Of a stretch of 64,000 bases of DNA, positions 1 to 64,000 are shown one piece after another. The DNA is taken from NCBI GenBank assembly GCA_937886715.1, contig CAKZZD010000020.1:20591-84590 (forward strand). The letters are read 5' to 3'. Below the pieces are notes generated by a model. The model did not search any database, was not told the DNA's origin, and saw nothing but the letters and a program-made list of their open reading frames with translations. This stretch comes from an uncultured Bacteroidales bacterium. Lineage in GTDB: Bacteria; Bacteroidota; Bacteroidia; Bacteroidales; P3. Both the position numbers and the translations under genes were made by a program. Numbering within the stretch: the first letter of the stretch is position 1; every line of letters starts with the position of its first letter.

Positions 1-2156
1 ACACGGTTGATGATCGAAGCGTCGGCCACCACCTGCGCGGGCGTCGAGTCGAAGATGATATAGTCATAATGGGCCCTCAGGTAGTCCACCAGCTTGTCGA
101 TCTTGTCGCTCATCAGCAGCTGCGTCGCGTTGGGCGGAGTCTTTTCGCAGACGATATAGTCCAGATGGTCTGACGTCTCGCTGTGCATGATATACTGCTC
201 CATCGGGCCGTCGTTGTCGATCAGGTAATGGATCAGACCCATCTTGTTGTGGCGGTCGATGGTCTTCGAAAGGCTGCGCTTGCGCAAGTCGAAGTCCACC
301 AGCACCGTCCGCTTGCCCACATAGGCCAGCGACAAAGCCAGGTTCAACGCCGTATAGGTCTTGCCCTCGCCGGGTGTCGTCGACACGGTCTGTATCACTT
401 TCTGTCCCTCTTTCATGAAGAACGGGATGTTGGAATGCAGCAGCCTGAATGCCTCCGTCACGGCGTCAGTGCCGCTGGCCGTCACGATGATCTCGTCGTT
501 CACTCGCGACGACGGCTTCTGCGGTATCTCGCCCAGCACAGGCAGGCTAGTCATCTTTTCCACATCCATTTTCGAGCGCAGCTTCACATCGAAGAAACGG
601 ATGCCGAAGATCACCGCGAAAGGTATCAGCAGGCCAATGATCAGCGCCACCAATCCGTACATCATCAGCCGCGGGCCGGTCAGGCTCACAATGGCGGGCT
701 CCACCACCTTGGCATTCGCCACCGCCACGGCCAGGTTCATCGCCGTCTCTTCACGCTTGCTCAACAGATACAGAAACAATTCCTCTTTGATCTTCTGCTG
801 GCGCTCCACCTCGGTCACAGCCTTGGTCTGGGTAGGCATCATCGCAATCTGGTTGCGCACATGCTGCTCCTGGTTCCGGGCCTCCTGCAGGCGTATCGTC
901 GTGGCATTGATCACATTGTTGATTGACGTGATGATGGCGCTCAGCTGATTGTTGAGCGACTGCTTCAGCTCCCTCGCCTGCGGGTTGTTCTCGCCGGCGG
1001 TGATCGTCAGCTGTTTGTATTGGTTCAGGCTCCGGTTGTAGGCGGCAATCTGGCTCTGCACGCCGGCATCGCTCGTACCCAGGTTCGCCGGTATCAGCTC
1101 CTCTTTGTTCAACGGGTCGGAAATGCTGTTCTTGATATCCCTCAAAATCGACAGCTCGGCTTCCAACTGCACCACCTGGTCGGTATATCGGGTGCTCGTC
1201 TGCTGCAGTATCGACGAGGCACTCGACAATTCAGGCAGCTGCGAGCTCTTCTTCAGCTGCTCCACCTGCGAGTCCACACTTCCCAGCTCGCCCGAGATCA
1301 GCGCTATACGCTCGGTTATGAATTTTTCCGTCTTCTGCGCCACCTTGTTCTTGTCGTCGATGGCGTCGTCGTTGTACACCGCAATCAGCGTGTCCACTAT
1401 CTGCTTGGCGCGGTCCGAATTCTCGTCCTTGTACGAGATGGCCAGGATCGACGCCATCTTGTCCACTCGCGTCACACTCAGGTTCTTCACCAGCCTGCGG
1501 GCCATCGGCAGCACCTCGCTCACGCCCATATGGAGCTTCACTCCCTGGAACTCCGACGAATAGTGCGGCGTCTTGTCCACCTTGATCAGCAGCGTGTCGT
1601 CAAGCTCGACCGGCTCGCCATATTTGGCCAACTTCTTCAGATGGAAATGCTTCGACTCCACCTGGTACGTGTCATGCGTCTTGGGGGTCACCGTCAGGTT
1701 GAGGTTCATCACGTGGCTCTCGCTCTTTTCGTACACCGAAAGCTTGACGGGAGCATTGCCGAAATAGGATATCTTCTTGAACAGGTCGCGACGCGAACAG
1801 GTGTAGTTCAGGTCCAGACGGTCGATCACCTGGCACATCAGCGCCGACGAACGCATCATATAGATCTCGTTCGCCAGCGACAGGTCGGTGTTGCCCATAT
1901 TGTTCAGGATGGCGTCCATATTCTGCGACGCCACATTCTTCTTGTCGTTGTCGCGCACCAGCACCGTGCCCGATGCCGTGTACAACTTCGGCTGGGCTTT
2001 GTACACGAAGGCCGCAATCACGAGGCATGCCACCACCGAGATGACAAACCAATACCAATTGTCAAGAACCATGAAGACGATATCGCGGATCGAAATCGTA
2101 TTCTCCGATTCGTTGCCCGACATGTTCCGGTTCTGGTTGTTGTTGCTATTCTCCAT
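1..2156 (-). CDS. wzc: Wzc-like polysaccharide co-polymerase / BY tyrosine kinase (chain-length determinant); C-terminus lies beyond the left edge
   Basis: Absent from the ORF track because it has no stop in the window. Reverse-strand translation from ATG at 2156 gives MENSNNNQNRNMSGNESENTISIRDIVFMVLDNWYWFVISVVACLVIAAF..., then a long coiled-coil middle, a second TM (LMMYGLVALIIGLLIPFAVIF), a Walker-A-like TTPGEGKTYTALNLALS and DFDLRKRS. Collinear with the paralog at 42197..44662. Confidence 0.85.
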   Translation of the reverse strand, partial: MENSNNNQNRNMSGNESENTISIRDIVFMVLDNWYWFVISVVACLVIAAFVYKAQPKLYTASGTVLVRDNDKKNVASQNMDAILNNMGNTDLSLANEIYMMRSSALMCQVIDRLDLNYTCSRRDLFKKISYFGNAPVKLSVYEKSESHVMNLNLTVTPKTHDTYQVESKHFHLKKLAKYGEPVELDDTLLIKVDKTPHYSSEFQGVKLHMGVSEVLPMARRLVKNLSVTRVDKMASILAISYKDENSDRAKQIVDTLIAVYNDDAIDDKNKVAQKTEKFITERIALISGELGSVDSQVEQLKKSSQLPELSSASSILQQTSTRYTDQVVQLEAELSILRDIKNSISDPLNKEELIPANLGTSDAGVQSQIAAYNRSLNQYKQLTITAGENNPQARELKQSLNNQLSAIITSINNVINATTIRLQEARNQEQHVRNQIAMMPTQTKAVTEVERQQKIKEELFLYLLSKREETAMNLAVAVANAKVVEPAIVSLTGPRLMMYGLVALIIGLLIPFAVIFGIRFFDVKLRSKMDVEKMTSLPVLGEIPQKPSSRVNDEIIVTASGTDAVTEAFRLLHSNIPFFMKEGQKVIQTVSTTPGEGKTYTALNLALSLAYVGKRTVLVDFDLRKRSLSKTIDRHNKMGLIHYLIDNDGPMEQYIMHSETSDHLDYIVCEKTPPNATQLLMSDKIDKLVDYLRAHYDYIIFDSTPAQVVADASIINR

Positions 2157-2186
2157 TCTTTTGGGGGGATATTTTCTGTTTGACGA

Positions 2187-3032
2187 CTAATTGTTCGCGC
2201 CGTTCAGCCTTTGGGCATAGCTGCGCGTCAGGAAATAGTAGTAGAACACACTGGCGATGGTCGACACGATCGACACTCCGCTCGAGATATACGTCAGCAG
2301 TATCGGGTCGCGGTCGGCGGTGCTCCGGCGCTTCTTGTTCGGCTCCACAAACACCACATCGTTCTGATGCAGGTAGTAGTACGGCGAATTGAACACATCC
2401 TTCGAGGTCAGGTCGATCTCGCCGATGGTGCGCATCCCGTTCTCCTCGCGGATCACCGTCACATTGTTGCGCTGTCCGTAGATGGTCAGGTCGCCCACCA
2501 TGCTGATGGCCTCGAATATGGTCAGCCGCTCGCCGCTGGCCTCGATCCTTCCGGGACGGGCCACCTCGCCCAGCACGCTCACCTTGAAATTCATCAGCTT
2601 CACCGTCACCACGGCATCCCTGATGTGGCCTTCCGATATCAGGCGCGACTGCAGCGCCGTCGCCAGCTCGGCAAACGACATCCCCTGCACATGCACCCGC
2701 CCCAGCACCGGGAAGATGATGTCGCCTTCCGGGCTCACCAGATAGCCCGTCACCATCGACGCGTTAGGGTTCAGCACCACGCCGTCGACGGTGGCAATCT
2801 TGTTCGTCTCCTCGTTGAAAAGCGCCGTCGCGGCCGGCGACTGGCTTCCCACGTAGATATACAACAAGTCGTTCGGCTGTATGCCATTCGACACCTGGCC
2901 CTTGACAGCCATCGCCGAATCTCTCGGCGCATCCTTCACATAAGTCAACTCAGTGGGTGTGCTGCACGACGCAAACATCACCGCAACTCCCACAAAAATC
3001 GCTGATGCTACTTTGAAAAAAACACTCTTCAT
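2187..3032 (-). CDS. wza: Wza-like polysaccharide export outer-membrane lipoprotein
   Basis: ORF 2187..3104. The probable start is MKSVFFKVASAIFVGVAVMFASC (lipobox) at 3032. Motifs PNDLLYIYV, GDIIFPVLGRVHVQGMSFAEL and GEVARPG are present. Paralog of 41388..42179. Confidence 0.85.
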   Translation of the reverse strand: MKSVFFKVASAIFVGVAVMFASCSTPTELTYVKDAPRDSAMAVKGQVSNGIQPNDLLYIYVGSQSPAATALFNEETNKIATVDGVVLNPNASMVTGYLVSPEGDIIFPVLGRVHVQGMSFAELATALQSRLISEGHIRDAVVTVKLMNFKVSVLGEVARPGRIEASGERLTIFEAISMVGDLTIYGQRNNVTVIREENGMRTIGEIDLTSKDVFNSPYYYLHQNDVVFVEPNKKRRSTADRDPILLTYISSGVSIVSTIASVFYYYFLTRSYAQRLNGANN

Positions 3033-3091
3033 TATTATAAAATATTCATTGACAATCGCTTTACATATCATTGCCCAAAAAACGGACACCG

Positions 3092-3099
3092 CAAAGATA
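3092..3099 (-). promoter_or_regulatory. Candidate Bacteroides-type -7 box (TAtcTTTG) for wza-wzc
   Basis: The reverse complement of caaagata is tatctttg, matching TAnnTTTG about 60 nt upstream of the wza ATG. No clean TTTG -33 element was seen. Confidence 0.3.
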
Positions 3100-3188
3100 C
3101 ACACTTTTTTTTAATAAAAACATAAAAATAATTAATGCCACATCGCCCTCCCTGCCGCACCATCCCCTCCCCATGGCCGGTCGATGTA

Positions 3189-3245
3189 CGTCTGTTGTAC
3201 GACTGTTGTACGAAAAAAGTTCGTACAACAGTCGTACAACAGACG
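3189..3245. repeat. Perfect 26-bp inverted repeat (5-nt loop) built from 11-bp direct repeats
   Basis: The sequence is cgtctgttgtacgactgttgtacgaa-aaaag-ttcgtacaacagtcgtacaacagacg. It lies in the divergent intergenic region between wza (3032) and the P-loop gene (3371). Confidence 0.9.
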
Positions 3246-3370
3246 CTCAACAGACGCCCACACCACGCACAGCCCTCCTTCCGAAACCGCTCACTATCAA
3301 CCCCCTCGACGCACATCTTCATTTCCGGCTTCCGCAGTCCGCAAATTTGTCGTACCTTTGCATCCCGAAT

Positions 3371-4378
3371 ATGCCATTTGTCAATCAGATACTTCAGCAC
3401 CGGAGCCTCTCTATCGTGGGCCTCGAAAAGAACACCGGCAAGACGGTCTGCCTCAACTATATCCTCCGCCGTCTCAACGAATTGGGTGTTCCCGTCGGCG
3501 TCACATCCATCGGTGTCGACGGCGAACAGATCGACAGCGTCTTCGCCACAGCCAAGCCTGAAGTGACCATCTACGAAGGGTCGCGTTTCATCACCTCCGA
3601 GCAGCACTACATCAAGCGCCAGGCCGTGTCGGAAATCGAGCACGTCGACAGCCGCCGCACCGCCCTCGGACCGCTGGTGACAGCCCGCGTGCTCATCCGC
3701 GGCAAAGTGCTCCTCAGCGGTGCCGCCACCACAGCCTCCCTGCGCGGCCAGATCGAACGCCTGCAATCCATAGGGTGCCGACTGGCCATCGTCGACGGCG
3801 CCCTGTCGAGGCTCAGCCTCGCATCGCCCACCGTGACCGACTGCATGGTGCTGGCCACCGGCGCCGCCGTGTCGGCCAACCTCAAGCAGCTCGTGGCCAA
3901 AACGCGCTTCGTGCACCACCTCATCTGCCTCGACGAAGTGGCCCCCGCCCTCCGCGACACCCTCAACCCCATCGCCGGAGGCCTCTGGGCCATCGACGAC
4001 GACGGCCAGCCACACGACCTCGGCATCGCCTCCGTCTTCCTCATCGGCAACGCCGGCAACGACCTCCTGCGCTTCGGCCACACCCTGTTCGCCTCCGGCG
4101 CCGTCAGCGATCGCCTCCTCAAAGCCCTCGCCCCTCTCGCCAACGACATCACCCTCGTGGCGCGCGACTTCACCAAGCTCTTCCTCACTCCCGAAGCCTA
4201 CAACGACTTCACACACCGCGGCAACCGGCTGCTCGTCCTGCAGCGCTCACGCTTGGTAGCCGTCACCCTCAACCCCACCTCTCCCCAAGGCTTCCTCCTC
4301 GACAGCCGCAACGCCTGCGACGCCCTCAGCGACGCCCTACAGACTCCTGTCTACGACATAATGAAAATCACACAATGA
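3371..4378 (+). CDS. Uncharacterised P-loop (MobB-like Walker A) protein, upstream partner of the MutS-domain ATPase
   Basis: Frame of ORF 3071..4378. The sensible start is MPFVNQILQHRSLSIVGLEKNTGKTVCLNYIL (GxxxxGKT) at 3371. The stop overlaps the next start (ATGA at 4375-4378). Confidence 0.6.
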   Translation: MPFVNQILQHRSLSIVGLEKNTGKTVCLNYILRRLNELGVPVGVTSIGVDGEQIDSVFATAKPEVTIYEGSRFITSEQHYIKRQAVSEIEHVDSRRTALGPLVTARVLIRGKVLLSGAATTASLRGQIERLQSIGCRLAIVDGALSRLSLASPTVTDCMVLATGAAVSANLKQLVAKTRFVHHLICLDEVAPALRDTLNPIAGGLWAIDDDGQPHDLGIASVFLIGNAGNDLLRFGHTLFASGAVSDRLLKALAPLANDITLVARDFTKLFLTPEAYNDFTHRGNRLLVLQRSRLVAVTLNPTSPQGFLLDSRNACDALSDALQTPVYDIMKITQ

Positions 4379-5763
4379 AAATAAAAGACCTCATCAAACA
4401 AGACGCCGGCCTGCAATACGCCGTCGACAGCCTCGAACTGATGTCTGCCGCCGGCCGCCGCGCTTTGCTCGACACCGAGTTCAGCACCGACGCCCATTGG
4501 CTTGAAGCCGAATGGCAACGCCTCGACAGGGCCATCCAGACCACCCTCACTTTCAAATTCAAAAAGCCCTACATCGACCTCCGCCACTGCCTGATGCAGC
4601 TCCACGACCTGCGCTCCACCCTCGCCTCGCTGGCCAGCCACACGCCCCTCAACGAGGTGGAACTCTTCGAGGTGAAAAACCTGGCCCACCTCAACCGCAT
4701 CGCCACTGGCGCCATCAGCGGACTGGGCATCTCCGACATTCTCCCCCTGCCGGCAACCGACGATGTCTTCTCCCTGCTCGACCCCGACCACACAGGCATC
4801 CCCAATTTCTATATCTACGACAGCCTCGACCCGCGTCTGACCCCGCTGCGTCGCAAACTCGGAGGCCTCCAGACCTCCGGCGGCGACCCGGCACGCATCG
4901 CCGCGCTGCTGGCCGAACAGAACGAAATCCAAGGCCAAGTGTGTCTCCGCCTCTCCGACCAGCTGTCGCCATGGGCCCCCACCCTGACCGCCGCACTCGA
5001 CCAGCTGGCCTATGCCGACCTCCTGCTGGCCAAGGCCCAGCTCGCCATCGACTGGCACCTCTCCCGACCCACCCTCGGCAATCATATCGCCTTCACAGGC
5101 CTGGTCAACCCGCGCCTCAAACACCGCAACGAGGCCGCCCATCTACGCTACCAGCCGGTCGACATCACCGTCACCTCGGGCGTCACCCTCATCACCGGCG
5201 CCAACATGGCCGGCAAAACGGTGTTGCTGAAAAGCTTGGGCACCGCCCAAACCATGGTGCAATGCGGCTTCTTCGCTCCTGCCGACGAGGCCGTCACCAT
5301 CCTCTTCGACGGCGTCACCTCCTCCATCGGCGACGACCAGGACGAAATGAACGGCCTCAGCAGCTATGCCGCCGAAATCATCAAAATCAGCGATATCGTC
5401 CGCCGCTGCCGCGACCAGCGCCTGCTGGTGCTCATCGACGAACCCGCACGCACCACCAACCCCGTCGAAGGCAAGGCCATCGTCCAGGCCCTCATCAGGC
5501 TCATGCAGCAGTCCGATTCCGCCACCCTCATCACCACACACTACGGCCAGCTCGGCGCCAACTGCCGCCGGCTACGGGTGCGCGGCTTCGTCGAGGACAT
5601 GGCCGACATTCCGCTCACCCCGCGCAACATCAACCTCTTCATCGACTACTCGCTCACCGAAGACCTCTCCGGCGAGGTCCCGCACGAGGCTCTGCGCATC
5701 GCCGACATCCTCGGATGCGACAGCCAGCTGATCGACACCGCACGGCAATATATTGAAAAATAG
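4375..5763 (+). CDS. MutS-related ATPase (MutS domain III/V only; no mismatch-binding or Smr domain)
   Basis: Frame of ORF 3775..5763. The first 200 aa of that ORF are Pro/Arg-rich read-through of the upstream gene. The real start is MKIKDLIKQDAGLQY at 4375. Motifs GANMAGKTVLLKSLG (Walker A), SSYAAEI, LVLIDEPARTTNP (Walker B) and TTHY are present. Confidence 0.8.
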   Translation: MKIKDLIKQDAGLQYAVDSLELMSAAGRRALLDTEFSTDAHWLEAEWQRLDRAIQTTLTFKFKKPYIDLRHCLMQLHDLRSTLASLASHTPLNEVELFEVKNLAHLNRIATGAISGLGISDILPLPATDDVFSLLDPDHTGIPNFYIYDSLDPRLTPLRRKLGGLQTSGGDPARIAALLAEQNEIQGQVCLRLSDQLSPWAPTLTAALDQLAYADLLLAKAQLAIDWHLSRPTLGNHIAFTGLVNPRLKHRNEAAHLRYQPVDITVTSGVTLITGANMAGKTVLLKSLGTAQTMVQCGFFAPADEAVTILFDGVTSSIGDDQDEMNGLSSYAAEIIKISDIVRRCRDQRLLVLIDEPARTTNPVEGKAIVQALIRLMQQSDSATLITTHYGQLGANCRRLRVRGFVEDMADIPLTPRNINLFIDYSLTEDLSGEVPHEALRIADILGCDSQLIDTARQYIEK

Positions 5764-5792
5764 CATCCTACGACAGCCACAATACAAAAAAT

Positions 5793-5822
5793 GGAGACGC
5801 CTGTCGGCATCTCCCTTTTTTC
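5793..5822 (+). terminator. Rho-independent terminator after the MutS-like gene
   Basis: The stem ggagacgcc-tgtc-ggcatctcc is followed by cttttttt. Confidence 0.6.
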
Positions 5823-5824
5823 TG

Positions 5825-5912
5825 CGGAAAGGAGGGGATTCGAACCCCTGAAGCGCTGTTAACGCTTACTCGCTTTCCAGGCGGGCCTCTTCAACCACTC
5901 GAGCACCTTTCC
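5825..5912 (-). tRNA. tRNA-Ser (anticodon GGA)
   Basis: The reverse complement is GGAAAGGTGCTCGAGTGGTTGAAGAGGCCCGCCTGGAAAGCGAGTAAGCGTTAACAGCGCTTCAGGGGTTCGAATCCCCTCCTTTCCG. It has a 7-bp acceptor stem, the anticodon loop CTGGAAA, a long variable arm and a GGTTCGAATCC T-loop. CCA is not encoded. Confidence 0.9.
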
Positions 5913-5990
5913 AATAGATTTTCTTGACCGGTTGATTTGTCAAAATCGGCTGCAAAAGTACTACTTTTTTTTCATATGACAAAAAAAATG

Positions 5991-5998
5991 TAATTTTG
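5991..5998 (+). promoter_or_regulatory. Candidate -7 box (TAatTTTG) for the peptidase gene
   Basis: taattttg lies 44 nt upstream of the ATG at 6042. It is flanked by the 9-bp inverted repeat atgacaaaa (5975-5983) / ttttgtcat (6001-6009). Confidence 0.45.
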
Positions 5999-6041
5999 CA
6001 TTTTGTCATCACCCCGACGGAATTATTAAAACCCATTCATA

Positions 6042-7679
6042 ATGAAGAAATTATTCACTTGCATCATGGCTATTTCTATCCTAGCCGCAGTAGGCTGCAA
6101 CAACAAGAAAGCAGTTGAAGAAAAATCCGAAATCCAGCAAAAAGTGGACGAGTACGCCGAGTTCACCCTCACCTCCGACCTCATCCAGAACCTCTCCGCC
6201 AACGAGAAGGAGCTCCTCAAGGTCTTCATCCAGATCGGCGAAGTGATGGACGACATCTATTGGGATGAGTACTTCGGCAACGAAAACCGCCGCAACCTCG
6301 ACACCCTCACCGACCCCGCCATCCGCGCCTTCGCCGAAATCCAATACGGCGCTTGGGACCGCCTCGACAGCGAGAAGCCCTTCATCCCCGGCTTCGGCGA
6401 ACGTCCCCTCGGTGCCAACTTCTACCCCACCGACATGACCAAGGAAGAGTACGACGCCCTTCAGGATCCCCTCAAGGAAAGCCAGTACAGCGTCATCCGC
6501 CGCAACGCCGAAGGTGCCCTTGAAGTGCTCCCCTACCATGTCGCCTTCGCCGACCAGATGGCCAAAGTCGACTCCCTCATGGGCAAAGCCATCGAACTCG
6601 CCGAGAACCCCGGCCTGAAGAAATACCTTGAGGCCCGCCGTGAAGCCTTCCGCACCGACGACTACTACAACAGCGACATGGTCTGGATGGACATGAAAGA
6701 CAGCAAGCTCGACTTCGTCGTCGGACCCATCGAGAACTACGACGACGCCCTCAACGGCCTCAAATGCTCCCACGAAGCCTTCGTCCTCGTCAAGGATGAA
6801 CAATGGAGCAACGACCTCAGCAAGTTCGCCGCCATGCTGCCCGAGATGCAGAAACTCCTGCCCTGCGACCCCAAATATAAGAAAGAAGTCCCCGGCACCG
6901 ACTGCGACATCAACGTCTACGACGTCGTCTACTACGCTGGCGACTGCAACGCCGGTTCCAAAACCATCGCCATCAACCTCCCCAACGACGAACGCGTCCA
7001 GCTCGCCAAAGGCAGCCGCCGCCTGCAGCTGAAAAACGCCATGCGCGCCAAATACGACAACATCATGGTGCCTATCGCCAACCTCATCATCTGCCCCGAG
7101 CAGGTCGACAGCGTGACCTTCAACGCCTTCTTCGGCAACACCTGCTACCACGAGGTGGCCCACGGCCTGGGCATCAAGAACACCGTCACCGGTCGCGGCC
7201 CCTGCCGCCAGGCCCTCGGCGCCGAATATAGCGCCTGGGAGGAAGCCAAAGCCGACGTCTGCGGCCTCTTCCTCACCGAACAGCTCATCCAGCGCGGCGA
7301 AATCACCAACACCACCGTCGCCCAGAACTACATCACCTTCATTGCCGGCCTGCTCCGCTCCGTCCGCTTCGGCGCCACCGAGGCCCACGGCCGCGCCAAC
7401 ATCATGTGCTACAACTACTTTAAAGAGCACGGCGCCTTCACCCGCAACGCCGACGGCAAATATGTCATCAACGTCGACAAAGCCCGCGAAGCAGCCCGCG
7501 GCTGGGCAGCCATCATCATCGCCATGGAGGGCGAGGGCGACATGGCCGCAGCCAAAGCCTACAGCGACAAAAACGGCAAAATCGGCACCGAACTTCAGGC
7601 CGACCTCGACAAAATCCGAGACGCCAACATCCCGCGCGACATCCGCTACAACCAGGGCGTAAAAGCCCTCGGCCTGTAA
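6042..7679 (+). CDS. Lipoprotein, DPP-III-like (M49-related) zinc metallohydrolase
   Basis: It has a signal peptide with a lipobox (ILAAVGC). HEVAHGLG plus a downstream EEAKADV resembles the M49 / NUDT3 C-terminal-type zinc site. Confidence 0.6.
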   Translation: MKKLFTCIMAISILAAVGCNNKKAVEEKSEIQQKVDEYAEFTLTSDLIQNLSANEKELLKVFIQIGEVMDDIYWDEYFGNENRRNLDTLTDPAIRAFAEIQYGAWDRLDSEKPFIPGFGERPLGANFYPTDMTKEEYDALQDPLKESQYSVIRRNAEGALEVLPYHVAFADQMAKVDSLMGKAIELAENPGLKKYLEARREAFRTDDYYNSDMVWMDMKDSKLDFVVGPIENYDDALNGLKCSHEAFVLVKDEQWSNDLSKFAAMLPEMQKLLPCDPKYKKEVPGTDCDINVYDVVYYAGDCNAGSKTIAINLPNDERVQLAKGSRRLQLKNAMRAKYDNIMVPIANLIICPEQVDSVTFNAFFGNTCYHEVAHGLGIKNTVTGRGPCRQALGAEYSAWEEAKADVCGLFLTEQLIQRGEITNTTVAQNYITFIAGLLRSVRFGATEAHGRANIMCYNYFKEHGAFTRNADGKYVINVDKAREAARGWAAIIIAMEGEGDMAAAKAYSDKNGKIGTELQADLDKIRDANIPRDIRYNQGVKALGL

Positions 7680-7703
7680 TCCGGCACACTTTACATCACC
7701 CCC

Positions 7704-7754
7704 TCAAGGGCGGTCGGCACAAACGTCGGCCGCCCTTGATTTTAACATTTTTTC
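7704..7754 (+). terminator. Rho-independent terminator after the peptidase gene
   Basis: The 10-bp GC-rich stem tcaagggcgg...ccgcccttga is followed by ttttaacatttttt. Confidence 0.6.
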
Positions 7755-7875
7755 CAGCCATTCAAAATGGACCAATTTGGTTAATTTTAACATTTATTGA
7801 TTTTTTAACATTTATATAAACTTCTGATTCATAGCAATATTAATGAATCAGCAAAAATAAAATGCAAAAAAAAAA

Positions 7876-7905
7876 TTTGTATATCGAATTTATTCCTTAC
7901 ATTTG
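7876..7905 (+). promoter_or_regulatory. Candidate distal Bacteroides promoter (TTTG-N18-TAcaTTTG)
   Basis: tttg at 7876-7879 and tacatttg at 7898-7905. This promoter would give a leader of about 900 nt before upxY. Confidence 0.35.
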
Positions 7906-8386
7906 CCGCGGATTTCGGAAAACACCGGCCGACAAAAACGGCACAGATCTCCAATAATCCAAGCGCCCAATTGGCCGTACCGCCTCCAAAACGGCACCAC
8001 CCGGAAAAGCGCACAACACAGCCAACTGCCATCTGACTGCAACCCACTTCAACCAGCAGCACCCATCGTCAAAAAAAGAGCCGCTAAAGGATGACCTTGA
8101 CAAAAATAACGCCACCACAATAAGCAACCGAGAGCAATAGGAAAGCTGATATCCGCCATTCAGAACAAGGGGTAATCAAATCCACAATTCTAACGACAAT
8201 CATATCTATCACCCCCTGTCGAATGAAGGTTCTTCCTTAGGACTTCAGCCGCAGCCATCGGTTGCTTTTCTTATTTTGTTGTAAAACAACGTCTTCAGTC
8301 ACTCCCCTCCCACAATCCATTCTCCAATTCTTTCCCCCATTTTCATAACCCTCTCCAACCCCGCTCCAACCTCTCGCCTCTTTCCC

Positions 8387-8430
8387 TCGGTGATCCTTCG
8401 GTGATCCTTCGGTGATCCTATACTGATCCT
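8387..8430. repeat. 11-bp tandem repeat tcggtgatcct x3 plus one degenerate unit
   Basis: The sequence is tcggtgatcct tcggtgatcct tcggtgatcct atactgatcct, read directly. Confidence 0.9.
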
Positions 8431-8612
8431 ATACAATCTCGCTGTGGCTTGCTGAATTAGGTTGTCACTTTTGTGTCTTGCGACTGGATCAGGTTGACGG
8501 GTTAATTATTGTCGACTGTTTCCGGTTGTCAGCCGCCTTTATTTTTGATGGCTTTTGTGTCAACTTTTTTCAGCGCAAGACATGAGTTAAGCTGCCGAAA
8601 ATGATAATAATA

Positions 8613-8643
8613 TTTATTAAATTTAAAAAAATTAGTATATTTG
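8613..8643 (+). promoter_or_regulatory. Candidate proximal promoter of the polysaccharide locus (TTTA-N19-TAtaTTTG)
   Basis: tatatttg at 8636-8643 lies in an AT-rich patch 168 nt upstream of the upxY ATG. The -33 element is imperfect (ttta). Confidence 0.45.
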
Positions 8644-8810
8644 CATATTGATTGTCGAATTCCCATAAACCGGAAAAGGCTGTCAATGAACGGGTTGCAA
8701 CAAGCCTCCTGCGATAGGAGCGCCCTGTAAGCCAGAACCTACCGACTGGCGAACCCCATCCCAACCTGCCATGAGCGGGGAGGGGAAGATGTATAAGGAC
8801 AAGAAAAACA

Positions 8811-9332
8811 ATGCACAAAATGCCCAACGACGAGACACCCCACTGGTACGCCATGCGCGTCTACCACAACCGCAGCAAAATGCTGACGGAAACGCTCTCG
8901 GACGACGGCATTGAGTATTTCGACCCGTCGGAGGCCATCGCCTCGCTGCTGTTCGTGCATTGCGACGAGCACTACATCGCCGATTTGGGGTCTCGCTATT
9001 TCGACCGCGTGTGGATCTACCGCCGCACCGGCTCGCGGGTGCCTGCAGTAGTGCCCGACCGCGAGATGGAGGTGTTCCGCTTCGTGGTGACGGCAGGCAA
9101 GCAGGGGCTGACATTCTTGGGCGACGACCGGCCGGAGTATCACCAGGGCGACCGCGTAGTGGTCACCGACGGCCCGTTCAAAGGTGCCGAAGGGCACATC
9201 AAACGCATCAAACGCGACCGACGGCTGATTGTCAGCATCGACGGCGTGGTGGCAGTGGCCACCACATATATCCATCCCAAATTCTTGAAGAAAGTCGACA
9301 TGCCTGAGCCCACTGGGCGCTTCCGGATATGA
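8811..9332 (+). CDS. upxY: UpxY-family (NusG-like) transcription antiterminator
   Basis: It has an NGN-like N-terminus (HWYAMRVYHNRSK) and a KOW motif (GDRVVVTDGPFKGAEGHIKRI). It is the first gene of a long co-directional polysaccharide locus. Confidence 0.85.
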   Translation: MHKMPNDETPHWYAMRVYHNRSKMLTETLSDDGIEYFDPSEAIASLLFVHCDEHYIADLGSRYFDRVWIYRRTGSRVPAVVPDREMEVFRFVVTAGKQGLTFLGDDRPEYHQGDRVVVTDGPFKGAEGHIKRIKRDRRLIVSIDGVVAVATTYIHPKFLKKVDMPEPTGRFRI

Positions 9333-10495
9333 AGACACCGCTGTTCCACCTGCAATACGAGCTCGACCAGCCCTACACCGAAAGGGGCACCGAGTCGGGT
9401 GCGAAACTGTTCACCGACGAGATCGACGACCCCGTCGTGCGCCGTTGTCTGGAGACCACCGGCAAGATGGGGCAAAAGGAGCTGGCCCGGTGGCTGCAGC
9501 GCGAACACGAATCGATCAAGGACAAGGTCTACGTCACGCCGCTGACCACCTACACGCCCGAAGCACTCGACTACAGGCTCGAAGGCATCAGCCCCGCACT
9601 GGTCTACATCTCCCGTCCGCTGCACACAATCATGATGCTCGACGAGTTCCTCCACGAGGCCAACGTGCACCTTGAAACCGGTGCATGGATCAGCTGCCAC
9701 TCGATGACGTCGGTGCTGAAGCGCAAGCTGCTGATGAAGCGCTACCCCTGGGGCATACGCCACGTGGCGGCCGCGGCGCACTATATGTGGCACCGGGTGT
9801 GCCCGAAGCTGGGACTGACACGCAAGCTGTATTTCTCCATCACCGGCGGCAAAAACCGCACCTTCAACCGGGTGGAGATCCTGGGACGGCTCTATCGTGC
9901 CGGCTTCGAGGTGAAGGACGAGCAGTTCCGCGAGGGCGAGTTTTTTGTCATCGCGCAAAAGGTAAAGCCGCCCGTCGAGGACAAGGCACCCACGGGTTCG
10001 CCCATCATCCACCTCCGCCGCGTGGGACTGAACGGCAAGCCCATCGTGGTCCACAAGTTCCGCACCATGTACACCTACTCGGAGTACATCCAGTCGTACA
10101 TCTACCGTTATCAGAACCTGGACAACGGCGGCAAGTTCAAGAACGACTACCGGGTGAACTTCTGGGGCAAGATCCTGCGCAAAAGCTGGCTCGACGAGTT
10201 GCCGATGGTGTGGAACATGATCCAGGGCGACATGAAACTGGTGGGCGTGCGCCCGTTGAGCCAGCAGTATTTCAGCCTCTACACGCCCGAGATGCAGGAG
10301 CTCCGCACCCGCACCAAGCCCGGCCTGCTCCCGCCGTTCTATTACGACGCCGTCACGCCGGAAAGCATCGACGATGTGCAAGCCTCTGAACGCCGCTACC
10401 TGGAAGCCTACCTCAAAGCGCCGTTCCGCACCGACTGGCGCTACTTCTGGGGCATCGTGGGCAACATCGTCTTCCGTAACAAGCGCTCGAAGTAA
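9329..10495 (+). CDS. Initiating sugar transferase (Bac_transf polyprenyl-phosphate glycosyl-1-phosphate transferase core) with an atypical soluble-looking N-terminal domain
   Basis: The C-terminal half has IIHLRRVGLNGKPIVVHKFRTM, WLDELPMVWNMIQGDMKLVGVRP and KPGLL. There is an ATGA overlap with upxY. Confidence 0.75.
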   Translation: MKTPLFHLQYELDQPYTERGTESGAKLFTDEIDDPVVRRCLETTGKMGQKELARWLQREHESIKDKVYVTPLTTYTPEALDYRLEGISPALVYISRPLHTIMMLDEFLHEANVHLETGAWISCHSMTSVLKRKLLMKRYPWGIRHVAAAAHYMWHRVCPKLGLTRKLYFSITGGKNRTFNRVEILGRLYRAGFEVKDEQFREGEFFVIAQKVKPPVEDKAPTGSPIIHLRRVGLNGKPIVVHKFRTMYTYSEYIQSYIYRYQNLDNGGKFKNDYRVNFWGKILRKSWLDELPMVWNMIQGDMKLVGVRPLSQQYFSLYTPEMQELRTRTKPGLLPPFYYDAVTPESIDDVQASERRYLEAYLKAPFRTDWRYFWGIVGNIVFRNKRSK

Positions 10496-10634
10496 CTCTC
10501 GCAGTGGACTTCAACAATTTGCCTCGGAGAGGCCACCCTCACGAAACACAATAAACACCCATACATAAGTACGGCACTGCAAAATAGCAGAACCATAAGC
10601 ATGTCGGGGACATGCAACAAAGCGATTTCATCCA

Positions 10635-11546
10635 ATGAAGCAAGACAATAAAAACTTCGACTCTTCGGCTCCCCAATCTTTCGACCATTCGACATCCAAC
10701 GAGGGCTGGACTACTGTCATCAAGCCGAAGGACAAGTTGCTGTCGGTCGACTTCGGCGAACTGTGGCGCTACCGCGACCTCTGCTCGCTGTTTGTCAGGC
10801 GCAATATCACCACGCAGTTCAAGCAGACGGTGCTTGGCCCGTTGTGGTATGTCCTGCAGCCGATGATCACGGTGGTGATGTATATGGTGGTGTTCGGCAA
10901 CATTGCCAAAATACCCACCGACGGACTTCCTCAGCCGCTGTTCTACCTGAGCGGAATCTGCCTCTGGCAGTATTTCAGCGACTGTCTGAACAAGACCTCC
11001 TCAACGTTTGTGTCGAACGCCAGCATCTTCGGCAAAGTCTACTTCCCACGACTCATCGTGCCCATCTCCAACGTCATCTCCAACCTGCTCCGCTTTGGCA
11101 TCCAGTTCGCCCTTTTTCTGGTGGTGTACGCCGTCTATCAGATTTTCATCATCCCCGGACAGATCCACACCAATTGGTATGCCCTGATGCTGCCCGTGTT
11201 GGTGGCCATGCTGGCCGGCTTGGCGCTGGGTTTCGGAGTGCTGTTTTCCAGCCTGACCACAAAGTATCGCGACCTGCAGCTGCTGCTGGGCTACTTCGTC
11301 AGCCTGTGGATGTATGCCACACCGGTGATCTATCCCTTGAGCACCATCCACAACAACACGCTGCGCTTCATCATGTCGCTCAACCCCCTGACAGGCATCG
11401 TCGAAGCCTTCAAGTATGGCTTCCTCGGCGAGGGTGTCTTCAGCTGGGGTCTGCTGGGCTACAGCTTCGCCTTCATGGTAGTGCTGCTGGCCATCGGCGT
11501 GGTGCTCTTCAACCGGGTGCAACGCACCTTCATGGACACCGTCTGA
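10635..11546 (+). CDS. wzm: ABC-2 type polysaccharide export permease (Wzm/TagG-like)
   Basis: The sequence ELWRYRDLCSLFVRRNITTQFKQTVLGPLWYVLQPM is followed by six hydrophobic segments. Confidence 0.85.
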   Translation: MKQDNKNFDSSAPQSFDHSTSNEGWTTVIKPKDKLLSVDFGELWRYRDLCSLFVRRNITTQFKQTVLGPLWYVLQPMITVVMYMVVFGNIAKIPTDGLPQPLFYLSGICLWQYFSDCLNKTSSTFVSNASIFGKVYFPRLIVPISNVISNLLRFGIQFALFLVVYAVYQIFIIPGQIHTNWYALMLPVLVAMLAGLALGFGVLFSSLTTKYRDLQLLLGYFVSLWMYATPVIYPLSTIHNNTLRFIMSLNPLTGIVEAFKYGFLGEGVFSWGLLGYSFAFMVVLLAIGVVLFNRVQRTFMDTV

Positions 11547-11548
11547 TC

Positions 11549-12586
11549 ATGGCAACCATACAACAGCTGGCATACGGACTGCTGGTGCCCGCCGTGAACG
11601 GTGAGACGCCGCAAGGCGCGCTCTTCGACAACCTGGACACCGGCCAATGGGCGCAGCTGTTCCGCCTGATGCGGCAGAACAATGTGGTGGCGCTGACAGC
11701 CGCATCGGTGGCTCAGCTGGGCGAGCAGGTGCCTCGCAGCATCAAAATGCCGTGGTTGATGGAACGCGAAAAAGCGGCCAGCCGCTACCGCATGCAGGCC
11801 GACGTCGAGCACGACATCAAAGCGTTGATGCAGGAGCACGGCATCAAATGCATGACCCTTAAAGGGACACACCTGTCCCGCTACTACCCCACACCTGAGT
11901 GTCGCGAGTTCGGCGACCTGGACCTCTACTTCTTCGACCGGCAGGCCGATGCCGACCGTCTGATGGCCGACGAGCACGGCGTCGCAATCAGCAACGACGC
12001 CCACCACCACACGAAGTATGTCTACCGCGGCGTCACGGTGGAAAGCCACTACAATTTCGTCAACGTCCACACCCCCCGCAGCAACCGCCGCTACGAACAG
12101 CTGCTCAAAAGCCTGGCACCTTCGCCCACCTTCGAGCTGCTGTTCATGCTGCGCCACGTGGCGGTACACTTTGCGGCCAGCCGCATCACGCTGCGCGACC
12201 TGACCGATTGGCACCTCGCCACCCGGCAATTGGAGGGTTCCGTCGACTGGGACACGGTACGTAAGGCCGCCAAAGACTTCGGCATGGCGCCTTTCGCCGA
12301 TGCGCTGACCTCCATCGTGAGCCGTCGTTTCAACCATGAAATACCTCTCCGCTTTGCCCCCGAAAACGACATCGCCGAAAAGGTGGAGCACGATATGCTC
12401 TTTGGCAGTCCGCAGAGCGAGGAATACCCCGCCAATGGCTGGGGTAGGCTATCCTGGAAGCTGCGCCGCTACCGTGCCAACCGATGGAAACAGCGTCTCG
12501 TCTTCAACGACTCGCCGCTGAGCCTGCTCCTCACCAGCCTCGGCTCCCACTCTCGCAACCCGCATAGCATCCTGCATAAGATATAA
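11549..12586 (+). CDS. Uncharacterised nucleotidyltransferase-family protein (NTP_transf_5-like)
   Basis: Frame of ORF 10763..12586. The N-terminal part of that ORF overlaps wzm out of frame. The sensible start is [12 protein letters not shown] at 11549. The GDLDLYF motif is present. Confidence 0.55.
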
Positions 12587-12596
12587 CCTCACTCCC

Positions 12597-13664
12597 ATGA
12601 AAAAAGCCCTTATCACTGGCATCACAGGCCAAGACGGCAGCTATCTGGCCGAATTTCTCATCGAAAAAGGCTACGAGGTGCACGGCATCCTGCGTCGCAG
12701 CAGTTCGTTCAACACTGGGCGCATCGAGCACCTGTACCTCGACGAATGGGTGCGCGACATGCACCAGAAGCGCCTGGTGGAGCTGCATTGGGGTGACATG
12801 ACCGATAGCAGCAGTCTCATCCGCATCATCAGCGAGGTGCGGCCCGACGAAATATACAACCTCGCAGCACAGAGCCACGTGAAGGTGAGCTTCGATGTGC
12901 CTGAATTCACGGCCGACACCGATGCCAACGGAGTGCTGCGCCTGCTTGAGGCTGTGCGCATCACGGGCCTCTCCCAGACATGCCGCATCTACCAAGCTTC
13001 TACGTCCGAGCTCTACGGCAAGGTGCAGGAAGTGCCACAGAGCGAGACGACACCCTTCTATCCGCGTTCTCCCTATGGCGTGGCTAAGCTTTACGGCTAC
13101 TGGATGATGAAGAACTACCGCGAAAGCTACAACATGTTCTGCTGCAATGGCATACTCTTCAATCATGAGAGCGAACGTCGCGGCGAGACTTTCGTCACAC
13201 GAAAAATCACGCTAGCCGCCGCCCGCATCTCACAAGGATTCCAGGACAAGCTCTACCTGGGCAACCTCAACGCTCTGCGCGACTGGGGCTACGCTAGGGA
13301 CTATGTGGAGTGCATGTGGCTCATCCTCCAGCAGGAAAAACCCGACGACTACGTCATTGCCACAGGCCAGTACCACACGGTGCGTGAATTCTGCACCCTG
13401 GCCTTCAAGGAAGCAGGTATCGAGCTACGCTGGGAAGGCGAAGGCATCAACGAGAAAGGCATCGAGGCCCAAAGCGGCAAGATCCTCGTCGAGGTCGACC
13501 CCAAATATTTCCGCCCCGCCGAAGTCGACCAGCTCCTCGGCGACCCCTCAAAGGCCAAACGCCTCCTCGGCTGGGACCCGCAGAAGACAAGCTTCGAAGA
13601 TCTCGTGAAGCTCATGGTGCAGCACGACATGAAAAAGGTCCGCCGCCTGCACCACACAGATTAA
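12597..13664 (+). CDS. gmd: GDP-mannose 4,6-dehydratase
   Basis: The sequence reads [47 protein letters not shown]..., with YGVAKLY and NHESERRG. Confidence 0.95.
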
Positions 13665-13666
13665 GG

Positions 13667-14139
13667 CACACAGAAACCACAGAAATCACAGAAAAACCGT
13701 CACCCCCACGACACCAAATGAAATAACATACGAAATTAGGGGTGCGATATACGATGTGTATAAAGAACTTGGGCCTGGACTATTGGAAAGCGTATACGAG
13801 GAGGCATTGTGTTTCGAACTAGAACAACGCGGATTATTTATTGAACGACAAAAACAGGTGCCTGTCATATACAAGGGCTGCAGACTAAAAACAGATTTAC
13901 GACTCGATATTCTTGTTGAGGACAAAGTTATCGTCGAGTTGAAATCTGTAGAGGAAATGAAAAAAGTGTTCGCCAAACAACTTTTGACATACCTTCGCTT
14001 GATGGACAAAAGAATTGGGATTCTGGTGAATTTCAATACTGACGACATCTTGACATCAATCACTCGAATAGCCAATTGATTATTGCTCAACAAAATGATG
14101 CGTCAGCATAATTTCTGTGATTTCCGTGATTTCTGTGTG
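13667..14139. mobile_element. 473-bp inverted-repeat-bounded cassette carrying a GxxExxY gene, filling almost the whole gmd-fcl gap (13665..14180)
   Basis: The left arm is cacacagaaaccacagaaatcacagaaa (13667-13694). The right arm is tttctgtgatttccgtgatttctgtgtg (14112-14139), whose reverse complement matches 26/28. Each arm consists of three CACAGAAAY 9-mers. Confidence 0.5.
13756..14079 (+). CDS. GxxExxY family protein (PD-(D/E)XK-like); conserved N-terminus lacks a canonical start
   Basis: It contains LGPGLLESVYEEAL, DILVEDKVIVELKSV and GILVNFN. In-frame upstream codons encode NEITYEIRGAIYD, which is the usual family N-terminus, but no ATG/GTG/TTG precedes the GTG at 13756. Confidence 0.7.
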   Translation: MYKELGPGLLESVYEEALCFELEQRGLFIERQKQVPVIYKGCRLKTDLRLDILVEDKVIVELKSVEEMKKVFAKQLLTYLRLMDKRIGILVNFNTDDILTSITRIAN

Positions 14140-14180
14140 ACAAAAAAATGTTTTAACTCCGTGAGAAACATCAGCAAGAA

Positions 14181-15110
14181 ATGAACAAAGACAGCAAGAT
14201 ATACGTAGCAGGGCATCGGGGAATGGTGGGCAGCGCCATTGTGCGGGAACTGCAACGCAAAGGATACAACAATATCATTACACGTACTCATGCTGAGCTG
14301 GATCTCACTCGCCAAGAGGCTGTAGAATCCTTTTTTGAAGCAGAGAAGCCCGAATATGTCTTCCTCGCTGCCGCCAAGGTAGGTGGCATCGCCGCCAACA
14401 GCGCAGCCTTGGCCGACTTCATGTACCAGAACATGATGCTGGAGATGAACGTCATCCATGCCGCCTGGCAGAATGGCGTCAAAAAGCTGGAGTTTCTCGG
14501 CAGCAGCTGCATCTACCCCCGCATGGCGCCTCAGCCCATGAAGGAGGACTGCCTGCTGACCTCGGCGCTGGAACCCACCAACGAAGCCTACGCCCTGGCC
14601 AAGATCAGCGGATTGAAATACTGCGAATACCTCAATCGGCAATATGGCACCGATTACATCTCCGTCATGCCGACAAACCTATATGGCCCCAACGACAACT
14701 ATCATCCCGAGCGCAGCCACGTGCTACCGGCCATGATCCGTCGTTTTCACGAGGCCAAGATGGCTGGTGCGGAGAGCGTCACCTGCTGGGGCGACGGCAG
14801 CGCGCTGCGGGAATTCCTCTACGTCGACGACCTCGCCGAGCTCTGCGTCTTCCTGATGAACAACTACAGCGGCGACGAGACCGTCAATGCCGGCACTGGC
14901 AAAGAGCTCACCATCCGCGAACTGGCCGAGACTGTAGCCAAAGTGGTTGGCTATGAGGGCAAAATACTGTGGGATGCCAGCCGGCCCAACGGCACTCCAC
15001 GCAAACTCCTCGACGTTAGCAAGGCCACCCGCCTCGGCTGGACCTATAAGACGGAGCTGGAAGAAGGCATCCGATTGGCCTACAACGACTACAAAAACAC
15101 CATTATATAA
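14181..15110 (+). CDS. fcl: GDP-L-fucose synthase (GDP-4-keto-6-deoxymannose 3,5-epimerase/4-reductase)
   Basis: It contains [32 protein letters not shown] and [11 protein letters not shown]. Confidence 0.95.
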
Positions 15111-15227
15111 TCGCTATCGGTTTTGCTCCCCTTTTGCTCATTTTTTGATCACCTTTTGCCTACTCCCTTCGTAATAATAAGACAACCTCGGTGATACACC
15201 GACACATATAGCCAACAGAAAAGCAAC

Positions 15228-16499
15228 ATGCCAACTGCCATAGAATTCAACAATATCAGCAAAATATACCGGCTCGGACTGGTGTCCACCGGCACGCTGA
15301 GCCATGATCTGAAACGCTGGTGGACGATGAATATCCGCCATCAGGAAGACCCCTACCTCACCATCGGCGAGACCAACGACCGCAGCACCAAAGGCGACAG
15401 CGACTACGTGTGGGCGCTGAAAGACATCGACTTCAAGGTAGAACAGGGCGACGTGGTGGGCATCATCGGCAAAAACGGCGCCGGCAAAAGCACCCTGCTG
15501 AAAATCCTCTCTAGGGTCACCGCCCCCACCACCGGCACCATCCGCGCCCGCGGCCGCATCGGCTCGCTGCTCGAAGTGGGCACAGGTTTCCACCCCGAGA
15601 TGACAGGGCGCGAGAATATCTACATGAATGGTGCCATCCTCGGCATGACCAAACAGGAAATCACGCGCAAATTGGACGAGATTGTCGACTTCAGCGGCTG
15701 CGAACGCTATATCGACACCCCTGTGAAGCGCTACAGCAGCGGCATGATGGTGCGCCTCGGCTTCGCCGTCGCCGCCCACCTCGACCCCGAGATCCTCGTC
15801 GTCGACGAAGTCCTCGCCGTCGGCGATGCCGAATTCCAGAAGAAAGCCATCGGCAAGATGCAAGATGTCAGCCGCGGTGAAGGCCGCACGGTGCTGTTCG
15901 TGAGTCACAATATGGCTAGCGTCCAGACACTCTGCGCCAGAGGAATTTTATTGGCAAATGGTACTATAAAGAAAATAGGCACTATTGGTGAAGTAATATC
16001 AGAATATCTATCTACTAACGCATATATTTCATACGATGATATTATGGATAGGTTTAAAGGGAAACAGCTCCCACAAGCCTATTTTACCAAAATTGATTTT
16101 ACTGATGTAGAGGGAAACGTGTGCAAGGCCGCAATATCAGGAGAAACTCTGAATATTGTAATTAGATACATTTCCAATCTCAGACGGCCATTTCACATAA
16201 ATATAGGCATTTACAATCAGGCAGGAGAAAAAATATTACATTTAAGTTCAGAGTATTGTTTGGCAGAAATAGACTTCCAACAACAAGAAGGTACATTTGT
16301 ATTTACCTACAAAAAACTACCTCTACCCAAGGGAGAATACATTATTAACTTCACACTATGGTCTGGATACGAACGAATAGACTGGGTTAGAGATTGCGTA
16401 AAACTAAATGTGACTGAAGGGGACTTTTATGGCAATGGTAAATTACCTGATTCTAAAGAAAATAAAGTTTTAACAGAATATCTATGTCAACAAGTATAG
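15228..16499 (+). CDS. wzt: Polysaccharide ABC transporter ATP-binding protein with C-terminal glycan-binding beta-sandwich (Wzt-type)
   Basis: The nucleotide-binding domain has GIIGKNGAGKSTLLK, YSSGMMVRLGFA and ILVVDEVLAVGD. An extra tail of about 170 aa (ETLNIVIRY...GEYIINFTLWS) is typical of the Wzt C-terminal domain. Confidence 0.85.
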   Translation: MPTAIEFNNISKIYRLGLVSTGTLSHDLKRWWTMNIRHQEDPYLTIGETNDRSTKGDSDYVWALKDIDFKVEQGDVVGIIGKNGAGKSTLLKILSRVTAPTTGTIRARGRIGSLLEVGTGFHPEMTGRENIYMNGAILGMTKQEITRKLDEIVDFSGCERYIDTPVKRYSSGMMVRLGFAVAAHLDPEILVVDEVLAVGDAEFQKKAIGKMQDVSRGEGRTVLFVSHNMASVQTLCARGILLANGTIKKIGTIGEVISEYLSTNAYISYDDIMDRFKGKQLPQAYFTKIDFTDVEGNVCKAAISGETLNIVIRYISNLRRPFHINIGIYNQAGEKILHLSSEYCLAEIDFQQQEGTFVFTYKKLPLPKGEYIINFTLWSGYERIDWVRDCVKLNVTEGDFYGNGKLPDSKENKVLTEYLCQQV

Positions 16500-18919
16500 C
16501 TAAAGGGAAAACAGTTTACGACGTGGTACATGAAAACCTTTGTATTTCATGTGGCGCGTGTAAACCAATTTGCCCTCAAAGTGCCATACAATACAAATTT
16601 GAAAGAGGACTATTTCTTCCCACTATCAACAAAGCTAAATGCATTGCTTGTGAGAGGTGCTTGAAAATATGCCCAAGCCATCAGATTGATGTGGGTGCCT
16701 TATATGGGAATACCGATTTTCTTAACAATGACCAAAAATGTTTTACAGCTTTTTCTAATGACAGAATAATACGACGCTCAGGAACTAGCGGAGGCGTAGT
16801 ATCCACCATTATACTCCGATTGCTTGAAAACAAGGTTTACGAGAAAGCCTACGTTTTAAAGTATGAATCTTTTTCAGACAAACTACAGGCCAAGCTTACT
16901 CCAGTCACGACGAAAGGTGAAATATTGGGCGCAGCCAAATCCAAATACATACCTGCATCTGTCGAAAATGTTATTAACGACATTAGAAACAAACGCATTG
17001 GGAAAGCCATTATTGTTGCAACACCCTGCCAAACAATACCCATTCTCCATGCGATGAAACAATACTCCATATCAGAAGAAGACATATTGATCATTGGCTT
17101 ATTCTGCGACAAAACACTCAACTACAACGTCTATTCATTTTACAGGAAATTGTATGGCAAATACTCGGAGCTTCATTTTAGAGATAAAGAAGCTAATGGT
17201 TGGCCTAGCGACAGTCTACTGGTTTATGGTAACAAAAAGAGAAGAATAGTAAGTAGAGATATCCGAATATCATTAAAGTCATATTTTCAACCGAATCGGT
17301 GCCGTTACTGTTTTGACAAACTCAACCAACTCGCAGATATCAGTTGCGGGGATTGCTATATAGAAAGCGAATGTTCTGCAGAAGGATCCTCAAGTATCAT
17401 AGTTCGTAGCAAAAAGGGCCAAGATGCATTGGATTGTTGTAAACAGGACTTAACATTAAAACTTTCTGATATTTCAGACATAAAAGAATCGCAAAGAACC
17501 GATCTGAAATTAACATCAGTTATACGGAACACCCTTAATGGAGTATTCTATAATTTTCCGGCACTCAGTTATAGTGACAGCGATAAGATTCATTGTTACG
17601 AAAAAAAAGATTTGAAAGATATGGAACTTGGAGGCAAACTTTTTTCTCATGGTGGTTATTCCAAAATCAAAAAAAATATCATTGTGAAAAAATCACATAA
17701 TAACCTCTATTTCAAAAGGATAAAGAAAGTAATCAACTTCTTCAAGCACGCCATTTATAATCCAAGCCGAAAATACAACATACTGATTGACCATATTGGT
17801 TTTAACAATAGAGGTGCTCAACTCATGCTGATGTCTATAGTCGAGCAGATCAAACTTTATATTCCAAAAGCACAGATTGTCGTACCAGAATATGTATACT
17901 ACGAAGGAATCTCATATTGTCATCAACACCATATAGTCCCTCTTCAATATGGCAAAAGTCGAATCAAAACGATTCGAAATAAATATGCTTACCAAAATAT
18001 ACTTAACAAACACACTTATGTTGTCCCTTCCGACATCAATTTGATTCTGGACGCAGGCGGATTTCAGTTCGGAGATACTTGGGTACATGGTGAAAGCGAT
18101 ATTCACCATTGGACTAATTACTATAAACAGTTCACCAAGCCCGAACTGAAGGTTTATTTCCTTCCTCAGGCTTATGGGCCCTTTGACAACAACATTTCAA
18201 AAAAAATCATCTCAATCGCTCACAATGTAGCAACTCGTATGTACTCAAGGGACAATGTGTCCTATGTTCATTTAATGAAAACCTTCCCTGACAGTCAGAA
18301 AATTTTTAAAGCTCCTGATTTTACCATTCTCTTGAAGCCCACAGAATCACCTGTTGTGATACTGAGTCCTCAAAAGTATATTATAATCATCGCCAACAGT
18401 CGAATGATTGACCATTCAGACAGTTCGATTTCCTCTTCATACATTCCATTTTTAGTCCAGATTACCCAAATGCTCATCAATAATGGCGAGAATGTTCTGT
18501 TCCTAAACCATGAAGGTATTGATGATGAATTATTGTTACAAGAAGTCGACAGACAATTGTCTGTCGAAATCCCTATTATCACCCGGATTTCTGCCATAGA
18601 CACAAAAAGCATTATTGGGAAAGCCAAACTGCTAATTAGCTCAAGATTTCATGGGGTTGTAAGCGGCCTTACTCAAAATGTCCCAACATTATGCGCATCA
18701 TGGAGTCATAAATATATTGAGTTACTCAAAGAACATCAATGCGCCGATAGTTTATTGGACACCACTAACATCGAAAGCAGTAAGGTTATAATCAACGATG
18801 CGTTATTGAATCCCCAAAAATACACAAGCAAATTTGGGTGCAATCAACAAATCTCAACAAGTGCAGTTCAGATGTGGAAAGATATTTTTAAACAAGTATG
18901 TAACACACTTGATTATTAA
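16484..18919 (+). CDS. Fusion protein: 2x[4Fe-4S] ferredoxin + FrhB-like (F420 hydrogenase/dehydrogenase beta) domain fused to a polysaccharide pyruvyl transferase domain
   Basis: The N-terminus has CISCGACKPICP and CIACERCLKICP, then SGGVVSTI...ATPCQ...GLFC. The C-terminal half has NRGAQLM, LDAGGFQFGD and LLISSRFHGVVSGL (pyruvyl-transferase-like). It is one 811-aa ORF in a markedly AT-rich region. Confidence 0.7.
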   Translation: MSTSIAKGKTVYDVVHENLCISCGACKPICPQSAIQYKFERGLFLPTINKAKCIACERCLKICPSHQIDVGALYGNTDFLNNDQKCFTAFSNDRIIRRSGTSGGVVSTIILRLLENKVYEKAYVLKYESFSDKLQAKLTPVTTKGEILGAAKSKYIPASVENVINDIRNKRIGKAIIVATPCQTIPILHAMKQYSISEEDILIIGLFCDKTLNYNVYSFYRKLYGKYSELHFRDKEANGWPSDSLLVYGNKKRRIVSRDIRISLKSYFQPNRCRYCFDKLNQLADISCGDCYIESECSAEGSSSIIVRSKKGQDALDCCKQDLTLKLSDISDIKESQRTDLKLTSVIRNTLNGVFYNFPALSYSDSDKIHCYEKKDLKDMELGGKLFSHGGYSKIKKNIIVKKSHNNLYFKRIKKVINFFKHAIYNPSRKYNILIDHIGFNNRGAQLMLMSIVEQIKLYIPKAQIVVPEYVYYEGISYCHQHHIVPLQYGKSRIKTIRNKYAYQNILNKHTYVVPSDINLILDAGGFQFGDTWVHGESDIHHWTNYYKQFTKPELKVYFLPQAYGPFDNNISKKIISIAHNVATRMYSRDNVSYVHLMKTFPDSQKIFKAPDFTILLKPTESPVVILSPQKYIIIIANSRMIDHSDSSISSSYIPFLVQITQMLINNGENVLFLNHEGIDDELLLQEVDRQLSVEIPIITRISAIDTKSIIGKAKLLISSRFHGVVSGLTQNVPTLCASWSHKYIELLKEHQCADSLLDTTNIESSKVIINDALLNPQKYTSKFGCNQQISTSAVQMWKDIFKQVCNTLDY

Positions 18920-18973
18920 CAATCACCGTTGGTAAGCGAAAACATGTAATTCAGATACAACTTAGAATTGATC

Positions 18974-19855
18974 ATGGGAAACAGACCTCTCTTCTCATTA
19001 CTAATAGCCAACTACAACAACGGCTGCTATCTACAGCAGGCCATTGATAGCGTGATGGCTCAGACCTACGACAATTGGGAGATTATCTTAGTGGACGACG
19101 GTTCAACAGACAATTCTGCCGAAATATACAAAAAATACGAATCCGATCCCCGTTTTCATATCTACTTCAACGATAAGAATCATGGCTGCGGATACACCAA
19201 ACGCCGCTGCGCAGAACTGGCCAATGGAGAAATATGCGGATTCCTTGACCCAGACGACGAGTTATTGCCAGATGCGCTAATGCTTCATATCAACGAACAC
19301 CTGAAAAACAGAGACTGCGCAATTGTGTATTCCCGTTGCAACTATTGCAATGACGCAGGTGAAATCATCGGAATTAGCCAGCTCCCTCCCTTTAAGGAAG
19401 GCGAAACTTTTTTTGACTATCGCTGGTATGGTACCATGAACTTTGCTTCATACAAGAAAAAAAAGTATGATAAGACTGAGGGCATCTCTGCCACACTAAA
19501 AGCTGGTGTTGACCAAGACCTTTATTTTAAGGTTGAAGAGACTGGGGAGATTGTCGCTCTAGACAAAATCACTTATCGCTATTACAAAAGACATACAGAT
19601 ATGGCAATCACATCAGTCGCCAATCAAGCTGATCTTTGGTATTGGAATCTTGTAGCAAGAAGGGAAACCTGCAAACGTAGGAACATAGACGAACACAAGA
19701 TTCTCCGCGATGATTTCGAATTTATACACAACTTTCTGATCAAAGAAGAATGCGTTAAAACAGAGATGAGAATCAGAAATTCACTTCCTTACAGAATTGG
19801 TAAGATTTTTTTAACTCCTTTTTATCTCATCCGTAATTTCTTCCAACAAAAATAA
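18974..19855 (+). CDS. Glycosyltransferase family 2
   Basis: It contains FSLLIANYNNGCYLQQAIDSVMAQTYDNWEIILVDDGSTDNS and DPDD. The track start at 18968 is TTG; the ATG is at 18974. Confidence 0.85.
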   Translation: MGNRPLFSLLIANYNNGCYLQQAIDSVMAQTYDNWEIILVDDGSTDNSAEIYKKYESDPRFHIYFNDKNHGCGYTKRRCAELANGEICGFLDPDDELLPDALMLHINEHLKNRDCAIVYSRCNYCNDAGEIIGISQLPPFKEGETFFDYRWYGTMNFASYKKKKYDKTEGISATLKAGVDQDLYFKVEETGEIVALDKITYRYYKRHTDMAITSVANQADLWYWNLVARRETCKRRNIDEHKILRDDFEFIHNFLIKEECVKTEMRIRNSLPYRIGKIFLTPFYLIRNFFQQK

Positions 19856-19863
19856 TCAAGACT

Positions 19864-20961
19864 ATGGGGAAACCAATAGTATTAGCATACTACCTCCCAC
19901 AGTTCCACCCCATACCGGAAAATGATCTTTGGTGGGGCAAAGGATTTACCGAATGGACCAACGTCGGCAAGGCCATGCCTCTCTTTCAAGGTCACTACCA
20001 GCCAAAGGTGCCAGCCGACTTAGGCTACTACGACCTCCGTGTTCCAGAGACACGCATCGAACAAGCCCGCTTGGCAGCACAGTATGGCATCCACGGCTTC
20101 TGCTACTGGCATTACTGGTTCGGCAACAACAAGCAGCTTTTGGAACGCCCTTTCAATGAAGTTGTTTCCTCCGGCGAACCCGATTTCCCGTTTTGCTTGG
20201 CTTGGGCAAATGAGTCTTGGAAAGGATTTGACCATGGACTGAGAAACCGCAAAGTTCTCATCGAACAAACCTACGGTGGAGAAAAAGACTACACAGAACA
20301 TTTCTATTCCGTCCTGCCGGCGTTCCTTGACAAACGGTATATCAAACGGAACGGATGCCCTCTTTTCACAATATACTTCCCTCAAAACATCCCCGACTGC
20401 AAAGCATTTGTCGACCTTTGGCAAACCCTTGCCCAAAAGAATGGTCTGCCCGGAATATTCTTCATCGGGCTCTCCCTACACACCGACGAACAAACTCTTG
20501 CCTCCATGCAACAGCTTGGAATGAATGCAATCTCAACCATCCGGCTGGAAGACTTCTACGGCAATCTTAAACACAAGGTATCGCTGGGACAAAAGATACA
20601 CAATAAACTGACAGGAAACGTCTTGCCTCCAAGAGCACTCGAGTACAAAGACACCATGAAGTACTTCTACAACTCCTTGGATGCCACCCCGAGCATCTAT
20701 CCTACCATTATCTCCGGATGGGACCATAGTCCTCGCACAGGACGTGAAGGCCTCATCATGTACAACTACACCCCTGATTTGCTGAAAGAACACGCAACCC
20801 AGATACTGAGCCTCGTTCAGAACAGAAACGACGAGGATTCCTTTGTCTTTCTGAAATCTTGGAATGAATGGGCCGAGGGCAACTACATGGAACCCGACTT
20901 GAAATACGGGCATCAATTCCTACAGGCTCTGAAAGAAGCAATAGATAGTTTTAGCAAATGA
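19864..20961 (+). CDS. WbsX-like (GH99-like domain) polysaccharide biosynthesis protein
   Basis: It contains AYYLPQFHPIPENDLWWGKGFTEWTNV, FCYWHYWF and SWNEWAEGNYMEPD. Confidence 0.75.
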   Translation: MGKPIVLAYYLPQFHPIPENDLWWGKGFTEWTNVGKAMPLFQGHYQPKVPADLGYYDLRVPETRIEQARLAAQYGIHGFCYWHYWFGNNKQLLERPFNEVVSSGEPDFPFCLAWANESWKGFDHGLRNRKVLIEQTYGGEKDYTEHFYSVLPAFLDKRYIKRNGCPLFTIYFPQNIPDCKAFVDLWQTLAQKNGLPGIFFIGLSLHTDEQTLASMQQLGMNAISTIRLEDFYGNLKHKVSLGQKIHNKLTGNVLPPRALEYKDTMKYFYNSLDATPSIYPTIISGWDHSPRTGREGLIMYNYTPDLLKEHATQILSLVQNRNDEDSFVFLKSWNEWAEGNYMEPDLKYGHQFLQALKEAIDSFSK

Positions 20962-21827
20962 ACCCCATCGTCTCCATCGTCCTTCCCTGCTACAACGGCG
21001 CAGGCTTTCTTGCGCAATCCATCAACAGCGTCGTTGCTCAGACTTTCAACGACTGGGAACTCATCATTGTCAACGACTGCTCGACAGACAACTCGCTAGA
21101 GATCATGCAGCGCTACGCCAATGAGGATATCCGCATTCGCATTGTCAACAACGAACATAACCTCAAACTACCTGGAGCATTGAATAGAGGCTTCCAAGAA
21201 GCCAAAGGCAAATACCTCACATGGACATCGCACGATAACCGCATGGCATCCACCATGCTCGAAGAGTTCGTGTCCTACCTCAATGCCAACCCCGACAAGG
21301 GGCTCGTCACCGCCTGCTATGCCGCCTTCAGCCTCGCGACGGGCGAACAGCTCTACGAAGTCCATCACCCAGACCCTCAGATACACCTCCCGCTCTACAA
21401 CTGCGTCTGCTATGCCTTCATGTACCGCCGCGAGGTACTGGAAACCGTGGGCGACTACGACACCACCCTTTTCCTCGTCGAGGACTACGACTACTGGGTG
21501 CGCATCTGGCTCAAGTTCCCCATCGGCAAGATATACAAAGTGCTCTACTACACCGGCGTCGGCGACGATACGCTGACTCTCTCCCGCAAAAAGGATATAG
21601 CAAAGAAACTGGTGGAAATGCGCCTGCGCTATTTCGACAGCTTCAACGATGCCCTTGCTCTCCATCCGGATCTCCAAAGGAAACTATACAACAGCATCGC
21701 CGACAACCTTCAAGGCCTTCCACGTCTACGATTCACGCTCCAAAGAGGCCTTAAATACAGCGCCTCTTACTGGCTGTTCTATCGTCCAAAGAAGACTCTA
21801 AAGAAACTAAAACATAAACTCAAATAG
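20958..21827 (+). CDS. Glycosyltransferase family 2
   Basis: It contains VSIVLPCYNGAGFLAQSINSVVAQTFNDWELIIVNDCSTDNS. There is an ATGA overlap with the upstream gene. Confidence 0.85.
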   Translation: MNPIVSIVLPCYNGAGFLAQSINSVVAQTFNDWELIIVNDCSTDNSLEIMQRYANEDIRIRIVNNEHNLKLPGALNRGFQEAKGKYLTWTSHDNRMASTMLEEFVSYLNANPDKGLVTACYAAFSLATGEQLYEVHHPDPQIHLPLYNCVCYAFMYRREVLETVGDYDTTLFLVEDYDYWVRIWLKFPIGKIYKVLYYTGVGDDTLTLSRKKDIAKKLVEMRLRYFDSFNDALALHPDLQRKLYNSIADNLQGLPRLRFTLQRGLKYSASYWLFYRPKKTLKKLKHKLK

Positions 21828-21838
21828 ACATTCTTTTT

Positions 21839-22281
21839 CTCAATCAGATTTTAAAAGAATCATGGATAAGGACTTGATATATACTATTATTGGATGCGTA
21901 CTGAAAGTTCATTCAAAATTAGGTCCGGGCCTTTTAGAGTCTGTTTACCAAAAAGCATTGATGATTGAATTGGACAATGAATGCCTTTCGGCAGAAGAGG
22001 AAGTGCCATTAGAAATAATGTATGATGGAAATAACCTCGGATTAGGTTTTAGAATGGACATCTTGGTTGAAGGCTAGATTATCCTTGAACTAAAATCCGT
22101 ATCAGCTTTAGAAAAAGTACACTTCAAGCAGTTACAAACATACCTGAAACTATCGAACAAACCTTTGGGATACCTAATAAATTTCAACGTGGACAAAATG
22201 GTTATCGGCTCAAGCATCCATCGCATCACAAACATCAACTATCAAGAATAACTCTTTTATAATCTTTTACAATCTGATTGA
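21839..22281. mobile_element. 443-bp inverted-repeat-bounded cassette carrying a GxxExxY pseudogene
   Basis: The left arm is ctcaatcagattttaaaagaatc (21839-21861). The right arm is tcttttataatcttttacaatctgattga (22253-22281), whose reverse complement tcaatcagattgtaaaagatt matches 19/21. Confidence 0.5.
21862..22251 (+). pseudogene. GxxExxY family gene interrupted by an in-frame TAG
   Basis: The sequence MDKDLIYTIIGCVLKVHSKLGPGLLESVYQKAL...DILVEG is followed by TAG at 22075-22077. The same frame then continues IILELKSVSALEKVHFKQLQTYLKLSNKPLGYLINFN... to TAA at 22249-22251. Confidence 0.75.
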
Positions 22282-22292
22282 AATTTAAGTCC

Positions 22293-23306
22293 ATGCCGAG
22301 AGTTACCGTGCTGATGCCGACATATAACGTAGCCCCTTGGGTCGAGGAATCCATCCGCAGTGTCCTTAACCAGACCTACCACGACTTTGAGTTATTGGTG
22401 GTCGACGACGCGTCGACGGATCAAACCCTTGATGTGGTAAGAGCCATCCGCGACCCCCGCATCCGCATCGCCTCGTTTCCAAACAACGTAGGCCTGGCCG
22501 ACAACCTCAATCGAGGCCTTGATATCATCGACACCGAGCTCGTGGCCCGTATGGACGGCGACGACATCGCCGAACCCGACTGGCTGGAAACAGGCATACG
22601 CATCCTCGACACCCACCCCGAAGTAGGTATCTGCAGTTTCGGCTTTCAGTTCTTCGGTGCCAAAACTTCTGTGGTCCGATTCCCTGAGCTCCACGAGGAC
22701 TCCAAAGCCCAGATGCTCTTCGGATGCACCGTCATTGTGCCGGTGTTCCGCAAATCCGTCTTCACCGACAACCACCTCCACTACAGCACCGAAGCCTTCC
22801 CGGCCGAGGATTATATGATGTGGGCCAATGCCTACCCCTTGACGCAGATCTACAACGTCCAGCGCACCCTCTTCCACTACCGCACCCACGCCACCCAGAT
22901 CTCCACCTCGCGACGCGAAGCCCAGATCGTGAAAAGCAACGAGGTGCGCCTCAAGATGCTCCAATGGCTCAACCCCGCCTTCACAAACGAAGAAAAGCAG
23001 TACTTCCTCGACAACTTCGTCCCTTGCAAAATCGATTCCAGGAAAGACATCGCCACCCTCACGGCCTTCGCTCAACTCCTCATCGACCGCAACACCCCCG
23101 GCAACTACTCCGGCGATGCACTGCGCCGCAAGTTCAAATCCCATATCGCCTATGGTGCCTTGGACTATGTGGAACACAGATACTTTCCCTCTCAGTACAC
23201 CCCCTTCGCCCTCATCCGACTCCTCGCCAGCGGCCTCTACCCTACCCTGCCAAAGAAAAACCGCCGCAAACTGATAGCCAAATGTCTGCTGCTCAAAAGA
23301 AAATAA
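22293..23306 (+). CDS. Glycosyltransferase family 2
   Basis: It contains VTVLMPTYNVAPWVEESIRSVLNQTYHDFELLVVDDASTD and ARMDGDD. The track start at 22278 is TTG and lies inside the repeat; the ATG is at 22293. Confidence 0.85.
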   Translation: MPRVTVLMPTYNVAPWVEESIRSVLNQTYHDFELLVVDDASTDQTLDVVRAIRDPRIRIASFPNNVGLADNLNRGLDIIDTELVARMDGDDIAEPDWLETGIRILDTHPEVGICSFGFQFFGAKTSVVRFPELHEDSKAQMLFGCTVIVPVFRKSVFTDNHLHYSTEAFPAEDYMMWANAYPLTQIYNVQRTLFHYRTHATQISTSRREAQIVKSNEVRLKMLQWLNPAFTNEEKQYFLDNFVPCKIDSRKDIATLTAFAQLLIDRNTPGNYSGDALRRKFKSHIAYGALDYVEHRYFPSQYTPFALIRLLASGLYPTLPKKNRRKLIAKCLLLKRK

Positions 23307-23314
23307 TATAAAAT

Positions 23315-23413
23315 CTCAATCAAATTGTAAAAGATTTAAAAAGAAAAAACTATTTTTTTACATCCTATTAGCAATAGTAACCATCTTTTATAATCTTTTA
23401 AAATCTGATTGAG
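23315..23413. repeat. Empty copy of the 21.8-kb cassette inverted repeat (about 30-nt arms, 39-nt loop)
   Basis: ctcaatcaaattgtaaaagatttaaaaaga ... tcttttataatcttttaaaatctgattgag. The right arm is almost identical to 22253-22281 and 34822-34851. Confidence 0.85.
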
Positions 23414-23422
23414 ACAAACAAT

Positions 23423-24196
23423 ATGATTGACTTCCGCCGCAAACTCCACAACCTCACCCACCCCATCCTGGGACGCATACTGATGCTCCATCGTGTGGTA
23501 GAACACCGCAACGAAGGCGACAACCGTGAGCTGGAGATTACGCCCGACTTCTTGAAACAAACTATTGAGACCTACCGTCAGCAAGGCCATCGTTTCGTCT
23601 CCATCGACGAGGCCTGCGACATCATTGCCAAAGGTCGCACCGACCAACCTTTCGTCTGCCTCACTTTCGACGACGGCTATCAGGACAACTACGACATTGC
23701 CTACCCCATCCTGAAACAGAAACAAGTACCCTTCGCCATCTACGTCACCACTGGCTTCATCGACAACCGCCTCCCCATGTGGTGGTACCGCTGCGAAAGC
23801 CGAGAGCAGTGCCAAACTTGTTTGAGTAATGCCGAGGTGCAGCAGCGTGAGCGTAGCTACCCTGGCGAACAACTTGGAATCAGTTCCGAATCTCTCAAAG
23901 CCTTAGATGCCGACCCCCTCTGCACCATCGGTGCCCACACGGTCAGCCACCCAAAGCTTGACATTCTCTCGCTCAATGACCAGCAGAAAGAAATCACACA
24001 ATCCCGCCAGGAACTGGAGGCCCTCCTCGACCATCCCATTCTCCACTTCTCCTATCCCCATGGTGCCTACAACTCCGACACTTTGGCCATCATCAGCCGT
24101 CAGCCATTCCATTCCTCCCTCTGTGCTTGGGGAGGCACCCTACGTCGCGGTGCCAATCCTTTGACGCTACCTCGCATCGAACTTCGCCAACCTTAA
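23423..24196 (+). CDS. Polysaccharide deacetylase (CE4) family protein
   Basis: It contains VCLTFDDGYQDNY, GAHTVSHPKL and FSYPHG. Confidence 0.8.
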   Translation: MIDFRRKLHNLTHPILGRILMLHRVVEHRNEGDNRELEITPDFLKQTIETYRQQGHRFVSIDEACDIIAKGRTDQPFVCLTFDDGYQDNYDIAYPILKQKQVPFAIYVTTGFIDNRLPMWWYRCESREQCQTCLSNAEVQQRERSYPGEQLGISSESLKALDADPLCTIGAHTVSHPKLDILSLNDQQKEITQSRQELEALLDHPILHFSYPHGAYNSDTLAIISRQPFHSSLCAWGGTLRRGANPLTLPRIELRQP

Positions 24197-24202
24197 CCTA
24201 TT

Positions 24203-25066
24203 ATGCAAAAACGTCAACTGGTTTTCCATCTTGGCCACTCAGCAGGATTCTACTCCGAATTCAACAATATGGTGCTGGCCATCCTGTATTGCCATAAGCA
24301 TAACATCGATTTCAAACTCTACTCTGCCGATGCCAATTTCCGAGTCAAGAATGGCTGGCAAGACTACTTCCTTCCTTTCTGCAACGAATCCCACAACCCA
24401 GTCCACCACTACATCAACCACCGTTTCGAAGCGCCCAAGGGCGGCAAACGCAAGCTGATCTGCAGTCTCTACAGGTTCATCTTCCCCAACACCCTACTCA
24501 CCTCTGACCTATGGAACAGTTTCCGGCATATCGACCATGAAGAGCTCACCACCTCGGAAGTCCAACAATACTCTTCCGACATCATAAACAAAATCTATCG
24601 TTTCAATCCGTCCACGCAACAAAAGGTGGACAACCTGATCACATCCCTCGGCATCAATACCCCGTATGTCGGTTTTCACATCCGCGGAGGAGACAAAAAC
24701 ACCGAACACGACCTGATCTCCATCGACCGCTACATCTCTCGCGCCGAAGCTTCGACATCCATCCGACAAGGGTTCGTGTTCACCGACGACTACCATTTCA
24801 TTGAGTCACTCCGCAAGAATTATCCCGAATGGCGTTTCCTCACCCTCACTCCTCCAGACGACCACGGCTACTTCTTCTCCGACTTCTTAAAACTTTCCTC
24901 CCAGGAGCGGGACCAGCGACAAATCAACATGTTTGCCTCTATCGAACTCTTGAGCCGCGCGGACCTCGCTTTCTGCACCTACAGTTCAAACGTAGGCATG
25001 TTCCTCGGAATGCGAATGGGATCCCGAGCCATCGGCATCGACATGGACAACTGGATGATATGGTGA
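24203..25066 (+). CDS. Putative fucosyltransferase-superfamily glycosyltransferase (HxRxxD motif type)
   Basis: VGFHIRGGDK resembles the conserved motif of GT11/GT23/GT65-type fucosyltransferases. The gene lies next to a GT10 gene and in a locus with gmd/fcl. Confidence 0.4.
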   Translation: MQKRQLVFHLGHSAGFYSEFNNMVLAILYCHKHNIDFKLYSADANFRVKNGWQDYFLPFCNESHNPVHHYINHRFEAPKGGKRKLICSLYRFIFPNTLLTSDLWNSFRHIDHEELTTSEVQQYSSDIINKIYRFNPSTQQKVDNLITSLGINTPYVGFHIRGGDKNTEHDLISIDRYISRAEASTSIRQGFVFTDDYHFIESLRKNYPEWRFLTLTPPDDHGYFFSDFLKLSSQERDQRQINMFASIELLSRADLAFCTYSSNVGMFLGMRMGSRAIGIDMDNWMIW

Positions 25067-25119
25067 TCCATCCCACGAATTAACGAAATGCTCGTCACCA
25101 TCATAAGACAAGACATCTC

Positions 25120-26103
25120 ATGACACTAAACATAAAACGCTACCGCCGAGCCCTCGTCACCGACGACCGTCGCATCGTCTACCACAATTTCTGGGACGGG
25201 CAGGCTGCCGAAGTGATATGGTTTACCCAGTTTCTTCGCGCCCACCGTCTGCTGGACGGCCATCGCACTCGCCGGTTCATCTTCTTCTCCACATTGGGCA
25301 ACGGACAGGTGCTGTCAACCGACCGTCTGCTCCACCCCTTCAACAAACAACGCAAGCGAATCTTCTTTACGGGCGAAAATGTCCACCATCCTGCCTTCTG
25401 CCAATACGCCGACAACATGCTGTCGCAACCGGACATCGACCTCTCTTTGGGATTCGACTACATCGACGACGATCGCTACCTTCGCTTCCCCATCTGGATT
25501 CTGGAAATGTTTCCCCCACAATCTACCGTCGAAGACATCAAAAACATCTGCCAACAGCTCAGCCACCAACACGTCGACGATTCGCGCAACCGGTTCTGTG
25601 CCATCGTCTCCGGCACCAGCACCATGCTCGGTACCAAGAGCCTCGAGATGCGCACCGACATGGTGAACCGGCTCAACGCCATAGCCCGCGTCGACTGTGC
25701 CGGCCGCCTGTTGAACAACACCGACGAACTAAAAACCAAGTTCAACGACAACAAAGCCGAGTTCCTCAAGCAGTACCGTTTCTACATCTGCCCAGAGAAC
25801 GCCTCTGTCAAAGGCTATGTCACCGAGAAAGTCTTCCACTGCATCGGCTCCGGCTGCATCCCCATCTACTGGGGATCCGACAACAACCCCGAACCCGACG
25901 TGCTTAACCACGATGCCATCCTCTTCTGGAACCCCGATGGCGACAACAATGCCTTGCTACAACAGATTGCAGAGCTGCAAAACAACCCCACCCGCTACCG
26001 CGAATTCTTCGAGCAGCCCCGTCTGCAACCCGACGCCTGGCAGGTAGTGGCCGCTTACTTCGACAGACTCGAACAACACCTCAACAAACTATTCCAATCG
26101 TGA
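25120..26103 (+). CDS. GT10-family alpha-1,3/4-fucosyltransferase-like
   Basis: FYICPENASVKGYVTEKVFHC matches the GT10 signature (F..ENS...YVTEK). The upstream FTGEN and CAIVS motifs are also present. Confidence 0.7.
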   Translation: MTLNIKRYRRALVTDDRRIVYHNFWDGQAAEVIWFTQFLRAHRLLDGHRTRRFIFFSTLGNGQVLSTDRLLHPFNKQRKRIFFTGENVHHPAFCQYADNMLSQPDIDLSLGFDYIDDDRYLRFPIWILEMFPPQSTVEDIKNICQQLSHQHVDDSRNRFCAIVSGTSTMLGTKSLEMRTDMVNRLNAIARVDCAGRLLNNTDELKTKFNDNKAEFLKQYRFYICPENASVKGYVTEKVFHCIGSGCIPIYWGSDNNPEPDVLNHDAILFWNPDGDNNALLQQIAELQNNPTRYREFFEQPRLQPDAWQVVAAYFDRLEQHLNKLFQS

Positions 26104-27044
26104 CCCCCCGCTTCTCCATCGTCATACCTGCCTACAACGCCGAAGCCTACCTGCAGCCATGCCTCGACAGCATCTTTTCGCAAGACTTCCCCGACTTCGA
26201 GGTCATTGTTATCGACGACGGCAGCACCGACGGCACCGCTGCCCTGCTGCACCGCTACCCACAGGCGAAGGTCATCCGTCAAGAAAACCAGGGCATGAGC
26301 ACCGCCCGCAACCGCGGCATCGACGAGGCCCGAGGCGAATACATCCTCTTTGTGGACAGCGACGACCTCCTCACCGACAACGCTCTTGCCGCGCTGGCTC
26401 CCCAACTCGCCGGCGAAGACATCGTCGGATTCAACTGCCAAAAGCTGCTCGAACCTTCAGGCGAATACACCTGCCACCCCTCCATCAGCGAACCCGAGGC
26501 CTCCGACGGATGGACCTACTACAACCGCCACCGCCTCACCCCCACCGACATCCACTTCGTCTGCATCTGGCAACGGGCCTACCGGCGCCAGTTTCTGAAC
26601 GAGAACAACCTGCGCTTCGCCGACGGCATCCTCCGCGCTGAAGACGACCTCTTCACCACCATGGCCATGCTCGCCGCCCAATCGCTGAAAACCATCACCC
26701 CCTGCCTCTACACCTACAGGGTACATGCCAACAGCATCACCACCACCGTCGACCGACGTCGCTTCGACGACAGCCTGAAAGTGCAACACATGCTCGCCGA
26801 CCGATTCATTCCCTTACAAGGCATCGACAAAACAGCCATCTATCGCGTGCTGGCATCGAACTACATCAACCTCTTCTCGCACCGCACTCAATCCCTCTAC
26901 GGCAACATCGACCGTGAAATGAGCCGTTGGATCAACTGGAAACAGTTCCGCACCGTCTGCATCACCCCCCGCCATCGTCGCCTCTACCGCCTCATCCGCC
27001 TCCATCCTGCCCTGTTTCGCCTATTCGAACACCTTACACGCTGA
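26100..27044 (+). CDS. Glycosyltransferase family 2
   Basis: The GTG start overlaps the upstream stop. It contains FSIVIPAYNAEAYLQPCLDSIFSQDFPDFEVIVIDDGSTDGT and VDSDD. Confidence 0.85.
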   Translation: MTPRFSIVIPAYNAEAYLQPCLDSIFSQDFPDFEVIVIDDGSTDGTAALLHRYPQAKVIRQENQGMSTARNRGIDEARGEYILFVDSDDLLTDNALAALAPQLAGEDIVGFNCQKLLEPSGEYTCHPSISEPEASDGWTYYNRHRLTPTDIHFVCIWQRAYRRQFLNENNLRFADGILRAEDDLFTTMAMLAAQSLKTITPCLYTYRVHANSITTTVDRRRFDDSLKVQHMLADRFIPLQGIDKTAIYRVLASNYINLFSHRTQSLYGNIDREMSRWINWKQFRTVCITPRHRRLYRLIRLHPALFRLFEHLTR

Positions 27045-27132
27045 TTCCAAACAATTTGGAATCGATTTTCACCACATGACAACCCCATCTCCCCTCCATA
27101 CCATCTCCATATCATCTCCTGCCACAGTAGGA

Positions 27133-27189
27133 GTTGGTAGGTACATGACTAGGTGTTGGTAGGTGCATGACAAGGTGTAGGTATTGACC
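27133..27189. repeat. 22-bp tandem direct repeat x2.5
   Basis: The units are gttggtaggtacatgactaggt, gttggtaggtgcatgacaaggt and gtaggtattgacc, ending 27 nt upstream of the MBOAT start. Confidence 0.85.
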
Positions 27190-27215
27190 AACCCGCACCT
27201 GCCCCACTCCAAGAT

Positions 27216-28631
27216 ATGCTGTTCACATCGATTGAATTTTTGGTTTTCCTTCCAGTGGTGTTTTCCCTCTACTGGCTGCTGCGCAAGCGACTCCAGTGGC
27301 AAAACCTCATGGTGGTGGCCGCAAGCTATCTCTTCTACGGCTGGTGGGACTGGCGTTTTCTGCTGCTCATAGCCTTCACCACTCTCTGTTCTTTCACCAG
27401 CGGTCTGCTGATCAAGCCCGAACGAAGCCGCCGCCACAACATGACCATCATGTGGCTCAATATCGGCATCAACCTGGGCATATTGGGGTTGTTCAAATAC
27501 TACGACTTTTTTGCATCAGAGCTGGCCAGTCTGCTGGGATGCAATGGCGACAGCGTGATGCTGCACCTGATACTGCCCGTGGGCATCTCGTTCTACACTT
27601 TCCAGGCGCTGAGCTATTCTATTGATGTATACCGCGGAAAGATGGAGCCCACCCGCGATGTGGTGGCATTCTTCGCATACGTAAGTTTCTTCCCCCAGCT
27701 GGTGGCTGGTCCCATCGAGCGCGCCACTAACCTGCTGCCACAGTTCCTGCGACGACGGGAGTTTGACTACGGAATGGCTGTCGACGGCATTCGCCAGATG
27801 CTGTGGGGCTTCTTCAAGAAGGTGGTGGTGGCCGACAACTGTGCCATCTTTGTGGACGAGGTGTGGAACAACATCGGCGGACACAACAGTCTGGACTTGA
27901 TCATGGCTGCCGTCATGTTCTCCATCCAGATATACTGCGACTTCTCTGGATATAGCGACATCGCTATCGGCACAGCCAAATTGTTTGGCATCAAGCTGAT
28001 GCGCAATTTCAACGTCCCCTATTTCAGTCGTGACATCGCCGAGTTTTGGCGCCGCTGGCACATCTCGCTCACCACTTGGTTTCGCGACTATGTCTACATC
28101 CCTCTCGGCGGCAGCCGCGTGGCAAAATGGAAGGTGGTGCGCAACACCTTCATCATCTTCTTGGTCAGCGGATTCTGGCATGGGGCCAACTGGACCTTCC
28201 TTGCGTGGGGTGCTTTCCACGCATGCCTATTCCTGCCTCTGATTCTGCTTGGGAAAAATCGCAGACATACCGACACCATCGCCGAGGGTCACTGGCTGCC
28301 AAGCCTGAAAGAGCTGGGACAGATGGCCTTGACCTTCTTACTGGCAGCCCTGGGATGGATACTTTTCCGCAGCCAGAGCATCGGTGAAGCCATCGACTTC
28401 TACACCGGAATTGTCGGAAACGGATGGTCGGGATTCAACCCGCCAATGCGGGCCATCCTTTTTGTGGCTTTGATGCTGGTGGTGGAATGGCTGCAGCGCG
28501 GACGGAGCCACGGACTAGATATGAATGGCGTTCGCTATGGCGTGGTGCGCTACGCTTGCTATCTCTCTGTACTGGCGTTGATTTTCATGTACGGTGTCTT
28601 CAACGAGACCTTCATCTATTTCCAATTCTAG
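27216..28631 (+). CDS. MBOAT-family O-acyltransferase (AlgI/DltB-like)
   Basis: It contains MLFTSIEFLVFLPVV, many TM segments, FWRRWHISLTTWFRDYVYIPLGG and GFWHG. Confidence 0.9.
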   Translation: MLFTSIEFLVFLPVVFSLYWLLRKRLQWQNLMVVAASYLFYGWWDWRFLLLIAFTTLCSFTSGLLIKPERSRRHNMTIMWLNIGINLGILGLFKYYDFFASELASLLGCNGDSVMLHLILPVGISFYTFQALSYSIDVYRGKMEPTRDVVAFFAYVSFFPQLVAGPIERATNLLPQFLRRREFDYGMAVDGIRQMLWGFFKKVVVADNCAIFVDEVWNNIGGHNSLDLIMAAVMFSIQIYCDFSGYSDIAIGTAKLFGIKLMRNFNVPYFSRDIAEFWRRWHISLTTWFRDYVYIPLGGSRVAKWKVVRNTFIIFLVSGFWHGANWTFLAWGAFHACLFLPLILLGKNRRHTDTIAEGHWLPSLKELGQMALTFLLAALGWILFRSQSIGEAIDFYTGIVGNGWSGFNPPMRAILFVALMLVVEWLQRGRSHGLDMNGVRYGVVRYACYLSVLALIFMYGVFNETFIYFQF

Positions 28632-28634
28632 ACA

Positions 28635-29567
28635 ATGAAACGGTTTCTGGTCAAAACGGGCATCACCATAGCATCATTACTGGTACTGGCCTACGGATTG
28701 GACTGGCGGATTACCTCCCGACTCCGACATTCCGATGCCAGAATGTTCGACACCTATAACTCCATCTCCAACAGCAGCCTGAAATGCAACACCCTCATTA
28801 TGGGCTCATCGCGCGGACAAGTGCAATACTCACCTGCCATCATCGACAGTATCACCGGACTTAACAGTTACAATATCAGCGTTGACGGCCGTTGCATCGA
28901 TGCCGAAGTGACCATGTACAATTTCTACCTTCGGCATTGTCCCAAACCCAAATTGATAATTCAAAACGTCGACTGGGGCACATTGCTGATGTCCAATGGC
29001 TACGAACGGGAACAATACCTGCCCTATCTGCGAAACGATAAAGCGCTATACAATGAGATTAAAGACCGGGAAAGCTACACTTGGGCCGACCATTATCTGC
29101 CTCTTATACGATATGCTGGCTATCATGAAACCATCAAAGAAGGCTTGGGCTGGTCCAACAAGCTAGTCCATCCTGGTAATATCGAAAAAGGGTACATCGC
29201 CACAGATATGCAATGGAATGGCGATGTCTTCCAAACGATTGACACCATTGATTTTGCCGTCAATCCCGAAGCGCTGGTCATTTTCGAACGATATCTTGAA
29301 AAGTGCAAGGACGACGGCATCCAAGTGATATTGGTATTTGCTCCGATCTACATTGGCGTCACCGAAAAAATGGGGAGCGCCGCCGACTCCATGTTCGCTT
29401 GCTACCAGCAGCTTGCCGACCGCTACAGATATCCCATCCTCAACTATACTTACGACAGCCTGAGTCTCGACACCCTCAACTTCTACAATGCCAGTCACCT
29501 GAACCGCCATGGAGCGGAGCAGTTCTCCACCAAGCTGGCTCACGATTTGAAGAATCTATTGAAATGA
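28635..29567 (+). CDS. Membrane-anchored accessory protein of the MBOAT acyltransferase (DltD/AlgJ-like role, inferred)
   Basis: It has a single N-terminal TM and the motif LIMGSSRG, and it sits immediately downstream of the MBOAT gene. Confidence 0.4.
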   Translation: MKRFLVKTGITIASLLVLAYGLDWRITSRLRHSDARMFDTYNSISNSSLKCNTLIMGSSRGQVQYSPAIIDSITGLNSYNISVDGRCIDAEVTMYNFYLRHCPKPKLIIQNVDWGTLLMSNGYEREQYLPYLRNDKALYNEIKDRESYTWADHYLPLIRYAGYHETIKEGLGWSNKLVHPGNIEKGYIATDMQWNGDVFQTIDTIDFAVNPEALVIFERYLEKCKDDGIQVILVFAPIYIGVTEKMGSAADSMFACYQQLADRYRYPILNYTYDSLSLDTLNFYNASHLNRHGAEQFSTKLAHDLKNLLK

Positions 29568-30670
29568 AAAAGATACTTGTTGTTTTCGGCACACGCCCGG
29601 AAGCCATCAAAATGGCCCCTTTAGTGAAAAAACTGGGATGCCGCCCCGACCAATTCGACATGAAAGTCTGCGTCACCGGACAACACCGCGAGATGCTCGA
29701 TCAGGTGCTTGATGTGTTCGACATACATCCCGACCACGACCTCAACATCATGCAGCCCAACCAGGACCTCTACGACATCACATCGCGCATCCTGCTGTGC
29801 ATGCGTGATGTGCTTCGCGAAGAGCGTCCCGACCTGGTGCTCGTGCATGGCGACACTTCCACCTCGACATTCGCTGCTCTGGCGGCTTTCTACCAACAGA
29901 TTACCGTAGGCCATGTGGAAGCCGGCTTGCGGACGGGCAACATCTACAGCCCATGGCCCGAAGAGATGAACCGGCAACTGAACGGACGGCTCTGCACATG
30001 GCACTTCGCCCCCACCGAACGGGCTCGCCAGAATCTGCTCAAAGAAGGCATCGCCAAAGGGCACATCGCCGTCACCGGCAACACCGTCATCGACGCTCTG
30101 CAATGGGTAGCCTCTTCGGGGAAGGCCAAAGCACCCGCCTTCGGACGTGACGAAAGCCGCCGCATGGTGCTCATCACAGGCCACCGCCGCGAGAACTTCG
30201 GCGACGGCATGAAGCATATTTGCCAAGCCATCAACGACTTGGCGGAGAAATTCAACGACGTGGACTTTGTCTACCCCATCCACCTCAACCCCAACATCCG
30301 CCGGGCCGTACGCAGCATCATCGACGACAGTCGCCATAACGTATATCTGCTTGAGCCCCTCTCGTATCTCGAGTTCGTGGCCATGATGCAGCAGAGCACC
30401 CTGATACTCACCGACAGCGGTGGCATCCAGGAGGAAGCCCCTGCCTTTGGCAAACCCGTGCTGGTGATGCGCGACACCACCGAACGTCCCGAAGCCATCG
30501 ATGCAGGCACTGCACGATTGGTAGGCACCGAGCGTAGCACCATAGTGGACGCCGTAACCGACCTGCTCACCAACGAAGAATCCTACCACACCATGTCCCA
30601 CGCCGCCAACCCCTTCGGCGACGGTCACGCCGCACAACGCATTGCCGACTTTATTGCCACGCATGAGTAA
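29564..30670 (+). CDS. wecB: UDP-N-acetylglucosamine 2-epimerase (non-hydrolysing)
   Basis: Frame of ORF 29303..30670, with the real start MKKILVVFGTRPEAIKMAPL at 29564 (ATGA overlap). HVEAGLRT and DSGGIQEEAP are present. Confidence 0.9.
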   Translation: MKKILVVFGTRPEAIKMAPLVKKLGCRPDQFDMKVCVTGQHREMLDQVLDVFDIHPDHDLNIMQPNQDLYDITSRILLCMRDVLREERPDLVLVHGDTSTSTFAALAAFYQQITVGHVEAGLRTGNIYSPWPEEMNRQLNGRLCTWHFAPTERARQNLLKEGIAKGHIAVTGNTVIDALQWVASSGKAKAPAFGRDESRRMVLITGHRRENFGDGMKHICQAINDLAEKFNDVDFVYPIHLNPNIRRAVRSIIDDSRHNVYLLEPLSYLEFVAMMQQSTLILTDSGGIQEEAPAFGKPVLVMRDTTERPEAIDAGTARLVGTERSTIVDAVTDLLTNEESYHTMSHAANPFGDGHAAQRIADFIATHE

Positions 30671-30705
30671 TAAGAAAAACATCTGAGTCATAACTCTATG
30701 AAAGA

Positions 30706-31665
30706 ATGACACTCTTTTCCGTCATCATGCCACTCTACAACAAGGCGCCCTACGTCCGCAAGGCCGTGGAGAGCGTTGTGGGACAGACCTGTAGGGACTG
30801 GAAACTCATCGTGGTCGACGACGGCAGCACCGACGGCGGAGGCGATATCGTGACCTCAATTGCCGACCCTCGCATACGGCTGGTGCGACAGGAGAATGCT
30901 GGCGTGAGTGCCGCCCGCAACCGGGGAGTGGTGTTGTCCGGCGAGGCGGCCTTCAGGTCGCCATATATCTGCTTCCTCGACGCCGACGACTGGTGGGAGC
31001 CTACCTTCCTCGAGGAAATGGCCGTCCTCATAGAACGCCGCCCTGGCGCAGGCATCTACGGCACAAGCTACTGGATTGTCAAGAACGGTCGCAAGCGGCT
31101 GGCACCCATCGGAGTGGAAGAGGGATTCGCAGAAGGCGAGATCAACTACTGTCAGGTCTATGCACGTACACTCTGCATGCCGCTGACCAGCATCACGGTC
31201 TGCATACCCCGCAGGGTGTTCGACGAGACAGGGGGATTCCCCTTGGGCATCACCCTCGGCGAAGACTTCCTGCTTTGGCTGCGCATAGCCCTAACACACA
31301 AGACCGTAATGCTGAACAAACCCCTTGCCAACTACAACCAGGACGTGGGCATCGCTCACCGCGGAACCCACCACCTGCACCCGCCTGAACGGCACATGCT
31401 GTGGCAACTTGGAGAATACGAGCCATTGGAGAAAAGTACCCCCGACTACAAGCAACTCATCGACAACCTCCGCACTTACAGCCTGATGAACTACCTGCTG
31501 GACCACCGCTACCGCAATGCCGCACGCACCGAGCTGGCCAAGGTAGACTGGAGCCGCCAGCCCGCCATGACTCGCAGACTGTACCAACAGCCCGTCTGGG
31601 CACTCCAACTCAGGCAACACATACTGAAGACGGGTTCCCGCATCAAACAACACCTCAAACGATGA
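30706..31665 (+). CDS. Glycosyltransferase family 2
   Basis: It contains FSVIMPLYNKAPYVRKAVESVVGQTCRDWKLIVVDDGSTDG and LDADD. Confidence 0.85.
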   Translation: MTLFSVIMPLYNKAPYVRKAVESVVGQTCRDWKLIVVDDGSTDGGGDIVTSIADPRIRLVRQENAGVSAARNRGVVLSGEAAFRSPYICFLDADDWWEPTFLEEMAVLIERRPGAGIYGTSYWIVKNGRKRLAPIGVEEGFAEGEINYCQVYARTLCMPLTSITVCIPRRVFDETGGFPLGITLGEDFLLWLRIALTHKTVMLNKPLANYNQDVGIAHRGTHHLHPPERHMLWQLGEYEPLEKSTPDYKQLIDNLRTYSLMNYLLDHRYRNAARTELAKVDWSRQPAMTRRLYQQPVWALQLRQHILKTGSRIKQHLKR

Positions 31666-32666
31666 AAGTCCTTATCGACCCTGAAGACGACATCCAATAC
31701 ATTAGTTTCTACATCAAGGGACTCATCGACCGTTTTGGCCATTCGAGCGTGGCTTTCAACCTTCACGCCTTCTACGACCTGCCCACCAACGACCGCGCCA
31801 CACGCACCATGCGGTTCATCACGAAAGACGGCAGACGCGAAAGGCGCTATGTCATCGACACTAACGATAGCTACAAGATTAACGAAGCACTCTACGACTG
31901 GTGCGATGTCTACGGCAGCGTCAACACCAACCGGGCCAAGACCCCGGCAAACCAGCAGGACAAGCTTGTATCCCTCTGCCCGTCGTTCGCCATCCGCTAC
32001 ACCAATCCCCTTTGGGCATGGTTCTCAGCCACCCTGGGGGTGATTGGCACCAGCCGCCCAAAGCGAAAATACCTTGGCTGCTGGCGGAGGATGCTGCAAC
32101 GTCCGCAACTGAAGGAATACACCCCGCATCAGGCGCTCGACAACTACATCTTCCACCTCTCCACCCTGTGGCAGAGCGACGAATGGAACCGCAACAACGA
32201 GGGCGTCAACCTGCGCCGGGCCTATTTTATCAGGGCCTGCCGGACACTGAGTCCTGAGGTTACCTTCGAAGGAGGCCTCGCCGCCTCGCCCGGCAACCCC
32301 TCGGCCGCTCTGTTCTCCGACTGCCTCGCGGGACGTATACCCAGCCATGTATGCCTCGCCAATACCAAGGACTCCACCCTGGTATTCAACACCCCGGCCT
32401 ATTGGGACTGCCACGGCTGGAAGCTTGGTGAATACATGGCCCTCGGCAAAGCCATCCTCTCCACCCCCCTGTCCAACGACCTGCCCGCCCCACTGATTCA
32501 CGGCAAACACATCCACATCACAGGCGCCACACAGGAGGAAATGGCCGACTCCATGAAGTACATCCTTTCGAACAAAGAATACAGGCACCAACTGGAGGCC
32601 AACATCTACGACTACTGGCAGCACTACGGCACTCCAGACGCCTCGCTGAAACTATTAGGAATATGA
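31662..32666 (+). CDS. Putative GT-B fold glycosyltransferase
   Basis: Frame of ORF 31401..32666, with the real start MKVLIDPEDD at 31662 (ATGA overlap). The C-terminal GWKLGEYMALGKAILSTP resembles the GT1/GT4 sugar-donor site. Confidence 0.45.
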   Translation: MKVLIDPEDDIQYISFYIKGLIDRFGHSSVAFNLHAFYDLPTNDRATRTMRFITKDGRRERRYVIDTNDSYKINEALYDWCDVYGSVNTNRAKTPANQQDKLVSLCPSFAIRYTNPLWAWFSATLGVIGTSRPKRKYLGCWRRMLQRPQLKEYTPHQALDNYIFHLSTLWQSDEWNRNNEGVNLRRAYFIRACRTLSPEVTFEGGLAASPGNPSAALFSDCLAGRIPSHVCLANTKDSTLVFNTPAYWDCHGWKLGEYMALGKAILSTPLSNDLPAPLIHGKHIHITGATQEEMADSMKYILSNKEYRHQLEANIYDYWQHYGTPDASLKLLGI

Positions 32667-33385
32667 TACCCAAAACAATACATTACTGTTGGTTTGGCCG
32701 TGGCGAGATGCCGCAGCTGGCCAAGGACTGCATCGCCTCGTGGCACCGGCACATGCCCGACTGGCACTACAAGCTCTGGAACGAGGACAACTTCGACGTC
32801 GACAGCATCCCTTACACCAAAGAAGCCTACGCCGCCGGGAAATACGCCTTCGTGACCGACTATGTGCGCCTCTACGCCCTCAGCACCGAGGGCGGCGTGT
32901 ACATGGACACCGACGTGGAGATACTGAAACCCCTCGACGACCTGCTGCACCTGAAAGCATTCACCGGATACGAAGGAAGTAAGCACAAACCGCCCGTCAC
33001 AGGACTGATGGCAAGTGAACCTGATGGAGAATGGGTGACTGAGCAACTTAATGATTACGTCGACGTTCATTTTATAAAGGATGATGGCTCCATGGATACC
33101 ACCACCAACACCCAACGTATTTCTCGTATTATGATGTCACATGGATTTATACCCGATGGGACATTGAAACAATACAAAGACCTGACCGTTTTCCCGACGG
33201 ATTATTTTTGCCCACACCAAACCACAGGCGAATACCTTAGAACAGAAAACACATACTGTGACCATCATTTCATGGGTTCATGGAACGACATGAAAGGGAG
33301 TGGAATGACAGGGCTTATCAGGAAAATGATCGGCTCGAAAGGAATGATTTCCCTGATAAAACTGAAACGTAAAATAATAGGGTAA
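32663..33385 (+). CDS. GT32-like glycosyltransferase (OCH1/capsular Gly_transf_sug type, DXD)
   Basis: It contains IPKTIHYCWFG, FVTDYVRLYAL and GGVYMDTDVE. Confidence 0.8.
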   Translation: MIPKTIHYCWFGRGEMPQLAKDCIASWHRHMPDWHYKLWNEDNFDVDSIPYTKEAYAAGKYAFVTDYVRLYALSTEGGVYMDTDVEILKPLDDLLHLKAFTGYEGSKHKPPVTGLMASEPDGEWVTEQLNDYVDVHFIKDDGSMDTTTNTQRISRIMMSHGFIPDGTLKQYKDLTVFPTDYFCPHQTTGEYLRTENTYCDHHFMGSWNDMKGSGMTGLIRKMIGSKGMISLIKLKRKIIG

Positions 33386-33391
33386 ACAACC

Positions 33392-34795
33392 ATGATACAA
33401 TATCTGCCTAAAAAAATATCGCAAACGGCAATATACCTTTACTTGGCGCTGCTGACTGCAGTGACATTGTTTTTCATGAACTATGCCATGTCGATCACCT
33501 ACATTGTCATGGGCATCATGTGGGTAGTGGGATTTTTCATGTTGAGCTCATTCTTCAGTCAGCAGTGGCTGGATATCCCAAGAAAAGCATTCATAAGAAA
33601 TGTCTTTCTGATGGCTCTCGGGCTGAGAGTGGCATGGCTGATTTTCAGCTATTTCTACTATATCGCCAAAACAGGAAGTCCTTTTGAATTTTCGGCGGGC
33701 GACTCTATATGGTACTACGAAGAGAGTATCGCAAACCAGCATGCCCATTTGGCTGATATTTGGAAATATCTTTTCGTAACGGCAAGTACTGTTTCCGACT
33801 CAGGATACGTTTTCTACCTATCTCTATTAAGCAAAATCACAGGCGAGAGCATTATCCTACCAAGATTTGTCAACACTTTGTTCAGTGCTTGGACCTGTAC
33901 TCTCATCTACCGTGTGGCCTCAAGAAATATCGGAGAAGAAGGGGGAAGATTGGCCGCTTTGTTTGCCTGCTTCATGCCAAACTTGATATTCTATTGTGGG
34001 CTGCACCTGAAGGAGACCCTAATGGTTTTTCTGACAGTTGCTTTTCTTGAACGTACCGATTATCTTCTACGAAGCAAGAAATACAATATTTTTACCATCG
34101 CCGTTCCTGCTCTATTAGCCATTACGCTATTCACATTCCGTACGGTTCTTGGGGCCGCCGCAGTTTTCTCTTTTATCACTGCACTGGTATTTACCAACAG
34201 CTCAATCATAGGGCGAGGAAAACGTATAATGCTCATCGGATGGGGATTGTTGGCAATCCTCACTATTAGTGGAGGCACTATCATCAATGAACTTGAATCC
34301 TCGTGGGTGGACAAAGACACCAATCAGATTGACAAAAGAAATACACAAACAGCCCGCGGTAGCCAGTGGGCAAAATATGCTACCGGAACAGTGATGGCAC
34401 CTTTGATGTTTGTGCTCCCGTTCCCCACGATGATCGACGTGGACCAGCAATACACACAACAAATGCTTCACGGAGGAAACTACGTGCGTAACTTCCTTGG
34501 CGGCTTTGTGCTCCTTGCCGTGTTCAGTGCCCTGTTTATCACCAAAAACTGGCGTAATCTTTCGCTTCTTGGTTCATTTGTCATTGCCTACTTGGGCATC
34601 GTCTCGACCAGCGGTTTCGCCAACTCGGAACGCTTCCTATTGCCAGGTTTGCCCATTCTGCTCATCATGGCCGCCTACGGCGTGACTTTGCTCACAGAAA
34701 AAAACTACCGTTTCATCAAAATATGGTATTGGATAGTCCCCATCATGGCTTTTGGCTGGGCCGTGTTCAAGCTTGGCTCACGCGGCCTATTATAA
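33392..34795 (+). CDS. Polytopic membrane protein, possibly a GT-C (ArnT/PMT-like) glycosyltransferase or polymerase
   Basis: It has about 11-12 hydrophobic segments and a loop motif GDSIWYYEES after the first TM hairpin. No motif strong enough for a firm family call was seen. Confidence 0.4.
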   Translation: MIQYLPKKISQTAIYLYLALLTAVTLFFMNYAMSITYIVMGIMWVVGFFMLSSFFSQQWLDIPRKAFIRNVFLMALGLRVAWLIFSYFYYIAKTGSPFEFSAGDSIWYYEESIANQHAHLADIWKYLFVTASTVSDSGYVFYLSLLSKITGESIILPRFVNTLFSAWTCTLIYRVASRNIGEEGGRLAALFACFMPNLIFYCGLHLKETLMVFLTVAFLERTDYLLRSKKYNIFTIAVPALLAITLFTFRTVLGAAAVFSFITALVFTNSSIIGRGKRIMLIGWGLLAILTISGGTIINELESSWVDKDTNQIDKRNTQTARGSQWAKYATGTVMAPLMFVLPFPTMIDVDQQYTQQMLHGGNYVRNFLGGFVLLAVFSALFITKNWRNLSLLGSFVIAYLGIVSTSGFANSERFLLPGLPILLIMAAYGVTLLTEKNYRFIKIWYWIVPIMAFGWAVFKLGSRGLL

Positions 34796-34797
34796 TT

Positions 34798-34851
34798 CTA
34801 ATCAGATTTATCACAAATGATTCTTTTATAATCTTTTACAATTTGATTGAG
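34798..34851. repeat. Third copy of the cassette inverted repeat (full right arm, stub of left arm); a further degenerate right arm lies at 34889-34908
   Basis: ctaatcagattt ... tcttttataatcttttacaatttgattgag, and further on tcttttagttctgattgtg. Confidence 0.8.
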
Positions 34852-34924
34852 AAGAAACAAAACGACTCAGAATGACTTCTTCGTGCTTTCTTCCCTATTC
34901 TTTTAGTTCTGATTGTGATATAGA

Positions 34925-35932
34925 ATGAAGATTCTATTGATATGCAACTATAAACCTGGCGTGGGAGGTATCTCCGGTCAGGTAGAGCTCCTTCAGAAGC
35001 ATCTGCATAAAGAGGGGCATACTGCTGACATTTTCACCACAAAAGGCTCTGCTTTTTGGCGGATGGGGCTTCTCTCCAGATTGCGCAAGGAGGCAAAGCC
35101 TTACAATGTCCTGCACATCCACTGCTGCTCCGGATGGGGATTCCTGCCTGCAGTTGTGGGAGTCATGGTGGCGCGTAGGCTCAAGAAACAATGCGTGCTC
35201 ACCTATCACGGCGGTGGCGGCGAAAAGTTTTTCGACAAGCACCCGAAACTGGTGCACCATTTCCTCACCCGCACAAATGCCAACATCGTACTTTCAGGCT
35301 TCTTAGCTGGAGTCTTTGAAAAACACAGTATTCCTGCCGTCACTATCCCCAATATTTTAGACCTCAACGACAACCTGTTCCGCCAACGCGATGCGTTGAA
35401 TCCCAAATATATATGCACTCGCGCACACGAACCATTATACAACATTCCCTGCATCCTTAAAGCCTTCCAAATAGTACAATCGGCACGTCCAGATGCCACT
35501 TTGACCTTGGTGGGCGACGGCAGCGAACACGAGAACCTCGTCCAAATGTCTGAAGAACTTGGCTTACAGAACGTCACATTCACAGGAAGAGTCGACAACA
35601 AAGACATCTTCTCCTACCTCGACAAGGCCGACATTCTGCTTTCATCTCCACGAGTGGACAATATGCCCGTGTCGCTCTTGGAAGCAATGAATGCAGGTCT
35701 GCTGGTGATATCCAGCAATGTAGGAGGGGTACCCTACATGATCAAAAACGGCAACACAGGCCTACTCTTCGAAAGTGACAACCCTGCAGAGCTGTCCAAC
35801 AAAATGCTTTGGGCACTCGACAACCAGAACATCGCCCTTACCATCATTCGACAAGCACACAGAAAAGTCGATGACTACCGCTGGGAAAACATAAAAGACT
35901 CTCTATATCAAATCTATGGCATTCTTTCATGA
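34925..35932 (+). CDS. Glycosyltransferase family 4 (GT-B)
   Basis: It contains MKILLICNY..GGISGQV and PVSLLEAMNAGLLVISSNVGGVPYMIKNGNTGLLF. Confidence 0.85.
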   Translation: MKILLICNYKPGVGGISGQVELLQKHLHKEGHTADIFTTKGSAFWRMGLLSRLRKEAKPYNVLHIHCCSGWGFLPAVVGVMVARRLKKQCVLTYHGGGGEKFFDKHPKLVHHFLTRTNANIVLSGFLAGVFEKHSIPAVTIPNILDLNDNLFRQRDALNPKYICTRAHEPLYNIPCILKAFQIVQSARPDATLTLVGDGSEHENLVQMSEELGLQNVTFTGRVDNKDIFSYLDKADILLSSPRVDNMPVSLLEAMNAGLLVISSNVGGVPYMIKNGNTGLLFESDNPAELSNKMLWALDNQNIALTIIRQAHRKVDDYRWENIKDSLYQIYGILS

Positions 35933-37196
35933 ACATATCATCTTGCCTTTGAGCGACCTGATGAAAGGCGAACAGGTACACAAGTATCTGAGGCTGTTGC
36001 GCGAGGCTGAGTCATGGTCCCCTGCACAAATGCACGACTTTCAGCAGCAACGGCTTCGTGAACTGATCGCCTACGCATCCAAACAGGTGCCATACTATCA
36101 GGATTGGTTTTCGAGTCAACACCTTGACCCCAATACAGTCGCCCTTGACCAATTGCCGATTGTTTCGAAGCATATCATGCGGAAGGAAGGAATCGAACGT
36201 TTCACAGCAGAGCATTTCCCGGAGAAAGAACGAATCCAGGCCAGGTCGAGCGGCTCTACCGGCGAGCCTTTCTCCTTCTACATCTCCAAATTGTCCAACT
36301 CCGTGAACACCGCAGCCAAGTTGCGCACTTGGTATCAGGCGGGCTACCGACTCGGCGACCGCTACATGAAAATTGCAAATGCCAAACGGCCCAACAAGCT
36401 AAAACAACTGCAAGACTGGTCGAATAATTGCATTTACATTCCCTTCTATTCCATTACAGAAGCCAATATTAGAACAATCCTTGAGAGAATCGAATTCTCT
36501 CAACCAAAATTCATACGGTCCTACCCAAGTCCTCTTTACATTTTGGCCCGATATCGCAAAAACCATCCCGAGTACACTTTCAGCCCTCGCCACATCATGA
36601 CCACCGGCTCAACCCTTCCTGCAGCATATCGGATGGAGATAGAAAAAGCTTTCGGCTGCGACATCATCGACTCCTACAGCTGTGAAGGCAACCCCAACAC
36701 ATACGAAACAACAGACCACAACGGATATCACACGACCGACTATTACGGTATTGTAGAGATACTTGACAACAACAACAACCCTGTAACCAATGGTATCGGC
36801 CGTGTGGTCAGCACCGATCTTTGGAATTTTGCCCATCCTTTCATCCGATATGACACGCAAGATTTGGTTGAGGTTCAAAATGGAGCTATCACGAGAATCA
36901 TCGGTCGACAAAGCGATGTTTTTATTAAAGGCAATGGAGCCATATATACCGTGCATAATTTCAGCCACTACTTCCTCCATGAAATAATTGGTGTTGATAA
37001 TTATCAAATTCGTTTGCATAACGACAAATCATTAACAATACTTTTGGTAACCAACCATCATTTCAACGCCGAATGCATTAATGAAATTACTAATCATTGG
37101 AGTCAACTGCTTTCGACGCAAGTGAATGTCCTGATAACGGATAATATTCCATTAATGAAAAACAATAAATACTTAACTATTGTTAAAGACCGATGA
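35916..37196 (+). CDS. Phenylacetate-CoA ligase-like adenylate-forming enzyme (CapK/F390-synthetase family)
   Basis: It contains QQQRLRELIAYASKQVPYYQDWF and SSGSTGEPFSFY. Confidence 0.75.
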   Translation: MAFFHEHIILPLSDLMKGEQVHKYLRLLREAESWSPAQMHDFQQQRLRELIAYASKQVPYYQDWFSSQHLDPNTVALDQLPIVSKHIMRKEGIERFTAEHFPEKERIQARSSGSTGEPFSFYISKLSNSVNTAAKLRTWYQAGYRLGDRYMKIANAKRPNKLKQLQDWSNNCIYIPFYSITEANIRTILERIEFSQPKFIRSYPSPLYILARYRKNHPEYTFSPRHIMTTGSTLPAAYRMEIEKAFGCDIIDSYSCEGNPNTYETTDHNGYHTTDYYGIVEILDNNNNPVTNGIGRVVSTDLWNFAHPFIRYDTQDLVEVQNGAITRIIGRQSDVFIKGNGAIYTVHNFSHYFLHEIIGVDNYQIRLHNDKSLTILLVTNHHFNAECINEITNHWSQLLSTQVNVLITDNIPLMKNNKYLTIVKDR

Positions 37197-37732
37197 CAAT
37201 CATAACAAAATTTGATCAGATTGATTGTTCAGCTTGGGACCAACTGGTTGAAAACTCACCGGTATCCTCATGGTTCCAAACCAGAGAAGCATACAACTTT
37301 TTCGACAGTCTCAATTTTGCTGAATCTTTTGTAGTTGCAGTACAGGAAAATGATATATTACAAGGAGTCACTGTAGGATATATTCAATGTGACGGTTCCC
37401 TGCTAAAACAAAGATTGTCTCGCAGAGCCATTATTACCGGAGGCCCTTTGTTATCAGCACAAATCTCAAAGAGACAGTTAACAAGCATGCTTCTTGCGGT
37501 AAAAGAACTACTCAATACACATCACTGCATCTACATTGAAACAAGGAATCTTAACGATTATTCTTATTGGCGAAATGTATTCGAAAAATGTGGATTCAAA
37601 TATGTTCCACATTATAATTTCCATATCACTTCGTTGGTTTCTTCCAGGAAAACGACCGACCCATACGGCAATCGGTCATCGCCTATCAGGTGGTCAAGCA
37701 TAGAGACGGATCCATCACCTTCCGCCTTGTAG
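37193..37732 (+). pseudogene. FemAB/GNAT-like acyltransferase gene, truncated after about 143 codons
   Basis: The N-terminus (WDQLVENSPVSSWFQTREAYNFF...IYIETRNLNDYSYWRNVFEKCGFKYVPHYNFHI) looks family-like. From about 37620 the frame reads low-complexity TSLVSSRKTTDPYGNRSS, which is out-of-frame sequence of a different gene remnant. Confidence 0.55.
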
Positions 37733-37875
37733 TCAACGACCAGTATAATACTGATATTGAGCACTACATCATCAACTTCTGGCAACAGCAACTCAACTAA
37801 CCTATCACGATCGAAATTGTCAACGATATTCCCCTTATGCAGAATAACAAACGTCTCACCATAGTAGAAGATTAA
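37618..37875 (+). pseudogene. 3' remnant of a second CapK-like ligase gene with an in-frame TAA
   Basis: The frame gives FPYHFVGFFQENDRPIRQSVIAYQVVKHRDGSITFRLVVNDQYNTDIEHYIINFWQQQLN, then TAA at 37798, then PITIEIVNDIPLMQNNKRLTIVED. This aligns with the C-terminus of 35916..37196 (YQIRLHNDKSLTILLV...HWSQLLSTQVNVLITDNIPLMKNNKYLTIVKDR). Confidence 0.7.
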
Positions 37876-37878
37876 CCC

Positions 37879-38376
37879 ATGCCAAGCAGAGAGATACTCG
37901 AATATCACGGGCTATATACTCCTCTGGGGAGGATAAAATACACCCTCATCCAATTGTGGCGTTTCAGCCTCTCACGTCTTGCTTTTTTCATCCCTTTCAA
38001 GGGTTGGCGAGCCACCTTGTACCGCTGGAGCGGCATACATATTGGCAAACGCGTTTACATCGGACATGATATGCTTTTCGACCGTGCATTCCCAGAACAA
38101 ATCACCATTGGTGACGACACTGCCATTGGCGACCGGTGCACCATCACCGCCCATGGATGCATCCCGACACAAACACCTCTGAAAGAAATATATCCACTTG
38201 AGGTAAAACCTGTCAACATCGGCAATCGCGTGTGGATAATGCCCAACGTGACAATCATCTATGGCGTGACCATAGGCGACGAAGCCGTCGTAGCCACAGG
38301 TGCTGTAGTAACACGTGATGTACCCCCTCGCACGTTGGTCGCAGGCATCCCCGCCAAAGTTATCAAACAACTATGA
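37879..38376 (+). CDS. Hexapeptide-repeat (LbH) O-acetyltransferase
   Basis: It contains IGKRVYIGHDMLF, IGDDTAIGDRCTI, IGNRVWIMPNVTI and IGDEAVVATGAVV. Confidence 0.85.
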   Translation: MPSREILEYHGLYTPLGRIKYTLIQLWRFSLSRLAFFIPFKGWRATLYRWSGIHIGKRVYIGHDMLFDRAFPEQITIGDDTAIGDRCTITAHGCIPTQTPLKEIYPLEVKPVNIGNRVWIMPNVTIIYGVTIGDEAVVATGAVVTRDVPPRTLVAGIPAKVIKQL

Positions 38377-39407
38377 AAGTTCTTTTCCAACTGGGACATC
38401 CCGCCCATTTTCACCTGTTCAAAAACACCATCGCCGACCTGCAGCATGATGGGATTCAAACCTATATCCTCATCCGAAAAAAAGACATCCTTGAAGATTT
38501 GTTGAAACAATCAGCGATGCCCTATGTAAACATCCTTCCAAGTGGGAAAAAATCTGTCTTTACCTTGATGCTGAGATTGTGGCGAGTATTCCGCTTCACT
38601 ATCACACATCATGTCGACGTCCTCGTCGGATCCACCCCCGAGGTGGCACAGGTAGCATGGTTGCTCAGACGTCGCTCGGTGATTCTGGCCGAAGACGATG
38701 CTGCCATCGTCCCTCAATTCATCAAAGCGGTGAAACCTTTTGTCGACAACTACCTGTCCCCTGTCTCGTGCAACAACGGCCCCCTTGAATCAGCCACCAC
38801 CCACTACGAGGGATTTCATAAACTGGCGTACCTTCACCCCTCACGATTCTCTCCTGACCCAGCTGTAGTAGACAAATACTTCCCCCACAATAGCACATTT
38901 TTCCTGCTTCGATTTGCCAAACTGAATGCCTACCACGACGTGAGTGCCGATGCCCACGGCATCAACGACAGCATAGCGCAAAAACTCATACAGATACTTT
39001 CCCCTCATGGCACAGTATTCATCTCTTCAGAGCGTGAACTGAGTCCCTATCTGGAACAATACAGACTCAAAATCAATCCCTTGGACATTCACCACATCAT
39101 GGCTTTTGCCGCCCTGTATATAGGCGACAGCCAAAGCATGGCAGTAGAAGCCGCCATGTTAGGCACGCCATCTATCCGTTTCAACGACTTCGCTGGCCGC
39201 ATCGGCGTGTTGGAAGAATTGGAAAAAAAATACAAATTGACCATTGGAATTCCTTCCAATGACACACCATTGCTATACCAAACTATTGAAAGCATGGTCG
39301 ATACAGACAATCTTAAAGAATTGTTCCAGGCTAGAAGAAAAAAGATGCTGGAAGACAAAATAGATGTGGCCACCTACATCACAAACTTTATCGAAAATTT
39401 AAAATGA
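38373..39407 (+). CDS. DUF354-family protein (GT-B-like, function unknown)
   Basis: MKVLFQLGHPAHFHLFKNTI is the characteristic DUF354 N-terminus. GDSQSMAVEAAMLGTP is also present. Confidence 0.7.
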   Translation: MKVLFQLGHPAHFHLFKNTIADLQHDGIQTYILIRKKDILEDLLKQSAMPYVNILPSGKKSVFTLMLRLWRVFRFTITHHVDVLVGSTPEVAQVAWLLRRRSVILAEDDAAIVPQFIKAVKPFVDNYLSPVSCNNGPLESATTHYEGFHKLAYLHPSRFSPDPAVVDKYFPHNSTFFLLRFAKLNAYHDVSADAHGINDSIAQKLIQILSPHGTVFISSERELSPYLEQYRLKINPLDIHHIMAFAALYIGDSQSMAVEAAMLGTPSIRFNDFAGRIGVLEELEKKYKLTIGIPSNDTPLLYQTIESMVDTDNLKELFQARRKKMLEDKIDVATYITNFIENLK

Positions 39408-40144
39408 TGGACTTCACCATCGAGAAATATCGCGCGCTGCTGATGGCACTGCAGAAGCACTCCTGCTTCTGTATCAGACATGATGTGGATCTGCGACCAA
39501 GCTACTCGCTGCGTGTCGCACAAGTAGAGTCATCCATGAAAATGACCTCCACCTATTATTTCCGAACAGTTCCCGAAAGCTACGACGAAAATATCATCCA
39601 ACAGATTGTTTCCTTGGGACATAAAGCAGGCTACCACTACGAATGCCTGACAACATGCCACGGGGATATGGAAGCTGCATACAAAGACTTCTGCAACAAT
39701 TTGGAAAAATTACGAAAGGTGGTACCCATCGATGCTGCTTGTGCCCACGGCAGCCCCAGATCACCCTACGACAGCCAAGATCTCTGGAAAAGATACTCTT
39801 ACCGAGAATTAGGCATCACTCACGAGTCAATGATCGACACCGATTTTTCGCAAACGCTATATCTGACCGACACCGGTCGGAGATGGGACGGATGGCGCGT
39901 CAGCGTCAGAGACAAGGTGCCTCAATATCAGGAGGAATGGATAGCAAAAGGTCTGGCATTTCACTCTACCGACGACATCATCCGCGCACTCAACAATCCT
40001 CAGCACCCCATCCACCAATACAAACTGCTCGTCAACACCCACCCCCAACGCTGGATGCCATTCGGCATCAGGTGGATATACGAAGCCGTGGGTCAAAACT
40101 TGAAAAACATCGTAAAAAGAATCATCGTATGCTCAAAATCTTGA
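39404..40144 (+). CDS. Hypothetical protein, possibly a polysaccharide-deacetylase-like fold
   Basis: The pattern CIRHDVD...YYFR...AHG is reminiscent of CE4-like proteins. The assignment is weak. Confidence 0.35.
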   Translation: MMDFTIEKYRALLMALQKHSCFCIRHDVDLRPSYSLRVAQVESSMKMTSTYYFRTVPESYDENIIQQIVSLGHKAGYHYECLTTCHGDMEAAYKDFCNNLEKLRKVVPIDAACAHGSPRSPYDSQDLWKRYSYRELGITHESMIDTDFSQTLYLTDTGRRWDGWRVSVRDKVPQYQEEWIAKGLAFHSTDDIIRALNNPQHPIHQYKLLVNTHPQRWMPFGIRWIYEAVGQNLKNIVKRIIVCSKS

Positions 40145-41202
40145 CTATCGTCGGCGCACGCCCCCAATTCATTAAGGCCGCAGCTTTGAGCCACGCCATC
40201 GCAGAGCATTTCTCCGATGCAGTCCATGAAGATATTCTCCACACAGGACAGCACTACGACGATGCCATGTCCGAGCAATTTTTCACCGAACTCGACATTC
40301 CCCGTCCCGCCTTCAACCTCAATGTCGGATCCGGCCCCCACGGGGCTCAAACAGCCCGAATGCTGGCCGGGACCGAGGAGGTGCTGACCAACGGGCATTA
40401 CGATGGGGTGGTCGTATACGGCGACACCAACTCGACTTTGGCCGGGGCACTGGCTGCTGCAAAACTCCATATTCCTGTATACCATATCGAGGCCGGCCTG
40501 CGTTCGTTCAACCGAGACATGCCCGAAGAAATCAACCGCGTGGTCACAGACCATATTTCCACCCTACTGTTTGCCCCCACACACACGGCGGTAGCCAATC
40601 TGGAACATGAAGGGTTTGACAACGAAAGCATTATCTTCTCGGGCGACATCATGTTGGACAACGTGCTGCACTACGCCAACAAAAACATAGACAACGGAGA
40701 CCAAATCATACTCGCCACCGTCCACCGCGACTTCAACACCGACTCGCCAGAGCGTCTAACTAAAATACTTTCAGCACTCGACGCAATAGGCAAACAATAT
40801 AGCCTTCCCGTCATCTTCCCGGTACATCCGCGTACAAAAAAAGCCATCGAGCATATCGGCGGCCTTGGACGCTACATCCACATTCAGCCGGTCCAACCCC
40901 TCTCCTACCTCGACACTCAAACCATGCTTCACCGGTCACAAATAGTGCTCACCGATAGCGGCGGGCTGCAGAAGGAGGCTTTCTTCTGCGGCAAACCCTG
41001 CGTGATTCTGCGTCCCGAAACAGAGTGGACGGAGATCGTCGATGCCGGTGCCGCCATCACAGCCGATGCCAACCCAAACCAAATCATATCTGCATGTAAA
41101 GCATTATGGAACAAGTCCATAACAGCACCCATCCAATTCGGAGACGGCCATGCAGCACTAAAGATTCTAGAAGCAATTCTGCAGAAACAACATTGCGTAT
41201 AG
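40129..41202 (+). CDS. UDP-N-acetylglucosamine 2-epimerase, second paralog
   Basis: Frame of ORF 39643..41202, with the real start MLKILTIVGARPQFIKAAAL at 40129. HIEAGLRSFNRDMPEEINR and DSGGLQKEAFF are present. Confidence 0.85.
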   Translation: MLKILTIVGARPQFIKAAALSHAIAEHFSDAVHEDILHTGQHYDDAMSEQFFTELDIPRPAFNLNVGSGPHGAQTARMLAGTEEVLTNGHYDGVVVYGDTNSTLAGALAAAKLHIPVYHIEAGLRSFNRDMPEEINRVVTDHISTLLFAPTHTAVANLEHEGFDNESIIFSGDIMLDNVLHYANKNIDNGDQIILATVHRDFNTDSPERLTKILSALDAIGKQYSLPVIFPVHPRTKKAIEHIGGLGRYIHIQPVQPLSYLDTQTMLHRSQIVLTDSGGLQKEAFFCGKPCVILRPETEWTEIVDAGAAITADANPNQIISACKALWNKSITAPIQFGDGHAALKILEAILQKQHCV

Positions 41203-41387
41203 TCAGAAACATCGCTGTTGAAAAAACAGTTCACAAATTGGCTGTCACCATCCCTGAAAGCAGATTGTAAATGACTGATATAATGCACCTATTTTAAAAT
41301 TAAGAATTTTTAACAATAAAATATAGACATTTTCTGCTTTCGGCACAATAATAAAATCACATCGCCGTTAAAATAATTTAAAATACC

Positions 41388-42179
41388 ATGGTTAAACTTC
41401 GCACTATAAAAACATTGATCTTTGCCGCACTGATTGCGGTTGCGGCAACATCATGCATCACTTCCCGCAGGGCCAACTACCTCCAGGACATGACGCAAGG
41501 GTCTCAAATAGAGCTCGAAAACAAGTTTGAGGCCAAAATTGCCCCCTACGACGAACTGAGCATCATAGTCACCAGTCCCTCGGACAAAAAATTGGCCGAG
41601 CCTTTCAACATTGCCAACCTGGCTGGTACCAACGTTGTTTCTTCTGGGCAACGCAATGGCTATCTGGTGGACGTGAACGGAAACATCGAATTCCCCATCC
41701 TGGGCACATTACACGTGGAAGGCATGACCCGCCTGCAACTGCAGGAAACTATCTCAAATATGCTGATCACAAAGGGCCATATCCATGATCCCTACGTGAT
41801 GGTGAGATTCAACAATTTCAAGGTCTTCTTCCTTGGCAACGGCACCGGCAGGGTGCTCAACATCCAAAACGAACGCTGCACCTTCCTCGAGGCGCTGGCT
41901 ATGCTGAACGATGTGGGCATCTACACCCGCCGCGACCATATTGGCGTGATGCGCGAGGTGAACGGCAAAATGGTGATGCGCTATCTTGACCCGCGCTCCT
42001 CAGACGTCTTCAACGACCCCTTCTTTATGCTGCAGCAGAACGATTTCATCATTGCCGAAACCGTCAACGCCGGCACAGCCCGTTCAGAGTTCGCCTATTG
42101 GACTGGCCTTATCGGCACCGTGGTCTCGGTCACTTCGCTGATCACCTCTATCATCCTGTACAAATCTATCTCAAAATAG
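41388..42179 (+). CDS. wza: Wza-like polysaccharide export outer-membrane lipoprotein
   Basis: It has a lipobox (VAATSC). Motifs YDELSIIV and GNIEFPILGTLHVEGMTRLQL are present, and the C-terminus is hydrophobic. Confidence 0.85.
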   Translation: MVKLRTIKTLIFAALIAVAATSCITSRRANYLQDMTQGSQIELENKFEAKIAPYDELSIIVTSPSDKKLAEPFNIANLAGTNVVSSGQRNGYLVDVNGNIEFPILGTLHVEGMTRLQLQETISNMLITKGHIHDPYVMVRFNNFKVFFLGNGTGRVLNIQNERCTFLEALAMLNDVGIYTRRDHIGVMREVNGKMVMRYLDPRSSDVFNDPFFMLQQNDFIIAETVNAGTARSEFAYWTGLIGTVVSVTSLITSIILYKSISK

Positions 42180-42196
42180 CTTAGACCACTACCCTA

Positions 42197-44662
42197 ATGG
42201 CAGAAGATTCCAACAACAAAAACACATCATTCCTCGACGACAAGAATGCTCCGAAGATGCACATCAAGGATGTGCTGTTCATCATCCTGCGCAATCTGCA
42301 CTGGCTGATCCTCTGTGGCGCTGTAGGAGCACTTATCGCCGGCTACTATGTCCGCCACCAGAACCGCGTCTACGAGAGCAACGCCCGCATCCTGATCAAG
42401 GGCTCGTCAACCAGCAGCGAAAACGCCATGCGCGAAGCATCGGTGCGCAACATGTTTGCCACCCGGTCGCTTTACAACAGCTCGATCAACAACGAGATGA
42501 TGCTGTTGACATCCAAGAATGCACTGAACGAGGTGGTCAAAAACCTGAACCTCAACGTCACATACACCTGCAAGACCAAAATTGTCAACCGTACAAAGGA
42601 CCTCTATGGCGAATCGCCCTTCGTCATCGACTTCATCGACAACGGCGATGACGACTATGTCTCCTTTGACGCCACCGCAAAGAATGCCCGTTCGATAACC
42701 CTCGACATCCCCAACTACAACCAGCAGACTGTCTACTTCGAAGACACCACAAATACCCCCTTCGGCCGCATCGTGGCCCACAAAACCTGGTACTATTCGA
42801 GCGACTACTACGGCACGGTGATCCACGTGACACACAAGAGCCTGAACGCCACTTCCGACTACTATCGCTATGCACTCCGTGTGTCCCGCAACGACGACAT
42901 GAACACGATCATCAACATTTCGCTGAACGACGCTTCGCCCATCCGCGCAGCAGAAGTCGTCAACGAGGTGATCCGTGTCTACAACGAGGACGCCATCAAG
43001 GACAAACGTCGCATCATCGCTGAAACGCACGACTATATCAACAGCCGTCTTCAACTGCTGCAATCCGACCTTGGCATTCAGGAAAATGCCTTGGCCGACT
43101 TCAAACGCGAGAACCAACTGATCGACATCTCGTCGTTTGGCCAGTCCTATCTCGAATCCAGCATCCAATCGTCTACCGAAATCGAGCGCCTGAAAAAGCA
43201 GCTGTCGCTTTCGCGTCTTCTGATCCAGATCAACGAATCAAGCGACAGACCCCAACTGATTCCCAACAGCTTCGGCCTCGACGATGCCAACATCATGGCA
43301 CATATCAACAAGTACAACAACCTGGTGCTTGAGCTGGAAAGCTACGAGAAAAACCCCAACAATCCGACAGCCCAAACCAAAATGGCCGAACTGAACACCA
43401 CTCGCAGCAACATGAACCGCCTGCTCGACGTGTATATCGGCACCATTCAGGAACGCATCGCCGACGCTCAAATCGTGGCCACCTCAGCACAATCAAAGAT
43501 GAGCCAAGTGCCACGCCAGCAGTTGTATCTTGAAAACCTGGAACGTCTGCAGAAAATCAAAGAGGAGCTCTACCTCCACCTGCTCAGCCGTCGTGAAGAG
43601 CTGATGATCAGCCAGCCCACCATTGAGCCTAACGGCAAGGTGCTCGACCCGGCCCGCATCAACCGCACACCCATATCTCCCAACGAAACTCGCACCACAG
43701 CGCTGGGACTGCTGGTAGGACTGCTCATCCCGATAGCAGTATTCTTTATCCGCCGCATGCTCGACACCAAGGTGAAATACCACAACGATGTACTCCAAGC
43801 CACATCAGCACCTTTCCTATGCGAGATACCCGCCCGCGAAAAGAAAGACGACCGCATTCTGGTAGTCACCGACCACGACCACAACGACACCATGTCCGAG
43901 TCATTCCGTCTGTTGAGAGCCAAAGTCGACTTCCTCGGAAACAAGGAAAGTTCCGATGGAAAAGTGCTGATGATTACATCGTTGCTGGCAAGCATGGGCA
44001 AGACATTCATCTCCAGCAACCTCTCTGCCAGCTTCGGCATCGCCGGCAAGAAAGCGATTATCCTCGACCTCGACTTGCGCAAGGGATCCCTCACTCGTCA
44101 GTTCTATTCTCGCCGCCACCCCGGCCTCTCCAACTATCTTGCCAACAAGACCGACGACTGGAAGTCGCTGACCAAATCCAACATCATCTGCAAAGGTGTC
44201 GACGCCCTCTTCTCCGGTCCTATCCCGCCTAACCCGACAGAGCTGCTCGGCAACGGCCGTCTGGACACCCTGGTGGCAGAACTGAAGAAAAACTACGAAT
44301 ACATCATCTTCGACACCGCTCCTACTGGCCTTGTCGTCGACTCCGACATCATCAAACATCTGGTTGACAACACTCTCTTCGTCATCCGCTCTAACAAGTT
44401 CGACAAACGAATGCTCGCCAACATCGACACCATGTACCAAGACCACTCGTTCCCGAACATGGCCATCGTCCTCAACGATGTCCACTACAAGAAGATGACC
44501 CCGTATGAAAAGAAGTACGGCTATGGTTATGGCTATGGCTACGGATATGGCTATGGTTATGGCTACGGTTACGGCTATGGCTACGGTTACGGCTATGGCT
44601 ACGGCAACGAAGAAAAACTTGATCCCGAAGAGAAAGTTCAGGAAGAATCTGATAATAAATAA
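42197..44662 (+). CDS. wzc: Wzc-like co-polymerase / BY tyrosine kinase with a (YG)15 C-terminal tyrosine cluster
   Basis: It has two TMs flanking a coiled-coil periplasmic domain, a Walker A TSLLASMGKTFISSNL, then LDLDLRKGS and IIFDTAP, and ends in 15 YG repeats. Confidence 0.9.
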   Translation: MAEDSNNKNTSFLDDKNAPKMHIKDVLFIILRNLHWLILCGAVGALIAGYYVRHQNRVYESNARILIKGSSTSSENAMREASVRNMFATRSLYNSSINNEMMLLTSKNALNEVVKNLNLNVTYTCKTKIVNRTKDLYGESPFVIDFIDNGDDDYVSFDATAKNARSITLDIPNYNQQTVYFEDTTNTPFGRIVAHKTWYYSSDYYGTVIHVTHKSLNATSDYYRYALRVSRNDDMNTIINISLNDASPIRAAEVVNEVIRVYNEDAIKDKRRIIAETHDYINSRLQLLQSDLGIQENALADFKRENQLIDISSFGQSYLESSIQSSTEIERLKKQLSLSRLLIQINESSDRPQLIPNSFGLDDANIMAHINKYNNLVLELESYEKNPNNPTAQTKMAELNTTRSNMNRLLDVYIGTIQERIADAQIVATSAQSKMSQVPRQQLYLENLERLQKIKEELYLHLLSRREELMISQPTIEPNGKVLDPARINRTPISPNETRTTALGLLVGLLIPIAVFFIRRMLDTKVKYHNDVLQATSAPFLCEIPAREKKDDRILVVTDHDHNDTMSESFRLLRAKVDFLGNKESSDGKVLMITSLLASMGKTFISSNLSASFGIAGKKAIILDLDLRKGSLTRQFYSRRHPGLSNYLANKTDDWKSLTKSNIICKGVDALFSGPIPPNPTELLGNGRLDTLVAELKKNYEYIIFDTAPTGLVVDSDIIKHLVDNTLFVIRSNKFDKRMLANIDTMYQDHSFPNMAIVLNDVHYKKMTPYEKKYGYGYGYGYGYGYGYGYGYGYGYGYGYGYGNEEKLDPEEKVQEESDNK
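44516..44605 (+). repeat. Coding hexanucleotide repeat (TAY GGN)x15
   Basis: The sequence is tacggc tatggt tatggc tatggc tacgga ... tacggc. Synonymous codons are mixed. Confidence 0.95.
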
Positions 44663-44698
44663 AGTAAAATAATTTCATAATAATTAAAACTACCTCCA

Positions 44699-46174
44699 AT
44701 GAAAAAGATCGTTATGATTGTGGCGCTGATAGCTGTTACAATAGGCAGCCTGTCGGCACAAGAAACCAAGCGTAAGGGTGTAGCTCTCGGTGCCGACCGC
44801 GACACACTGGCTTACATCATCGCTTCGCCGTTCGACAACTGGTGGATTAACCTTGGTGGCGGCATCCAGACCTACATCGGGAACACCCCCGATCCCGAGG
44901 CCTACTGGAACAAACTGAACTTGGGCGCTCGCGTCGAAGTCGGTAAATGGCTCATCCCCGACGTGGCTGTCTCTCTGCGTCTTGGTGCCTTCCACACCAA
45001 CAGCCAGAGCCGCTTTGAGGGTAACAATCCTTGGATTGATTACGACAACCCCATCGAATACGATGGCGCAGAAGAAGGCCCCTACTATCCGATGTCAGTC
45101 CACGGCCTGTCGGCCATGGGTATCGTCACCTTCGACTGGACCAATTTCCTTCGTGGCTACGAGGCCGGCAAACGCAAACACTGGCACTTCTACACCCCCG
45201 TCGGACTCGGTGGCGTTTGGCTGTATGGCAAAACCATCAACCCGAACTACATCCATAAGGCTAACCGCAACGACATCCCCGTCGAAATGGGTGATGTCAT
45301 CTGGAACAAAGAACTCGCCTTCACCGGTGGTTTCATGACCGAGTACTTCGCCTCCAAACATGTCTCCTTCAACCTCGCAGCCGAGGTGCTTGGCACTCGC
45401 GGTAGCCTCGACGACCACAACTACAATGTCCGCAGCGGCAAACGTCATGTCGACTGGATTCCTTCCCTGTACGCTGGCGTCAAACTCAACCTCCTCAAGA
45501 ACGTCACCAAGTACAACCCCTACACCAAGACCTCCTCGCGCGAAGTCGTCAACCACGAATTCCTCGCCTACGGTAGCCGTGGCGCCATCGACCGTCTGAA
45601 CGACCGCATCAACCGTCTCAACCGTCAAATCGACTCCCTCCAGAACCTGGCCAACCGTCCTGACCACGAGGCCGAACTCGCTGCCGCTATGGCCGCTCTC
45701 GCAGCCATGCAGCACCAGCTCGACTCGCTCCAGAGCCTGCCCCAGCAGCCTGCCGCCAACAACGTGATGCAGGAGCTCCTCGGCATCAACGACGTGCTTA
45801 ACCTGCCCTCAGCCATCGTCCTCTACGAACTCGACAAATGGGATATCGACTACAACGGCCGTCGTCGTCTGCAGAACTTCGCCAAGACCATGGCCACCCT
45901 CGACGACACCTGCGAGTTCTACATCATCGGCGCTGCCGACTCGGTGACCGGATCTATCCGTCACAACCAGTGGCTCTCCGAAAAACGTTGCGATGCCGCC
46001 TACGATATGCTGGTCAACAAGTTCGGCGCCAACGCCAACCAGTTCATCAAGGTGCCTGTCGGAGGTATCACCGAGTACGAACAGAAGGAGAACAACCGTA
46101 TGGCTCTCGTCATCCTTCGCACTCCTGTGACCGAAGAGATTGTCACCCGCTGGCTGCGCAAATATCAGCAATAA
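44699..46174 (+). CDS. OmpA-family outer-membrane protein (barrel, coiled coil, OmpA_C)
   Basis: It has a signal peptide, a coiled coil (RLNDRINRLNRQIDSLQNL) and a C-terminal OmpA-like domain (SEKRCDAAYDML). Confidence 0.75.
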   Translation: MKKIVMIVALIAVTIGSLSAQETKRKGVALGADRDTLAYIIASPFDNWWINLGGGIQTYIGNTPDPEAYWNKLNLGARVEVGKWLIPDVAVSLRLGAFHTNSQSRFEGNNPWIDYDNPIEYDGAEEGPYYPMSVHGLSAMGIVTFDWTNFLRGYEAGKRKHWHFYTPVGLGGVWLYGKTINPNYIHKANRNDIPVEMGDVIWNKELAFTGGFMTEYFASKHVSFNLAAEVLGTRGSLDDHNYNVRSGKRHVDWIPSLYAGVKLNLLKNVTKYNPYTKTSSREVVNHEFLAYGSRGAIDRLNDRINRLNRQIDSLQNLANRPDHEAELAAAMAALAAMQHQLDSLQSLPQQPAANNVMQELLGINDVLNLPSAIVLYELDKWDIDYNGRRRLQNFAKTMATLDDTCEFYIIGAADSVTGSIRHNQWLSEKRCDAAYDMLVNKFGANANQFIKVPVGGITEYEQKENNRMALVILRTPVTEEIVTRWLRKYQQ

Positions 46175-46217
46175 GCCACTCATGCATCATTGATGCATTG
46201 CTGAAATGCACATATAC

Positions 46218-46256
46218 AAGCGTGCCCGCAGATTCCTGCGGGCACGCTTTCTTTCT
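46218..46256 (+). terminator. Rho-independent terminator
   Basis: The stem aagcgtgcccgcag-attc-ctgcgggcacgctt is followed by tctttc. Confidence 0.7.
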
Positions 46257-46564
46257 GTCCATTTAATCCACACCTAACATATCTTCCAGCAGACAGAAAG
46301 CAGCTCCGAACAAACGAACCATAATCTGTCCTCAAACCCACACCCGCACCTTCCCCTCTCCCTATCATCCACCTCCTCATTGGGTCTTGGTATCTGGACG
46401 ACAGCCTGTTGAGCCTTCCGTGCTTCTTTCTTATCCTAATGAAAAAGACCCCTATAGACCATAATTATGGTTTGACATCCTATAGTCCTAAAGACACACG
46501 GATAATCCCTCACATATAAATATGAGAGCCTTTATGAAACACAAAGAGGCTCCGGCCAGAATCA

Positions 46565-46608
46565 ACAAAAGGAGGAGCCCCGTCAGAGATTAACTCCGGC
46601 GGGGCTCC
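46565..46608 (-). terminator. Terminator downstream of ompH (minus strand)
   Basis: ggagcccc (46574-81) pairs with ggggctcc (46601-08), and a T-run follows on the minus strand. Confidence 0.5.
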
Positions 46609-46628
46609 GCTGCATTATTAACCAATTT

Positions 46629-47141
46629 TTATTTCAATCCGAGTTTCCTCTTCACCTGAGGCATGATATCGTCGCTATCCTGGGAATAGAGTATAGCAGC
46701 GGTGCCGGCATCAAGAATATACGAATAACCGCCCTCGCGAGCCACTTCCTCAATGGCAGCCTTGGCTCGGTCGATGATAGGCTTCAGCAACTCCTGCTCA
46801 CGAGTCTGGAGCTGAGTCTGTGCGTTCTGCTGAAACTCTTCGATACGGGCAGCCATGTCTTGGATCTCACGCTGCTTGGTCTGGCGAATCAAGTCGGTCC
46901 AGCCGGCCTGGTTGGCAACGTAGTCGTTATAACGTTTTTCAGCTTCAGCCTGCATCGATTTGAGGGTCTCTTCAAGATCAGCCACCTCTTTCTGAAGGAT
47001 AGCCTGTGCAGAGTCACGACCCGGCATAATCTGCATCAAGTCGTTCGAGTTGATATGTCCAAGTTTGACATTCTTCTGAGCCATTGCACTGCCGCCAATT
47101 GCGAACAGGCAGGCCAACATTACGATAAAAGTCTTTTTCAT
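46629..47141 (-). CDS. OmpH/Skp-family periplasmic chaperone
   Basis: It has a signal peptide and a long helical K/E/Q-rich body, and lies downstream of bamA. Confidence 0.85.
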   Translation of the reverse strand: MKKTFIVMLACLFAIGGSAMAQKNVKLGHINSNDLMQIMPGRDSAQAILQKEVADLEETLKSMQAEAEKRYNDYVANQAGWTDLIRQTKQREIQDMAARIEEFQQNAQTQLQTREQELLKPIIDRAKAAIEEVAREGGYSYILDAGTAAILYSQDSDDIMPQVKRKLGLK

Positions 47142-47162
47142 TTTAGGTATTGATTGTTTTTA

Positions 47163-47816
47163 TTATTTTCGTGAACCACTGGTCGATTTCAGCGGCGTGT
47201 CTATCTTGCTGTCGCTACTGCGGCGCATCTCGGGATTGGTCGGTTTCTTGGAGGCTTCTCCAGCCCGCTCTCCTTGAGGCGCCGATGATGCACCGGGCTT
47301 GTAGCCCAACAGTTCAAGCACCTCGTCGCTGATGTCATATTTCTTATTGGCAAAAAGAAGTGTTGCACTGGCCGACTTGTCAAACACAAACGCATAGTTC
47401 TTTTCATGTGCCACGCGCTCAATCATCGAATAGACACGATCCTGCACAGGCTTCAGCAGCTCTGCACGACGCTTGTCCAGGTCTCCGCCTGCACCAAAAC
47501 GCTGTTGCTGCAGATCTTTGATCTCCTGCTCCTTGGCACGGATCTCGTCTTTGCGGCGTTTCTTCAGATTGTCGGGAAGCAGATAGCTCTCCTGCTCATA
47601 GTCGGCCCTCATGGCATCCAGTTCGCCCATCTTCCCGTCCAACTCCGCCTGCCAATCGGCCACATACTTGTCAAGCCTCTTGATGGCATTGTTGTAGTCA
47701 GGAATGCTCTTCAGAACATAATCGGTGTTGATACAAGCATATTTCTGCGCCGTTACAGGCAGCACAATAGCAAGAAGGATAACCGCGAATATGATGATTT
47801 TTCTTTTCATTTTCAA
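47163..47816 (-). CDS. OmpH/Skp-family periplasmic chaperone, second copy with a basic, disordered tail
   Basis: Same architecture as the first copy. Its start overlaps the bamA stop by 4 nt. Confidence 0.8.
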   Translation of the reverse strand: MKMKRKIIIFAVILLAIVLPVTAQKYACINTDYVLKSIPDYNNAIKRLDKYVADWQAELDGKMGELDAMRADYEQESYLLPDNLKKRRKDEIRAKEQEIKDLQQQRFGAGGDLDKRRAELLKPVQDRVYSMIERVAHEKNYAFVFDKSASATLLFANKKYDISDEVLELLGYKPGASSAPQGERAGEASKKPTNPEMRRSSDSKIDTPLKSTSGSRK

Positions 47817-50392
47817 TCAAGACTTTGGCCTATCGAGAAATGGAAATGGCTGCCTCCGTTGGCTCCATCGAAACCGTAGCCCCAGTCGAAGCCTATCAAG
47901 CCTCCCAACATGGGAACGAAAAGACGGACACCCAAACCGGCGGAATTGTACATCTTGAAGGGCTGGAACTCGGCCAACGTGGCCCAACTGTTGCCGCCCT
48001 CAAGGAATCCGGCCACCCAGATGGTCATATTGTTGCTCTCCATGATGGGCTGGCGCAACTCCAGGGTGAAGCGGTCAAACACCGATGCTCCAGACACAGG
48101 ACTGAGCGAATAGTTGTCGTATCCGCGCAGGGGCACAATCTCACGTCCATCAAAAGCATAGGATGCAAGGCCGTCGCCACCGAGGAAATAGCGGCCAAAC
48201 GCCGTCAATCCGCGATCCTTGTTGTAGTAGCCCATAAAGCCGAATCTGAAACGCGCATTCAGCACCACATCACCAATCAGATTGAGCATCCACGAGCCTC
48301 GAATATTGAACTTGTAGTATTCCTGCCATTTGTTCTTCTCCTCAACAGTGGCATTCGAATAGTCCTTGCCGGAGAGGAGTGAATAGGGAGGGGTGAAGAA
48401 GGCGCTGAAACTGACATCCGAACCACTGCGGGCGTAGATAGGCGAATCCAGCGAGTTGCGGCTCAGCGTGAAACCGTACGATATATCGTTCGACCTGCCG
48501 TTAGTGAAGTCGATTCCCTGCGCCAATGAATAGTTGTTCAGCACATAATGCTTATAGCTCAGGCCGTGCGACACAATGAAATAGTCGTCGGGCCATTTCA
48601 AGCGTTTCGTGAAGCTGATGCCGCCTCCCGTAATCTGCAGGCTGCGATACTTCTCGTCCGTTCGGTTAATCCAGCGGCCATTGCTGAAGAAAGTATGGTA
48701 TATCGACCCCGTCAGCGACTGCGCGCGATGGCCTCCAAGCCAGGGCTCGGTGAACGACGCACTGAGCGAATTGTACGCCGATCCGTTGGTCACGAAATTG
48801 AGCCCCAACTTCTGTCCGTCGCCGGCTGGCAGCGGCGCCCACGCGTCTTTGTTGAATATATTGCGAAGGCTGAAGTTGTTCAGCTGCACGCCAAATTGTC
48901 CGATGAACATTCCCGAGCCATAGCCGCCCTGCATGTTCAGGGTGCTGGTGTTGCCTTCCTCAACTTTGTAGACAATATCCACCGCCCCGTTTTTCTCATC
49001 AGGACGCGGTTCGGGCTTGAGCGTCTCTTCCTTGAAGTAGCCCAGCGTTGCCAACTCGCGGTGGCTCCTGATCAACGCATCGCGGCTGAAAAGGTCGCCG
49101 GGACGGGTCCTGATCTCTCGCATGATGATCTTGTCGTTGGTCACCGTGTTTCCTTCCACCCACACGTTGCGCACACGTGCCTGACGGCCTTCCTCAATGC
49201 GGATCTCAATGTCAATACTGTCGTCCACCACTGCCACCTCCACCGGTCGCACCTTGAAAAACAGATAGCCATTGTCCATATACAGCGACGTGATGTCGGT
49301 GCCCGAGGGGTTGTACGACAAGTTCATGTCCAGCTGGCTCTTGTTGTAGGGGTCTCCTTTCTTGATGCGCAGCGAGCGGCGCAACAGATCATCGTCATAC
49401 ACCGTATTGCCGGAGAAGGTGATATTGCGAAAATAGAATTTCTTGCCTTCATACACTTTCACCTTCACCTTCAGCCGATCCTGTTGGGCCTTCTTCTTGC
49501 TGCTCAACTTCAGCTCGTCCTGGGGCACGGTCCACACCGTGTCACTCACTATGCGCGCATCGCGGAATCCCTCCTCGTTGTAGTAGTCTATCACCTTGGC
49601 CAGGTCTTCGCGGAAATCGTTCTCAATGTAGCGGCTCTTCTTCCAGAATGGCTTGGTGAAGATGCGCAGCTTCCAGAATTCATTGCCGCTCGACCACAGG
49701 CGCTTGCGGTAGTGCACGTCGCGGGTCTTCTCCATCTTGCTCTGCAGCACCGGCATCGACACTACCTGGTTGCCTTCGAAAATCAAGGAGTCGATTTTCA
49801 CCTTCTTGCCACGGTTCACTTTGAACGTGATATTCACCTTGTTGTTGGTGTCAGGCGTCGTGACAGGTGTCACCTCCACCTGCGTGTACCCCTTGCCGAT
49901 ATAATATCCCTTGATCTTGTTCGACGACGTGCGCAGGAGGTTCTCAGTCACCACATCGCCCGTCACAAGTTTGATCTCTTCCTTGATCTTGTCAGCTTCG
50001 CCCTTGCGAACGCCATGGAAACTGAACACCCCCAGCCGCGGACGCTCCTTCAGCACAAACTTGAGGAAGATGACATTGCCCTGCACTCGGGTGACTCTGA
50101 TCTGCACATCTTCAAACATCCCCTGCTTCCAAAGGTTCTCTACACCCGTCGAAATCTTGTCGCCGGGCACCTTGATCTTGTCGCCCACCTGCAAGCCAGC
50201 CACCAGCTGGACCACACGCGTGTCGAAATTCTCGGCACCCTCGAAGGTGATGCCTCCGATCTCGTATTGCTTGGGAGTGAGATAGTCAAAGTCATATTCC
50301 GAATCGCCACCCACAACCACCTGTGAGCGAACTCCTAATGGCCATAGGCAAAGCAGCGCGACGAGTATTGCAAGTATTCTGGTCTGTTTCAT
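47813..50392 (-). CDS. bamA: Outer membrane protein assembly factor BamA
   Basis: It is 859 aa with a signal peptide, POTRA repeats and a C-terminal barrel ending ...HFHFSIGQSLD. The uppS-bamA-ompH-ompH synteny is conserved. Confidence 0.9.
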   Translation of the reverse strand: MKQTRILAILVALLCLWPLGVRSQVVVGGDSEYDFDYLTPKQYEIGGITFEGAENFDTRVVQLVAGLQVGDKIKVPGDKISTGVENLWKQGMFEDVQIRVTRVQGNVIFLKFVLKERPRLGVFSFHGVRKGEADKIKEEIKLVTGDVVTENLLRTSSNKIKGYYIGKGYTQVEVTPVTTPDTNNKVNITFKVNRGKKVKIDSLIFEGNQVVSMPVLQSKMEKTRDVHYRKRLWSSGNEFWKLRIFTKPFWKKSRYIENDFREDLAKVIDYYNEEGFRDARIVSDTVWTVPQDELKLSSKKKAQQDRLKVKVKVYEGKKFYFRNITFSGNTVYDDDLLRRSLRIKKGDPYNKSQLDMNLSYNPSGTDITSLYMDNGYLFFKVRPVEVAVVDDSIDIEIRIEEGRQARVRNVWVEGNTVTNDKIIMREIRTRPGDLFSRDALIRSHRELATLGYFKEETLKPEPRPDEKNGAVDIVYKVEEGNTSTLNMQGGYGSGMFIGQFGVQLNNFSLRNIFNKDAWAPLPAGDGQKLGLNFVTNGSAYNSLSASFTEPWLGGHRAQSLTGSIYHTFFSNGRWINRTDEKYRSLQITGGGISFTKRLKWPDDYFIVSHGLSYKHYVLNNYSLAQGIDFTNGRSNDISYGFTLSRNSLDSPIYARSGSDVSFSAFFTPPYSLLSGKDYSNATVEEKNKWQEYYKFNIRGSWMLNLIGDVVLNARFRFGFMGYYNKDRGLTAFGRYFLGGDGLASYAFDGREIVPLRGYDNYSLSPVSGASVFDRFTLELRQPIMESNNMTIWVAGFLEGGNSWATLAEFQPFKMYNSAGLGVRLFVPMLGGLIGFDWGYGFDGANGGSHFHFSIGQSLD

Positions 50393-50461
50393 GCACGTAT
50401 TTCACTTAATTATATAATAACTCGCACATGCGCTTTTTATTATATTTAGCTCGCACTTTTT

Positions 50462-51199
50462 TTATTTTTTCTCCTCCACCTGGGCTTCTGTCTTCCCAAA
50501 ACGCCTCTGCCTGCTTTGGTAGTCGGCCACCGCCGCATAGAAATCCTCATGACGGAAATCGGGCCACAGTTGCTCGCTGAAATAGAATTCCGTATAGGCC
50601 ATCTGCCACAAAAGGAAGTTCGACACACGCAACTCGCCGCCCGTCCTGATCAGCAGGTCGGGATCCGGATATTCGCTGGTGGTAAGGTACCGCCGCAATG
50701 TTTCTTCGTCCACCTGGTCGGGCGCCAATCCGTCGCGGCATATCTGTTTGATGGCTTCCGCTATCTCCCAGCGCGAGCTGTAGCTCAGCGCCAGTATCAA
50801 CGTCATCGTCCGGTTGCCGGAAGTCTCGTCAATGCAGCGCTGCAACATCGTCCGCGATCGCTCGGGGATTCGTCCCATGTCGCCTATTGTCCTCAACCTC
50901 ACATCGTTGTCCATCAGGGTCTTGGTCTCGTCTTCCACGGCTTTGATCAGCAGTTCCATCAAGCCGTCGACTTCCGCCTGCGGCCGGTTCCAGTTCTCGG
51001 TGCTGAAGGTGTACAGGGTCAGATATTTCACGCCCATCTGCACCGCCGCTTCCACGGCCTGACGCACTGCCGTAAAGGCGTTGCGGTGTCCGAACAGCCT
51101 CTCGTGCTGCTGCTTCATTGCCCAACGGCCATTGCCGTCCATGATGATTGCCACATGCTGCGGCACGCGGCTCTTGTCGATTTGCTCCAATGTTATCAT
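50462..51199 (-). CDS. uppS: Isoprenyl transferase (undecaprenyl diphosphate synthase)
   Basis: It contains HVAIIMDGNGRWA and LIRTGGELRVSNFLLWQ. The track ORF extends to 51238, but starting at MITLEQ (51199) avoids overlap with the upstream stop. Confidence 0.9.
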   Translation of the reverse strand: MITLEQIDKSRVPQHVAIIMDGNGRWAMKQQHERLFGHRNAFTAVRQAVEAAVQMGVKYLTLYTFSTENWNRPQAEVDGLMELLIKAVEDETKTLMDNDVRLRTIGDMGRIPERSRTMLQRCIDETSGNRTMTLILALSYSSRWEIAEAIKQICRDGLAPDQVDEETLRRYLTTSEYPDPDLLIRTGGELRVSNFLLWQMAYTEFYFSEQLWPDFRHEDFYAAVADYQSRQRRFGKTEAQVEEKK

Positions 51200-51204
51200 C
51201 TTAA

Positions 51205-52071
51205 CTATCTTATTCTGCAACGTTTTGAACGCATCCACCCCATCAGTGTCTCCAGGCTGAACCCAACCGACACATGGAAATACGAGTACCAGTCGTCAAG
51301 CGAATCGTCGCCCCGCTTGATACCGGGTGCGTTGACATAGCCCGGCACCACCTCGCCGCTGCGGTCCGCCAAGGTCGCGGCCAACTCGCCATTCTCCACA
51401 CTCTCCCGCAGCAGGTCGCCGCCCACATACGTCTTGCTCACATCGTCTATATAGTCGGTCAATGTCTTCCGGAATCCATATTCCACCGACAGCGACACCG
51501 TCTTGCCTATCAAGAATTTGGCTCCCATTCCGAAGGGAAAGCACACCTCGGTCAGCTTATACGGGCGCCTGTCCGGATATTCCAGCGTGCCCTGGCCCTC
51601 GGTATGCAGGGGCTGCAAGGCCACCCATTCTTCCATGCCTTCTCCAACGGAATACTTCGCCATCGGGTTGAAATGGAACACGCCTACTCCGCCAAACATA
51701 TAAAGGGTCCAATTGTGGTCGGTCGAACCAAAGCCATACGGCCAGAACGAAAATTCGCCCAGCAACACGCCCTCAAACAGGTCGGTGCGGAAACTCAGGT
51801 TGCGCCGCTCTATGCAATCGGGATTGCCTCCCGACAGGGCTCCGTATGCCACCTCTCCCCTCAACGCCCACCGTTTGTCCAAGCGGTAGCGCAGCCCTCC
51901 GCTGAACGCCGGATGCACACGCCCGAAGACGCTCTGGTTGTTCAGATCGCCGATATAGTTCATCCCTCCGCCGCTCAGCAGTATGTCACTCCGCCCGATA
52001 AAGTCGTCGTGCTGGGCAACCGCCGCCAGCGGAAGCAGCAGAAGCGCTATCGCCCAAATCCTATTCTTCAT
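51205..52071 (-). CDS. Outer-membrane beta-barrel-like protein (DUF6089-like)
   Basis: It has a signal peptide and alternating aromatic/glycine beta-strand patterns. Its position upstream of uppS is conserved, as recalled for Bacteroidetes. Confidence 0.5.
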   Translation of the reverse strand: MKNRIWAIALLLLPLAAVAQHDDFIGRSDILLSGGGMNYIGDLNNQSVFGRVHPAFSGGLRYRLDKRWALRGEVAYGALSGGNPDCIERRNLSFRTDLFEGVLLGEFSFWPYGFGSTDHNWTLYMFGGVGVFHFNPMAKYSVGEGMEEWVALQPLHTEGQGTLEYPDRRPYKLTEVCFPFGMGAKFLIGKTVSLSVEYGFRKTLTDYIDDVSKTYVGGDLLRESVENGELAATLADRSGEVVPGYVNAPGIKRGDDSLDDWYSYFHVSVGFSLETLMGWMRSKRCRIR

Positions 52072-53062
52072 CCTTTGGCCACTTGATCGAATTGCAGATG
52101 CTCTCCACCTGCATCAGATAGTCGCGCTTGTCAAAACGCGGACAGTAGACAAATCCCGTAAGCTCAACCAGCTGCGTCTTGTCGGGCGACAACAGCGTAT
52201 AGGTCACGAACGGGCCTCCCATGAAGTCACCGAACAAGCGCCACAGCCCTCGGGTTTCGACGCAATACGGGCTACCCTCGAATTCCACCACACGGCTCAA
52301 CAGCGGCACTCTGCGTTCCGTGCCCATATAGCTGCTGTCCGCCGGGCCGGCCACCTGCCTCCGCATCACGGTGTCCAGGCGGTTGTATATCTTCGCCACG
52401 GCAAACTGGCTCTCCTCGCGGTACGGCTCCACATACACCAGCACATCCAGCCCGAAGTCTTTCGTCTCTTTGCGGATCCAGGCGAAATCGGCATCGTCTT
52501 TGGCCCATGTGAACTCTTCGCTCAACGTAAGCTCGAAACCGAATTTATCTTTCACCTTCTTCATCAGCCCCACATTGCGGTGATTGTAAAAGGCATTGAT
52601 CATGCGCTTGTGCTCGGCATTGTAGATCTCCTCCACGATCCGCGGCTCATATTTGCGCAGCATCTCTCGAAGCGACGCCTCGCTTTTGGCCGCGATGTCC
52701 ACCACCACCTGCGGACTCGCCCACTGGTCGTGATGGATATAGAATTTGTCCGGATTGTCAGCCTTCACATCGCAGATCACAATGTTGCGGTGCATCTGGA
52801 ACATCTGCGTGTTGTGCAGCGACGATATAGGCACGTTCACCACATCAAAACGCGGCTCCGGCTGCGGCAAAGCTTCCTGTGGGGCACGGAAAATGGAGTC
52901 GATAAGTGCCTTGGTATCACCGGCATAGTAACCTTTGTCGGCAGCTATCAGCACCTCCAGGGTCTTGCCCGACGAGCTGCGCTTGGTCAGGGCCTCGTTC
53001 TGGCGGCTGTGGCACGACACCAGCAGCACCGCCATCATCATAAACAATGCAATATTTTTCAT
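52061..53062 (-). CDS. Lipoprotein of unknown function (DUF4837-like)
   Basis: MKNIALFMMMAVLLVSC is a lipobox. No catalytic motif was recognised. Confidence 0.5.
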   Translation of the reverse strand: MKNIALFMMMAVLLVSCHSRQNEALTKRSSSGKTLEVLIAADKGYYAGDTKALIDSIFRAPQEALPQPEPRFDVVNVPISSLHNTQMFQMHRNIVICDVKADNPDKFYIHHDQWASPQVVVDIAAKSEASLREMLRKYEPRIVEEIYNAEHKRMINAFYNHRNVGLMKKVKDKFGFELTLSEEFTWAKDDADFAWIRKETKDFGLDVLVYVEPYREESQFAVAKIYNRLDTVMRRQVAGPADSSYMGTERRVPLLSRVVEFEGSPYCVETRGLWRLFGDFMGGPFVTYTLLSPDKTQLVELTGFVYCPRFDKRDYLMQVESICNSIKWPKDEE

Positions 53063-54042
53063 TTTCGTAACGTTTTTCTCCATCCATGAAAATCGGATAT
53101 GGCCGTCTCTATCGGCGTCTGCCGAAGACCCAACTCTCTTACGGCCAGCCTATTGTCGTAACATTCACGCACCATCAACTGCTTGACGTTGCGCGTCGAA
53201 AGTTCGGTTCGCACGCCCAAGGCCCGCAGGGCATCGCCCATCGCGCCGGCGGCCGCCATCATCCATCTCGGCAGCACAATCTGCCGTTGGCAATAGCCTT
53301 CCACTCGCGCCTGCACCCTGTACAACTCGCTGATAGTAAGATCTCCCGACGGATTGGTGACGATATATCTCCGCCCGTTTTCCCCACGCGTCAGCGCCGA
53401 CACTGCGGCCTGCGCCACATCGTCCACATGCACAAAACTCTTGCCCCCACTCGGCACCGCCATCAGCGGCTTCCGATATGCCGCCAGTAGCAACCGCCCC
53501 GACGAGGGTTTCACATCATAAGCCCCTATCAGGAATCCGGGGTTGAGCACCACCACATGCCAGTCACCATGTTCCGCGGCAGCTTCAAGCAGCTCTTTCT
53601 CTCCCTCTCGCTTGCTGTCGGCATAATAGCTGCCCTTGAACGGCTCACGCATCTGCCTCCTCTCGTCGGCAGGGTCGTTTGGATCGCCAAAACCGATGGT
53701 ATTGACCGTCGACACATGCACCAACCTACTGATTCCATGACTTTTCATCACCTCAACAAGCCTCCTGCACAGGTCGCGGTTCACAGGAAGATAGTCTGCA
53801 TAATGGCGAAGCGACATGTCCGTGGTGCCGGCACAATTGACAATTGCGTCGCACCCCTCGGCAGCATTGCCTAGCGCCCCGTCGTCAAGCAACGACCCTA
53901 CCCGCTCCTGCCACTCGCCATCGGCCAGGCGCACTTTGCCCGTCTGTCGCACCAGACAAACCACCTCGTGGCCTGCCTGCAGCAGCCATCGCAGCACATT
54001 GTGCCCCAGCAATCCAGTTGCGCCGAGCAACATCACCTTCAT
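53059..54042 (-). CDS. NAD-dependent epimerase/dehydratase (extended SDR) family protein
   Basis: The start is MKVMLLGATGLLGHNV (Rossmann GxxGxxG) at 54042. The YADSK catalytic motif is present. Confidence 0.8.
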   Translation of the reverse strand: MKVMLLGATGLLGHNVLRWLLQAGHEVVCLVRQTGKVRLADGEWQERVGSLLDDGALGNAAEGCDAIVNCAGTTDMSLRHYADYLPVNRDLCRRLVEVMKSHGISRLVHVSTVNTIGFGDPNDPADERRQMREPFKGSYYADSKREGEKELLEAAAEHGDWHVVVLNPGFLIGAYDVKPSSGRLLLAAYRKPLMAVPSGGKSFVHVDDVAQAAVSALTRGENGRRYIVTNPSGDLTISELYRVQARVEGYCQRQIVLPRWMMAAAGAMGDALRALGVRTELSTRNVKQLMVRECYDNRLAVRELGLRQTPIETAISDFHGWRKTLRK

Positions 54043-54480
54043 GCTTTTTTTAACGAAACTTTCCCCATAATATTGTACCCCCGCCCGCGATCCGGCCAAT
54101 TATTCCTCTTTTTCACATTTTTTAAATCTGACCGCCCTCAAAAATGCCCCCGTTGTAGGAAAATCACATCTCCCTCTGAACCAACTCTTTCTACCAAGCC
54201 CCTCCAACCCCTCTCCAACCCCTCTCCATGCCGCCCCATCCTTCATCCGGAAATGGCGATATGTTGCCCCATTGGTGCCTCCCTGTTGCCAAGCAGTTCC
54301 CCACCTGTCACCTGGCTGTCTTCTTTCTGCTGCCAATATGCATCCCTTCTCAAAACCGGTAATCAGCCACATAAACCACATGCTATCAGAAATATAATAG
54401 CATTTTTAGTCCAAATAATAAAAAACCATCATTCAACTCTCATAACAACACATAACTCTCTGCAAGCATGACATATACAA

Positions 54481-54515
54481 CAATGCACCGATGCCGTTAT
54501 GGCATCGGTGCATTG
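54481..54515 (-). terminator. 15-bp perfect hairpin downstream of pgi
   Basis: The sequence is caatgcaccgatgcc-gttat-ggcatcggtgcattg. Confidence 0.6.
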
Positions 54516-54553
54516 CACACTATTAAAGGCATCAGAAAGCTGCGTTCTGGCAA

Positions 54554-55861
54554 TCAGAAACCAGGCTTCCCCAGCAAGTGGAACATGTTCTTCTTGTAAG
54601 CCTCGACGCCAGGCTGGTCAAACGGGTTCACCCCAAGAGTATATCCGCTTACGCCACACGCAAACTCAAAGAAATATATGAGCTGTCCAAGGGTGTATTC
54701 GTCAATGCGTTCCACCTCAATCGTCACCACCGGCACTCCGCCGTCTTTGTGCGCAAGCAGTGTGCCCATCGTAGCACAATCGTTGATCGATGTCAACGAT
54801 TTGCCGTCCAGATAGTTTATGCCATCCAGATTGCGTTCGTCATGCGGCACCGCCACATGGGAGGCAGGCTTCTTGACAAGCAGCATGGTTTCCATCATCA
54901 GGCGCTCGCCGTCTTGCACATATTGGCCCATCGAATGGAGGTCGGTGGTAATGCTGATGCTGTGGGGCATCAAGCCTTTACCCTGCTTGCCTTCACTCTC
55001 GCCGTATAGCTGCTTCCACCACTCGGCAAAATAGCGCAGGCTGGGCAACGCGCTGACCATCAGCTCGATCTTCTTTCCGCCACGGTAGAGCACATTGCGG
55101 ATGGCAGCGTACACAAGTGCAGGATTGTCATCGAAGGGCACCGACGACAAACAGATGCGTCGGGCATCGCGGGCACCTTCGAGCAGGCGGTCGATGTCGT
55201 ATCCTGCCATCGCAATGGGCAACAGACCCACAGGCGTCAGCACCGAAAAACGGCCACCGACATTGTCGGGAATGACATACATCGGATAGCCCTCCTGAAC
55301 GCCAATCTCATGCAGCGCCCCCCGATGGGCATCGGTAACGGCTATGATACGGGATGCCGCCTCATCACGTCCATACTTGTTCTCGAGATGGGCTTTCACC
55401 AGTCGGAAAGCCACAGCAGGCTCAGTGGTGGTGCCCGATTTCGATATCACCACAACGCTGTAGTCTTCGCGGTCAAGCAGGGCAAAAAGCTGCGAATAGT
55501 AGTCCTCGCTCAACGTATGTCCGGCATATACCACATAGGGATGAGCCCCTCGCACCATGGAGGCAAACTCAGACTGCAAGGCTTCGATGACCATGCGGGC
55601 ACCCAGGTAGGATCCCCCAATGCCGATAACCACAAACAATTTGCTCTTGGGCGCAAGGCGCGCCACGTCGGCCTGAATGCGTCCGACGATGGTGGGATCA
55701 AGATTTTCAGGCAGGTCTACCCAGCCGAGAAAATCGTTGCCGGCGGCATCACCGGTGACAAGGTGGCGCTTGGCAGCCTCAACCTCAGGCTTGACAGCCT
55801 CGTAAGCTTCGCGCCCCACAAGGTCAATCGCGTGTTTAATGTTGATATTGATCTGCTCCAT
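54554..55861 (-). CDS. pgi: Glucose-6-phosphate isomerase
   Basis: It contains FLGWVDLP, VVIGIGGSYLGARMV, SKSGTTTEP and GVNPFDQPGVEAYK. Confidence 0.9.
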   Translation of the reverse strand: MEQININIKHAIDLVGREAYEAVKPEVEAAKRHLVTGDAAGNDFLGWVDLPENLDPTIVGRIQADVARLAPKSKLFVVIGIGGSYLGARMVIEALQSEFASMVRGAHPYVVYAGHTLSEDYYSQLFALLDREDYSVVVISKSGTTTEPAVAFRLVKAHLENKYGRDEAASRIIAVTDAHRGALHEIGVQEGYPMYVIPDNVGGRFSVLTPVGLLPIAMAGYDIDRLLEGARDARRICLSSVPFDDNPALVYAAIRNVLYRGGKKIELMVSALPSLRYFAEWWKQLYGESEGKQGKGLMPHSISITTDLHSMGQYVQDGERLMMETMLLVKKPASHVAVPHDERNLDGINYLDGKSLTSINDCATMGTLLAHKDGGVPVVTIEVERIDEYTLGQLIYFFEFACGVSGYTLGVNPFDQPGVEAYKKNMFHLLGKPGF

Positions 55862-56006
55862 ATTTGTTAATATTTAACATTGTTTTTTTCGCTCTGATGC
55901 AGAAAACAAGGGGATTCTGCAAAAAAATGATTGTCGTAACTGCAATATTTTCTTCACATTAACGTAATAGAGAAAAAAATATTTTAATTATATTGAAAAA
56001 AATATG

Positions 56007-56014
56007 TACTTTTG
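56007..56014 (+). promoter_or_regulatory. Candidate -7 box (TActTTTG) for the OmpA-family gene
   Basis: tacttttg lies 64 nt upstream of the ATG at 56078, in an AT-rich region. Confidence 0.4.
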
Positions 56015-56077
56015 CACCCAAATAATGCACGGGAGAAATGTGCCCATTGCAGTAGAAATAAACAACATTAATATATC

Positions 56078-57379
56078 ATGATGAAAAAAGTATTCAAATT
56101 TGGTTTGATGATGTCACTTATGCTGGCATCAGTCAGTGCTTTTGCACAGAGCAGTAGCAAGGTGGAATATCCTCACTACAGCTTCTTCAGCAATTGGTCG
56201 GTGGGAGCTTCCCTCGACCTGAACTGGGAAATCCAGCAGGGCCCCATGGGCTTCAACGATGCCCGTTGGCGCGTGAGCACCAACATCGGTAACGACCTGG
56301 TCTTCCAGAAAGAGTTGGATTACATCCTGGATCTTCGTCTGCGTCTTGGCGCTCCCAGCTGGGGCGACCCCCGCACGGACCTCACCGGTGATGGCGATTT
56401 CTGCGATCTCGACCGCCACTGGACTGCCACCATCGACGCTTTGATCTCGATCAACGACGCTATCCTCGGCTATGATCCCGACCGTCGCTTCAGCATCTAC
56501 CAGTTTGTGGGTGCAGGTGCCAAATTCAGCGGCAATTTCTTCGACCTGAGCGACCCCGAGCGCGACAACATCCATCCTTCGATGGCTAAGGACGGCCGCG
56601 CTACCGTCGTTGTCGATGCCGGTCTCGGTATGAGCTACCGCGTCTGCGAGCACAGCACCCTCTTCTGCGAATATGGTATGGACATGACTGAGCTCCCCGA
56701 CATCTTCGCCCATGGCATCAACACCTTCGACCGTTGGCACAACACCAACGCCATTCTCCGTGTTGGCTACATGTACAACTTCGGTCTGACCGCTGCCGAC
56801 AAGGCCATCGCCGCCCAGAAGTCGATGCTCACTGAAGAAAACTTCGGTGCCCTCAACTCCCAGATCGACAACCTCCAGAACCAGGTCAACAACTCGCGCA
56901 ACAACGAGAAGAAACTCGAAAACCGCATCGCCCAGCTCGAAGATCAGCTCGCTAAGGCCCGCGCCGACCAGGCCAAGGTCAACAACAGCGCTGCTGCCGA
57001 TAGCCTCCAGGCTGTCATCGACCAGATCAAGGCCGACCAGCTGAACTTCTACGCCATGCCCTTCTCGGTGCTCTACGGTGTCGACCAGTGGCAGGTGCCC
57101 GCCAGCGAGAACGACAAGGTTAAAGCCGTTGCCCGCGTGCTGAAAGACAACCCCGGTGTGAAGATCATGGTGGTTGGTTTTGCTGACTACACTGGCAGCG
57201 ACCAGTACAACATGAAGCTCTCCGAGAAGCGTGCCAACGAGGTGAAACGCCTCCTTGTCAACAAGTATGGCATTGCTGAGGATCGCATCCAGACCGACTA
57301 TAAAGGCAAGAGCGTCGCTTTCGGCGACATCCAGTATGCCCTCAACCGTCGCGTCAGCTTCTATCGCGTGATTGAATAG
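56078..57379 (+). CDS. OmpA-family outer-membrane protein (barrel, coiled coil, OmpA_C)
   Basis: It has a signal peptide, a coiled coil (QIDNLQNQVNNSRNNEKKLENRIAQLEDQLAKA), and GFADYTGSDQYNMKLSEKRANEV. Confidence 0.8.
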   Translation: MMKKVFKFGLMMSLMLASVSAFAQSSSKVEYPHYSFFSNWSVGASLDLNWEIQQGPMGFNDARWRVSTNIGNDLVFQKELDYILDLRLRLGAPSWGDPRTDLTGDGDFCDLDRHWTATIDALISINDAILGYDPDRRFSIYQFVGAGAKFSGNFFDLSDPERDNIHPSMAKDGRATVVVDAGLGMSYRVCEHSTLFCEYGMDMTELPDIFAHGINTFDRWHNTNAILRVGYMYNFGLTAADKAIAAQKSMLTEENFGALNSQIDNLQNQVNNSRNNEKKLENRIAQLEDQLAKARADQAKVNNSAAADSLQAVIDQIKADQLNFYAMPFSVLYGVDQWQVPASENDKVKAVARVLKDNPGVKIMVVGFADYTGSDQYNMKLSEKRANEVKRLLVNKYGIAEDRIQTDYKGKSVAFGDIQYALNRRVSFYRVIE

Positions 57380-57401
57380 TTTGCAATCAGCCTATAATTT
57401 A

Positions 57402-57440
57402 GGGAAAGCCCCTGCCTTTCGGCGGGGGCTTTCCTGATTT
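57402..57440. terminator. Bidirectional terminator between convergent genes
   Basis: The sequence is ggaaagcccc-tgcctttcggc-ggggctttcc, flanked by T/A runs. Confidence 0.65.
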
Positions 57441-57461
57441 ATATACTATATGATATGTATA

Positions 57462-58595
57462 CTATTCGGCGACGACGCTGTACTCAACACGGCGGTTGCG
57501 CTGACGTCCTTCCGGGGTGTCGTTGCTGTCGACGGGTACTGCAGCCCCGTACCCTTTCCACATGAGTCGGGTGGGAGAAATCCCCTGGCCGACGAGATAG
57601 TCGGCCACAGCCTTGGCGCGAGCCTCGGACAAAGCCTGGTTGAACTCGGCTGAGCCTTGGTTGTCGGTATGGCCATGCACCTCGATACGCATCGTGGGTC
57701 GAGCTTGCATCAACTCTGCCAGTCGCTGCAACTCGCTGTACGAAGCCGGCAACAGATCGCTCTTCCCCACCTCAAAGTAAATATTGTTCAGCGACACCAT
57801 GGCTGGCGGCGCAGCCTCCTCCGCATCATCGGCCAAGGCCGGCATGCTGACGCACTCGACACTGACATCGTCGACAAAGTAATATGCACCCATAAGCACC
57901 GCCTGGTCGTTGTCCATTTCTGTGACCGACGATTTGTTGAAGTCGTTGAAATTGCCGATGGTGAGGAATCGCTCACCACCTTCGGCCACAAACTCGCCGC
58001 TGACTTCCATCCACTCTTCCATCTGATCGAGCACTCTGCTACGGTCGTTGACAACTTGCGGCAGGAGTGGAGTGGATATGGAGAGGCTGGCATCGTCGCC
58101 AAAACGGGTCTCTTCACGGTTGGCCAGCACCCCACTGATGGAGTCGCCGACCCGCATCGGGGTCATCAAGGCCCCCAAAGTGGCCACCGCATGCGGCGAC
58201 TTGTCGGCCAGGCTGACATAGAACGTCACGCGATAGCGACCTCCCCGCTGCAAGGGCTCCGTCAATTCGGTTTGAAGATACTCTCGGTAGTGTTCCTGCG
58301 AACAATAAATGCCACAATAGGCGTTGCCCGTACGCGGAACCTGCATGCCCAGCTTGTTGCGCGGCACGGTGCATTCGCGCTTGCCGCAAGCATGGAAATA
58401 GTCGCTGCTGCCGGCCGTAGGCTGCCACCAGCCCACAACGCCCTTCATCACACCGTTGGCCTCGACTTTCTCGGGACATAAGGTATGGTCCTCAAACGAC
58501 GGATTGGCCACCAGGTTCCGTCCCGTCTGGGCCACTGCATGGCTACAGAAGAAAAAACCAAGGAAAGCCGACAACAAAAACCAACGCCGCTTCAT
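57462..58595 (-). CDS. OmpA-family protein with an N-terminal beta-sandwich-like domain
   Basis: The start is MKRRWFLLSAFLGFFF at 58595 (ATGA overlap with the upstream GT4). The C-terminus has HGHTDNQGSAEFNQALSEARAKAV. Confidence 0.8.
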   Translation of the reverse strand: MKRRWFLLSAFLGFFFCSHAVAQTGRNLVANPSFEDHTLCPEKVEANGVMKGVVGWWQPTAGSSDYFHACGKRECTVPRNKLGMQVPRTGNAYCGIYCSQEHYREYLQTELTEPLQRGGRYRVTFYVSLADKSPHAVATLGALMTPMRVGDSISGVLANREETRFGDDASLSISTPLLPQVVNDRSRVLDQMEEWMEVSGEFVAEGGERFLTIGNFNDFNKSSVTEMDNDQAVLMGAYYFVDDVSVECVSMPALADDAEEAAPPAMVSLNNIYFEVGKSDLLPASYSELQRLAELMQARPTMRIEVHGHTDNQGSAEFNQALSEARAKAVADYLVGQGISPTRLMWKGYGAAVPVDSNDTPEGRQRNRRVEYSVVAE

Positions 58596-59719
58596 CTGGC
58601 TTCCACTGTGTTCATGAGACTTTGCCACAGCAGACCGGCGGTGCGGTCCCAACTATAGCGCTTGCGCTGCTCGCGACCCCGACTGACGAGATCGGCACGA
58701 AGGTGGGGATCACGTAGACGGGCTATCTTAGCGGCGATGTCGTCGGGACTGTAGGGATCGACATAAAGCACCGCATCGCCTCCCACTTCAGGCATCGAGG
58801 TAGTGGACGAAGCTATCACCGGCACCTCGGCATACATGGCCTCGAGGATGGGTATGCCAAAACCCTCAAAGTATGACGGATACACCAACATTTCGGCAGC
58901 AGACATAAGCAAAGAGAGCAGTTCCGAATCGGCTCGCCCCATCATGATCACATCATCCCGATGATGCATATTGTCGTAGGCGGCAGCCAGCTCGTCTTTC
59001 CACCACACCTTGCTGCCGACAACCACGAGCTTCAACCCGCTATTGTCGTCTTCCTTAACCTTGTCAAAAGCCAACAGCAAATTGGCCAAATTCTTGCGTT
59101 TCAGGATTGTGCTGACAAAGATGATATAAGGGCACCCCTGCGTGAAGCGCTGCCGGACGACGGCATTCTGGGCCTCGGAATGGGGACGATAGTTATGGTG
59201 CGAGCCATTGTAGACCACGTCGATCTTGTCGACATCGATATGATAGGTATCGGCGATGTCGCGCCTGGAGTATTCCGACACCGTCGCCAACCTCGCAGCC
59301 TTCTTGGCAAAACGGGGGAAAAAGTGCGTCATATACCACTGGTGCGATCTCTTCAGGTTGCCGCTGGCATGCTCGAAATTAAGGTCATGTATCACTGCAA
59401 GCGACGGCACACTTGAATGAAGCGGAATCATCCCATCGGGCGACAGAAACACGTCGGCATGGATCTCGTCAAGCTTGCGCCTGACGCTCCATTCAAAGAA
59501 AAGATACCACAAAACGGGATGACGGGCCTGTGGGCACAGCACCACCGGATGCACATTGCGACTGAAAATGAACTCCATCGACGGACGACGGTCAAAGAAA
59601 AAGTAGAACTCATCGTCAGGATGCGCCGCCACCATGCGTCTCAACGTCTCGCAGGTGAACCATCCGATTCCGTCGAGTCGCTGCGGCAACAATAGTCGGG
59701 TGTTGACAGCGATACGCAT
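58592..59719 (-). CDS. Glycosyltransferase family 4 (GT-B)
   Basis: It contains PSYFEGFGIPILEAMYAEVPVIASSTTSMPEVGGDA. Confidence 0.85.
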   Translation of the reverse strand: MRIAVNTRLLLPQRLDGIGWFTCETLRRMVAAHPDDEFYFFFDRRPSMEFIFSRNVHPVVLCPQARHPVLWYLFFEWSVRRKLDEIHADVFLSPDGMIPLHSSVPSLAVIHDLNFEHASGNLKRSHQWYMTHFFPRFAKKAARLATVSEYSRRDIADTYHIDVDKIDVVYNGSHHNYRPHSEAQNAVVRQRFTQGCPYIIFVSTILKRKNLANLLLAFDKVKEDDNSGLKLVVVGSKVWWKDELAAAYDNMHHRDDVIMMGRADSELLSLLMSAAEMLVYPSYFEGFGIPILEAMYAEVPVIASSTTSMPEVGGDAVLYVDPYSPDDIAAKIARLRDPHLRADLVSRGREQRKRYSWDRTAGLLWQSLMNTVEAR

Positions 59720-59724
59720 TCGTT

Positions 59725-60312
59725 TCAGCCTTTGATGGTACGATCGATCACTTGGGGGAAATACTCCTTCTCAAGGAGGTGTATTTTGGCCGCCAACGTG
59801 TCGGGCGTATCGTCGGGTGTCACCGTGCAACGTGCTTGGAACAAGGTAGTTCCGCGATCGTAGTGCTCGTCCACAATATGGATTGTGATGCCGCTCTCAG
59901 TCTCGTGGTTGGCCACGACAGCTTCATGCACATGATGGCCGTACATGCCTTTGCCGCCATAGGCCGGCAACAGCGCAGGATGGATATTGATCACGTGGTT
60001 GGGATAGGCCTTGAGTATCGCCTCAGGCATCAGCCAGAGGAATCCGGCAAGAATCACCCAGTCGACTTGTTTTGCGCGCATATAGTCCAAAACGGCAGTC
60101 GTTTCGTAGAAATCCTTGCGACCAAAATAGCGTGCCTCCACGCCTAAATTGCGGGCACGTTCGGCTATGTAGGCATCCTTCTTGTTATAGATGATACATG
60201 CCACCTCGACATCTTGCCGGCCGGCAAAATATTCGGTGATCTGCTGCGCATTGGTGCCGTTGCCGGAGCCGAGGATGGCCAGTCGGATTACATTGTCCAT
60301 TTGAAGAAGCAT
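59725..60312 (-). CDS. purN: Phosphoribosylglycinamide formyltransferase
   Basis: It contains LAILGSGNGTNAQ, VINIHPALLPAYGG and GITIHIVDEHYDRG. An alternative start, MDNVIR, lies at 60300. Confidence 0.9.
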   Translation of the reverse strand: MLLQMDNVIRLAILGSGNGTNAQQITEYFAGRQDVEVACIIYNKKDAYIAERARNLGVEARYFGRKDFYETTAVLDYMRAKQVDWVILAGFLWLMPEAILKAYPNHVINIHPALLPAYGGKGMYGHHVHEAVVANHETESGITIHIVDEHYDRGTTLFQARCTVTPDDTPDTLAAKIHLLEKEYFPQVIDRTIKG

Positions 60313-60526
60313 TTGGTCCGTTTTGTATTTGAAGATGCAAATTTACATAAAAATACTGACATGGTGAAATCCCAAGGAGAAACTGCGCACAAAATGCATA
60401 CACAAACGACATGTTACATGATAGTTACAAAAAAAAACAATTTAACGCGCAGACACCTATAACACTTCTCTCCTCAATGCTGTTGGGATATAATAAAGAC
60501 ACGCAAATATCGTTATAGCAATCAGA

Positions 60527-61126
60527 ATGATCCACGAAGAGAACATAGCCATCGAACGGCACCCACTGCGGCCCTTCCTTCCCGAGGGGGCACGCCTGCT
60601 GATGCTCGGCAGTTTCCCGCCGCAACGAAAACGCTGGTGCATGGATTTCTTCTACCCCAACCGCACCAATATGATGTGGGAGATTTTCGGTCTTGTGTTT
60701 TTCGGCGACAGCCAGCGGCTGGTGGACGCCGAGCGCAAGACGTTCCGCTTGGCGGATATCAAGGACTTGCTGTCTGACCGCGGCATCGCCATATACGACA
60801 CCGCCACTGCCGTGCGCCGACTCAGCGGCAACGCCTCCGACAAAGACCTCGAGATTGTCGAGCAAACCGACATCGCGGCCCTGCTGGCGCAGATACCGCA
60901 GTGTCACGACATCGTGTGCACAGGGCAGAAAAGCTTCTCGGTGCTGACCAAGGACTACGGTGTGCCCATGCCGCAGATGGGCACTTTCAACGAGTTCTCC
61001 ATCGCCGGCCGGCCGATGCGCCTCTGGCGCATGCCGTCGTCCTCACGCGCCTATCCCATGCCGCTGGCCGAGAAGGCTTCTTACTACCGCCGACTGATGC
61101 AAACCATTGGAATATTGACAAAATAG
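60527..61126 (+). CDS. Uracil-DNA glycosylase superfamily protein
   Basis: It contains LLMLGSFPP and MPSSSRAY, motifs typical of UDG-family (deoxyinosine/uracil glycosylase-like) proteins. Confidence 0.6.
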   Translation: MIHEENIAIERHPLRPFLPEGARLLMLGSFPPQRKRWCMDFFYPNRTNMMWEIFGLVFFGDSQRLVDAERKTFRLADIKDLLSDRGIAIYDTATAVRRLSGNASDKDLEIVEQTDIAALLAQIPQCHDIVCTGQKSFSVLTKDYGVPMPQMGTFNEFSIAGRPMRLWRMPSSSRAYPMPLAEKASYYRRLMQTIGILTK

Positions 61127-61134
61127 CCATAATT

Positions 61135-61422
61135 ATGGAGCACCGTTTTACTGCCATCATCGAGCGCAGCGGCGACATGGATGCCGCCTATGTGGTGGTG
61201 CCTGTCGACATCCGCGCCGTCTATGGCATGGGACGTCTAAAGGTGGAGGCCACCTTCGACGGTGAGCCCTACTGCGGCAGCGTAGTGAATATGGGTGTCA
61301 AGGATGCCGAGGGGCGCATCTGCTACATCATCGGCATCACCAAAGCCATCCGCAAGCGGATTGGTAAAAGCTTTGGCGACACGGTGACGGTGGCGCTGCG
61401 AGCGGTGCCTACCGGAAAGTGA
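61135..61422 (+). CDS. DUF1905-like small protein
   Basis: Frame of ORF 60901..61422. The start is MEHRFTAIIERSG at 61135. The VEATFDGEPYCGSVVNMG pattern is present. Confidence 0.55.
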   Translation: MEHRFTAIIERSGDMDAAYVVVPVDIRAVYGMGRLKVEATFDGEPYCGSVVNMGVKDAEGRICYIIGITKAIRKRIGKSFGDTVTVALRAVPTGK

Positions 61423-62269
61423 GCACGAATTCGGTGCCCGCACCGTCGCTGCGAGTCAGCTCGATGGAACCATTGTGGGCTTGAAGGATCTGGCGCGAAA
61501 GGCTGAGTCCTATGCCGTTGCCTTGCGGTTTTGTGGTGTAGAACGGGATGAATATCTGCTGCTGGCTGCCGGTGGGGATCGGAGCGCCGTTGTTGCGCAC
61601 GCGGATGATGGTCTGGCTGTCGGCGGTGAGCTCGGCAGTGATGGTTATTTGTGAGGCGCCGGCCTCGATGGCGTTGCTGACGAGGTTGATGAGGATGCGG
61701 CTGAGCTGAGCCTGATCGGCATAGATGAGGGTGTCGCTGCTGAGTTCGCTGAAAGAGCAGTGCACACCCGCTTCGCGACACCGTTCGCGCGTCAGGTCAA
61801 TGACGCCGTCTATGAGGTCGCGCACCATCAGCGGTTTCTTTATAGGTCTGGCCACGCCCGTCAGTTCGCGGTAGCTCTGCACGAAGTCGATAAGTCCGCG
61901 GCTGCTGCTGCCGATAGTTTCCAGTCCTGCGGCGATATCGTCTTGGTGTTTCAGCATCTCGTCGTTCGTGTAGCGGCTGAGGGTGTCGCTGAGCGAGGCA
62001 ATAGGACCGACGGTGTTCATGATTTCGTGGGTCAGCACACGGATGAGCTTGGTCCACGACTCGGTCTCGTTCTGGCTTCGCCGCCGGTCGACGATCCATT
62101 TGATGCGGTTCAGCGTACGGTTGAAACGGCTTTTGTCGTCGAAGCGGAAGTTGTATTCGCCGTCCTCAAAAGCATCGAGCATATAGGCGATCTTGCGGCG
62201 GTCGCGCTCGCGCACTATGATGGCGGTGGCTGCTATTGCAACGAAAACGATAACGAAAACGATGTACAT
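61409..62269 (-). CDS. Sensor histidine kinase (HisKA + HATPase_c)
   Basis: It has an N-terminal TM, the H-box LTHEIMNTVGPI, the N-box LINLVSNAIEA and the G-box KPQGNGIGLSL. Confidence 0.9.
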   Translation of the reverse strand: MYIVFVIVFVAIAATAIIVRERDRRKIAYMLDAFEDGEYNFRFDDKSRFNRTLNRIKWIVDRRRSQNETESWTKLIRVLTHEIMNTVGPIASLSDTLSRYTNDEMLKHQDDIAAGLETIGSSSRGLIDFVQSYRELTGVARPIKKPLMVRDLIDGVIDLTRERCREAGVHCSFSELSSDTLIYADQAQLSRILINLVSNAIEAGASQITITAELTADSQTIIRVRNNGAPIPTGSQQQIFIPFYTTKPQGNGIGLSLSRQILQAHNGSIELTRSDGAGTEFVLTFR

Positions 62270-62372
62270 GTTTTTTTCTAATCAACATTAACGTTAACTT
62301 TGACCTTAACTGGCTGCCGCATCACGGATTGCTGGAAACATTCTGAGGTTAACGTTAAGGTTAAGGTTAAAG

Positions 62373-63719
62373 TTAAATATTATACCGTTTCAGTTTGGCA
62401 TAGAGCGTGGGGCGGCTGATGCCCAGCTCTTTGGCCACCAATGAGAGATTGCCTCCCAGGCGTTGCAACGCGGCGCGGATGGTCTGCTCTTCGGCATCTT
62501 CCAAGGGCGTGGCTGCGGTAGAGGCGCTTGTGGAGCTGATTTCCAGGTCGCCGGGTTCCAGCGGGTCGTCGTCGCACAGGATGACGGCCCGTTCGATGAC
62601 GTTCTGCAGTTCCCTCACGTTGCCGCTCCATCGCTGCTGCTGCAACTTTTCGATGGCGGCAGGCGAAAGTCCCTTGACCTGACGGTGGTAGCGCTCCGCA
62701 AAAGTGGCGACAAACATCTCGGCCAGCGGCTGCAGGTCCTCCCTTCGCTCGCGAAGTGGGGGAATGTGCAGGTGGAACACGTTGATGCGGAAGTAGAGGT
62801 CCTGGCGGAAGGTGCCCTCGCGGACCATCGCCTCGAGGTCGCGGTTGGTGGCGCAGATGAGGCGGATGTCGACGGGCACGGCTTTTTCGCTGCCTACCGG
62901 CACCACCTTTCGCTCCTGCAGTGCGCGCAGCAACTTGGCCTGCAGGTGCAGCGGCAGGTTGCCTATCTCGTCGAGGAAGAGGGTGCCGCCGTCGGCCTGC
63001 TCGAACTTCCCCTTGTGGTCACTGTGGGCATCGGTGAAGGCCCCTTTGACATGACCAAAAAGCTCGCTCTCGAAGAGGCTTTCGGGAATGGCACCGGCAT
63101 CGACGCAGACCAAGGGTTTGTCGCGACGGTTGCTGAGGGCGTGAATCTCGTGCGCCAGCACATCCTTGCCCGTGCCGTTCTCGCCGGTGATGAGCACCGT
63201 GGCATCGGTGGGGGCTACCTTTTCTACGATACGTCGCATCTGGGACATTTGCTGGCTGTTGCCCCAGTAGAAATCGTCGCAATGTCGGTCCACGGGCGTA
63301 CACGGGGGTACGCCCCTACGGGTTTCCATTTTCCGTTTTCCCGCGGCGGCTTCAAGAATGGCCACCAGCTTGTCGTTGTCCCAGGGCTTCACGACGAAGT
63401 CGAATGCTCCGCGTTTCATACCCTCCACAGCGAGGTCGATGTCGGCGTAGGCGGTGAAGAGCACCACCTCGGTGTCAGGCCACCACCGCTTTATCTCGTC
63501 AGTCCAGAAGAGGCCCTCGTTCCCGCTGTTGATGTCAGCATGGAAATTCATGTCTAACAGCACCGCGTCGGGATGCTGTCGCTCCATCGTCGCCGGCAAT
63601 GTGGCTGGCGAAGCAATCAGCTCCACCTCGGCGAAGCGCGGCGTCAGCAGCAGCTGCAACGCCTTGCGGACAGCGGCATTGTCATCAACAACTAATATTT
63701 TGGAAGGGGTCCGTTTCAT
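62373..63719 (-). CDS. Sigma-54-dependent Fis-family response regulator (NtrC-like)
   Basis: It contains KILVVDDN...DMNF (receiver), GENGTGKDVLA and GAFTDA (AAA+ with GAFTGA-like loop), and a C-terminal HTH. The track start at 63740 is TTG; the ATG is at 63719. Confidence 0.9.
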   Translation of the reverse strand: MKRTPSKILVVDDNAAVRKALQLLLTPRFAEVELIASPATLPATMERQHPDAVLLDMNFHADINSGNEGLFWTDEIKRWWPDTEVVLFTAYADIDLAVEGMKRGAFDFVVKPWDNDKLVAILEAAAGKRKMETRRGVPPCTPVDRHCDDFYWGNSQQMSQMRRIVEKVAPTDATVLITGENGTGKDVLAHEIHALSNRRDKPLVCVDAGAIPESLFESELFGHVKGAFTDAHSDHKGKFEQADGGTLFLDEIGNLPLHLQAKLLRALQERKVVPVGSEKAVPVDIRLICATNRDLEAMVREGTFRQDLYFRINVFHLHIPPLRERREDLQPLAEMFVATFAERYHRQVKGLSPAAIEKLQQQRWSGNVRELQNVIERAVILCDDDPLEPGDLEISSTSASTAATPLEDAEEQTIRAALQRLGGNLSLVAKELGISRPTLYAKLKRYNI

Positions 63720-63919
63720 AAAGTCATTGTACTCTTGCAATTGCAGTAGATTAAGAAAATTACATTATTTGGTGCAGAAAAATGTATTCTCGACACACTT
63801 TTCTGCACCAAATTCTGTAATGATAACTCAATAGAGGTGCATTTTATTATTAGGTCACCTGAAAATAGTCGGGACAGTTTCCCGCCCCGACTGGCTTATC
63901 AACCAGGATTCAATTACAA

Positions 63920-64000
63920 TCATTCTTTTTTCAGTTCCGCTGCGGGATTGGTGCGGGCACTACGGATGGTTTGCCAGAGCACAGAGAGGAAGGCGGTAAC
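63920..64000 (-). CDS. C-terminal fragment of an FtsX-like ABC transporter permease (gene continues beyond the right edge)
   Basis: The reverse translation is VTAFLSVLWQTIRSARTNPAAELKKE*, the typical end of FtsX/MacB-type permeases. Confidence 0.55.
   Translation of the reverse strand, partial: VTAFLSVLWQTIRSARTNPAAELKKE

Follow-up and report, generated by a model that had tools for sequence, protein, structure and literature searches.

The window analysed here, a 64-kb stretch of DNA from an uncultured Bacteroidales bacterium, carries a 37-kb surface-polysaccharide cluster of ~35 co-directional genes (8811-46174), ordered as UpxY, a PGT-like transferase, Wzm, Wzt with a Wzt_C domain, the centre, WecB, Wza, Wzc and an OmpA-like protein. 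Judging from this gene content, its product is most likely a surface (capsule-like) polysaccharide whose export depends on an ABC transporter. Our best reading, held with somewhat better than even confidence, is that of an ABC-transporter-dependent capsule pathway employing a PCP-2a/OPX pair in which the PCP-2a protein bears a kinase. The region belongs to a conserved locus type found in uncultured Bacteroidales from gut, rumen and digesters.

Gene content and layout of the locus

The features are listed below by position in the window; labels beginning with L denote loci used for comparison.

1-3071, -: second pair outside the locus, divergent (Wza2 2187-3071; Wzc2 1-2183, running off the window)
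7857-8661, +: leader upstream of upxY, with two similar AT-rich promoter-like blocks (7857-7905, 8616-8661)
8811-9332, +: UpxY-family transcription antiterminator, first locus gene (NF033644 112.4 bits, cutoff 100; Pfam KOW)
9329-10495, +: PGT-like "bacterial sugar transferase", 388 aa (Pfam Bac_transf 81 bits)
10635-11546, +: Wzm, ABC-2 permease (Pfam ABC2_membrane 60 bits; 5-6 hydrophobic segments)
11549-12586, +: NTP_transf_5 protein, constant head-module member (Pfam PF14907 143 bits)
12597-15110, +: cassette for GDP-fucose supply (Gmd 12597-13664, Fcl 14181-15110); an intact PDDEXK_3 gene separates the two (13756-14079)
15228-16499, +: Wzt (Pfam ABC_tran; Wzt_C 40.7 bits, cutoff 30.4), ABC nucleotide-binding domain to ~16022 and C-terminal carbohydrate-binding domain ~16023-16499
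15950-19900, +: low-GC island (~36-41% GC vs 55-60% around), taking in the Wzt binding domain
16484-18919, +: fusion protein in the island, 4Fe-4S + FrhB-like + polysaccharide pyruvyltransferase (Pfam)
18974-19855, +: GT2, in the island (Pfam)
19864-27044, +: partly variable centre (Pfam; partial synteny with L086, L166, L169): WbsX, three GT2 (20958-21827, 22293-23306, 26100-27044), disrupted PDDEXK_3 pseudogene (~21862-22230), polysaccharide deacetylase, FUT8-like transferase, GT10 fucosyltransferase
22253 (+), 23316 (-), 23384 (+), 34822 (+), spanning 22253-34850: 29-nt repeat TCTTTTATAATCTTTTACAATCTGATTGA
27216-28631, +: MBOAT, AlgI/DltB-like polytopic O-acyltransferase (Pfam MBOAT 94 bits)
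28635-29567, +: 310-aa signal-anchored MBOAT partner (N-terminal hydrophobic segment)
29564-30670, +: WecB-type UDP-GlcNAc 2-epimerase, copy 1 (Pfam Epimerase_2 409 bits)
30706-33385, +: start of constant tail (Pfam), GT2 30706-31665, 334-aa GT1-like protein (p334) 31662-32666, GT32 32663-33385
33392-34795, +: polytopic GT-C-like glycosyltransferase, 467 aa, ~10-11 membrane segments (weak Pfam signal, homologues, fold search)
34925-40144, +: rest of constant tail (Pfam; synteny with L166), GT4, CapK/PaaK-like adenylating enzyme, full length (35916-37196), orphan ORF (37193-37732), CapK 3' remnant overlapped by that ORF (37624-37872), hexapeptide acyltransferase, DUF354-like protein, conserved 246-aa protein
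40129-41202, +: WecB-type 2-epimerase, copy 2, opening the WecB-Wza-Wzc-OmpA block (Pfam Epimerase_2 337 bits)
41388-42179, +: Wza-like OPX lipoprotein, 263 aa (Pfam Poly_export 53 bits)
42197-44662, +: Wzc, PCP-2a (Pfam Wzz, GNVR, P-loop tyrosine kinase; two membrane segments)
44699-46174, +: OmpA-like outer-membrane protein, adjoining Wzc in all relatives

Between Wzt and the WecB-Wza-Wzc-OmpA end lie ~13 glycosyltransferases and tailoring enzymes. The layout resembles that of E. coli kps, where region 2 lies between regions 3 and 1: conserved export genes here enclose a serotype-variable centre. The genes are tightly packed, with 4-nt overlaps in nine pairs and overlaps of 16-17 nt in three more. 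A preliminary description had placed the end of the locus at 44662; its true end is the OmpA-like gene, directly followed by a strong GC-rich, intrinsic-terminator-like hairpin with a 14-bp stem (46218-46249), the sole such hairpin found in the locus. Each promoter-like block of the leader carries a putative Bacteroidetes -7 motif, TAnnTTTG (7898 and 8636; consensus matches only), and an 11-nt tandem repeat occupies 8383-8426. The 185-nt AT-rich gap 5' of wza contains no plus-strand TAnnTTTG, which, together with the absence of any strong terminator-like hairpin inside the locus, speaks for our best reading; the gap itself, with its sigma-70-like matches, counts against it.

The PGT-like protein has its catalytic core, with LDELP and GDMKLVGVRP motifs, at residues 223-358, and the 388-389 aa form is kept in L169, L171 and L174. 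Characterised PGTs have a membrane re-entrant helix, whereas no hydropathy peak was found over this entire protein, and its alignments to WbaP and PglC begin past the membrane helix of those proteins. With regard to the initiation step, the missing helix weighs against our best reading. The NTP_transf_5 gene holds an identical position in L011, L169, L171 and L174; the GDP-fucose cassette is missing from the corresponding position in the close relative L174.

The OPX protein combines its Poly_export domain with a C-terminal hydrophobic helix (hydropathy peaks at residues 7 and 239). Wzc ends in a tyrosine cluster of YG repeats (44504-44623); among solved structures, those of E. coli K30 Wzc match it best (E 1.6e-38). 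Third-position GC (GC3) is 0.69-0.74 in the genes for Wza, Wzc and OmpA and matches that of the head genes (0.73-0.87), in favour of our best reading.

Search for a Wzx/Wzy system

No locus protein or scanned flanking ORF matched the Pfam families Polysacc_synt/MurJ, Wzy_C or EpsG. Six-frame hydropathy scanning of the window yielded just three real polytopic ORFs, namely Wzm, MBOAT and the 467-aa protein. The co-occurrence of Wzm/Wzt and Wza/Wzc with no recognisable Wzx/Wzy, as first described, was thus borne out across the 64 kb. MBOAT being polytopic too, the 467-aa protein is not the sole large polytopic product, as had been supposed.

The 467-aa protein was considered as a Wzy and rejected, since it is far too conserved: the best 120 of its >2200 homologues are all 467-469 aa long, and all but one of these 120 (119) are 71-76% identical to it, the exception being 97% identical. 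Its suggested GT-C-like nature held up. The protein gives a Glyco_transf_22 match below cutoff (E 2e-4) and a weak PMT_2 signal, both of which its L012 homologue (37% identical) raises above the cutoffs, and a fold search with a poor model returned only GT-C enzymes at the top (STT3, PglB, PimE, AglB and Pmt4).

Counting against our best reading, the genome may have genes for Wzx, Wzy or WaaL beyond the ~72 kb examined (the window and ~8 kb past its left end, on a 108.6-kb contig). In Wzc-bearing Bacteroidota Wzt loci, searched over 10 kb each side of Wzt, polytopic ORFs likewise gave no match to Wzx/Wzy families even at E <= 1. Two polytopic ORFs in related loci have no family assignment (411 aa in L019, 489 aa in L079).

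The Wzt binding domain and a putative cap enzyme

By its Wzt_C domain and closest solved structures (Aquifex aeolicus WzmWzt, TarH and mycobacterial RfbE), Wzt is of the O-antigen/teichoic-acid exporter type; the A. aeolicus match also covers part of the binding domain. The gene is itself a GC mosaic: GC3 drops from 0.73 in the nucleotide-binding domain to 0.28 in the carbohydrate-binding domain, and one GC breakpoint lies exactly where the two domains meet. The variable centre of the locus takes in this binding domain. L006 is the sole locus where a similar binding domain (47% identical) occurs along with the pyruvyltransferase fusion (43% identical), there likewise directly 3' of Wzt. Among 76 genes found right after Wzt in Bacteroidota loci were 14 for methyltransferases, three for pyruvyltransferases, three for sulfotransferases and five for hexapeptide acyltransferases. 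L171 has a methyltransferase gene at this place. The GC break, L006 and these neighbours support the view that the binding domain moves together with the cap enzyme.

A conserved locus type

The GC mosaic, border repeats and duplicated functions had been taken as signs that two or more loci had fused into a hybrid in this genome. Fusion is not supported, because related Bacteroidales show the whole head-to-tail architecture again in independent assemblies, both metagenome contigs and MAGs (L086, L012, L166/L167, L169, L171/L172). Their constant head (UpxY-PGT-Wzm-NTP_transf_5-Wzt nucleotide-binding domain) leads into a centre that varies, after which comes a constant tail (GT2-p334-GT32-GT-C-GT4-CapK...WecB-Wza-Wzc-OmpA). 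L169 and L171/172 show the head and then the GT2-PDDEXK_3-GT2-deacetylase run of the window; L086 keeps the window's order at 58-87% identity (Wzt-WbsX-GT2-GT2-...-deacetylase-GT10-GT2-...-GT2-WecB-...-GT32-GT-C); L012 has PGT-Wzm-Wzt...GT32-GT-C. The tail of L166/167 runs on a single strand, as in the window (...GT2-p334-GT32-GT-C-GT4-CapK-hexapeptide transferase-DUF354-p281-WecB-Wza-Wzc-OmpA), and the 34925-40144 genes keep their order in L166 at 56-87% identity. GT2, p334 and GT32 are 83%, 78% and 64% identical to those of L002, order kept. The MBOAT pair is seen again in L051, and fragments of it occur in L086.

The individual signs are real. The mosaic reflects cassette exchange inside one conserved locus type. 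The two WecB copies share 32% identity; copy 2 belongs to the conserved WecB-Wza-Wzc-OmpA tail and is 64% identical to the L166 WecB, which there precedes Wza. The CapK remnant exists beside the full-length gene. Four copies of TCTTTTATAATCTTTTACAATCTGATTGA (0.00 expected by chance) indeed lie at gene borders, on either side of the PDDEXK_3 pseudogene and of a GT2, and 5' of the deacetylase and GT4 genes; a partial inverted copy lies near 21836.

Two further observations count against our best reading. The same tail genes in L002-L005 also adjoin Wzc and the OmpA-like gene, but these two lie on the opposite, convergent strand and must there form a separate transcription unit. The Wza2-Wzc2 pair, 5.7 kb upstream of the locus, adjoins no assembly genes; in the source contig and relatives, nothing follows it but sugar-nucleotide genes and one gene of the sulfatase family (the unit's end being seen in close relatives only). 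An OPX/PCP pair can thus stand apart from assembly genes in this lineage, which bears on whether such pairs serve one dedicated pathway.

Recurrence across Bacteroidota and a proposed pathway

OPX and PCP proteins are as such standard partners of ABC-dependent capsules. The earlier assignment to Wzx/Wzy pathways is fair for the kinase, as Wzc-type kinases normally partner Wzy systems (PMC12220298). Nor is the pairing with Wzm/Wzt peculiar: among 80 Bacteroidota Wzt loci, 63 of which have >5 kb of upstream sequence, Wzc lies just upstream of Wzm-Wzt in 18, co-directional in all 18, and Wza is present too in 16. Wza-Wzc-Wzm-Wzt is contiguous in two Bacteroidia MAGs (L019 and L073, whose Wzc has the full Wzz, GNVR and kinase architecture) and in several Flavobacteriaceae.

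In the pathway that we propose, UpxY would permit read-through of the ~37-kb operon, and the ~13 glycosyltransferases would assemble the glycan on a lipid carrier, wholly within the cytoplasm, using GDP-fucose from Gmd/Fcl and ManNAc-type sugars from WecB. Chain growth would be halted by a non-sugar cap, which the Wzt C-terminal domain would bind; the cap is probably a pyruvate ketal, put on by the fusion protein whose gene comes immediately 3' of wzt. The completed chain would cross the inner membrane via Wzm/Wzt; in the periplasm, MBOAT and its 310-aa partner, likely an O-acylation pair, may acylate it, and the conserved GT-C enzyme may modify it. From gene content, we infer the cap, the GT-C role and the hand-over to a Wzc/Wza/OmpA-like unit, through which the chain would cross the outer membrane. 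The combination of an ABC exporter with Wza/Wzc would seem to be a common, though undescribed, route of export rather than a one-off fusion.

Gene content and extent of the locus

The window lies within a contig of 108.6 kb that was assembled from a bioreactor metagenome (ENA ERZ922530, k127_21580). ORF listing, translation, and Pfam/NCBIfam scans gave an unbroken run of ~35 plus-strand genes, which overlap by 4 nt at nine junctions and by 16–17 nt at three.

Table. Genes of the polysaccharide locus (window positions; strand; description)
8811-9332; +; UpxY (NF033644)
9329-10495; +; PGT-like protein, Bac_transf (Pfam)
10635-11546; +; Wzm (ABC2_membrane)
11549-12586; +; NTP_transf_5 (Pfam)
12597-15110; +; Gmd, a PDDEXK_3 gene, and Fcl (Pfam/NCBIfam scans)
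15228-16499; +; Wzt with Wzt_C (ABC_tran and Wzt_C)
16484-18919; +; 4Fe-4S/FrhB/pyruvyltransferase fusion
27216-29567; +; MBOAT and its signal-anchored partner
29564-30670 and 40129-41202; +; two WecB genes (mutual identity 32%)
33392-34795; +; polytopic 467-aa protein
41388-42179; +; Wza (Poly_export)
42197-44662; +; Wzc (Wzz, GNVR, and kinase)
44699-46174; +; OmpA-like gene
Glycosyltransferase set; +; six GT2, WbsX, FUT8-like transferase, GT10, GT32, GT4, GT1-like 334-aa protein (p334), DUF354-like protein
Tailoring-type genes; +; deacetylase, CapK/PaaK-like enzyme, hexapeptide acyltransferase

The sole strong terminator-like hairpin (46218-46249) stands after the OmpA-like gene, and we therefore place the end of the locus at ~46.2 kb; the preliminary description had closed it with wzc at 44662 and so left out the OmpA-like gene. 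At the other end, the first gene was identified as UpxY (NF033644, 112.4 bits; cutoff 100). The second gene is not UpxZ; the PGT-like transferase gene occupies this position and overlaps upxY by 4 nt. In the 1.1-kb leader 5' of upxY (7680-8810), two AT-rich, promoter-like blocks resemble each other (7857-7905 and 8616-8661); both contain TAnnTTTG and are candidate promoters. A C-rich stretch separates them, and the leader also has a tandem repeat of 11 nt (8383-8426). An invertible promoter was sought in the leader, and no convincing flanking pair of inverted repeats was found.

The locus lies in an envelope-biogenesis neighbourhood. Two OmpH/Skp genes and BamA follow on the minus strand (46629-50392), and two further OmpA-family genes with a GT4 gene are found at 56078-59719. 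Upstream of the locus, a tRNA gene at 5825-5912 (minus strand), the sole Rfam match in the window, is located between MutS-like and M49 peptidase genes.

A membrane re-entrant helix is the defining feature of characterised PGTs. The PGT-like protein carries the PGT catalytic domain (Bac_transf, 81.4 bits; cutoff 27) and retains both the catalytic Asp-Glu dyad, in LDELP, and the GDMxLVGxRP motif. No 19-residue stretch of this protein reaches a mean hydropathy of 1.2; Pfam and PDB alignments start after the helix, and ~220 N-terminal residues stand in place of the PglC/WbaP re-entrant helix. The same form of 388–389 aa is kept in relatives, and no second initiating enzyme (e.g., WecA-like) was found in the window.

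Exporter and translocon components

The locus encodes an ABC-2 permease, Wzm (ABC2_membrane, 60.3 bits; cutoff 26.9), and an ATPase, Wzt (ABC_tran, 78.7 bits), that carries a C-terminal Wzt_C binding domain (40.7 bits; cutoff 30.4). The best solved relatives of Wzt are Aquifex aeolicus WzmWzt (E 6e-62, top PDB match), TarH, and mycobacterial RfbE, and judged by its sequence Wzt is of the O-antigen/teichoic-acid exporter type. It is not a transporter of the KpsM/KpsT type, since the KpsM equivalog NF050053 scored 61 bits against a cutoff of 300 and the ATPase has Wzt_C. No Pfam match to the KpsS/KpsC beta-Kdo transferases (Capsule_synth) was found among the locus proteins.

Wza was recognised as an OPX protein (Poly_export, 53 bits); a search of PDB sequences with it gave no match. 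Wzc combines Wzz and GNVR domains, two membrane segments, a P-loop kinase (AAA_31) with Walker A (ASMGKT), A' (LDLDLR), and B (IIFDTAP) motifs, and C-terminal YG repeats. Structures of E. coli K30 Wzc match it at E 1.6e-38, and we read it as a complete PCP-2a. The pairing of an OPX protein with a PCP-2a autokinase is that of group 1-like capsules; group 2/3 capsules pair the OPX protein with a kinase-less, KpsE-like PCP-3, which the PCP here is not: its BY-kinase domain is complete and accompanied by a tyrosine cluster. The Wzy_C/O-antigen ligase (WaaL) family had no match in any scanned protein of the window; an enzyme ligating the product to lipid A-core (WaaL) or to protein (O-oligosaccharyltransferase) may be encoded elsewhere in the genome.

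An OmpA-like gene always lies 3' of Wzc in this clade (window 44699-46174; 18261-19712 on the minus strand of the related locus L002; from 21370 in the related locus L166). Its product (474–491 aa) has a signal peptide, an N-terminal region, a coiled coil, and an OmpA domain, and possibly serves the short Wza (263 aa) as its partner in the outer membrane.

Absence of Wzx and Wzy

Among the locus proteins and scanned flanking ORFs, no match was obtained to the Wzx families (Polysacc_synt, MurJ) or to the Wzy families (Wzy_C, EpsG). When all six frames of the 64-kb window were scanned for hydropathy, the only genuine polytopic ORFs were those of Wzm, the MBOAT, and the 467-aa protein, and no unassigned ORF with 10–14 membrane segments was left over. 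The Pfam/NCBIfam and hydropathy scans thus bear out the preliminary description in its claim that Wzm/Wzt and Wza/Wzc occur here without Wzx/Wzy; its statement that the 467-aa protein is the only large polytopic product overlooked the MBOAT.

More than 2200 homologues of the 467-aa protein exist; the best 120 are uniformly 467–469 aa long, 119 of them at 71–76% identity and one at 97%, and one homologue bears the NCBI name 'glycosyltransferase family 39 protein'. A serotype-specific polymerase is expected to vary. Such conservation is the opposite and argues that the 467-aa protein is not Wzy. Its own match to Glyco_transf_22 (21.1 bits) lies under the 23.8 cutoff. A 37% identical homologue in L012 (Candidatus Cryptobacteroides), also positioned after GT32, passes the cutoffs of both PMT_2 (26.6 vs. 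26.1) and Glyco_transf_22 (28.4 vs. 23.8). An AlphaFold2 model built from a shallow alignment (52 sequences, 71–97% identity) was poor (pLDDT 55.6, pTM 0.57) and usable for residues ~40–250 only. In Foldseek searches with this model, which can be read only qualitatively (E ≥ 0.066), the matches at probability 0.9–1.0 were all GT-C proteins (STT3, PglB, PimE, AglB, Pmt4); MurJ and WzxE reached at most 0.15, and Wzy and WaaL were not among the matches. A profile search of PDB sequences returned nothing relevant. The GT-C-like character ascribed to this protein at the outset is therefore favoured by the L012 homologue and by fold matches from a poor model, and is likely but not proven.

Conserved architecture in relatives

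The relatives detected in the genome collection belong to uncultured Bacteroidales (Cryptobacteroides, Colimorpha; RUG, RGIG, and UBA MAGs). L086, a metagenomic locus of 42% GC, was found in a metagenome scan with the deacetylase of the related locus L003 (the other 79 loci returned were unrelated deacetylases). It runs Wzt-WbsX-GT2-GT2-...-deacetylase-GT10-GT2-MBOAT/partner fragments-GT2-WecB-...-GT32-GT-C, in the same gene order as the window and at 58–87% identity. L012 shows PGT-Wzm-Wzt...GT32-GT-C, and the related loci L169 and L171/L172 begin with UpxY-PGT (389 aa)-Wzm-NTP_transf_5-Wzt, followed by glycosyltransferases and a GT2-PDDEXK_3-GT2-deacetylase run as in the window. The far end is represented by L166/L167, with ...GT2-p334-GT32-GT-C-PDDEXK_3-GT4-CapK-hexapeptide transferase-DUF354-like-p281-WecB-Wza-Wzc-OmpA (p281, a tail protein of these two loci) on a single strand throughout, just as the window has it. 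Because independent assemblies repeat this layout, we describe the locus as a constant head and a constant tail around a variable centre.

The suggestion that the locus arose as a hybrid of fused loci is not supported by this comparison, in which the whole layout recurs in independent assemblies (L086, L012, L166/L167, L169, and L171/L172). Duplicated functions had been taken as a sign of fusion; two WecB genes do exist, but the second is a member of the conserved WecB-Wza-Wzc-OmpA block and not a redundant second pathway.

In L002-L005, which share matching tail genes, the OmpA-like gene and Wzc follow on the opposite (convergent) strand; the export block is therefore adjacent yet invertible, and a separate transcription unit in those genomes. 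In L174, a close relative from another sample whose Wza2 protein (of the second OPX/PCP pair described below) is identical to that of the window, Wzt directly follows NTP_transf_5 (L174 1-4272 against window 8811-16499). The Gmd-PDDEXK_3-Fcl insertion between these two genes is missing there, and the GDP-fucose cassette is thus variable between strains.

GC mosaic and the Wzt binding domain

GC3 is 0.73–0.87 in the head genes and 0.69–0.74 in Wza, Wzc, and OmpA, and falls to 0.28–0.45 in a 4-kb island (15950-19900) that contains the Wzt binding domain, the pyruvyltransferase fusion, and a GT2. The left edge of the island is the junction of the two Wzt domains (15950-16022), where GC drops from ~0.60 to 0.36. 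Within a set of 80 related Wzt loci, close relatives share 75–87% identity in the nucleotide-binding domain but not in the binding domain. L006 is the only one of the 80 with a clearly similar binding domain (47%), and also the only one with a homologous pyruvyltransferase fusion (43%), which there too lies directly 3' of Wzt. The related Wzt proteins (405–436 aa) leave room for a C-terminal domain, the exception being the truncated protein of L038 (263 aa).

In binding-domain Wzt systems, a non-sugar cap terminates the chain and licenses its export. The gene 3' of wzt in the 80 loci is usually tightly coupled to it; among the 76 loci counted (drawn from L006-L086, L169, and L171) it encodes a methyltransferase in 14 (11 FkbM, 3 other; in L171 this position holds a methyltransferase gene), a hexapeptide acyltransferase in 5, a pyruvyltransferase in 3, and a sulfotransferase in 3. 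These modifying enzymes fit chain-capping enzymes paired with the Wzt binding domain. Indirectly, the co-inheritance of binding domain and pyruvyltransferase suggests that the domain may recognise a chain-terminating modification, which by analogy would here be a pyruvate ketal, and that binding domain and cap enzyme are swapped as one cassette. The mosaic Wzt accordingly hints at a mode of serotype switching in which the binding domain is exchanged along with the cap enzyme. The GC mosaic noted in the preliminary description is real, but we interpret it as cassette exchange within one conserved locus type and not as a fusion of loci.

Several smaller features also fit frequent recombination. 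A 29-nt repeat (TCTTTTATAATCTTTTACAATCTGATTGA) occurs in intergenic gaps at 22253-22281, 23316-23344 (minus strand), 23384-23412, and 34822-34850, with a partial copy near 21836-21860 (minus strand), i.e., 4–5 copies at gene borders against 0 expected by chance. The plus-oriented copies stop 11–75 nt 5' of start codons and the inverted copies bracket a PDDEXK_3 pseudogene and a GT2 gene; the repeat might mark cassette borders, form a hairpin, or act as a leader element. At 37193-37872, downstream of a full-length CapK-like gene, an orphan ORF of 179 aa (37193-37732; GC 0.40; without homologues) enters the remnant of a second CapK gene out of frame, just 5' of the hexapeptide acyltransferase gene. 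The remnant, already suspected in the preliminary description, was confirmed by tblastn as a 3' fragment (37624-37872) 70% identical to residues 348-430 of the L166 CapK. The 179-aa ORF was also considered as a truncated FemAB-like gene, a remnant of a 356-aa gene of L002, and rejected for want of BLASTP similarity. Small PDDEXK_3 genes, one of them disrupted in the window, are also present in related loci, again interspersed with glycosyltransferase genes and at comparable positions:

Table. Small PDDEXK_3 (GxxExxY-type) genes
Window 13756-14079; intact; GC 0.40
Window ~21862-22230; broken by a stop codon; GC 0.40
L166 1334-1723 and 11568-11966
L169 20163-20552
L171 11320-11691

Recurrence of Wza-Wzc-Wzm-Wzt and a second OPX/PCP pair

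A scan of one genome per species returned at least 598 relatives of Wzt, the best almost all from Bacteroidota. Among the best 80 loci, which were those analysed (63 with >5 kb upstream of Wzt), Wzc lies upstream of Wzm-Wzt in 18, accompanied by Wza in 16, and on the same strand every time. Many have a contiguous Wza-Wzc-Wzm-Wzt cassette, including L019 and L073 (Bacteroidia), whose Wzc has the full kinase architecture, and the Flavobacteriaceae loci L027, L057, L071, L077, and L085; in L079 (Runella) all four genes are present with other genes interspersed. The polytopic ORFs within 10 kb either side of Wzt in the 18 loci are permeases, acyltransferases, MBOATs, a PMT_2 GT-C protein, a TatC, and some without a family, and none matched a Wzx or Wzy family at E ≤ 1. 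This recurrence across many genera is our main argument that the two export modules cooperate. The pairing, thought unusual when the locus was first described, would by these gene arrangements be common in Bacteroidota and not peculiar to the window.

A second pair, Wza2/Wzc2, is located outside the locus at 1-3071 on the minus strand, facing away from it (also at 10001-20885 of locus L173 and in loci L175-L177). For Wza2, the form 2187-3071 is recorded; a start giving 2187-3032 was rejected. In the source contig and close relatives the pair is followed only by sugar-nucleotide genes (RmlA/C/D-like, WbpA/B/D/E-like, WbpM-like), and in close relatives that reach further a gene for a sulfatase-family membrane protein comes next, where the unit ends. 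No glycosyltransferase, flippase, polymerase, or ABC transporter was found in this unit, in either the source contig or its close relatives. OPX/PCP pairs of this lineage therefore do not always lie beside assembly genes. As speculation, diacetamido-uronic acid precursors made by this unit might feed the main locus, which encodes WecB-type enzymes resembling WbpI.

Weighing the explanations

In our judgement the most likely mechanism, if by no means a secure one, is a capsule pathway that depends on the ABC transporter and employs a Wzc/Wza translocon, and the comparative evidence supports reading the locus as a hybrid without Wzx/Wzy. The main rival holds that two independent systems are neighbours here: UpxY-Wzm/Wzt would make an O-antigen-like glycan or a glycoprotein glycan with its ligase elsewhere, and WecB-Wza-Wzc-OmpA would export another, Wzx/Wzy-made polymer. 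We regard it as less likely, yet it draws on several observations. The Wza2/Wzc2 unit shows that an OPX/PCP pair can uncouple from glycosyltransferase genes, which keeps alive the idea that Wza/Wzc at 41–44 kb serves another polymer; the Wzc-OmpA block of L002-L005 is convergent with the glycosyltransferase genes and hence transcribed separately; and a 185-nt AT-rich gap lies 5' of wza. To our knowledge, every characterised Wzt that has a binding domain exports an O-antigen or an S-layer glycan. S-layer glycan export of this kind has been described (PMC2943079), and in Enterobacteria wza-wzb-wzc capsule loci adjoin wzm/wzt O-antigen loci (PMC6128206). However, the Wzc-OmpA block adjoins the locus in both orientations across relatives, and the contiguous, co-directional cassettes of many Bacteroidota genera have no Wzx/Wzy within 10 kb. 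Nor was Wzx/Wzy found in the ~72 kb of source contig read, where the nearest other polysaccharide unit has an OPX/PCP pair of its own, and the window contains no WaaL/Wzy_C protein.

Two further explanations are far less probable. In one, which we hold to be highly improbable, a Wzx/Wzy pathway is hidden, with the 467-aa protein as a divergent Wzy, or a flippase that escaped recognition, and Wzm/Wzt as an accessory. Wzy proteins are indeed very divergent and often missed by Pfam, and the sub-threshold Pfam match and poor model of the 467-aa protein leave some room for this; its strong conservation within the constant tail, the scores of its L012 homologue, the uniformly GT-C fold matches, and the lack of any other flippase-sized, many-segment candidate in the window all speak against it. 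Least probable of all is a chimera, produced either by misassembly of the metagenome or by a very recent chance fusion that only this strain would carry. The sharp GC jumps, one of them within wzt, and the scars (CapK remnant, orphan ORF, PDDEXK_3 pseudogene) might give that impression, but the exact 423-aa Wzt is present on more than one contig, the left part is repeated in the independent L174 assembly, and the full architecture is repeated in many others. The ORFs across the junctions are also all intact, and L006 has a matching Wzt-pyruvyltransferase junction.

Comparison with known systems

We know of no description of a pyruvate ketal as a Wzt-recognised terminator, and this suspected cap sets the locus apart from the binding-domain ABC pathways (E. 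coli O9a/O8, Klebsiella O12, Aquifex aeolicus WzmWzt, Geobacillus S-layer glycan). It otherwise shares with them Wzm and a Wzt with Wzt_C, the absence of Wzx/Wzy, a polymer completed in the cytoplasm (here predicted), a gene for a (here presumed) non-sugar cap enzyme beside the exporter, and a conserved nucleotide-binding domain joined to a variable binding domain. As in S-layer glycan systems, the (here putative) initiating enzyme belongs to the WbaP family, but in this locus without the membrane helix. Unlike all of these pathways, the locus is UpxY-led, bracketed by a Wza/Wzc/OmpA unit, and lacks WaaL or a Wzy_C-type oligosaccharyltransferase.

With group 2/3 capsules (E. coli kps; KpsMT, KpsE, and KpsD) the locus has in common an ABC exporter with PCP and OPX proteins, whose coupling is predicted here, and conserved export genes either side of a serotype-variable middle. 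It differs in the absence of KpsS/KpsC, in having Wzm/Wzt with a binding domain instead of KpsMT, in a PCP-2a tyrosine autokinase instead of PCP-3, and in a short Wza-like OPX (263 aa) instead of a KpsD-like one. Group 1/4 capsules and the CPS loci of Bacteroides fragilis, B. thetaiotaomicron, and Capnocytophaga resemble it in the UpxY head, in Wza with a tyrosine-cluster Wzc, and in one long operon (here predicted) of many glycosyltransferase and tailoring genes; in contrast to them, it has an ABC exporter and lacks Wzx, Wzy, and UpxZ, and no Wzb was seen in the locus. The OPX/PCP-2a pair would, as in group 4 capsules, receive a polymer that could also have another destination. ABC-type and Wza/Wzc-type parts both contribute to cyanobacterial EPS (Synechocystis KpsM/KpsT and Wza/Wzc), as predicted here, although the cyanobacterial genes are scattered and include Wzx/Wzy homologues, whereas a single locus, or even a four-gene cassette, without Wzx/Wzy is found here. 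Cross-talk between these two kinds of component has been proposed for extracellular polysaccharide production in cyanobacteria (PMC4594306, PMC7885315, PMC6562117).

Characterised capsules of Bacteroidetes are Wzx/Wzy-dependent (B. fragilis and Capnocytophaga, PMC5156936), and so is P. gingivalis LPS (PMC3684754). According to a 2025 review, PCP-2a proteins belong with Wzy-dependent systems and PCP-3 proteins with ABC-dependent ones (PMC12220298); OPX and PCP proteins in general are recognised as working with either route (PMC9603273). In the open-access literature and bioRxiv we found no paper describing binding-domain Wzm/Wzt with Wza/Wzc in Bacteroidota; one report considered as a precedent (PMC13622650) was set aside, its subject being E. 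coli O9.

Implications for capsule export in Bacteroidota

In the textbook scheme, Wzc-type tyrosine autokinases go with Wzy polymerases, and ABC-dependent capsules combine KpsMT/KpsE/KpsD with a Kdo-lipid anchor. We tentatively propose a common third capsule route in Bacteroidota, in which a lipid-linked polymer would be finished and capped in the cytoplasm, pass through a binding-domain-gated Wzm/Wzt, and be handed directly to a Wzc autokinase and Wza, without Wzx/Wzy. If this proposal is correct, an O-antigen-type ABC exporter gated by a binding domain and a Wzc/Wza translocon would form a new combination that is widespread in the phylum, and one that is open to study through the four-gene cassette present in several cultivable flavobacteria, among them Leeuwenhoekiella marinoflava DSM 3653, Salegentibacter echinorum DSM 24579, Flavobacterium lotistagni, and Algibacter sp. 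R77976. The Wzc phosphorylation cycle would then govern export and not a polymerase, which raises the question of what Wzc phosphorylation regulates when no polymerase is present. Serotype cassettes would consist of the Wzt binding domain with its cap enzyme (the pyruvyltransferase in this locus), swapped as a pair. The recognition of capsule loci in gut, rumen, and marine Bacteroidota would also change, considering that tools requiring Wzx/Wzy or Kps proteins would miss loci of this kind.

Follow-up and report, generated by a model that had tools for sequence, protein, structure and literature searches.

The 473-bp cassette located between gmd and fcl in the window (the whole 64-kb stretch of DNA analysed) is, in the reading we consider rather probable, a selfish single-gene element of the intervening sequence (IVS) type, resident in a protein-coding operon and carrying a putative PD-(D/E)xK nuclease of the GxxExxY family. 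What would be new here is an IVS-type selfish element found outside rRNA and equipped with a nuclease as cargo. An earlier note on this DNA had proposed a small mobile or IVS-like element that processes or insulates the operon mRNA; this interpretation was partly supported, its 'mobile' and 'IVS-like' parts being those that hold.

The gmd gene (TIGR01472 match, 572 bits) ended with a TAA stop at 13662-13664, directly followed by the left arm of the cassette, and the ATG of fcl (GDP-L-fucose synthase) was found at 14181 (Table 1). Both arms formed a 28-nt inverted repeat (13667-13694 / 14112-14139), complementary at 26 of 28 positions and with 417 nt between the arms. The earlier placement of the gmd stop at 13664, of the cassette start at 13667 and of the 28-nt arms was confirmed in the sequence. 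The ungapped inverted-repeat score of the cassette reached 23, against a maximum of 10.5 among 200 shuffles. Tandem Repeats Finder returned a period of 9 for both arms, with CACAGAAAC repeated 2.9 times in the left arm and 3.0 times in the right one. Each arm had been described as three CACAGAAAY 9-mers: the period and the copy number stood, but two units deviated from this consensus, the third left unit ending in A instead of Y and the middle right unit carrying a G mismatch. The double 9-mer had four overlapping matches in 64 kb, all inside the two arms (0.01 expected), and the CACAGAAAY arms did not recur elsewhere in the 64-kb window. G+C content was about 38% in the cassette vs about 58% in its flanks.

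The end of gmd itself differed at the insertion. Its C-terminus read ..LHHTD* in the window vs ..LHAEE* or ..LQEQLDD* in relatives with an empty junction. In a related locus with the same type of cassette (L174), a CACACAGAC unit, as in the gmd tail of the window, preceded the left arm, and the altered tail probably arrived together with the insertion.

Table 1. Features of the two GxxExxY cassettes, the remnant and their surroundings in the window
Feature	Position	Strand	Basis
Low-divergence tract: last 87 nt of gmd, cassette, fcl leader, first fcl codons	13578..14191	+	Window vs L013
Altered gmd 3' tail (..CAC CAC ACA GAT TAA GG): arm-like unit CACACAGAT and gmd stop	13650..13666	+	Comparison with empty-site relatives
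Left arm: tandem array of about three 9-mers, CACAGAAAC / CACAGAAAT / CACAGAAAA, with CA in front	13667..13694	+	Inverted-repeat and tandem-repeat analysis
GxxExxY / PDDEXK_3 ORF: 123 codons and TGA, start apparently mutated to ACG	13708..14079	+	Profile matches, orthologues
Right arm: three inverted 9-mers, ATTTCTGTG / ATTTCCGTG / ATTTCTGTG, end ..TGTGAC	14112..14141	+	Inverted-repeat and tandem-repeat analysis
Leader, from right arm to fcl ATG	14142..14180	+	Not present at empty sites
Second GxxExxY cassette, between two glycosyltransferase genes	21840..22281	+	46%-identical protein
Gene-less remnant of second-cassette type: left arm CTAATCAGATT, last 12 nt of ORF TATCACAAATGA, right arm TTCTTTTATAATCTTTTACAATTTGATTGA	34798..34850	+	Orthologous junction

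The ORF enclosed by the arms matched both TIGR04256 (E 2e-42, 144 bits for a cut-off of 35, profile positions 1-115 of 116) and PF13366 (E 1e-40, 139 bits for a cut-off of 22). The residues G-P-G-L-L-E-S-V-Y, D67 and E77-x-K79 were invariant in two alignments, the 46%-identical paralogue included; with motif and catalytic residues present, the product is a GxxExxY protein and a putative nuclease of the PD-(D/E)xK type. This family comprised 18,416 clusters at 50% identity, and no described function was found for it in the searchable literature. Sequence search returned no homologue of the cassette protein in the PDB, and a Foldseek search of the PDB with a mediocre AF2 model (pLDDT 74) gave nothing significant, the best match being the nuclease domain of CinB (probability 0.77). 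A defence-system role was considered and rejected, PADLOC having given just a weak Cas4 match (E 4e-4) with no defence-system context.

The first GTG, at 13756, lay downstream of nt 13717, on which the first position of the GxxExxY profile fell, and no in-frame ATG, GTG or TTG preceded this GTG over 13666-13756, as had been noticed earlier. Starting at 13756, the first usable codon, would cost 16 residues. Since codon 13708-13710, ACG in the window, was ATG in 12/12 orthologous gmd-cassette-fcl loci, the missing start reads as a T>C point mutation (ATG>ACG) private to the source contig; the closest proteins started with MTPNEITYE. Gene callers skipped the ORF on this contig, which came from a bioreactor metagenome. 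With ACG in the place of the start, the window copy was not an intact translatable gene, and because of this lost start codon it is probably a dead gene, a fresh pseudogene around which the arms persist.

Junction states were compared in 80 gmd loci from metagenomes. Empty gmd-fcl junctions, which the earlier note had proposed to look for, were found in two close relatives (L172 and L176, with gmd 94% and 92% and fcl 91% and 89% identical), so that the cassette is an insertion. The fcl ATG overlapped the gmd stop at these two empty junctions, and most other gmd loci had a gap of 10-30 nt before fcl. The window-type cassette also occupied the junction in L173-L175, L232 and L233. Other occupants were another GxxExxY gene, 47% identical and framed by tandem arms of the CCGTTAAT type, one of which contained the gmd stop (L171), a degenerate 571-nt insert packed with short tandem arrays (L177), cassettes with a PF05635 (23S_rRNA_IVP) gene and tandem-unit arms (L210 and L237) and, in L186, a hairpin that had tandem-unit arms but no gene. 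Empty and heterologous states were nested in the gmd tree among loci with the window-type cassette. Away from gmd and fcl, proteins 88% identical to that of the window were encoded at two other junctions, in other polysaccharide loci, between the same CACAGAAAY-type arms, and the number of 9-mers ranged from 2 to 4 between near-identical loci.

Synonymous divergence (pS) differed between the cassette and its flanks. Between the window and L013, L014 and L232, pS was 0.57-0.59 in gmd and 0.51-0.55 in fcl vs 0.11-0.13 in the cassette ORF, and an independent pair, L174 and L175, gave a similar pattern (0.54, 0.53 and 0.11, respectively). Between the window and L174, values were 0.62 in gmd, 0.54 in fcl and 0.74 in the cassette ORF. 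Because flank divergence was equal while cassette divergence differed more than 6-fold, which a rate effect would not produce, the history of the cassette is decoupled from that of its flanks, which implies horizontal exchange of the cassette. The 5-fold lower cassette pS could come partly from a lower rate rather than from recent transfer, but the incongruence of L174 argues otherwise. Together with the empty junctions and the same-arm cassettes at other sites, this decoupled history supports the small mobile element suggested earlier.

The comparison of the window with L013 delimited a 614-nt tract with sharp edges (4% differences inside vs about 18% outside), reaching about 90 nt past the left arm and about 50 nt past the right arm. 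Since the exchanged tract extends into gmd and into the fcl leader, it looks like the product of recombination via flanking homology, as in a homing-like co-conversion, rather than of excision at the arm ends. We propose that the cassette would spread horizontally mainly by recombination via the conserved flanking genes, in a homing-like manner and with the flanks co-converted.

The same tract weighs on the possibility of a DNA transposon, cut-and-paste or copy-paste, in which the arms would be terminal inverted repeats and the GxxExxY protein a PD-(D/E)xK transposase that binds them. Such an element would leave and enter DNA exactly at its arm ends, and gene-less hairpins would be MITE-like derivatives of it. 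Although the occurrence of the same arms at three different junctions and the existence of gene-less arm pairs would suit such an element, we regard it as unlikely: the tract shared by diverged hosts overruns the arms on both sides, and target-site duplications were not recognisable. Neither a duplication nor a precise excision footprint was definable between filled and empty junctions, which were about 10-17% diverged with a remodelled gmd tail. Multi-copy bursts were lacking as well: the 64-kb window, a fraction of the genome, held a single CACAGAAAY cassette, and no genome was seen to have near-identical copies at more than one site.

Decay was not restricted to the first cassette. The second cassette of the window had arms at 21840-21858 / 22263-22281 (18/19), unrelated in sequence to those of the first one, and an ORF at 21862-22251 with an in-frame TAG at 22075-22077. 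Its relatives had CAG (Gln) at this codon, and the orthologous loci L259 and L260 were intact. Each GxxExxY gene of the window is inactivated by one transition, which is ATG>ACG for the first gene and CAG>TAG at 22075 for the second. As for the gene-less remnant, L251-L258 held an intact cassette at the orthologous junction, where the flanking proteins were 69% and 66% identical; this remnant is an internal deletion at an orthologous site, and not the dispersed copy that a transposon would leave. As displayed by the sequences compared, GxxExxY cassettes undergo gain, replacement and decay, leaving gene-less remnants, and this range of states, from empty and filled to dead and remnant, is reminiscent of a selfish nuclease gene's life cycle.

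The flanking of GxxExxY genes by inverted repeats was systematic across phyla, as the earlier note had proposed to check. The survey covered 80 GxxExxY loci from 80 species (Bacteroidota, Acidobacteriota, Cyanobacteria, Planctomycetota, Verrucomicrobiota, Desulfobacterota, Chloroflexota, Chlamydiota and others), and inverted repeats were sought between the 120-nt flanks of each gene. The median best score was 15.8, vs 7.5 for mismatched-locus controls (p = 6e-22). Scores of at least 14 were obtained for 56% of the GxxExxY genes vs 3% of the genes next to them (odds ratio 43, p = 5e-20), the remaining 44% of GxxExxY loci being without a strong inverted repeat within 120 nt. About half of the 45 loci scoring at least 14 showed a clear tandem periodicity, mostly with a period of 8 nt, in 18 loci, or of 9 nt, in 5 loci. 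Arm units were mostly 8 nt long outside Bacteroidales (CGCAAAGG or CGCAGAGG) and 9-10 nt long within this order (CACAGAAAY or CACAGATTT); a CRCARA-type core was common to most strong arms, and a TCAC outer end was frequent. When all fetched DNA was scanned blindly, ORFs of 70-260 codons with strong flanking inverted repeats proved to be almost only GxxExxY genes, with the exception of two 23S_rRNA_IVP (PF05635) and two GIY-YIG genes. Strong inverted repeats were present in the 120-nt flanks of 3/15 23S_rRNA_IVP genes, and two more of these genes had arms farther out or at the gmd-fcl gap. The association of the GxxExxY family with conserved tandem-repeat inverted arms appears to be undescribed in the searchable literature.

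The genomic surroundings of these cassettes were diverse. Neighbours of GxxExxY genes fell into 171 Pfam families among 126 genes, with unrelated housekeeping functions, and no conserved functional partner was apparent; 7/75 cassettes were antisense to both neighbours. According to Rfam, none of the 80 GxxExxY loci lay in an rRNA context, no Rfam family matched the cassette arms and the only Rfam hit of the window was a tRNA. The GxxExxY family was rare in the plasmid collection (8 records). In viral contigs, the arm 18-mer had 58 single chance-like matches, none of them adjoining a GxxExxY gene.

In about half of the surveyed loci the gene stood, as it does in the window, between units in front and inverted units behind, while a minority had arms in the opposite polarity, usually with complete small gene-less hairpins on each side. 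The hairpin-gene-hairpin arrangement of some loci, along with small and mostly co-oriented ORFs lacking an assigned function, recalls integron gene cassettes, the repeats then being attC-like sites for an integron integrase. We rejected this very improbable explanation on geometry: the majority pattern consisted of half-sites enclosing the ORF, not of a compact hairpin after it, and the cassettes were single insertions between housekeeping genes, not arrays.

Invertible promoters are known in Bacteroidales polysaccharide loci, and inverted repeats in such a locus could also belong to an inverton, whose inter-arm segment would be flipped by a site-specific recombinase with phase variation of the polysaccharide operon as a result. 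This explanation, to which we give hardly any credence, was rejected on orientation, identical in all the orthologous loci recovered: some 20 loci, orthologous or nearly so, were available from independent metagenomes, and in all of them the ORF was co-oriented with gmd. No promoter-like site was seen inside the cassette either, and the same design stood beside housekeeping genes in many phyla.

Both the protein and the arms of the selfish cassette appeared to be under constraint. Between cassettes at different sites, pN was about 0.10 and pS 0.73-0.95; since pN was this low while synonymous sites were saturated, strong purifying selection acted on the GxxExxY protein. The left arm of the window was 93% identical to the left arms of L015 and L174, and its right arm 100% identical to that of L174 and 93% identical to that of L015, the spacers adjoining the arms being unrelated in the same comparisons. 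Because arms stayed 93-100% identical despite saturation, next to unrelated spacers, the arm sequence itself seems constrained and not its self-complementarity alone, which points to more than a simple RNase III stem. Mismatches in the arms showed no sense-strand G.U bias (26 sense-wobble, 36 antisense-wobble, 69 other). The preservation of arm sequence under synonymous saturation, the missing wobble bias and the conserved arm sequence and fixed polarity (TCAC end outwards) of most loci would also suit the transposon discussed above.

The encoded nuclease probably recognises its cognate arms, since it is the sole factor travelling with them and since subfamilies with other units exist. In the proposed mechanism, it would promote the spread of the cassette, and its recognition of the arm units could explain a conservation of arm sequence beyond pairing. 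Alternatively, the left arm may double as a translation-initiation region; arm units contained AAGG or GAGG outside Bacteroidota and were A-rich inside it, as such a role would have it.

At the RNA level, the predicted fold of 13655-14150 had the arm stem closing the whole ORF in both the minimum free energy and the centroid structures (z = -4.4), in agreement with the stem that the earlier note had envisaged around the ORF in a gmd-fcl transcript. A consensus promoter and terminator scan revealed no terminator or relevant promoter in the cassette region. RNase III processing of the cassette transcript is plausible by analogy. Upon read-through from the operon promoter, the arms would pair as a 26-28-bp RNA stem around the ORF; this stem could serve as an RNase III substrate, by analogy with rRNA IVSs, and would occlude the initiation region of the ORF. 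Processing and occlusion would let the parasite sit in the operon with little harm.

The same stem could be the whole purpose of the insert if it were an RNA element serving the host only, that is, an RNase III site uncoupling the mRNA stability or translation of gmd and fcl, inherited vertically and with the ORF as incidental cargo. The long-range stem of the predicted fold and the lack of a terminator fit with this, as do the precedent of rRNA IVSs, the arms that abut ORF start and stop in many loci and the arms outlasting the death of the ORF. However, the empty junctions of close relatives work without any cassette, the cassette history is incongruent with that of the flanks and the protein is under strong purifying selection. 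The many unrelated neighbour families, the cassettes antisense to both neighbours and an arm sequence that is itself conserved, without compensatory drift, are further points against a host-serving element, which we judge quite unlikely.

The reading of the cassette as a selfish nuclease element could be extended well beyond this operon, in a form that we put forward tentatively and hold with less than even confidence. GxxExxY cassettes might constitute a class of autonomous mini mobile elements that is large and has gone unrecognised, in which a PD-(D/E)xK nuclease of about 14 kDa reads its own tandem-unit inverted arms and drives its spread into intercistronic junctions across bacterial phyla. 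ORF-bearing 23S IVSs would be the rRNA-resident branch of this class, and both branches would use the arm stem and RNase III for harmless excision.

Arms, turnover and IVS-like architecture give the GxxExxY family a concrete biology as a candidate selfish nuclease cassette. They may also link two old puzzles, the origin of rRNA IVSs with their ORFs and the small nuclease-like genes littering polysaccharide and housekeeping operons. A cognate protein-repeat recognition code is predicted, with CACAGAAAY, CGCAAAGG, CCGTTAAT and AATCAGATT as the units of different subfamilies. For annotation, arms, gene-less remnants and altered gene tails (e.g., the gmd stop of L171 supplied by an arm) currently go unannotated.

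Several known systems share part of this design. Free-standing homing endonuclease genes, such as seg and mob between conserved genes of T-even phages, are likewise small nuclease-fold genes located between conserved genes and polymorphic for presence or absence at one site. The cassette has the population-genetic hallmarks of such a gene: shared tracts run into the flanks as in co-conversion, the phylogeny is incongruent with that of the flanks, and a cycle of invasion, decay and loss is apparent; GIY-YIG genes were also found in the cassette design. Unlike homing endonuclease genes, which to our knowledge do not require flanking inverted repeats, it has inverted-repeat arms, and related cassettes occupy several unrelated junctions.

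Correia elements of Neisseria belong to the MITEs that are transcribed as part of an operon and then cleaved by RNase III. The cassette is similarly an intercistronic insert bounded by inverted repeats, its transcript hairpin would suit RNase III, and gene-less derivatives occur here too. Correia elements are non-coding, about 100-150 bp long, highly multi-copy and associated with TA duplications, whereas the cassette is protein-coding, with a 417-nt loop, and occurs once in the window. REP sequences with RAYT transposases (REPtrons), which rely on HUH/Y1 enzymes, share with the cassette the layout of one gene flanked by inverted short repeat units, and some loci also had small palindromic gene-less units nearby; the cassette differs by its PD-(D/E)xK fold and by the fact that repeat dispersal was not seen in the 64-kb window.

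The closest known system is the ORF-bearing 23S rRNA IVS, as in Coxiella burnetii and Leptospira. The IVS in the 23S rRNA of Coxiella burnetii is 428-444 nt long, and its terminal inverted repeats form a stem of 28 bp in which one or two imperfections occur (PMC4990558). Three or four tandem heptamers (GACAGAT), in a number variable among strains, directly precede an ORF of about 14 kDa, which is decaying, and the authors consider the IVS a selfish element; cleavage of the stem by RNase III was established by in vitro work and RACE (PMC4990558). The window cassette matches this IVS in size (473 nt) and in its 28-nt arm stem, in a single ORF of about 120-130 codons that fills the loop and is decaying in the window copy too, and in short tandem repeats of variable number (2-4 9-mers here). 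The stem, the tandem repeats before the start and the decaying ORF bear out the rRNA-IVS geometry that had been suggested at the outset. A further link is that PF05635, the IVS protein family, also occurs in cassettes of this kind, which occupy the gmd-fcl junctions of L210 and L237. RNase III excision, demonstrated for rRNA IVSs, is for the window cassette a matter of analogy. Unlike rRNA IVSs, the window cassette lies between the protein-coding genes gmd and fcl rather than in helix 25 or 45 of the 23S rRNA, and its cargo is a putative PD-(D/E)xK nuclease (PF13366) rather than the four-helix-bundle S23p protein (PF05635).

Cassette insertions remodel the ends of host genes, as displayed by L171, a locus from a close relative (gmd 94% identical) in which gmd is followed by a different cassette and its frame continued into the left arm, whose unit CCGTTAATT supplied the gmd stop codon. 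In L177, a locus from another relative, gmd and fcl were separated by a 571-nt gap without ORF, which contained serial short tandem arrays of differing type (TTTACGG-, GGAGCAAGG- and CTTTCAA-type) along with two sets of right-arm-type units. This gap resembles the remains of cassettes that were inserted one within another or one after another. In the 5.4-kb locus fetched as L023-L032, a gmd 5' fragment lay downstream of a gene-less unit (left arm, 125 nt, right arm), and full-length gmd was absent among the called genes of the locus. The fragment may have been left by a cassette that moved elsewhere together with adjoining gmd sequence.

Coordinates of cassettes, remnants and related features in the window and in loci fetched from other genomes and metagenomes
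Sequence	Coordinates	Feature	Neighbouring genes
Window	15900-19000	Low-G+C stretch	
Window	21840-22281	Second GxxExxY cassette (copy 2)	Two glycosyltransferase genes
Window	22075-22077	CAG>TAG in copy 2	
Window	34798-34850	Gene-less remnant, copy-2-type cassette	467-codon gene and GT4 gene
L177	3575-4110	ORF-less gap	gmd and fcl
L171	2770-3300	gmd end in cassette arm	
L023-L032	~3047-3190 (L023 coordinates)	gmd 5' fragment after gene-less unit	
L182	643-1008 and 4876-5241	Two small GIY-YIG genes	

The arms of copy 2 were unrelated in sequence to those of the gmd-fcl cassette, and its GxxExxY gene was inactivated by a nonsense mutation, the orthologues being intact. The gene-less remnant of the same cassette type consisted of the left arm, the final 12 nt of the ORF and the right arm, and the orthologous site in L251-L258 harbored an intact cassette. 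The right arm of the remnant resembled copy 2 (about 2 differences in 30 nt) more closely than it resembled the intact cassette of L251-L258.

The polysaccharide locus of the window is a compositional mosaic. NTP_transf_5, gmd, the cassette and fcl were located between the wzm and wzt transporter genes, and G+C fell abruptly to about 35% from the final ~600 nt, at the 3' side, of the wzt-like ABC ATPase gene into an 811-codon gene encoding a Fer4/FrhB/polysaccharide pyruvyl-transferase fusion.

In the representative library (50%-identity clusters of GxxExxY family proteins), many members of 260-295 residues carried a tandem pair of GxxExxY domains, displayed as two matched stretches. Each of the GIY-YIG genes in L182 was bordered by copies of a self-palindromic repeat (..CTGCGGA-N5-TCCGCAG..), and GIY-YIG in this locus is a third protein family with the same boxed-gene design.

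Follow-up and report, generated by a model that had tools for sequence, protein, structure and literature searches.

Bacterial polysaccharides have been known for about fifty years to carry lactyl (1-carboxyethyl) ethers, and in the literature searched we found no assignment of their enzymology beyond muramic acid. Ordinary pyruvyl transferases (PvTs) pass through an enolpyruvyl ether intermediate that is closed into a ketal. The nitroreductase-fold domain of FbiB reduces an enolpyruvyl to a lactyl group in F420 synthesis, and BciB, of the FrhB family, is a vinyl reductase acting on a C=C bond. Every PF04230 enzyme characterised biochemically forms ketals and uses lipid-linked or polymeric acceptors; the published motifs of the family are NxGD, RxxxS/T, a His and a PEP-binding Arg, and one member, WbbZ, is able to cap and terminate an O-polysaccharide (PMC10629545). 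Export of the Klebsiella pneumoniae O1 polysaccharide proceeds without the pyruvate cap (PMC11231755).

Several enterobacterial loci contain a PvT-annotated gene paired with a reductase-annotated gene, namely those of E. coli O124 (wfeP), S. boydii 17 and Klebsiella K22/K37 and K66, and their glycans either carry a lactyl ether or are free of pyruvyl groups. In E. coli O164, wfeP is frameshifted and Glc replaces the glucolactilic acid of O124 (PMC7685785). For glucolactilic acid in S. boydii 17, the title of a paper states that two genes have been confirmed, and the K22 capsule contains 4-O-[(S)-1-carboxyethyl]-GlcA, according to a title cited in PMC3857182. Among the 31 typed Klebsiella capsules with a PvT gene, with gene families taken from the published annotation, only K8, K22, K37 and K66 are pyruvyl-free; a nitroreductase gene adjoins the PvT gene wclZ in K22 and K37 alone, and a 'coenzyme F420 hydrogenase' gene adjoins the PvT gene wcqF in K66 alone (Pan 2015, Tables S2/S3). 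Possession of a reductase partner was associated with absence of the pyruvyl group (Fisher one-sided p = 0.0009; 0.007 with K22 and K37 collapsed). The K66 capsule presumably contains lactyl groups. These tables support a reduced product. K8 has no pyruvate and yet is without a reductase, so the Klebsiella table may partly reflect incomplete structures. All these enterobacterial pairs are supported by genetics or correlation rather than by enzymology.

Here, we analysed a window of 64,000 nucleotides from an uncultured Bacteroidales bacterium (contig CAKZZD010000020.1 of assembly GCA_937886715.1), in which both functions are encoded by one gene (Table 1). The likeness to the enterobacterial pairs is one of annotation; in those, the two genes are separate and belong to Wzx/Wzy loci, whereas the fusion is a single gene in a Wzm/Wzt locus.

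Table 1. Features of the fusion gene and its surroundings (positions in the window)
Feature	Position	Strand	Remarks
wzm, ABC-2 permease partner of wzt	10635..11546	+	62-66% identical to the Wzm proteins of four homologous loci (tblastn)
wzt, NBD (residues 64-195) and Wzt_C CBD (residues 283-397)	15228..16499	+	16-nt overlap with fusion start
Imported block of low GC (Wzt CBD, fusion, GT2)	15900..19860	+	GC shift
Fusion gene, 811 aa	16484..18919	+	2x[4Fe-4S], FrhB-like flavoprotein, helical segment and pyruvyl-transferase domain
Ferredoxin-type domain, residues 14-66	16523..16681	+	Pfam Fer4 families; two CxxCxxCxxxCP motifs
FrhB_FdhB_N (86-164) and FrhB_FdhB_C (174-332)	16739..17479	+	Pfam; module for flavin and a third [4Fe-4S] cluster
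Lys-rich helical inter-domain segment, residues 336-430	17489..17773	+	four predicted helices
PS_pyruv_trans domain, residues 442-742	17807..18709	+	Pfam E 1.4e-22; GT-B fold
GT2 glycosyltransferase	18968..19855	+	within low-GC block, imported with fusion

Domain content and intactness of the fusion

A preliminary description of this DNA had proposed a single polypeptide with two CxxCxxCxxxCP motifs, an F420-hydrogenase-beta-like domain and a C-terminal pyruvyl-transferase domain, and the Pfam search recovered each part. The two motifs lie at C20/23/26/30-P31 and C53/56/59/63-P64. FrhB_FdhB_N scores 47.4 bits (cut-off 22) and FrhB_FdhB_C 78.7 bits (cut-off 23.3), and PS_pyruv_trans scores 81.4 bits (cut-off 25.3) with the model covered over its whole length (1-280 of 280), the motif SRFHGVVSGL falling at residues 720-729. 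The reading frame has a single stop codon, the terminal one. Since the assembly is metagenome-derived and the GC content changes abruptly within wzt, we considered that an error of sequencing or assembly might have merged two genes, or that a chimeric contig had been joined within wzt. Positions 16000-19900 are spanned, with 13 substitutions and no indels, by a contig of another goat-gut metagenome run; the frame remains open after its variants are put in, and further gut runs span the junction piecewise without gaps. Moreover, some 85 fused relatives exist, loci L040 and L041, from independent assemblies, likewise pass from high-GC gmd, fcl and wzt NBD to low-GC enzymes, and a chimera would require two matching junctions. 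An artefact therefore has a negligible chance, a lost stop codon is excluded, and we confirmed that an iron-sulfur flavin reductase and a sugar pyruvyl transferase are truly joined in one polypeptide.

The N-terminal half has the fold, flavin motif and [4Fe-4S] ligands of the FrhB/FdhB/FpoF family, HCAR included, and its 2x[4Fe-4S] domain resembles the N-terminal domain of FpoF and Fsr. The GGVV flavin motif and Cys182/208/273/276 are in register with the solved FrhB-family chains 8riu_B, 9r51_B and 7npa_A, and Foldseek gave a TM of 0.70 to 8riu_B/8rja_E and of 0.68-0.72 across FrhB-family chains, with matches also to FrhB, Fsr and the ferredoxin-dependent HCAR (5dqr). In 59 full-length relatives, which align end to end at 28-49% identity, all 12 cluster Cys (eight of them in the ferredoxin-type domain) and S102/G103 of the flavin motif are invariant, indicating that the redox module is under catalytic constraint. 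Unlike the described members of the family, the protein carries a transferase and sits in the glycan locus of a gut bacterium. It falls far under every NCBIfam equivalog cut-off, and an F420-reactive FrhB/FpoF orthologue was rejected on these scores (87 vs 269 bits for PRK09325, 68 vs 331 for frhB and 60 vs 475 for FpoF).

Between the two halves, a Lys-rich linker had been described at about residues 380-420. The richness in lysine holds, over residues ~336-430, but the loose tether does not: AlphaFold2 places helices at residues 339-352, 368-384, 391-405 and 408-424, with pLDDT means of 10-residue blocks mostly of 74-95 and dips to 59 (361-370) and 68 (421-430), so that the segment is predicted to be structured. 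It is the least conserved part of the fusion (25% mean identity over seven loci). At L041, where the two functions are split, the FrhB match stops at residue 337 and the PvT match begins at 409, and most of the segment aligns with neither gene.

The PvT-domain model (pLDDT 94.7, pTM 0.92) finds GT-B structures in Foldseek, the best matches being UDP-GlcNAc 2-epimerases and GT-B glycosyltransferases, the same fold background as reported for WbbZ (PMC10629545). The solved PvTs 6X1L and 5AX7 are absent from its top 50 matches, and HMMER detected no sequence similarity to solved PF04230 members. N442xG444, R589xxxS593, H676 and R721/H723, assigned by pattern and not by alignment with a solved member, are invariant or nearly so in the 59 relatives; the Asp position of NxGD is Ala in the fusion and varies in the family (A in 34 and D in 20 of the 59). 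The C-terminal half has its family and GT-B fold in common with the ketal PvTs WbbZ of K. pneumoniae O1b, Pvg1p, CsaB and WcfO, and carries candidate NxG, RxxxS/T, His and PEP-binding Arg motifs. The ketal PvTs neither have nor need a redox domain and yield a cyclic ketal, whereas the fusion includes such a domain.

Fused and split arrangements

The fusion is neither unique nor rare in databases: full-length fused relatives form ~85 clusters at 90% identity, and long fused proteins account for 21 among the best 150 PvT-domain representatives. The same genome encodes a fusion in the reverse order (PvT-Fer4-FrhB, 777 aa) as well as an overlapping FrhB/PvT split pair. The two fusion orders arose independently, because each belongs to a different sub-lineage. 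The two functions had been said to be encoded by separate neighbouring genes in other polysaccharide loci, which our survey bears out: adjacent split pairs occur in six other genomes of a 200-genome sample of the phylum, where FrhB-like genes elsewhere are all unfused, and L041 has an exact split counterpart in the slot of the fusion, after wzt. In that sample, FrhB-like genes without an adjoining PvT form a separate, lower-scoring subfamily. A nitroreductase-PvT fusion and an FrhB-hexapeptide acyltransferase fusion (P0093) exist too.

Genomic setting

New here is the placement of the gene: wzm-wzt(Wzt_C) directly precedes the fusion in seven of the seven relatives with at least 40% identity; divergent relatives (29-36% identity) do not adjoin a Wzt with Wzt_C. 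In the window, wzm is masked by an over-long ORF (10763-12586). Equally new is the co-import of the CBD with the fusion and the GT2. GC content drops from 0.60 to 0.36 at ~15900, which is the NBD/CBD boundary of Wzt, and rises again at ~19860; for this reason we conclude that the three came in together. GC3 is 0.37-0.46 in the block and 0.73-0.87 in native neighbours, and clusters at 90% identity hold two sequences for the fusion, one for the hybrid Wzt and 585 for the native gmd.

Compared with homologous loci, the NBD of Wzt is 82-86% identical and the CBD 39-48%. Fusion-linked CBDs share a mean identity of 42% with each other. In L040 and L041, whose enzyme sets differ, the CBD has 14-24% identity to the fusion-linked ones, while the NBDs are equally similar (76-87%). 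PvT identity is 41-48% in all loci compared, and FrhB and CBD diverge in step. L041 encodes a split FrhB and PvT yet has a different type of CBD, so the CBD does not simply track the presence of both functions; its type follows the enzyme set downstream, by reductase sub-lineage rather than by PvT sub-lineage. The gene 3' of the fusion differs between loci, being a GT2 (L010), a GT4 (L012, L036), FdtA (L015) or an AAA protein (L009). A GT2 46% identical to that of the window stands directly after the fusion in L010, and L040 encodes one that is 43% identical. In L040 and L014, a PvT stands alongside an aldo/keto reductase and an FrhB-like protein that is joined to an adenylating domain of the citrate-lyase-ligase type; judged from gene content, the chemistry of these sister loci may involve more than one reduction. 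The locus of the fusion yielded no candidate methyltransferase, kinase or Kdo transferase.

Proposed reaction and alternatives

We propose, at roughly even odds (about 0.5), that the fusion is a cytoplasmic two-step tailoring enzyme of a Wzm/Wzt (ABC-transporter-dependent) glycan pathway, for which we infer donor, acceptor and product. The PF04230 domain would move the three-carbon unit of PEP to a sugar hydroxyl, giving an enolpyruvyl ether. Ferredoxin or flavodoxin is the probable low-potential donor of the electrons, which would then pass through the two [4Fe-4S] clusters and the third cluster to the flavin; the flavin would reduce the C=C bond to yield a 1-carboxyethyl (lactyl) ether. The proposed logic is that of MurA/MurB, in which a sugar hydroxyl receives the enolpyruvyl group of PEP and a flavin enzyme then reduces this group to a lactyl ether. 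MurA adopts the EPSP-synthase fold, and MurB, which uses NADPH and FAD, has a different one; the fusion is unrelated to both, with no corresponding Pfam or NCBIfam match, and differs in its probable donor, ferredoxin acting through three Fe-S clusters, and in its probable acceptor, a glycan.

The enzyme might instead be an ordinary ketal PvT, its Fe-S/flavin module serving as a redox sensor or gate or acting at some other pathway step. Residues matching the PEP-site motifs by pattern are present, and both the uniform ketal chemistry of characterised PF04230 enzymes and the terminal ketal made by WbbZ fit such a role (PMC10629545). We regard it as unlikely, given that known ketal transferases need no redox partner, that Klebsiella loci with a reductive partner are recorded without a pyruvyl group, and that the pairing recurs, in two independent fusions, split pairs and the nitroreductase fusion. 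This recurrence, the Klebsiella association and the invariance of the cluster Cys and flavin-motif residues support joint action in a redox step on the PEP-derived substituent, which the preliminary description had suggested as an example. It had also called the role of the FrhB-like partner unexplained, which no longer holds entirely in view of the glucolactilic acid genetics of E. coli and Shigella; the literature searched yielded no biochemical study.

Other versions of a reductive route concern its acceptor or its end product. The substrate of both reactions could be a nucleotide sugar, as UDP-GlcNAc is for MurA/MurB, and not the lipid-linked chain, the co-imported GT2 then transferring the lactyl sugar and being the true terminator; wfeP is indeed described as needed for 'synthesis of UDP-D-GlcpLA' in a review on E. 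coli (PMC7685785), and a GT2 recurs after the fusion in L010. The acceptors of characterised PF04230 enzymes (PMC10629545) and the variety of genes found 3' of the fusion in other loci make this rather improbable. Still less probable is another reduced or elaborated PEP-derived group, for example a lactyl group amidated later at its carboxylate or a product of more than one reduction, as might be read from the adenylating-domain fusion and the aldo/keto reductase of the sister loci and from the acyltransferase fusion: neither such a ligase nor an aldo/keto reductase occurs in the fusion or its locus, and K22, the sole linked structure confirmed (by the cited title), is a plain lactyl ether.

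If the product is a lactyl ether, its position in the glycan can be considered. Synteny, co-import and the tracking of the CBD suggest a chain-terminating cap read by the exporter: the lactyl-modified residue would stand at the non-reducing end, stop polymerisation and be the ligand of the co-inherited Wzt CBD, with only capped chains exported. We advance this tentatively, at somewhat under even chances, because all seven close relatives follow wzm-wzt(Wzt_C), the breakpoint lies at the NBD/CBD boundary, CBD and enzyme set co-vary, no methyltransferase-, kinase- or Kdo-type terminator candidate turned up in the locus and WbbZ provides a precedent. The fusion would cap an ABC-transporter-dependent glycan, as WbbZ caps an ABC-transporter-made O-polysaccharide; the transporter of WbbZ is without a CBD and its cap is dispensable for export, whereas the Wzt encoded next to the fusion has a CBD. 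The kinase-methyltransferase WbdD (E. coli O9a) and the beta-Kdo transferases (K. pneumoniae O12/O4) resemble the fusion in that a tailoring enzyme with two catalytic modules is encoded beside a Wzt with a CBD, and the fusion and its CBD were apparently inherited as one cassette. The chemistry differs; the terminal position and export role of the lactyl cap are putative, and the AlphaFold2 model predicts no long coiled-coil ruler like that of known terminators, the helices between the domains being four of 14-17 residues. The cap is weakened by this last point, by the dispensability of the O1 cap, by the divergent relatives without a Wzt_C neighbour and by the CBD of L041. Because CBD type follows the reductase sub-lineage, the CBD may discriminate a feature that the reductase sets, e.g. 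lactyl stereochemistry (R or S). A broader and more doubtful possibility is that FrhB-PvT fusions beside Wzt represent a new termination chemistry for ABC-transporter-dependent glycans, in which a lactyl-ether cap produced by a single polypeptide would be matched by a dedicated CBD, both enzyme and CBD being exchanged between strains as a cassette.

Significance

As one soluble polypeptide with both proposed activities, the fusion offers a direct test of lactyl-ether formation. If the cap is real, it would add a new terminator chemistry to the model that couples chain termination to export, and would mean that a gut bacterium swaps the reading head of its exporter jointly with the capping enzyme, which would bear on how the many 'F420 hydrogenase beta' annotations are read where capsule loci belong to organisms without known F420 use, and on glycan diversity and phage or antibody recognition in ruminant-gut bacteria.

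Domain structure and integrity of the fusion gene

The 811-amino-acid reading frame reported in the preliminary description was confirmed, and the sequence motifs named with it were located: the two CxxCxxCxxxCP motifs at C20–P31 and C53–P64, and SRFHGVVSGL at residues 720–729. The Pfam search called for there returned Fer4-type domains (residues 14–66), FrhB_FdhB_N (86–164) and FrhB_FdhB_C (174–332), all above curated cut-offs, and the assignment of the C-terminal half as a polysaccharide pyruvyl transferase (PvT) was borne out by a full-length PS_pyruv_trans match (residues 442–742), again above the curated cut-off. NCBIfam models detected the same two halves, but the scores (87 bits vs 269; 68 vs 331) do not come near the equivalog cut-off of any true F420 enzyme. 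As to a lost stop codon, the frame stays open and has a single terminal stop after applying the variants of an independent contig. This contig, from a different goat-gut metagenome run, spans 16000–19900 with 13 substitutions and no indels relative to the window, and the inter-domain junction is covered, piecewise and gapless, in three further gut runs. A search for relatives retrieved 93 proteins; some 85 share the architecture of the fusion, at 28–49% identity, and 59 of these align with it end to end. Because the independent contig, the junction coverage and the existence of relatives of the same architecture agree, we conclude that the fused frame is not an assembly accident. Metagenome runs containing the sequence come from goat, bovine and other guts; the RNA entries among them match DNA entries in sample and size and may duplicate those data. 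The nearest named relative of the fusion is from Fibrobacter sp. UWEL. A scan of genome contigs with the fusion protein gave a single weak match, in a Saccharicrinis MAG, restricted to the PvT half (28% identity).

An AlphaFold2 model based on the 59-relative alignment had a mean pLDDT of 92.5 and a pTM of 0.62, the latter probably reflecting two bodies of uncertain mutual placement. The Lys-rich segment described between the halves is present, but instead of a linker the model predicts four helices; this segment is the least conserved part of the protein (25% mean identity).

The N-terminal half superposed in Foldseek on FrhB-family chains with TM-scores of 0.68–0.72, including Fsr and HCAR, a plant enzyme that depends on ferredoxin. 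HMMER alignments with solved members of the family placed the GGVV flavin motif and Cys182, Cys208, Cys273 and Cys276 in register, and these residues, together with the eight ferredoxin cysteines, are invariant across the 59 relatives. By sequence comparison, we class the fusion as a member of the FrhB/FdhB superfamily and not as an orthologue of any F420 enzyme. One protein from the relatives search (P0093, 604 amino acids) joins an FrhB-like module to a hexapeptide acyltransferase, without a PvT; glycan-tailoring transferases of more than one type therefore serve as partners of the redox module.

The C-terminal half, modelled separately, adopts a predicted GT-B fold (pLDDT 94.7, pTM 0.92). 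In Foldseek it lies closest to UDP-GlcNAc 2-epimerases and GT-B transferases, the best 50 being generic GT-B proteins only, and an equally unspecific background was described for the solved pyruvyl transferase WbbZ (Kelly et al., PMC10629545). The motifs reported in that study (NxGD, RxxxS/T, a His and a PEP-binding Arg) have pattern-matched candidates in N442xG444, R589xxxS593, H676 and R721/H723. The Asp of NxGD is an Ala in the window's fusion, and the position varies within the family. Its loss was considered as a marker of reductase-linked PvTs and rejected, position 445 being occupied by Ala (34), Asp (20), Gly (4) or Ser (1) in the 59 fused relatives. No solved PvT was found among PDB sequences, whether the query was the PvT domain or a 50-sequence profile. 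The Pfam assignment places the fusion in family PF04230.

Organization of the locus

The window carries an ABC-transporter-type glycan locus.

Features of the window locus and of another polysaccharide locus from its source genome
Feature	Position	Strand	Remarks
NusG-like gene	8811–9332		
Initiating transferase	9329–10495		
wzm	10635–11546		
gmd and fcl			between wzm and wzt in locus order
wzt with Wzt_C	15228–16499		
Fusion	16484–18919	+	directly after wzt
GT2 gene	22278		
Two fucosyltransferase-type genes	24203–26103		FUT8-like catalytic region; GT10
Further locus genes			many glycosyltransferases, a deacetylase, an MBOAT
Second polysaccharide locus, Wzy/flippase type	L008:6260–13190		source genome of the window (G000; 2.5 Mb, 54 contigs), contig C2

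A 607-amino-acid ORF at 10763–12586 is over-extended: the true genes are wzm, in another frame, and one encoding an NTP_transf_5 protein, for which the Pfam match begins at residue 294 of the ORF. Small cassettes are located at 13667–14139, between gmd and fcl, and at 21839–22281, ahead of the GT2 gene at 22278. The two fucosyltransferase-type genes share the locus with gmd and fcl, and the glycan is probably fucose-rich.

The GC content is about 0.60 up to roughly position 15900, where it drops to 0.36 between the nucleotide-binding domain (NBD) and the carbohydrate-binding domain (CBD, Wzt_C) of Wzt, and it rises again at about 19860, at the end of the GT2 gene that follows the fusion (18968–19855); GC3 is 0.37–0.46 inside this block vs 0.73–0.87 outside. 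In the assembled contig, wzt is a hybrid gene in which a native high-GC NBD half (GC3 0.80) is in frame with a low-GC CBD (GC3 0.44). At 90% identity, the hybrid Wzt has no other member among 15 billion proteins; the fusion clusters with a single other protein, and the native gmd cluster counts 585 members.

Fused and separate arrangements

The second polysaccharide locus of this genome holds a 777-amino-acid fusion of reverse order (PvT-Fer4-FrhB) and a split pair, in which a PvT gene and an FrhB-like gene overlap by 19 nt. Its other genes encode a Wzy-like protein, a MurJ-type flippase, two ‘sugar-transfer associated’ ATP-grasp proteins and a GT4. The halves of the window's fusion each share 29% identity with a split pair from another genome (G011), vs 22% for the FrhB half and no match for the PvT half in the reverse fusion, from which we conclude that the two fusions arose separately.

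FrhB_C matches were present in 40 genomes of a 200-genome sample of the phylum. Outside the window's genome, all frames concerned measured 223–512 amino acids, so none of them is fused. Seven FrhB-like genes in this sample lie beside a PF04230 gene, unfused outside the window's genome, in agreement with the preliminary description, which has the two functions encoded by separate neighbours in other polysaccharide loci. Those away from PF04230 scored far lower on a profile of the FrhB half and had unrelated neighbours, and are therefore assigned to another subfamily. About 30 genomes of 2–3 Mb from one family (L016–L031) carry an FrhB-like gene of 410–475 amino acids without an adjacent PvT, for example by a short-chain dehydrogenase or ClpB; these may be chlorophyll-type reductases (BciB/HCAR-like). 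When the PvT domain was searched against 1.84 billion representatives without length bias, proteins longer than 700 amino acids made up 21 of the best 150 and 14 of the best 30, and the closest representative among the best 150 was a stand-alone PvT of 393 amino acids. Hence the fusion is common in its own clade and rare beyond it, and its architecture is already present in databases under generic names.

Proposed chemistry

The joint redox step suggested in the preliminary description gains support, a reductase being linked to a PvT in three arrangements and a nitroreductase–PvT fusion also occurring. Pyruvyl transferases that form ketals are not known to require a redox partner, and this repeated linkage suggests that the transferred group is reduced. 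Precedents are MurA/MurB, to neither of which the fusion is related, FbiB, whose nitroreductase-fold domain turns an enolpyruvyl into a lactyl group, and BciB, a vinyl reductase of the FrhB family. We propose that an enolpyruvyl ether would be made from PEP, that electrons would pass from ferredoxin through two [4Fe-4S] clusters and a further [4Fe-4S] cluster to the flavin, and that the C=C bond would be reduced to yield a lactyl (1-carboxyethyl) ether.

Published Klebsiella data agree with such a reduction. Among the capsules, a nitroreductase gene is confined to K22/K37, with the PvT gene wclZ, and a ‘coenzyme F420 hydrogenase’ gene to K66, with wcqF (Pan et al. 2015, PMC4616057). In Table S3 of that study, 31 of the typed capsules have a PvT gene, and only K8, K22, K37 and K66 among them lack a pyruvyl group. 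The reductase genes are associated with the missing pyruvyl group across these 31 capsules (one-sided Fisher p = 0.0009; 0.007 with K22 and K37 counted as one locus). The K66 capsule probably carries a lactyl sugar, as that of K22 does. For K22, 4-O-[(S)-1-carboxyethyl]-glucuronic acid is named in the title of a work cited in PMC3857182. Comparison of E. coli O164 with O124 revealed a frameshift in wfeP, glucose replacing glucolactilic acid in O164 (PMC7685785), and a 2006 paper on S. boydii 17, by its title, describes ‘two new genes’ for glucolactilic acid. These enterobacterial genes (wfeP and those of S. boydii 17 and K22/K37/K66) are likened to the fusion on the basis of published annotation. 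No biochemical demonstration of the proposed mechanism was found for any member in the literature searched.

Wzt carbohydrate-binding domain and downstream enzymes

The fusion gene stands immediately behind wzm-wzt(Wzt_C) in every one of the seven loci (that of the window and six others) whose fusions are related at 40% identity or more, and in most of them its start codon overlaps the preceding stop codon. Mean identity among them is 84% for the NBDs, 42% for the CBDs, 49% for the FrhB halves and 47% for the PvT halves. Two related loci, with other enzyme sets after wzt, served as controls. In L040 (1723–5482), the slot is occupied by a 957-amino-acid protein combining Fer4, FrhB_C and a citrate-lyase-ligase-type (adenylating) domain, followed by an aldo/keto reductase (AKR) and an unfused PvT; in L041, FrhB and PvT are encoded by split genes. 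Relative to the fused set, their NBDs are just as similar (76–87%), and likewise their PvTs (41–48%), whereas the FrhB parts are only 22–26% and the CBDs only 14–24% identical; the expectation that the split pair of L041 would come with the CBD type of the fused family was not borne out. The CBDs of L040 and L041 share 35% identity. By this comparison, the reading domain of the exporter changes with the downstream enzyme set, following the reductase more closely than the transferase.

In a further locus, L014 (3–2694), AKR and PvT are fused, and an upstream fragment is 80% identical to the tail of the L040 FrhB-ligase protein. That this fusion is a simple replacement of FrhB is weakened by the coexistence of AKR, FrhB-like protein and PvT in L040 and by the FrhB-ligase tail that precedes it in L014. 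The transferase, reductase and ligase set of L040/L014 resembles MurA/MurB/MurC; that the ligase might amidate the lactyl carboxylate, by analogy, is pure speculation.

Wzt CBDs of known systems bind the terminal cap, and only capped chains are exported (PMC11231755); WbbZ is itself a pyruvyl transferase that caps and terminates an O-polysaccharide (PMC10629545). Since, in addition, the CBD co-varies with the enzyme set, it is plausible that the fusion enzyme makes a terminal cap read by the CBD, although we rate this at somewhat less than even odds. The WbbZ transporter has no CBD (PMC11231755), unlike the window's Wzt, and four observations count against a capping role: no coiled-coil ruler is predicted in the AlphaFold2 model of the fusion, the gene 3′ of it is not conserved, the FrhB and PvT of L041 are paired with another CBD type, and divergent relatives occur outside Wzt_C-bearing wzm-wzt loci. 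A 36%-identical FrhB-PvT fusion at L038:5001–10496 belongs to a different export context: its neighbours are a rhamnan glycosyltransferase of RgpF type, an exporter in which ABC_membrane and ABC_tran are fused, and another PvT, which stands alone. On its domain content and gene neighbourhood, we describe the protein as a predicted pyruvyl transferase that carries its own reductase and, in this locus, belongs to a subfamily tied to Wzt.
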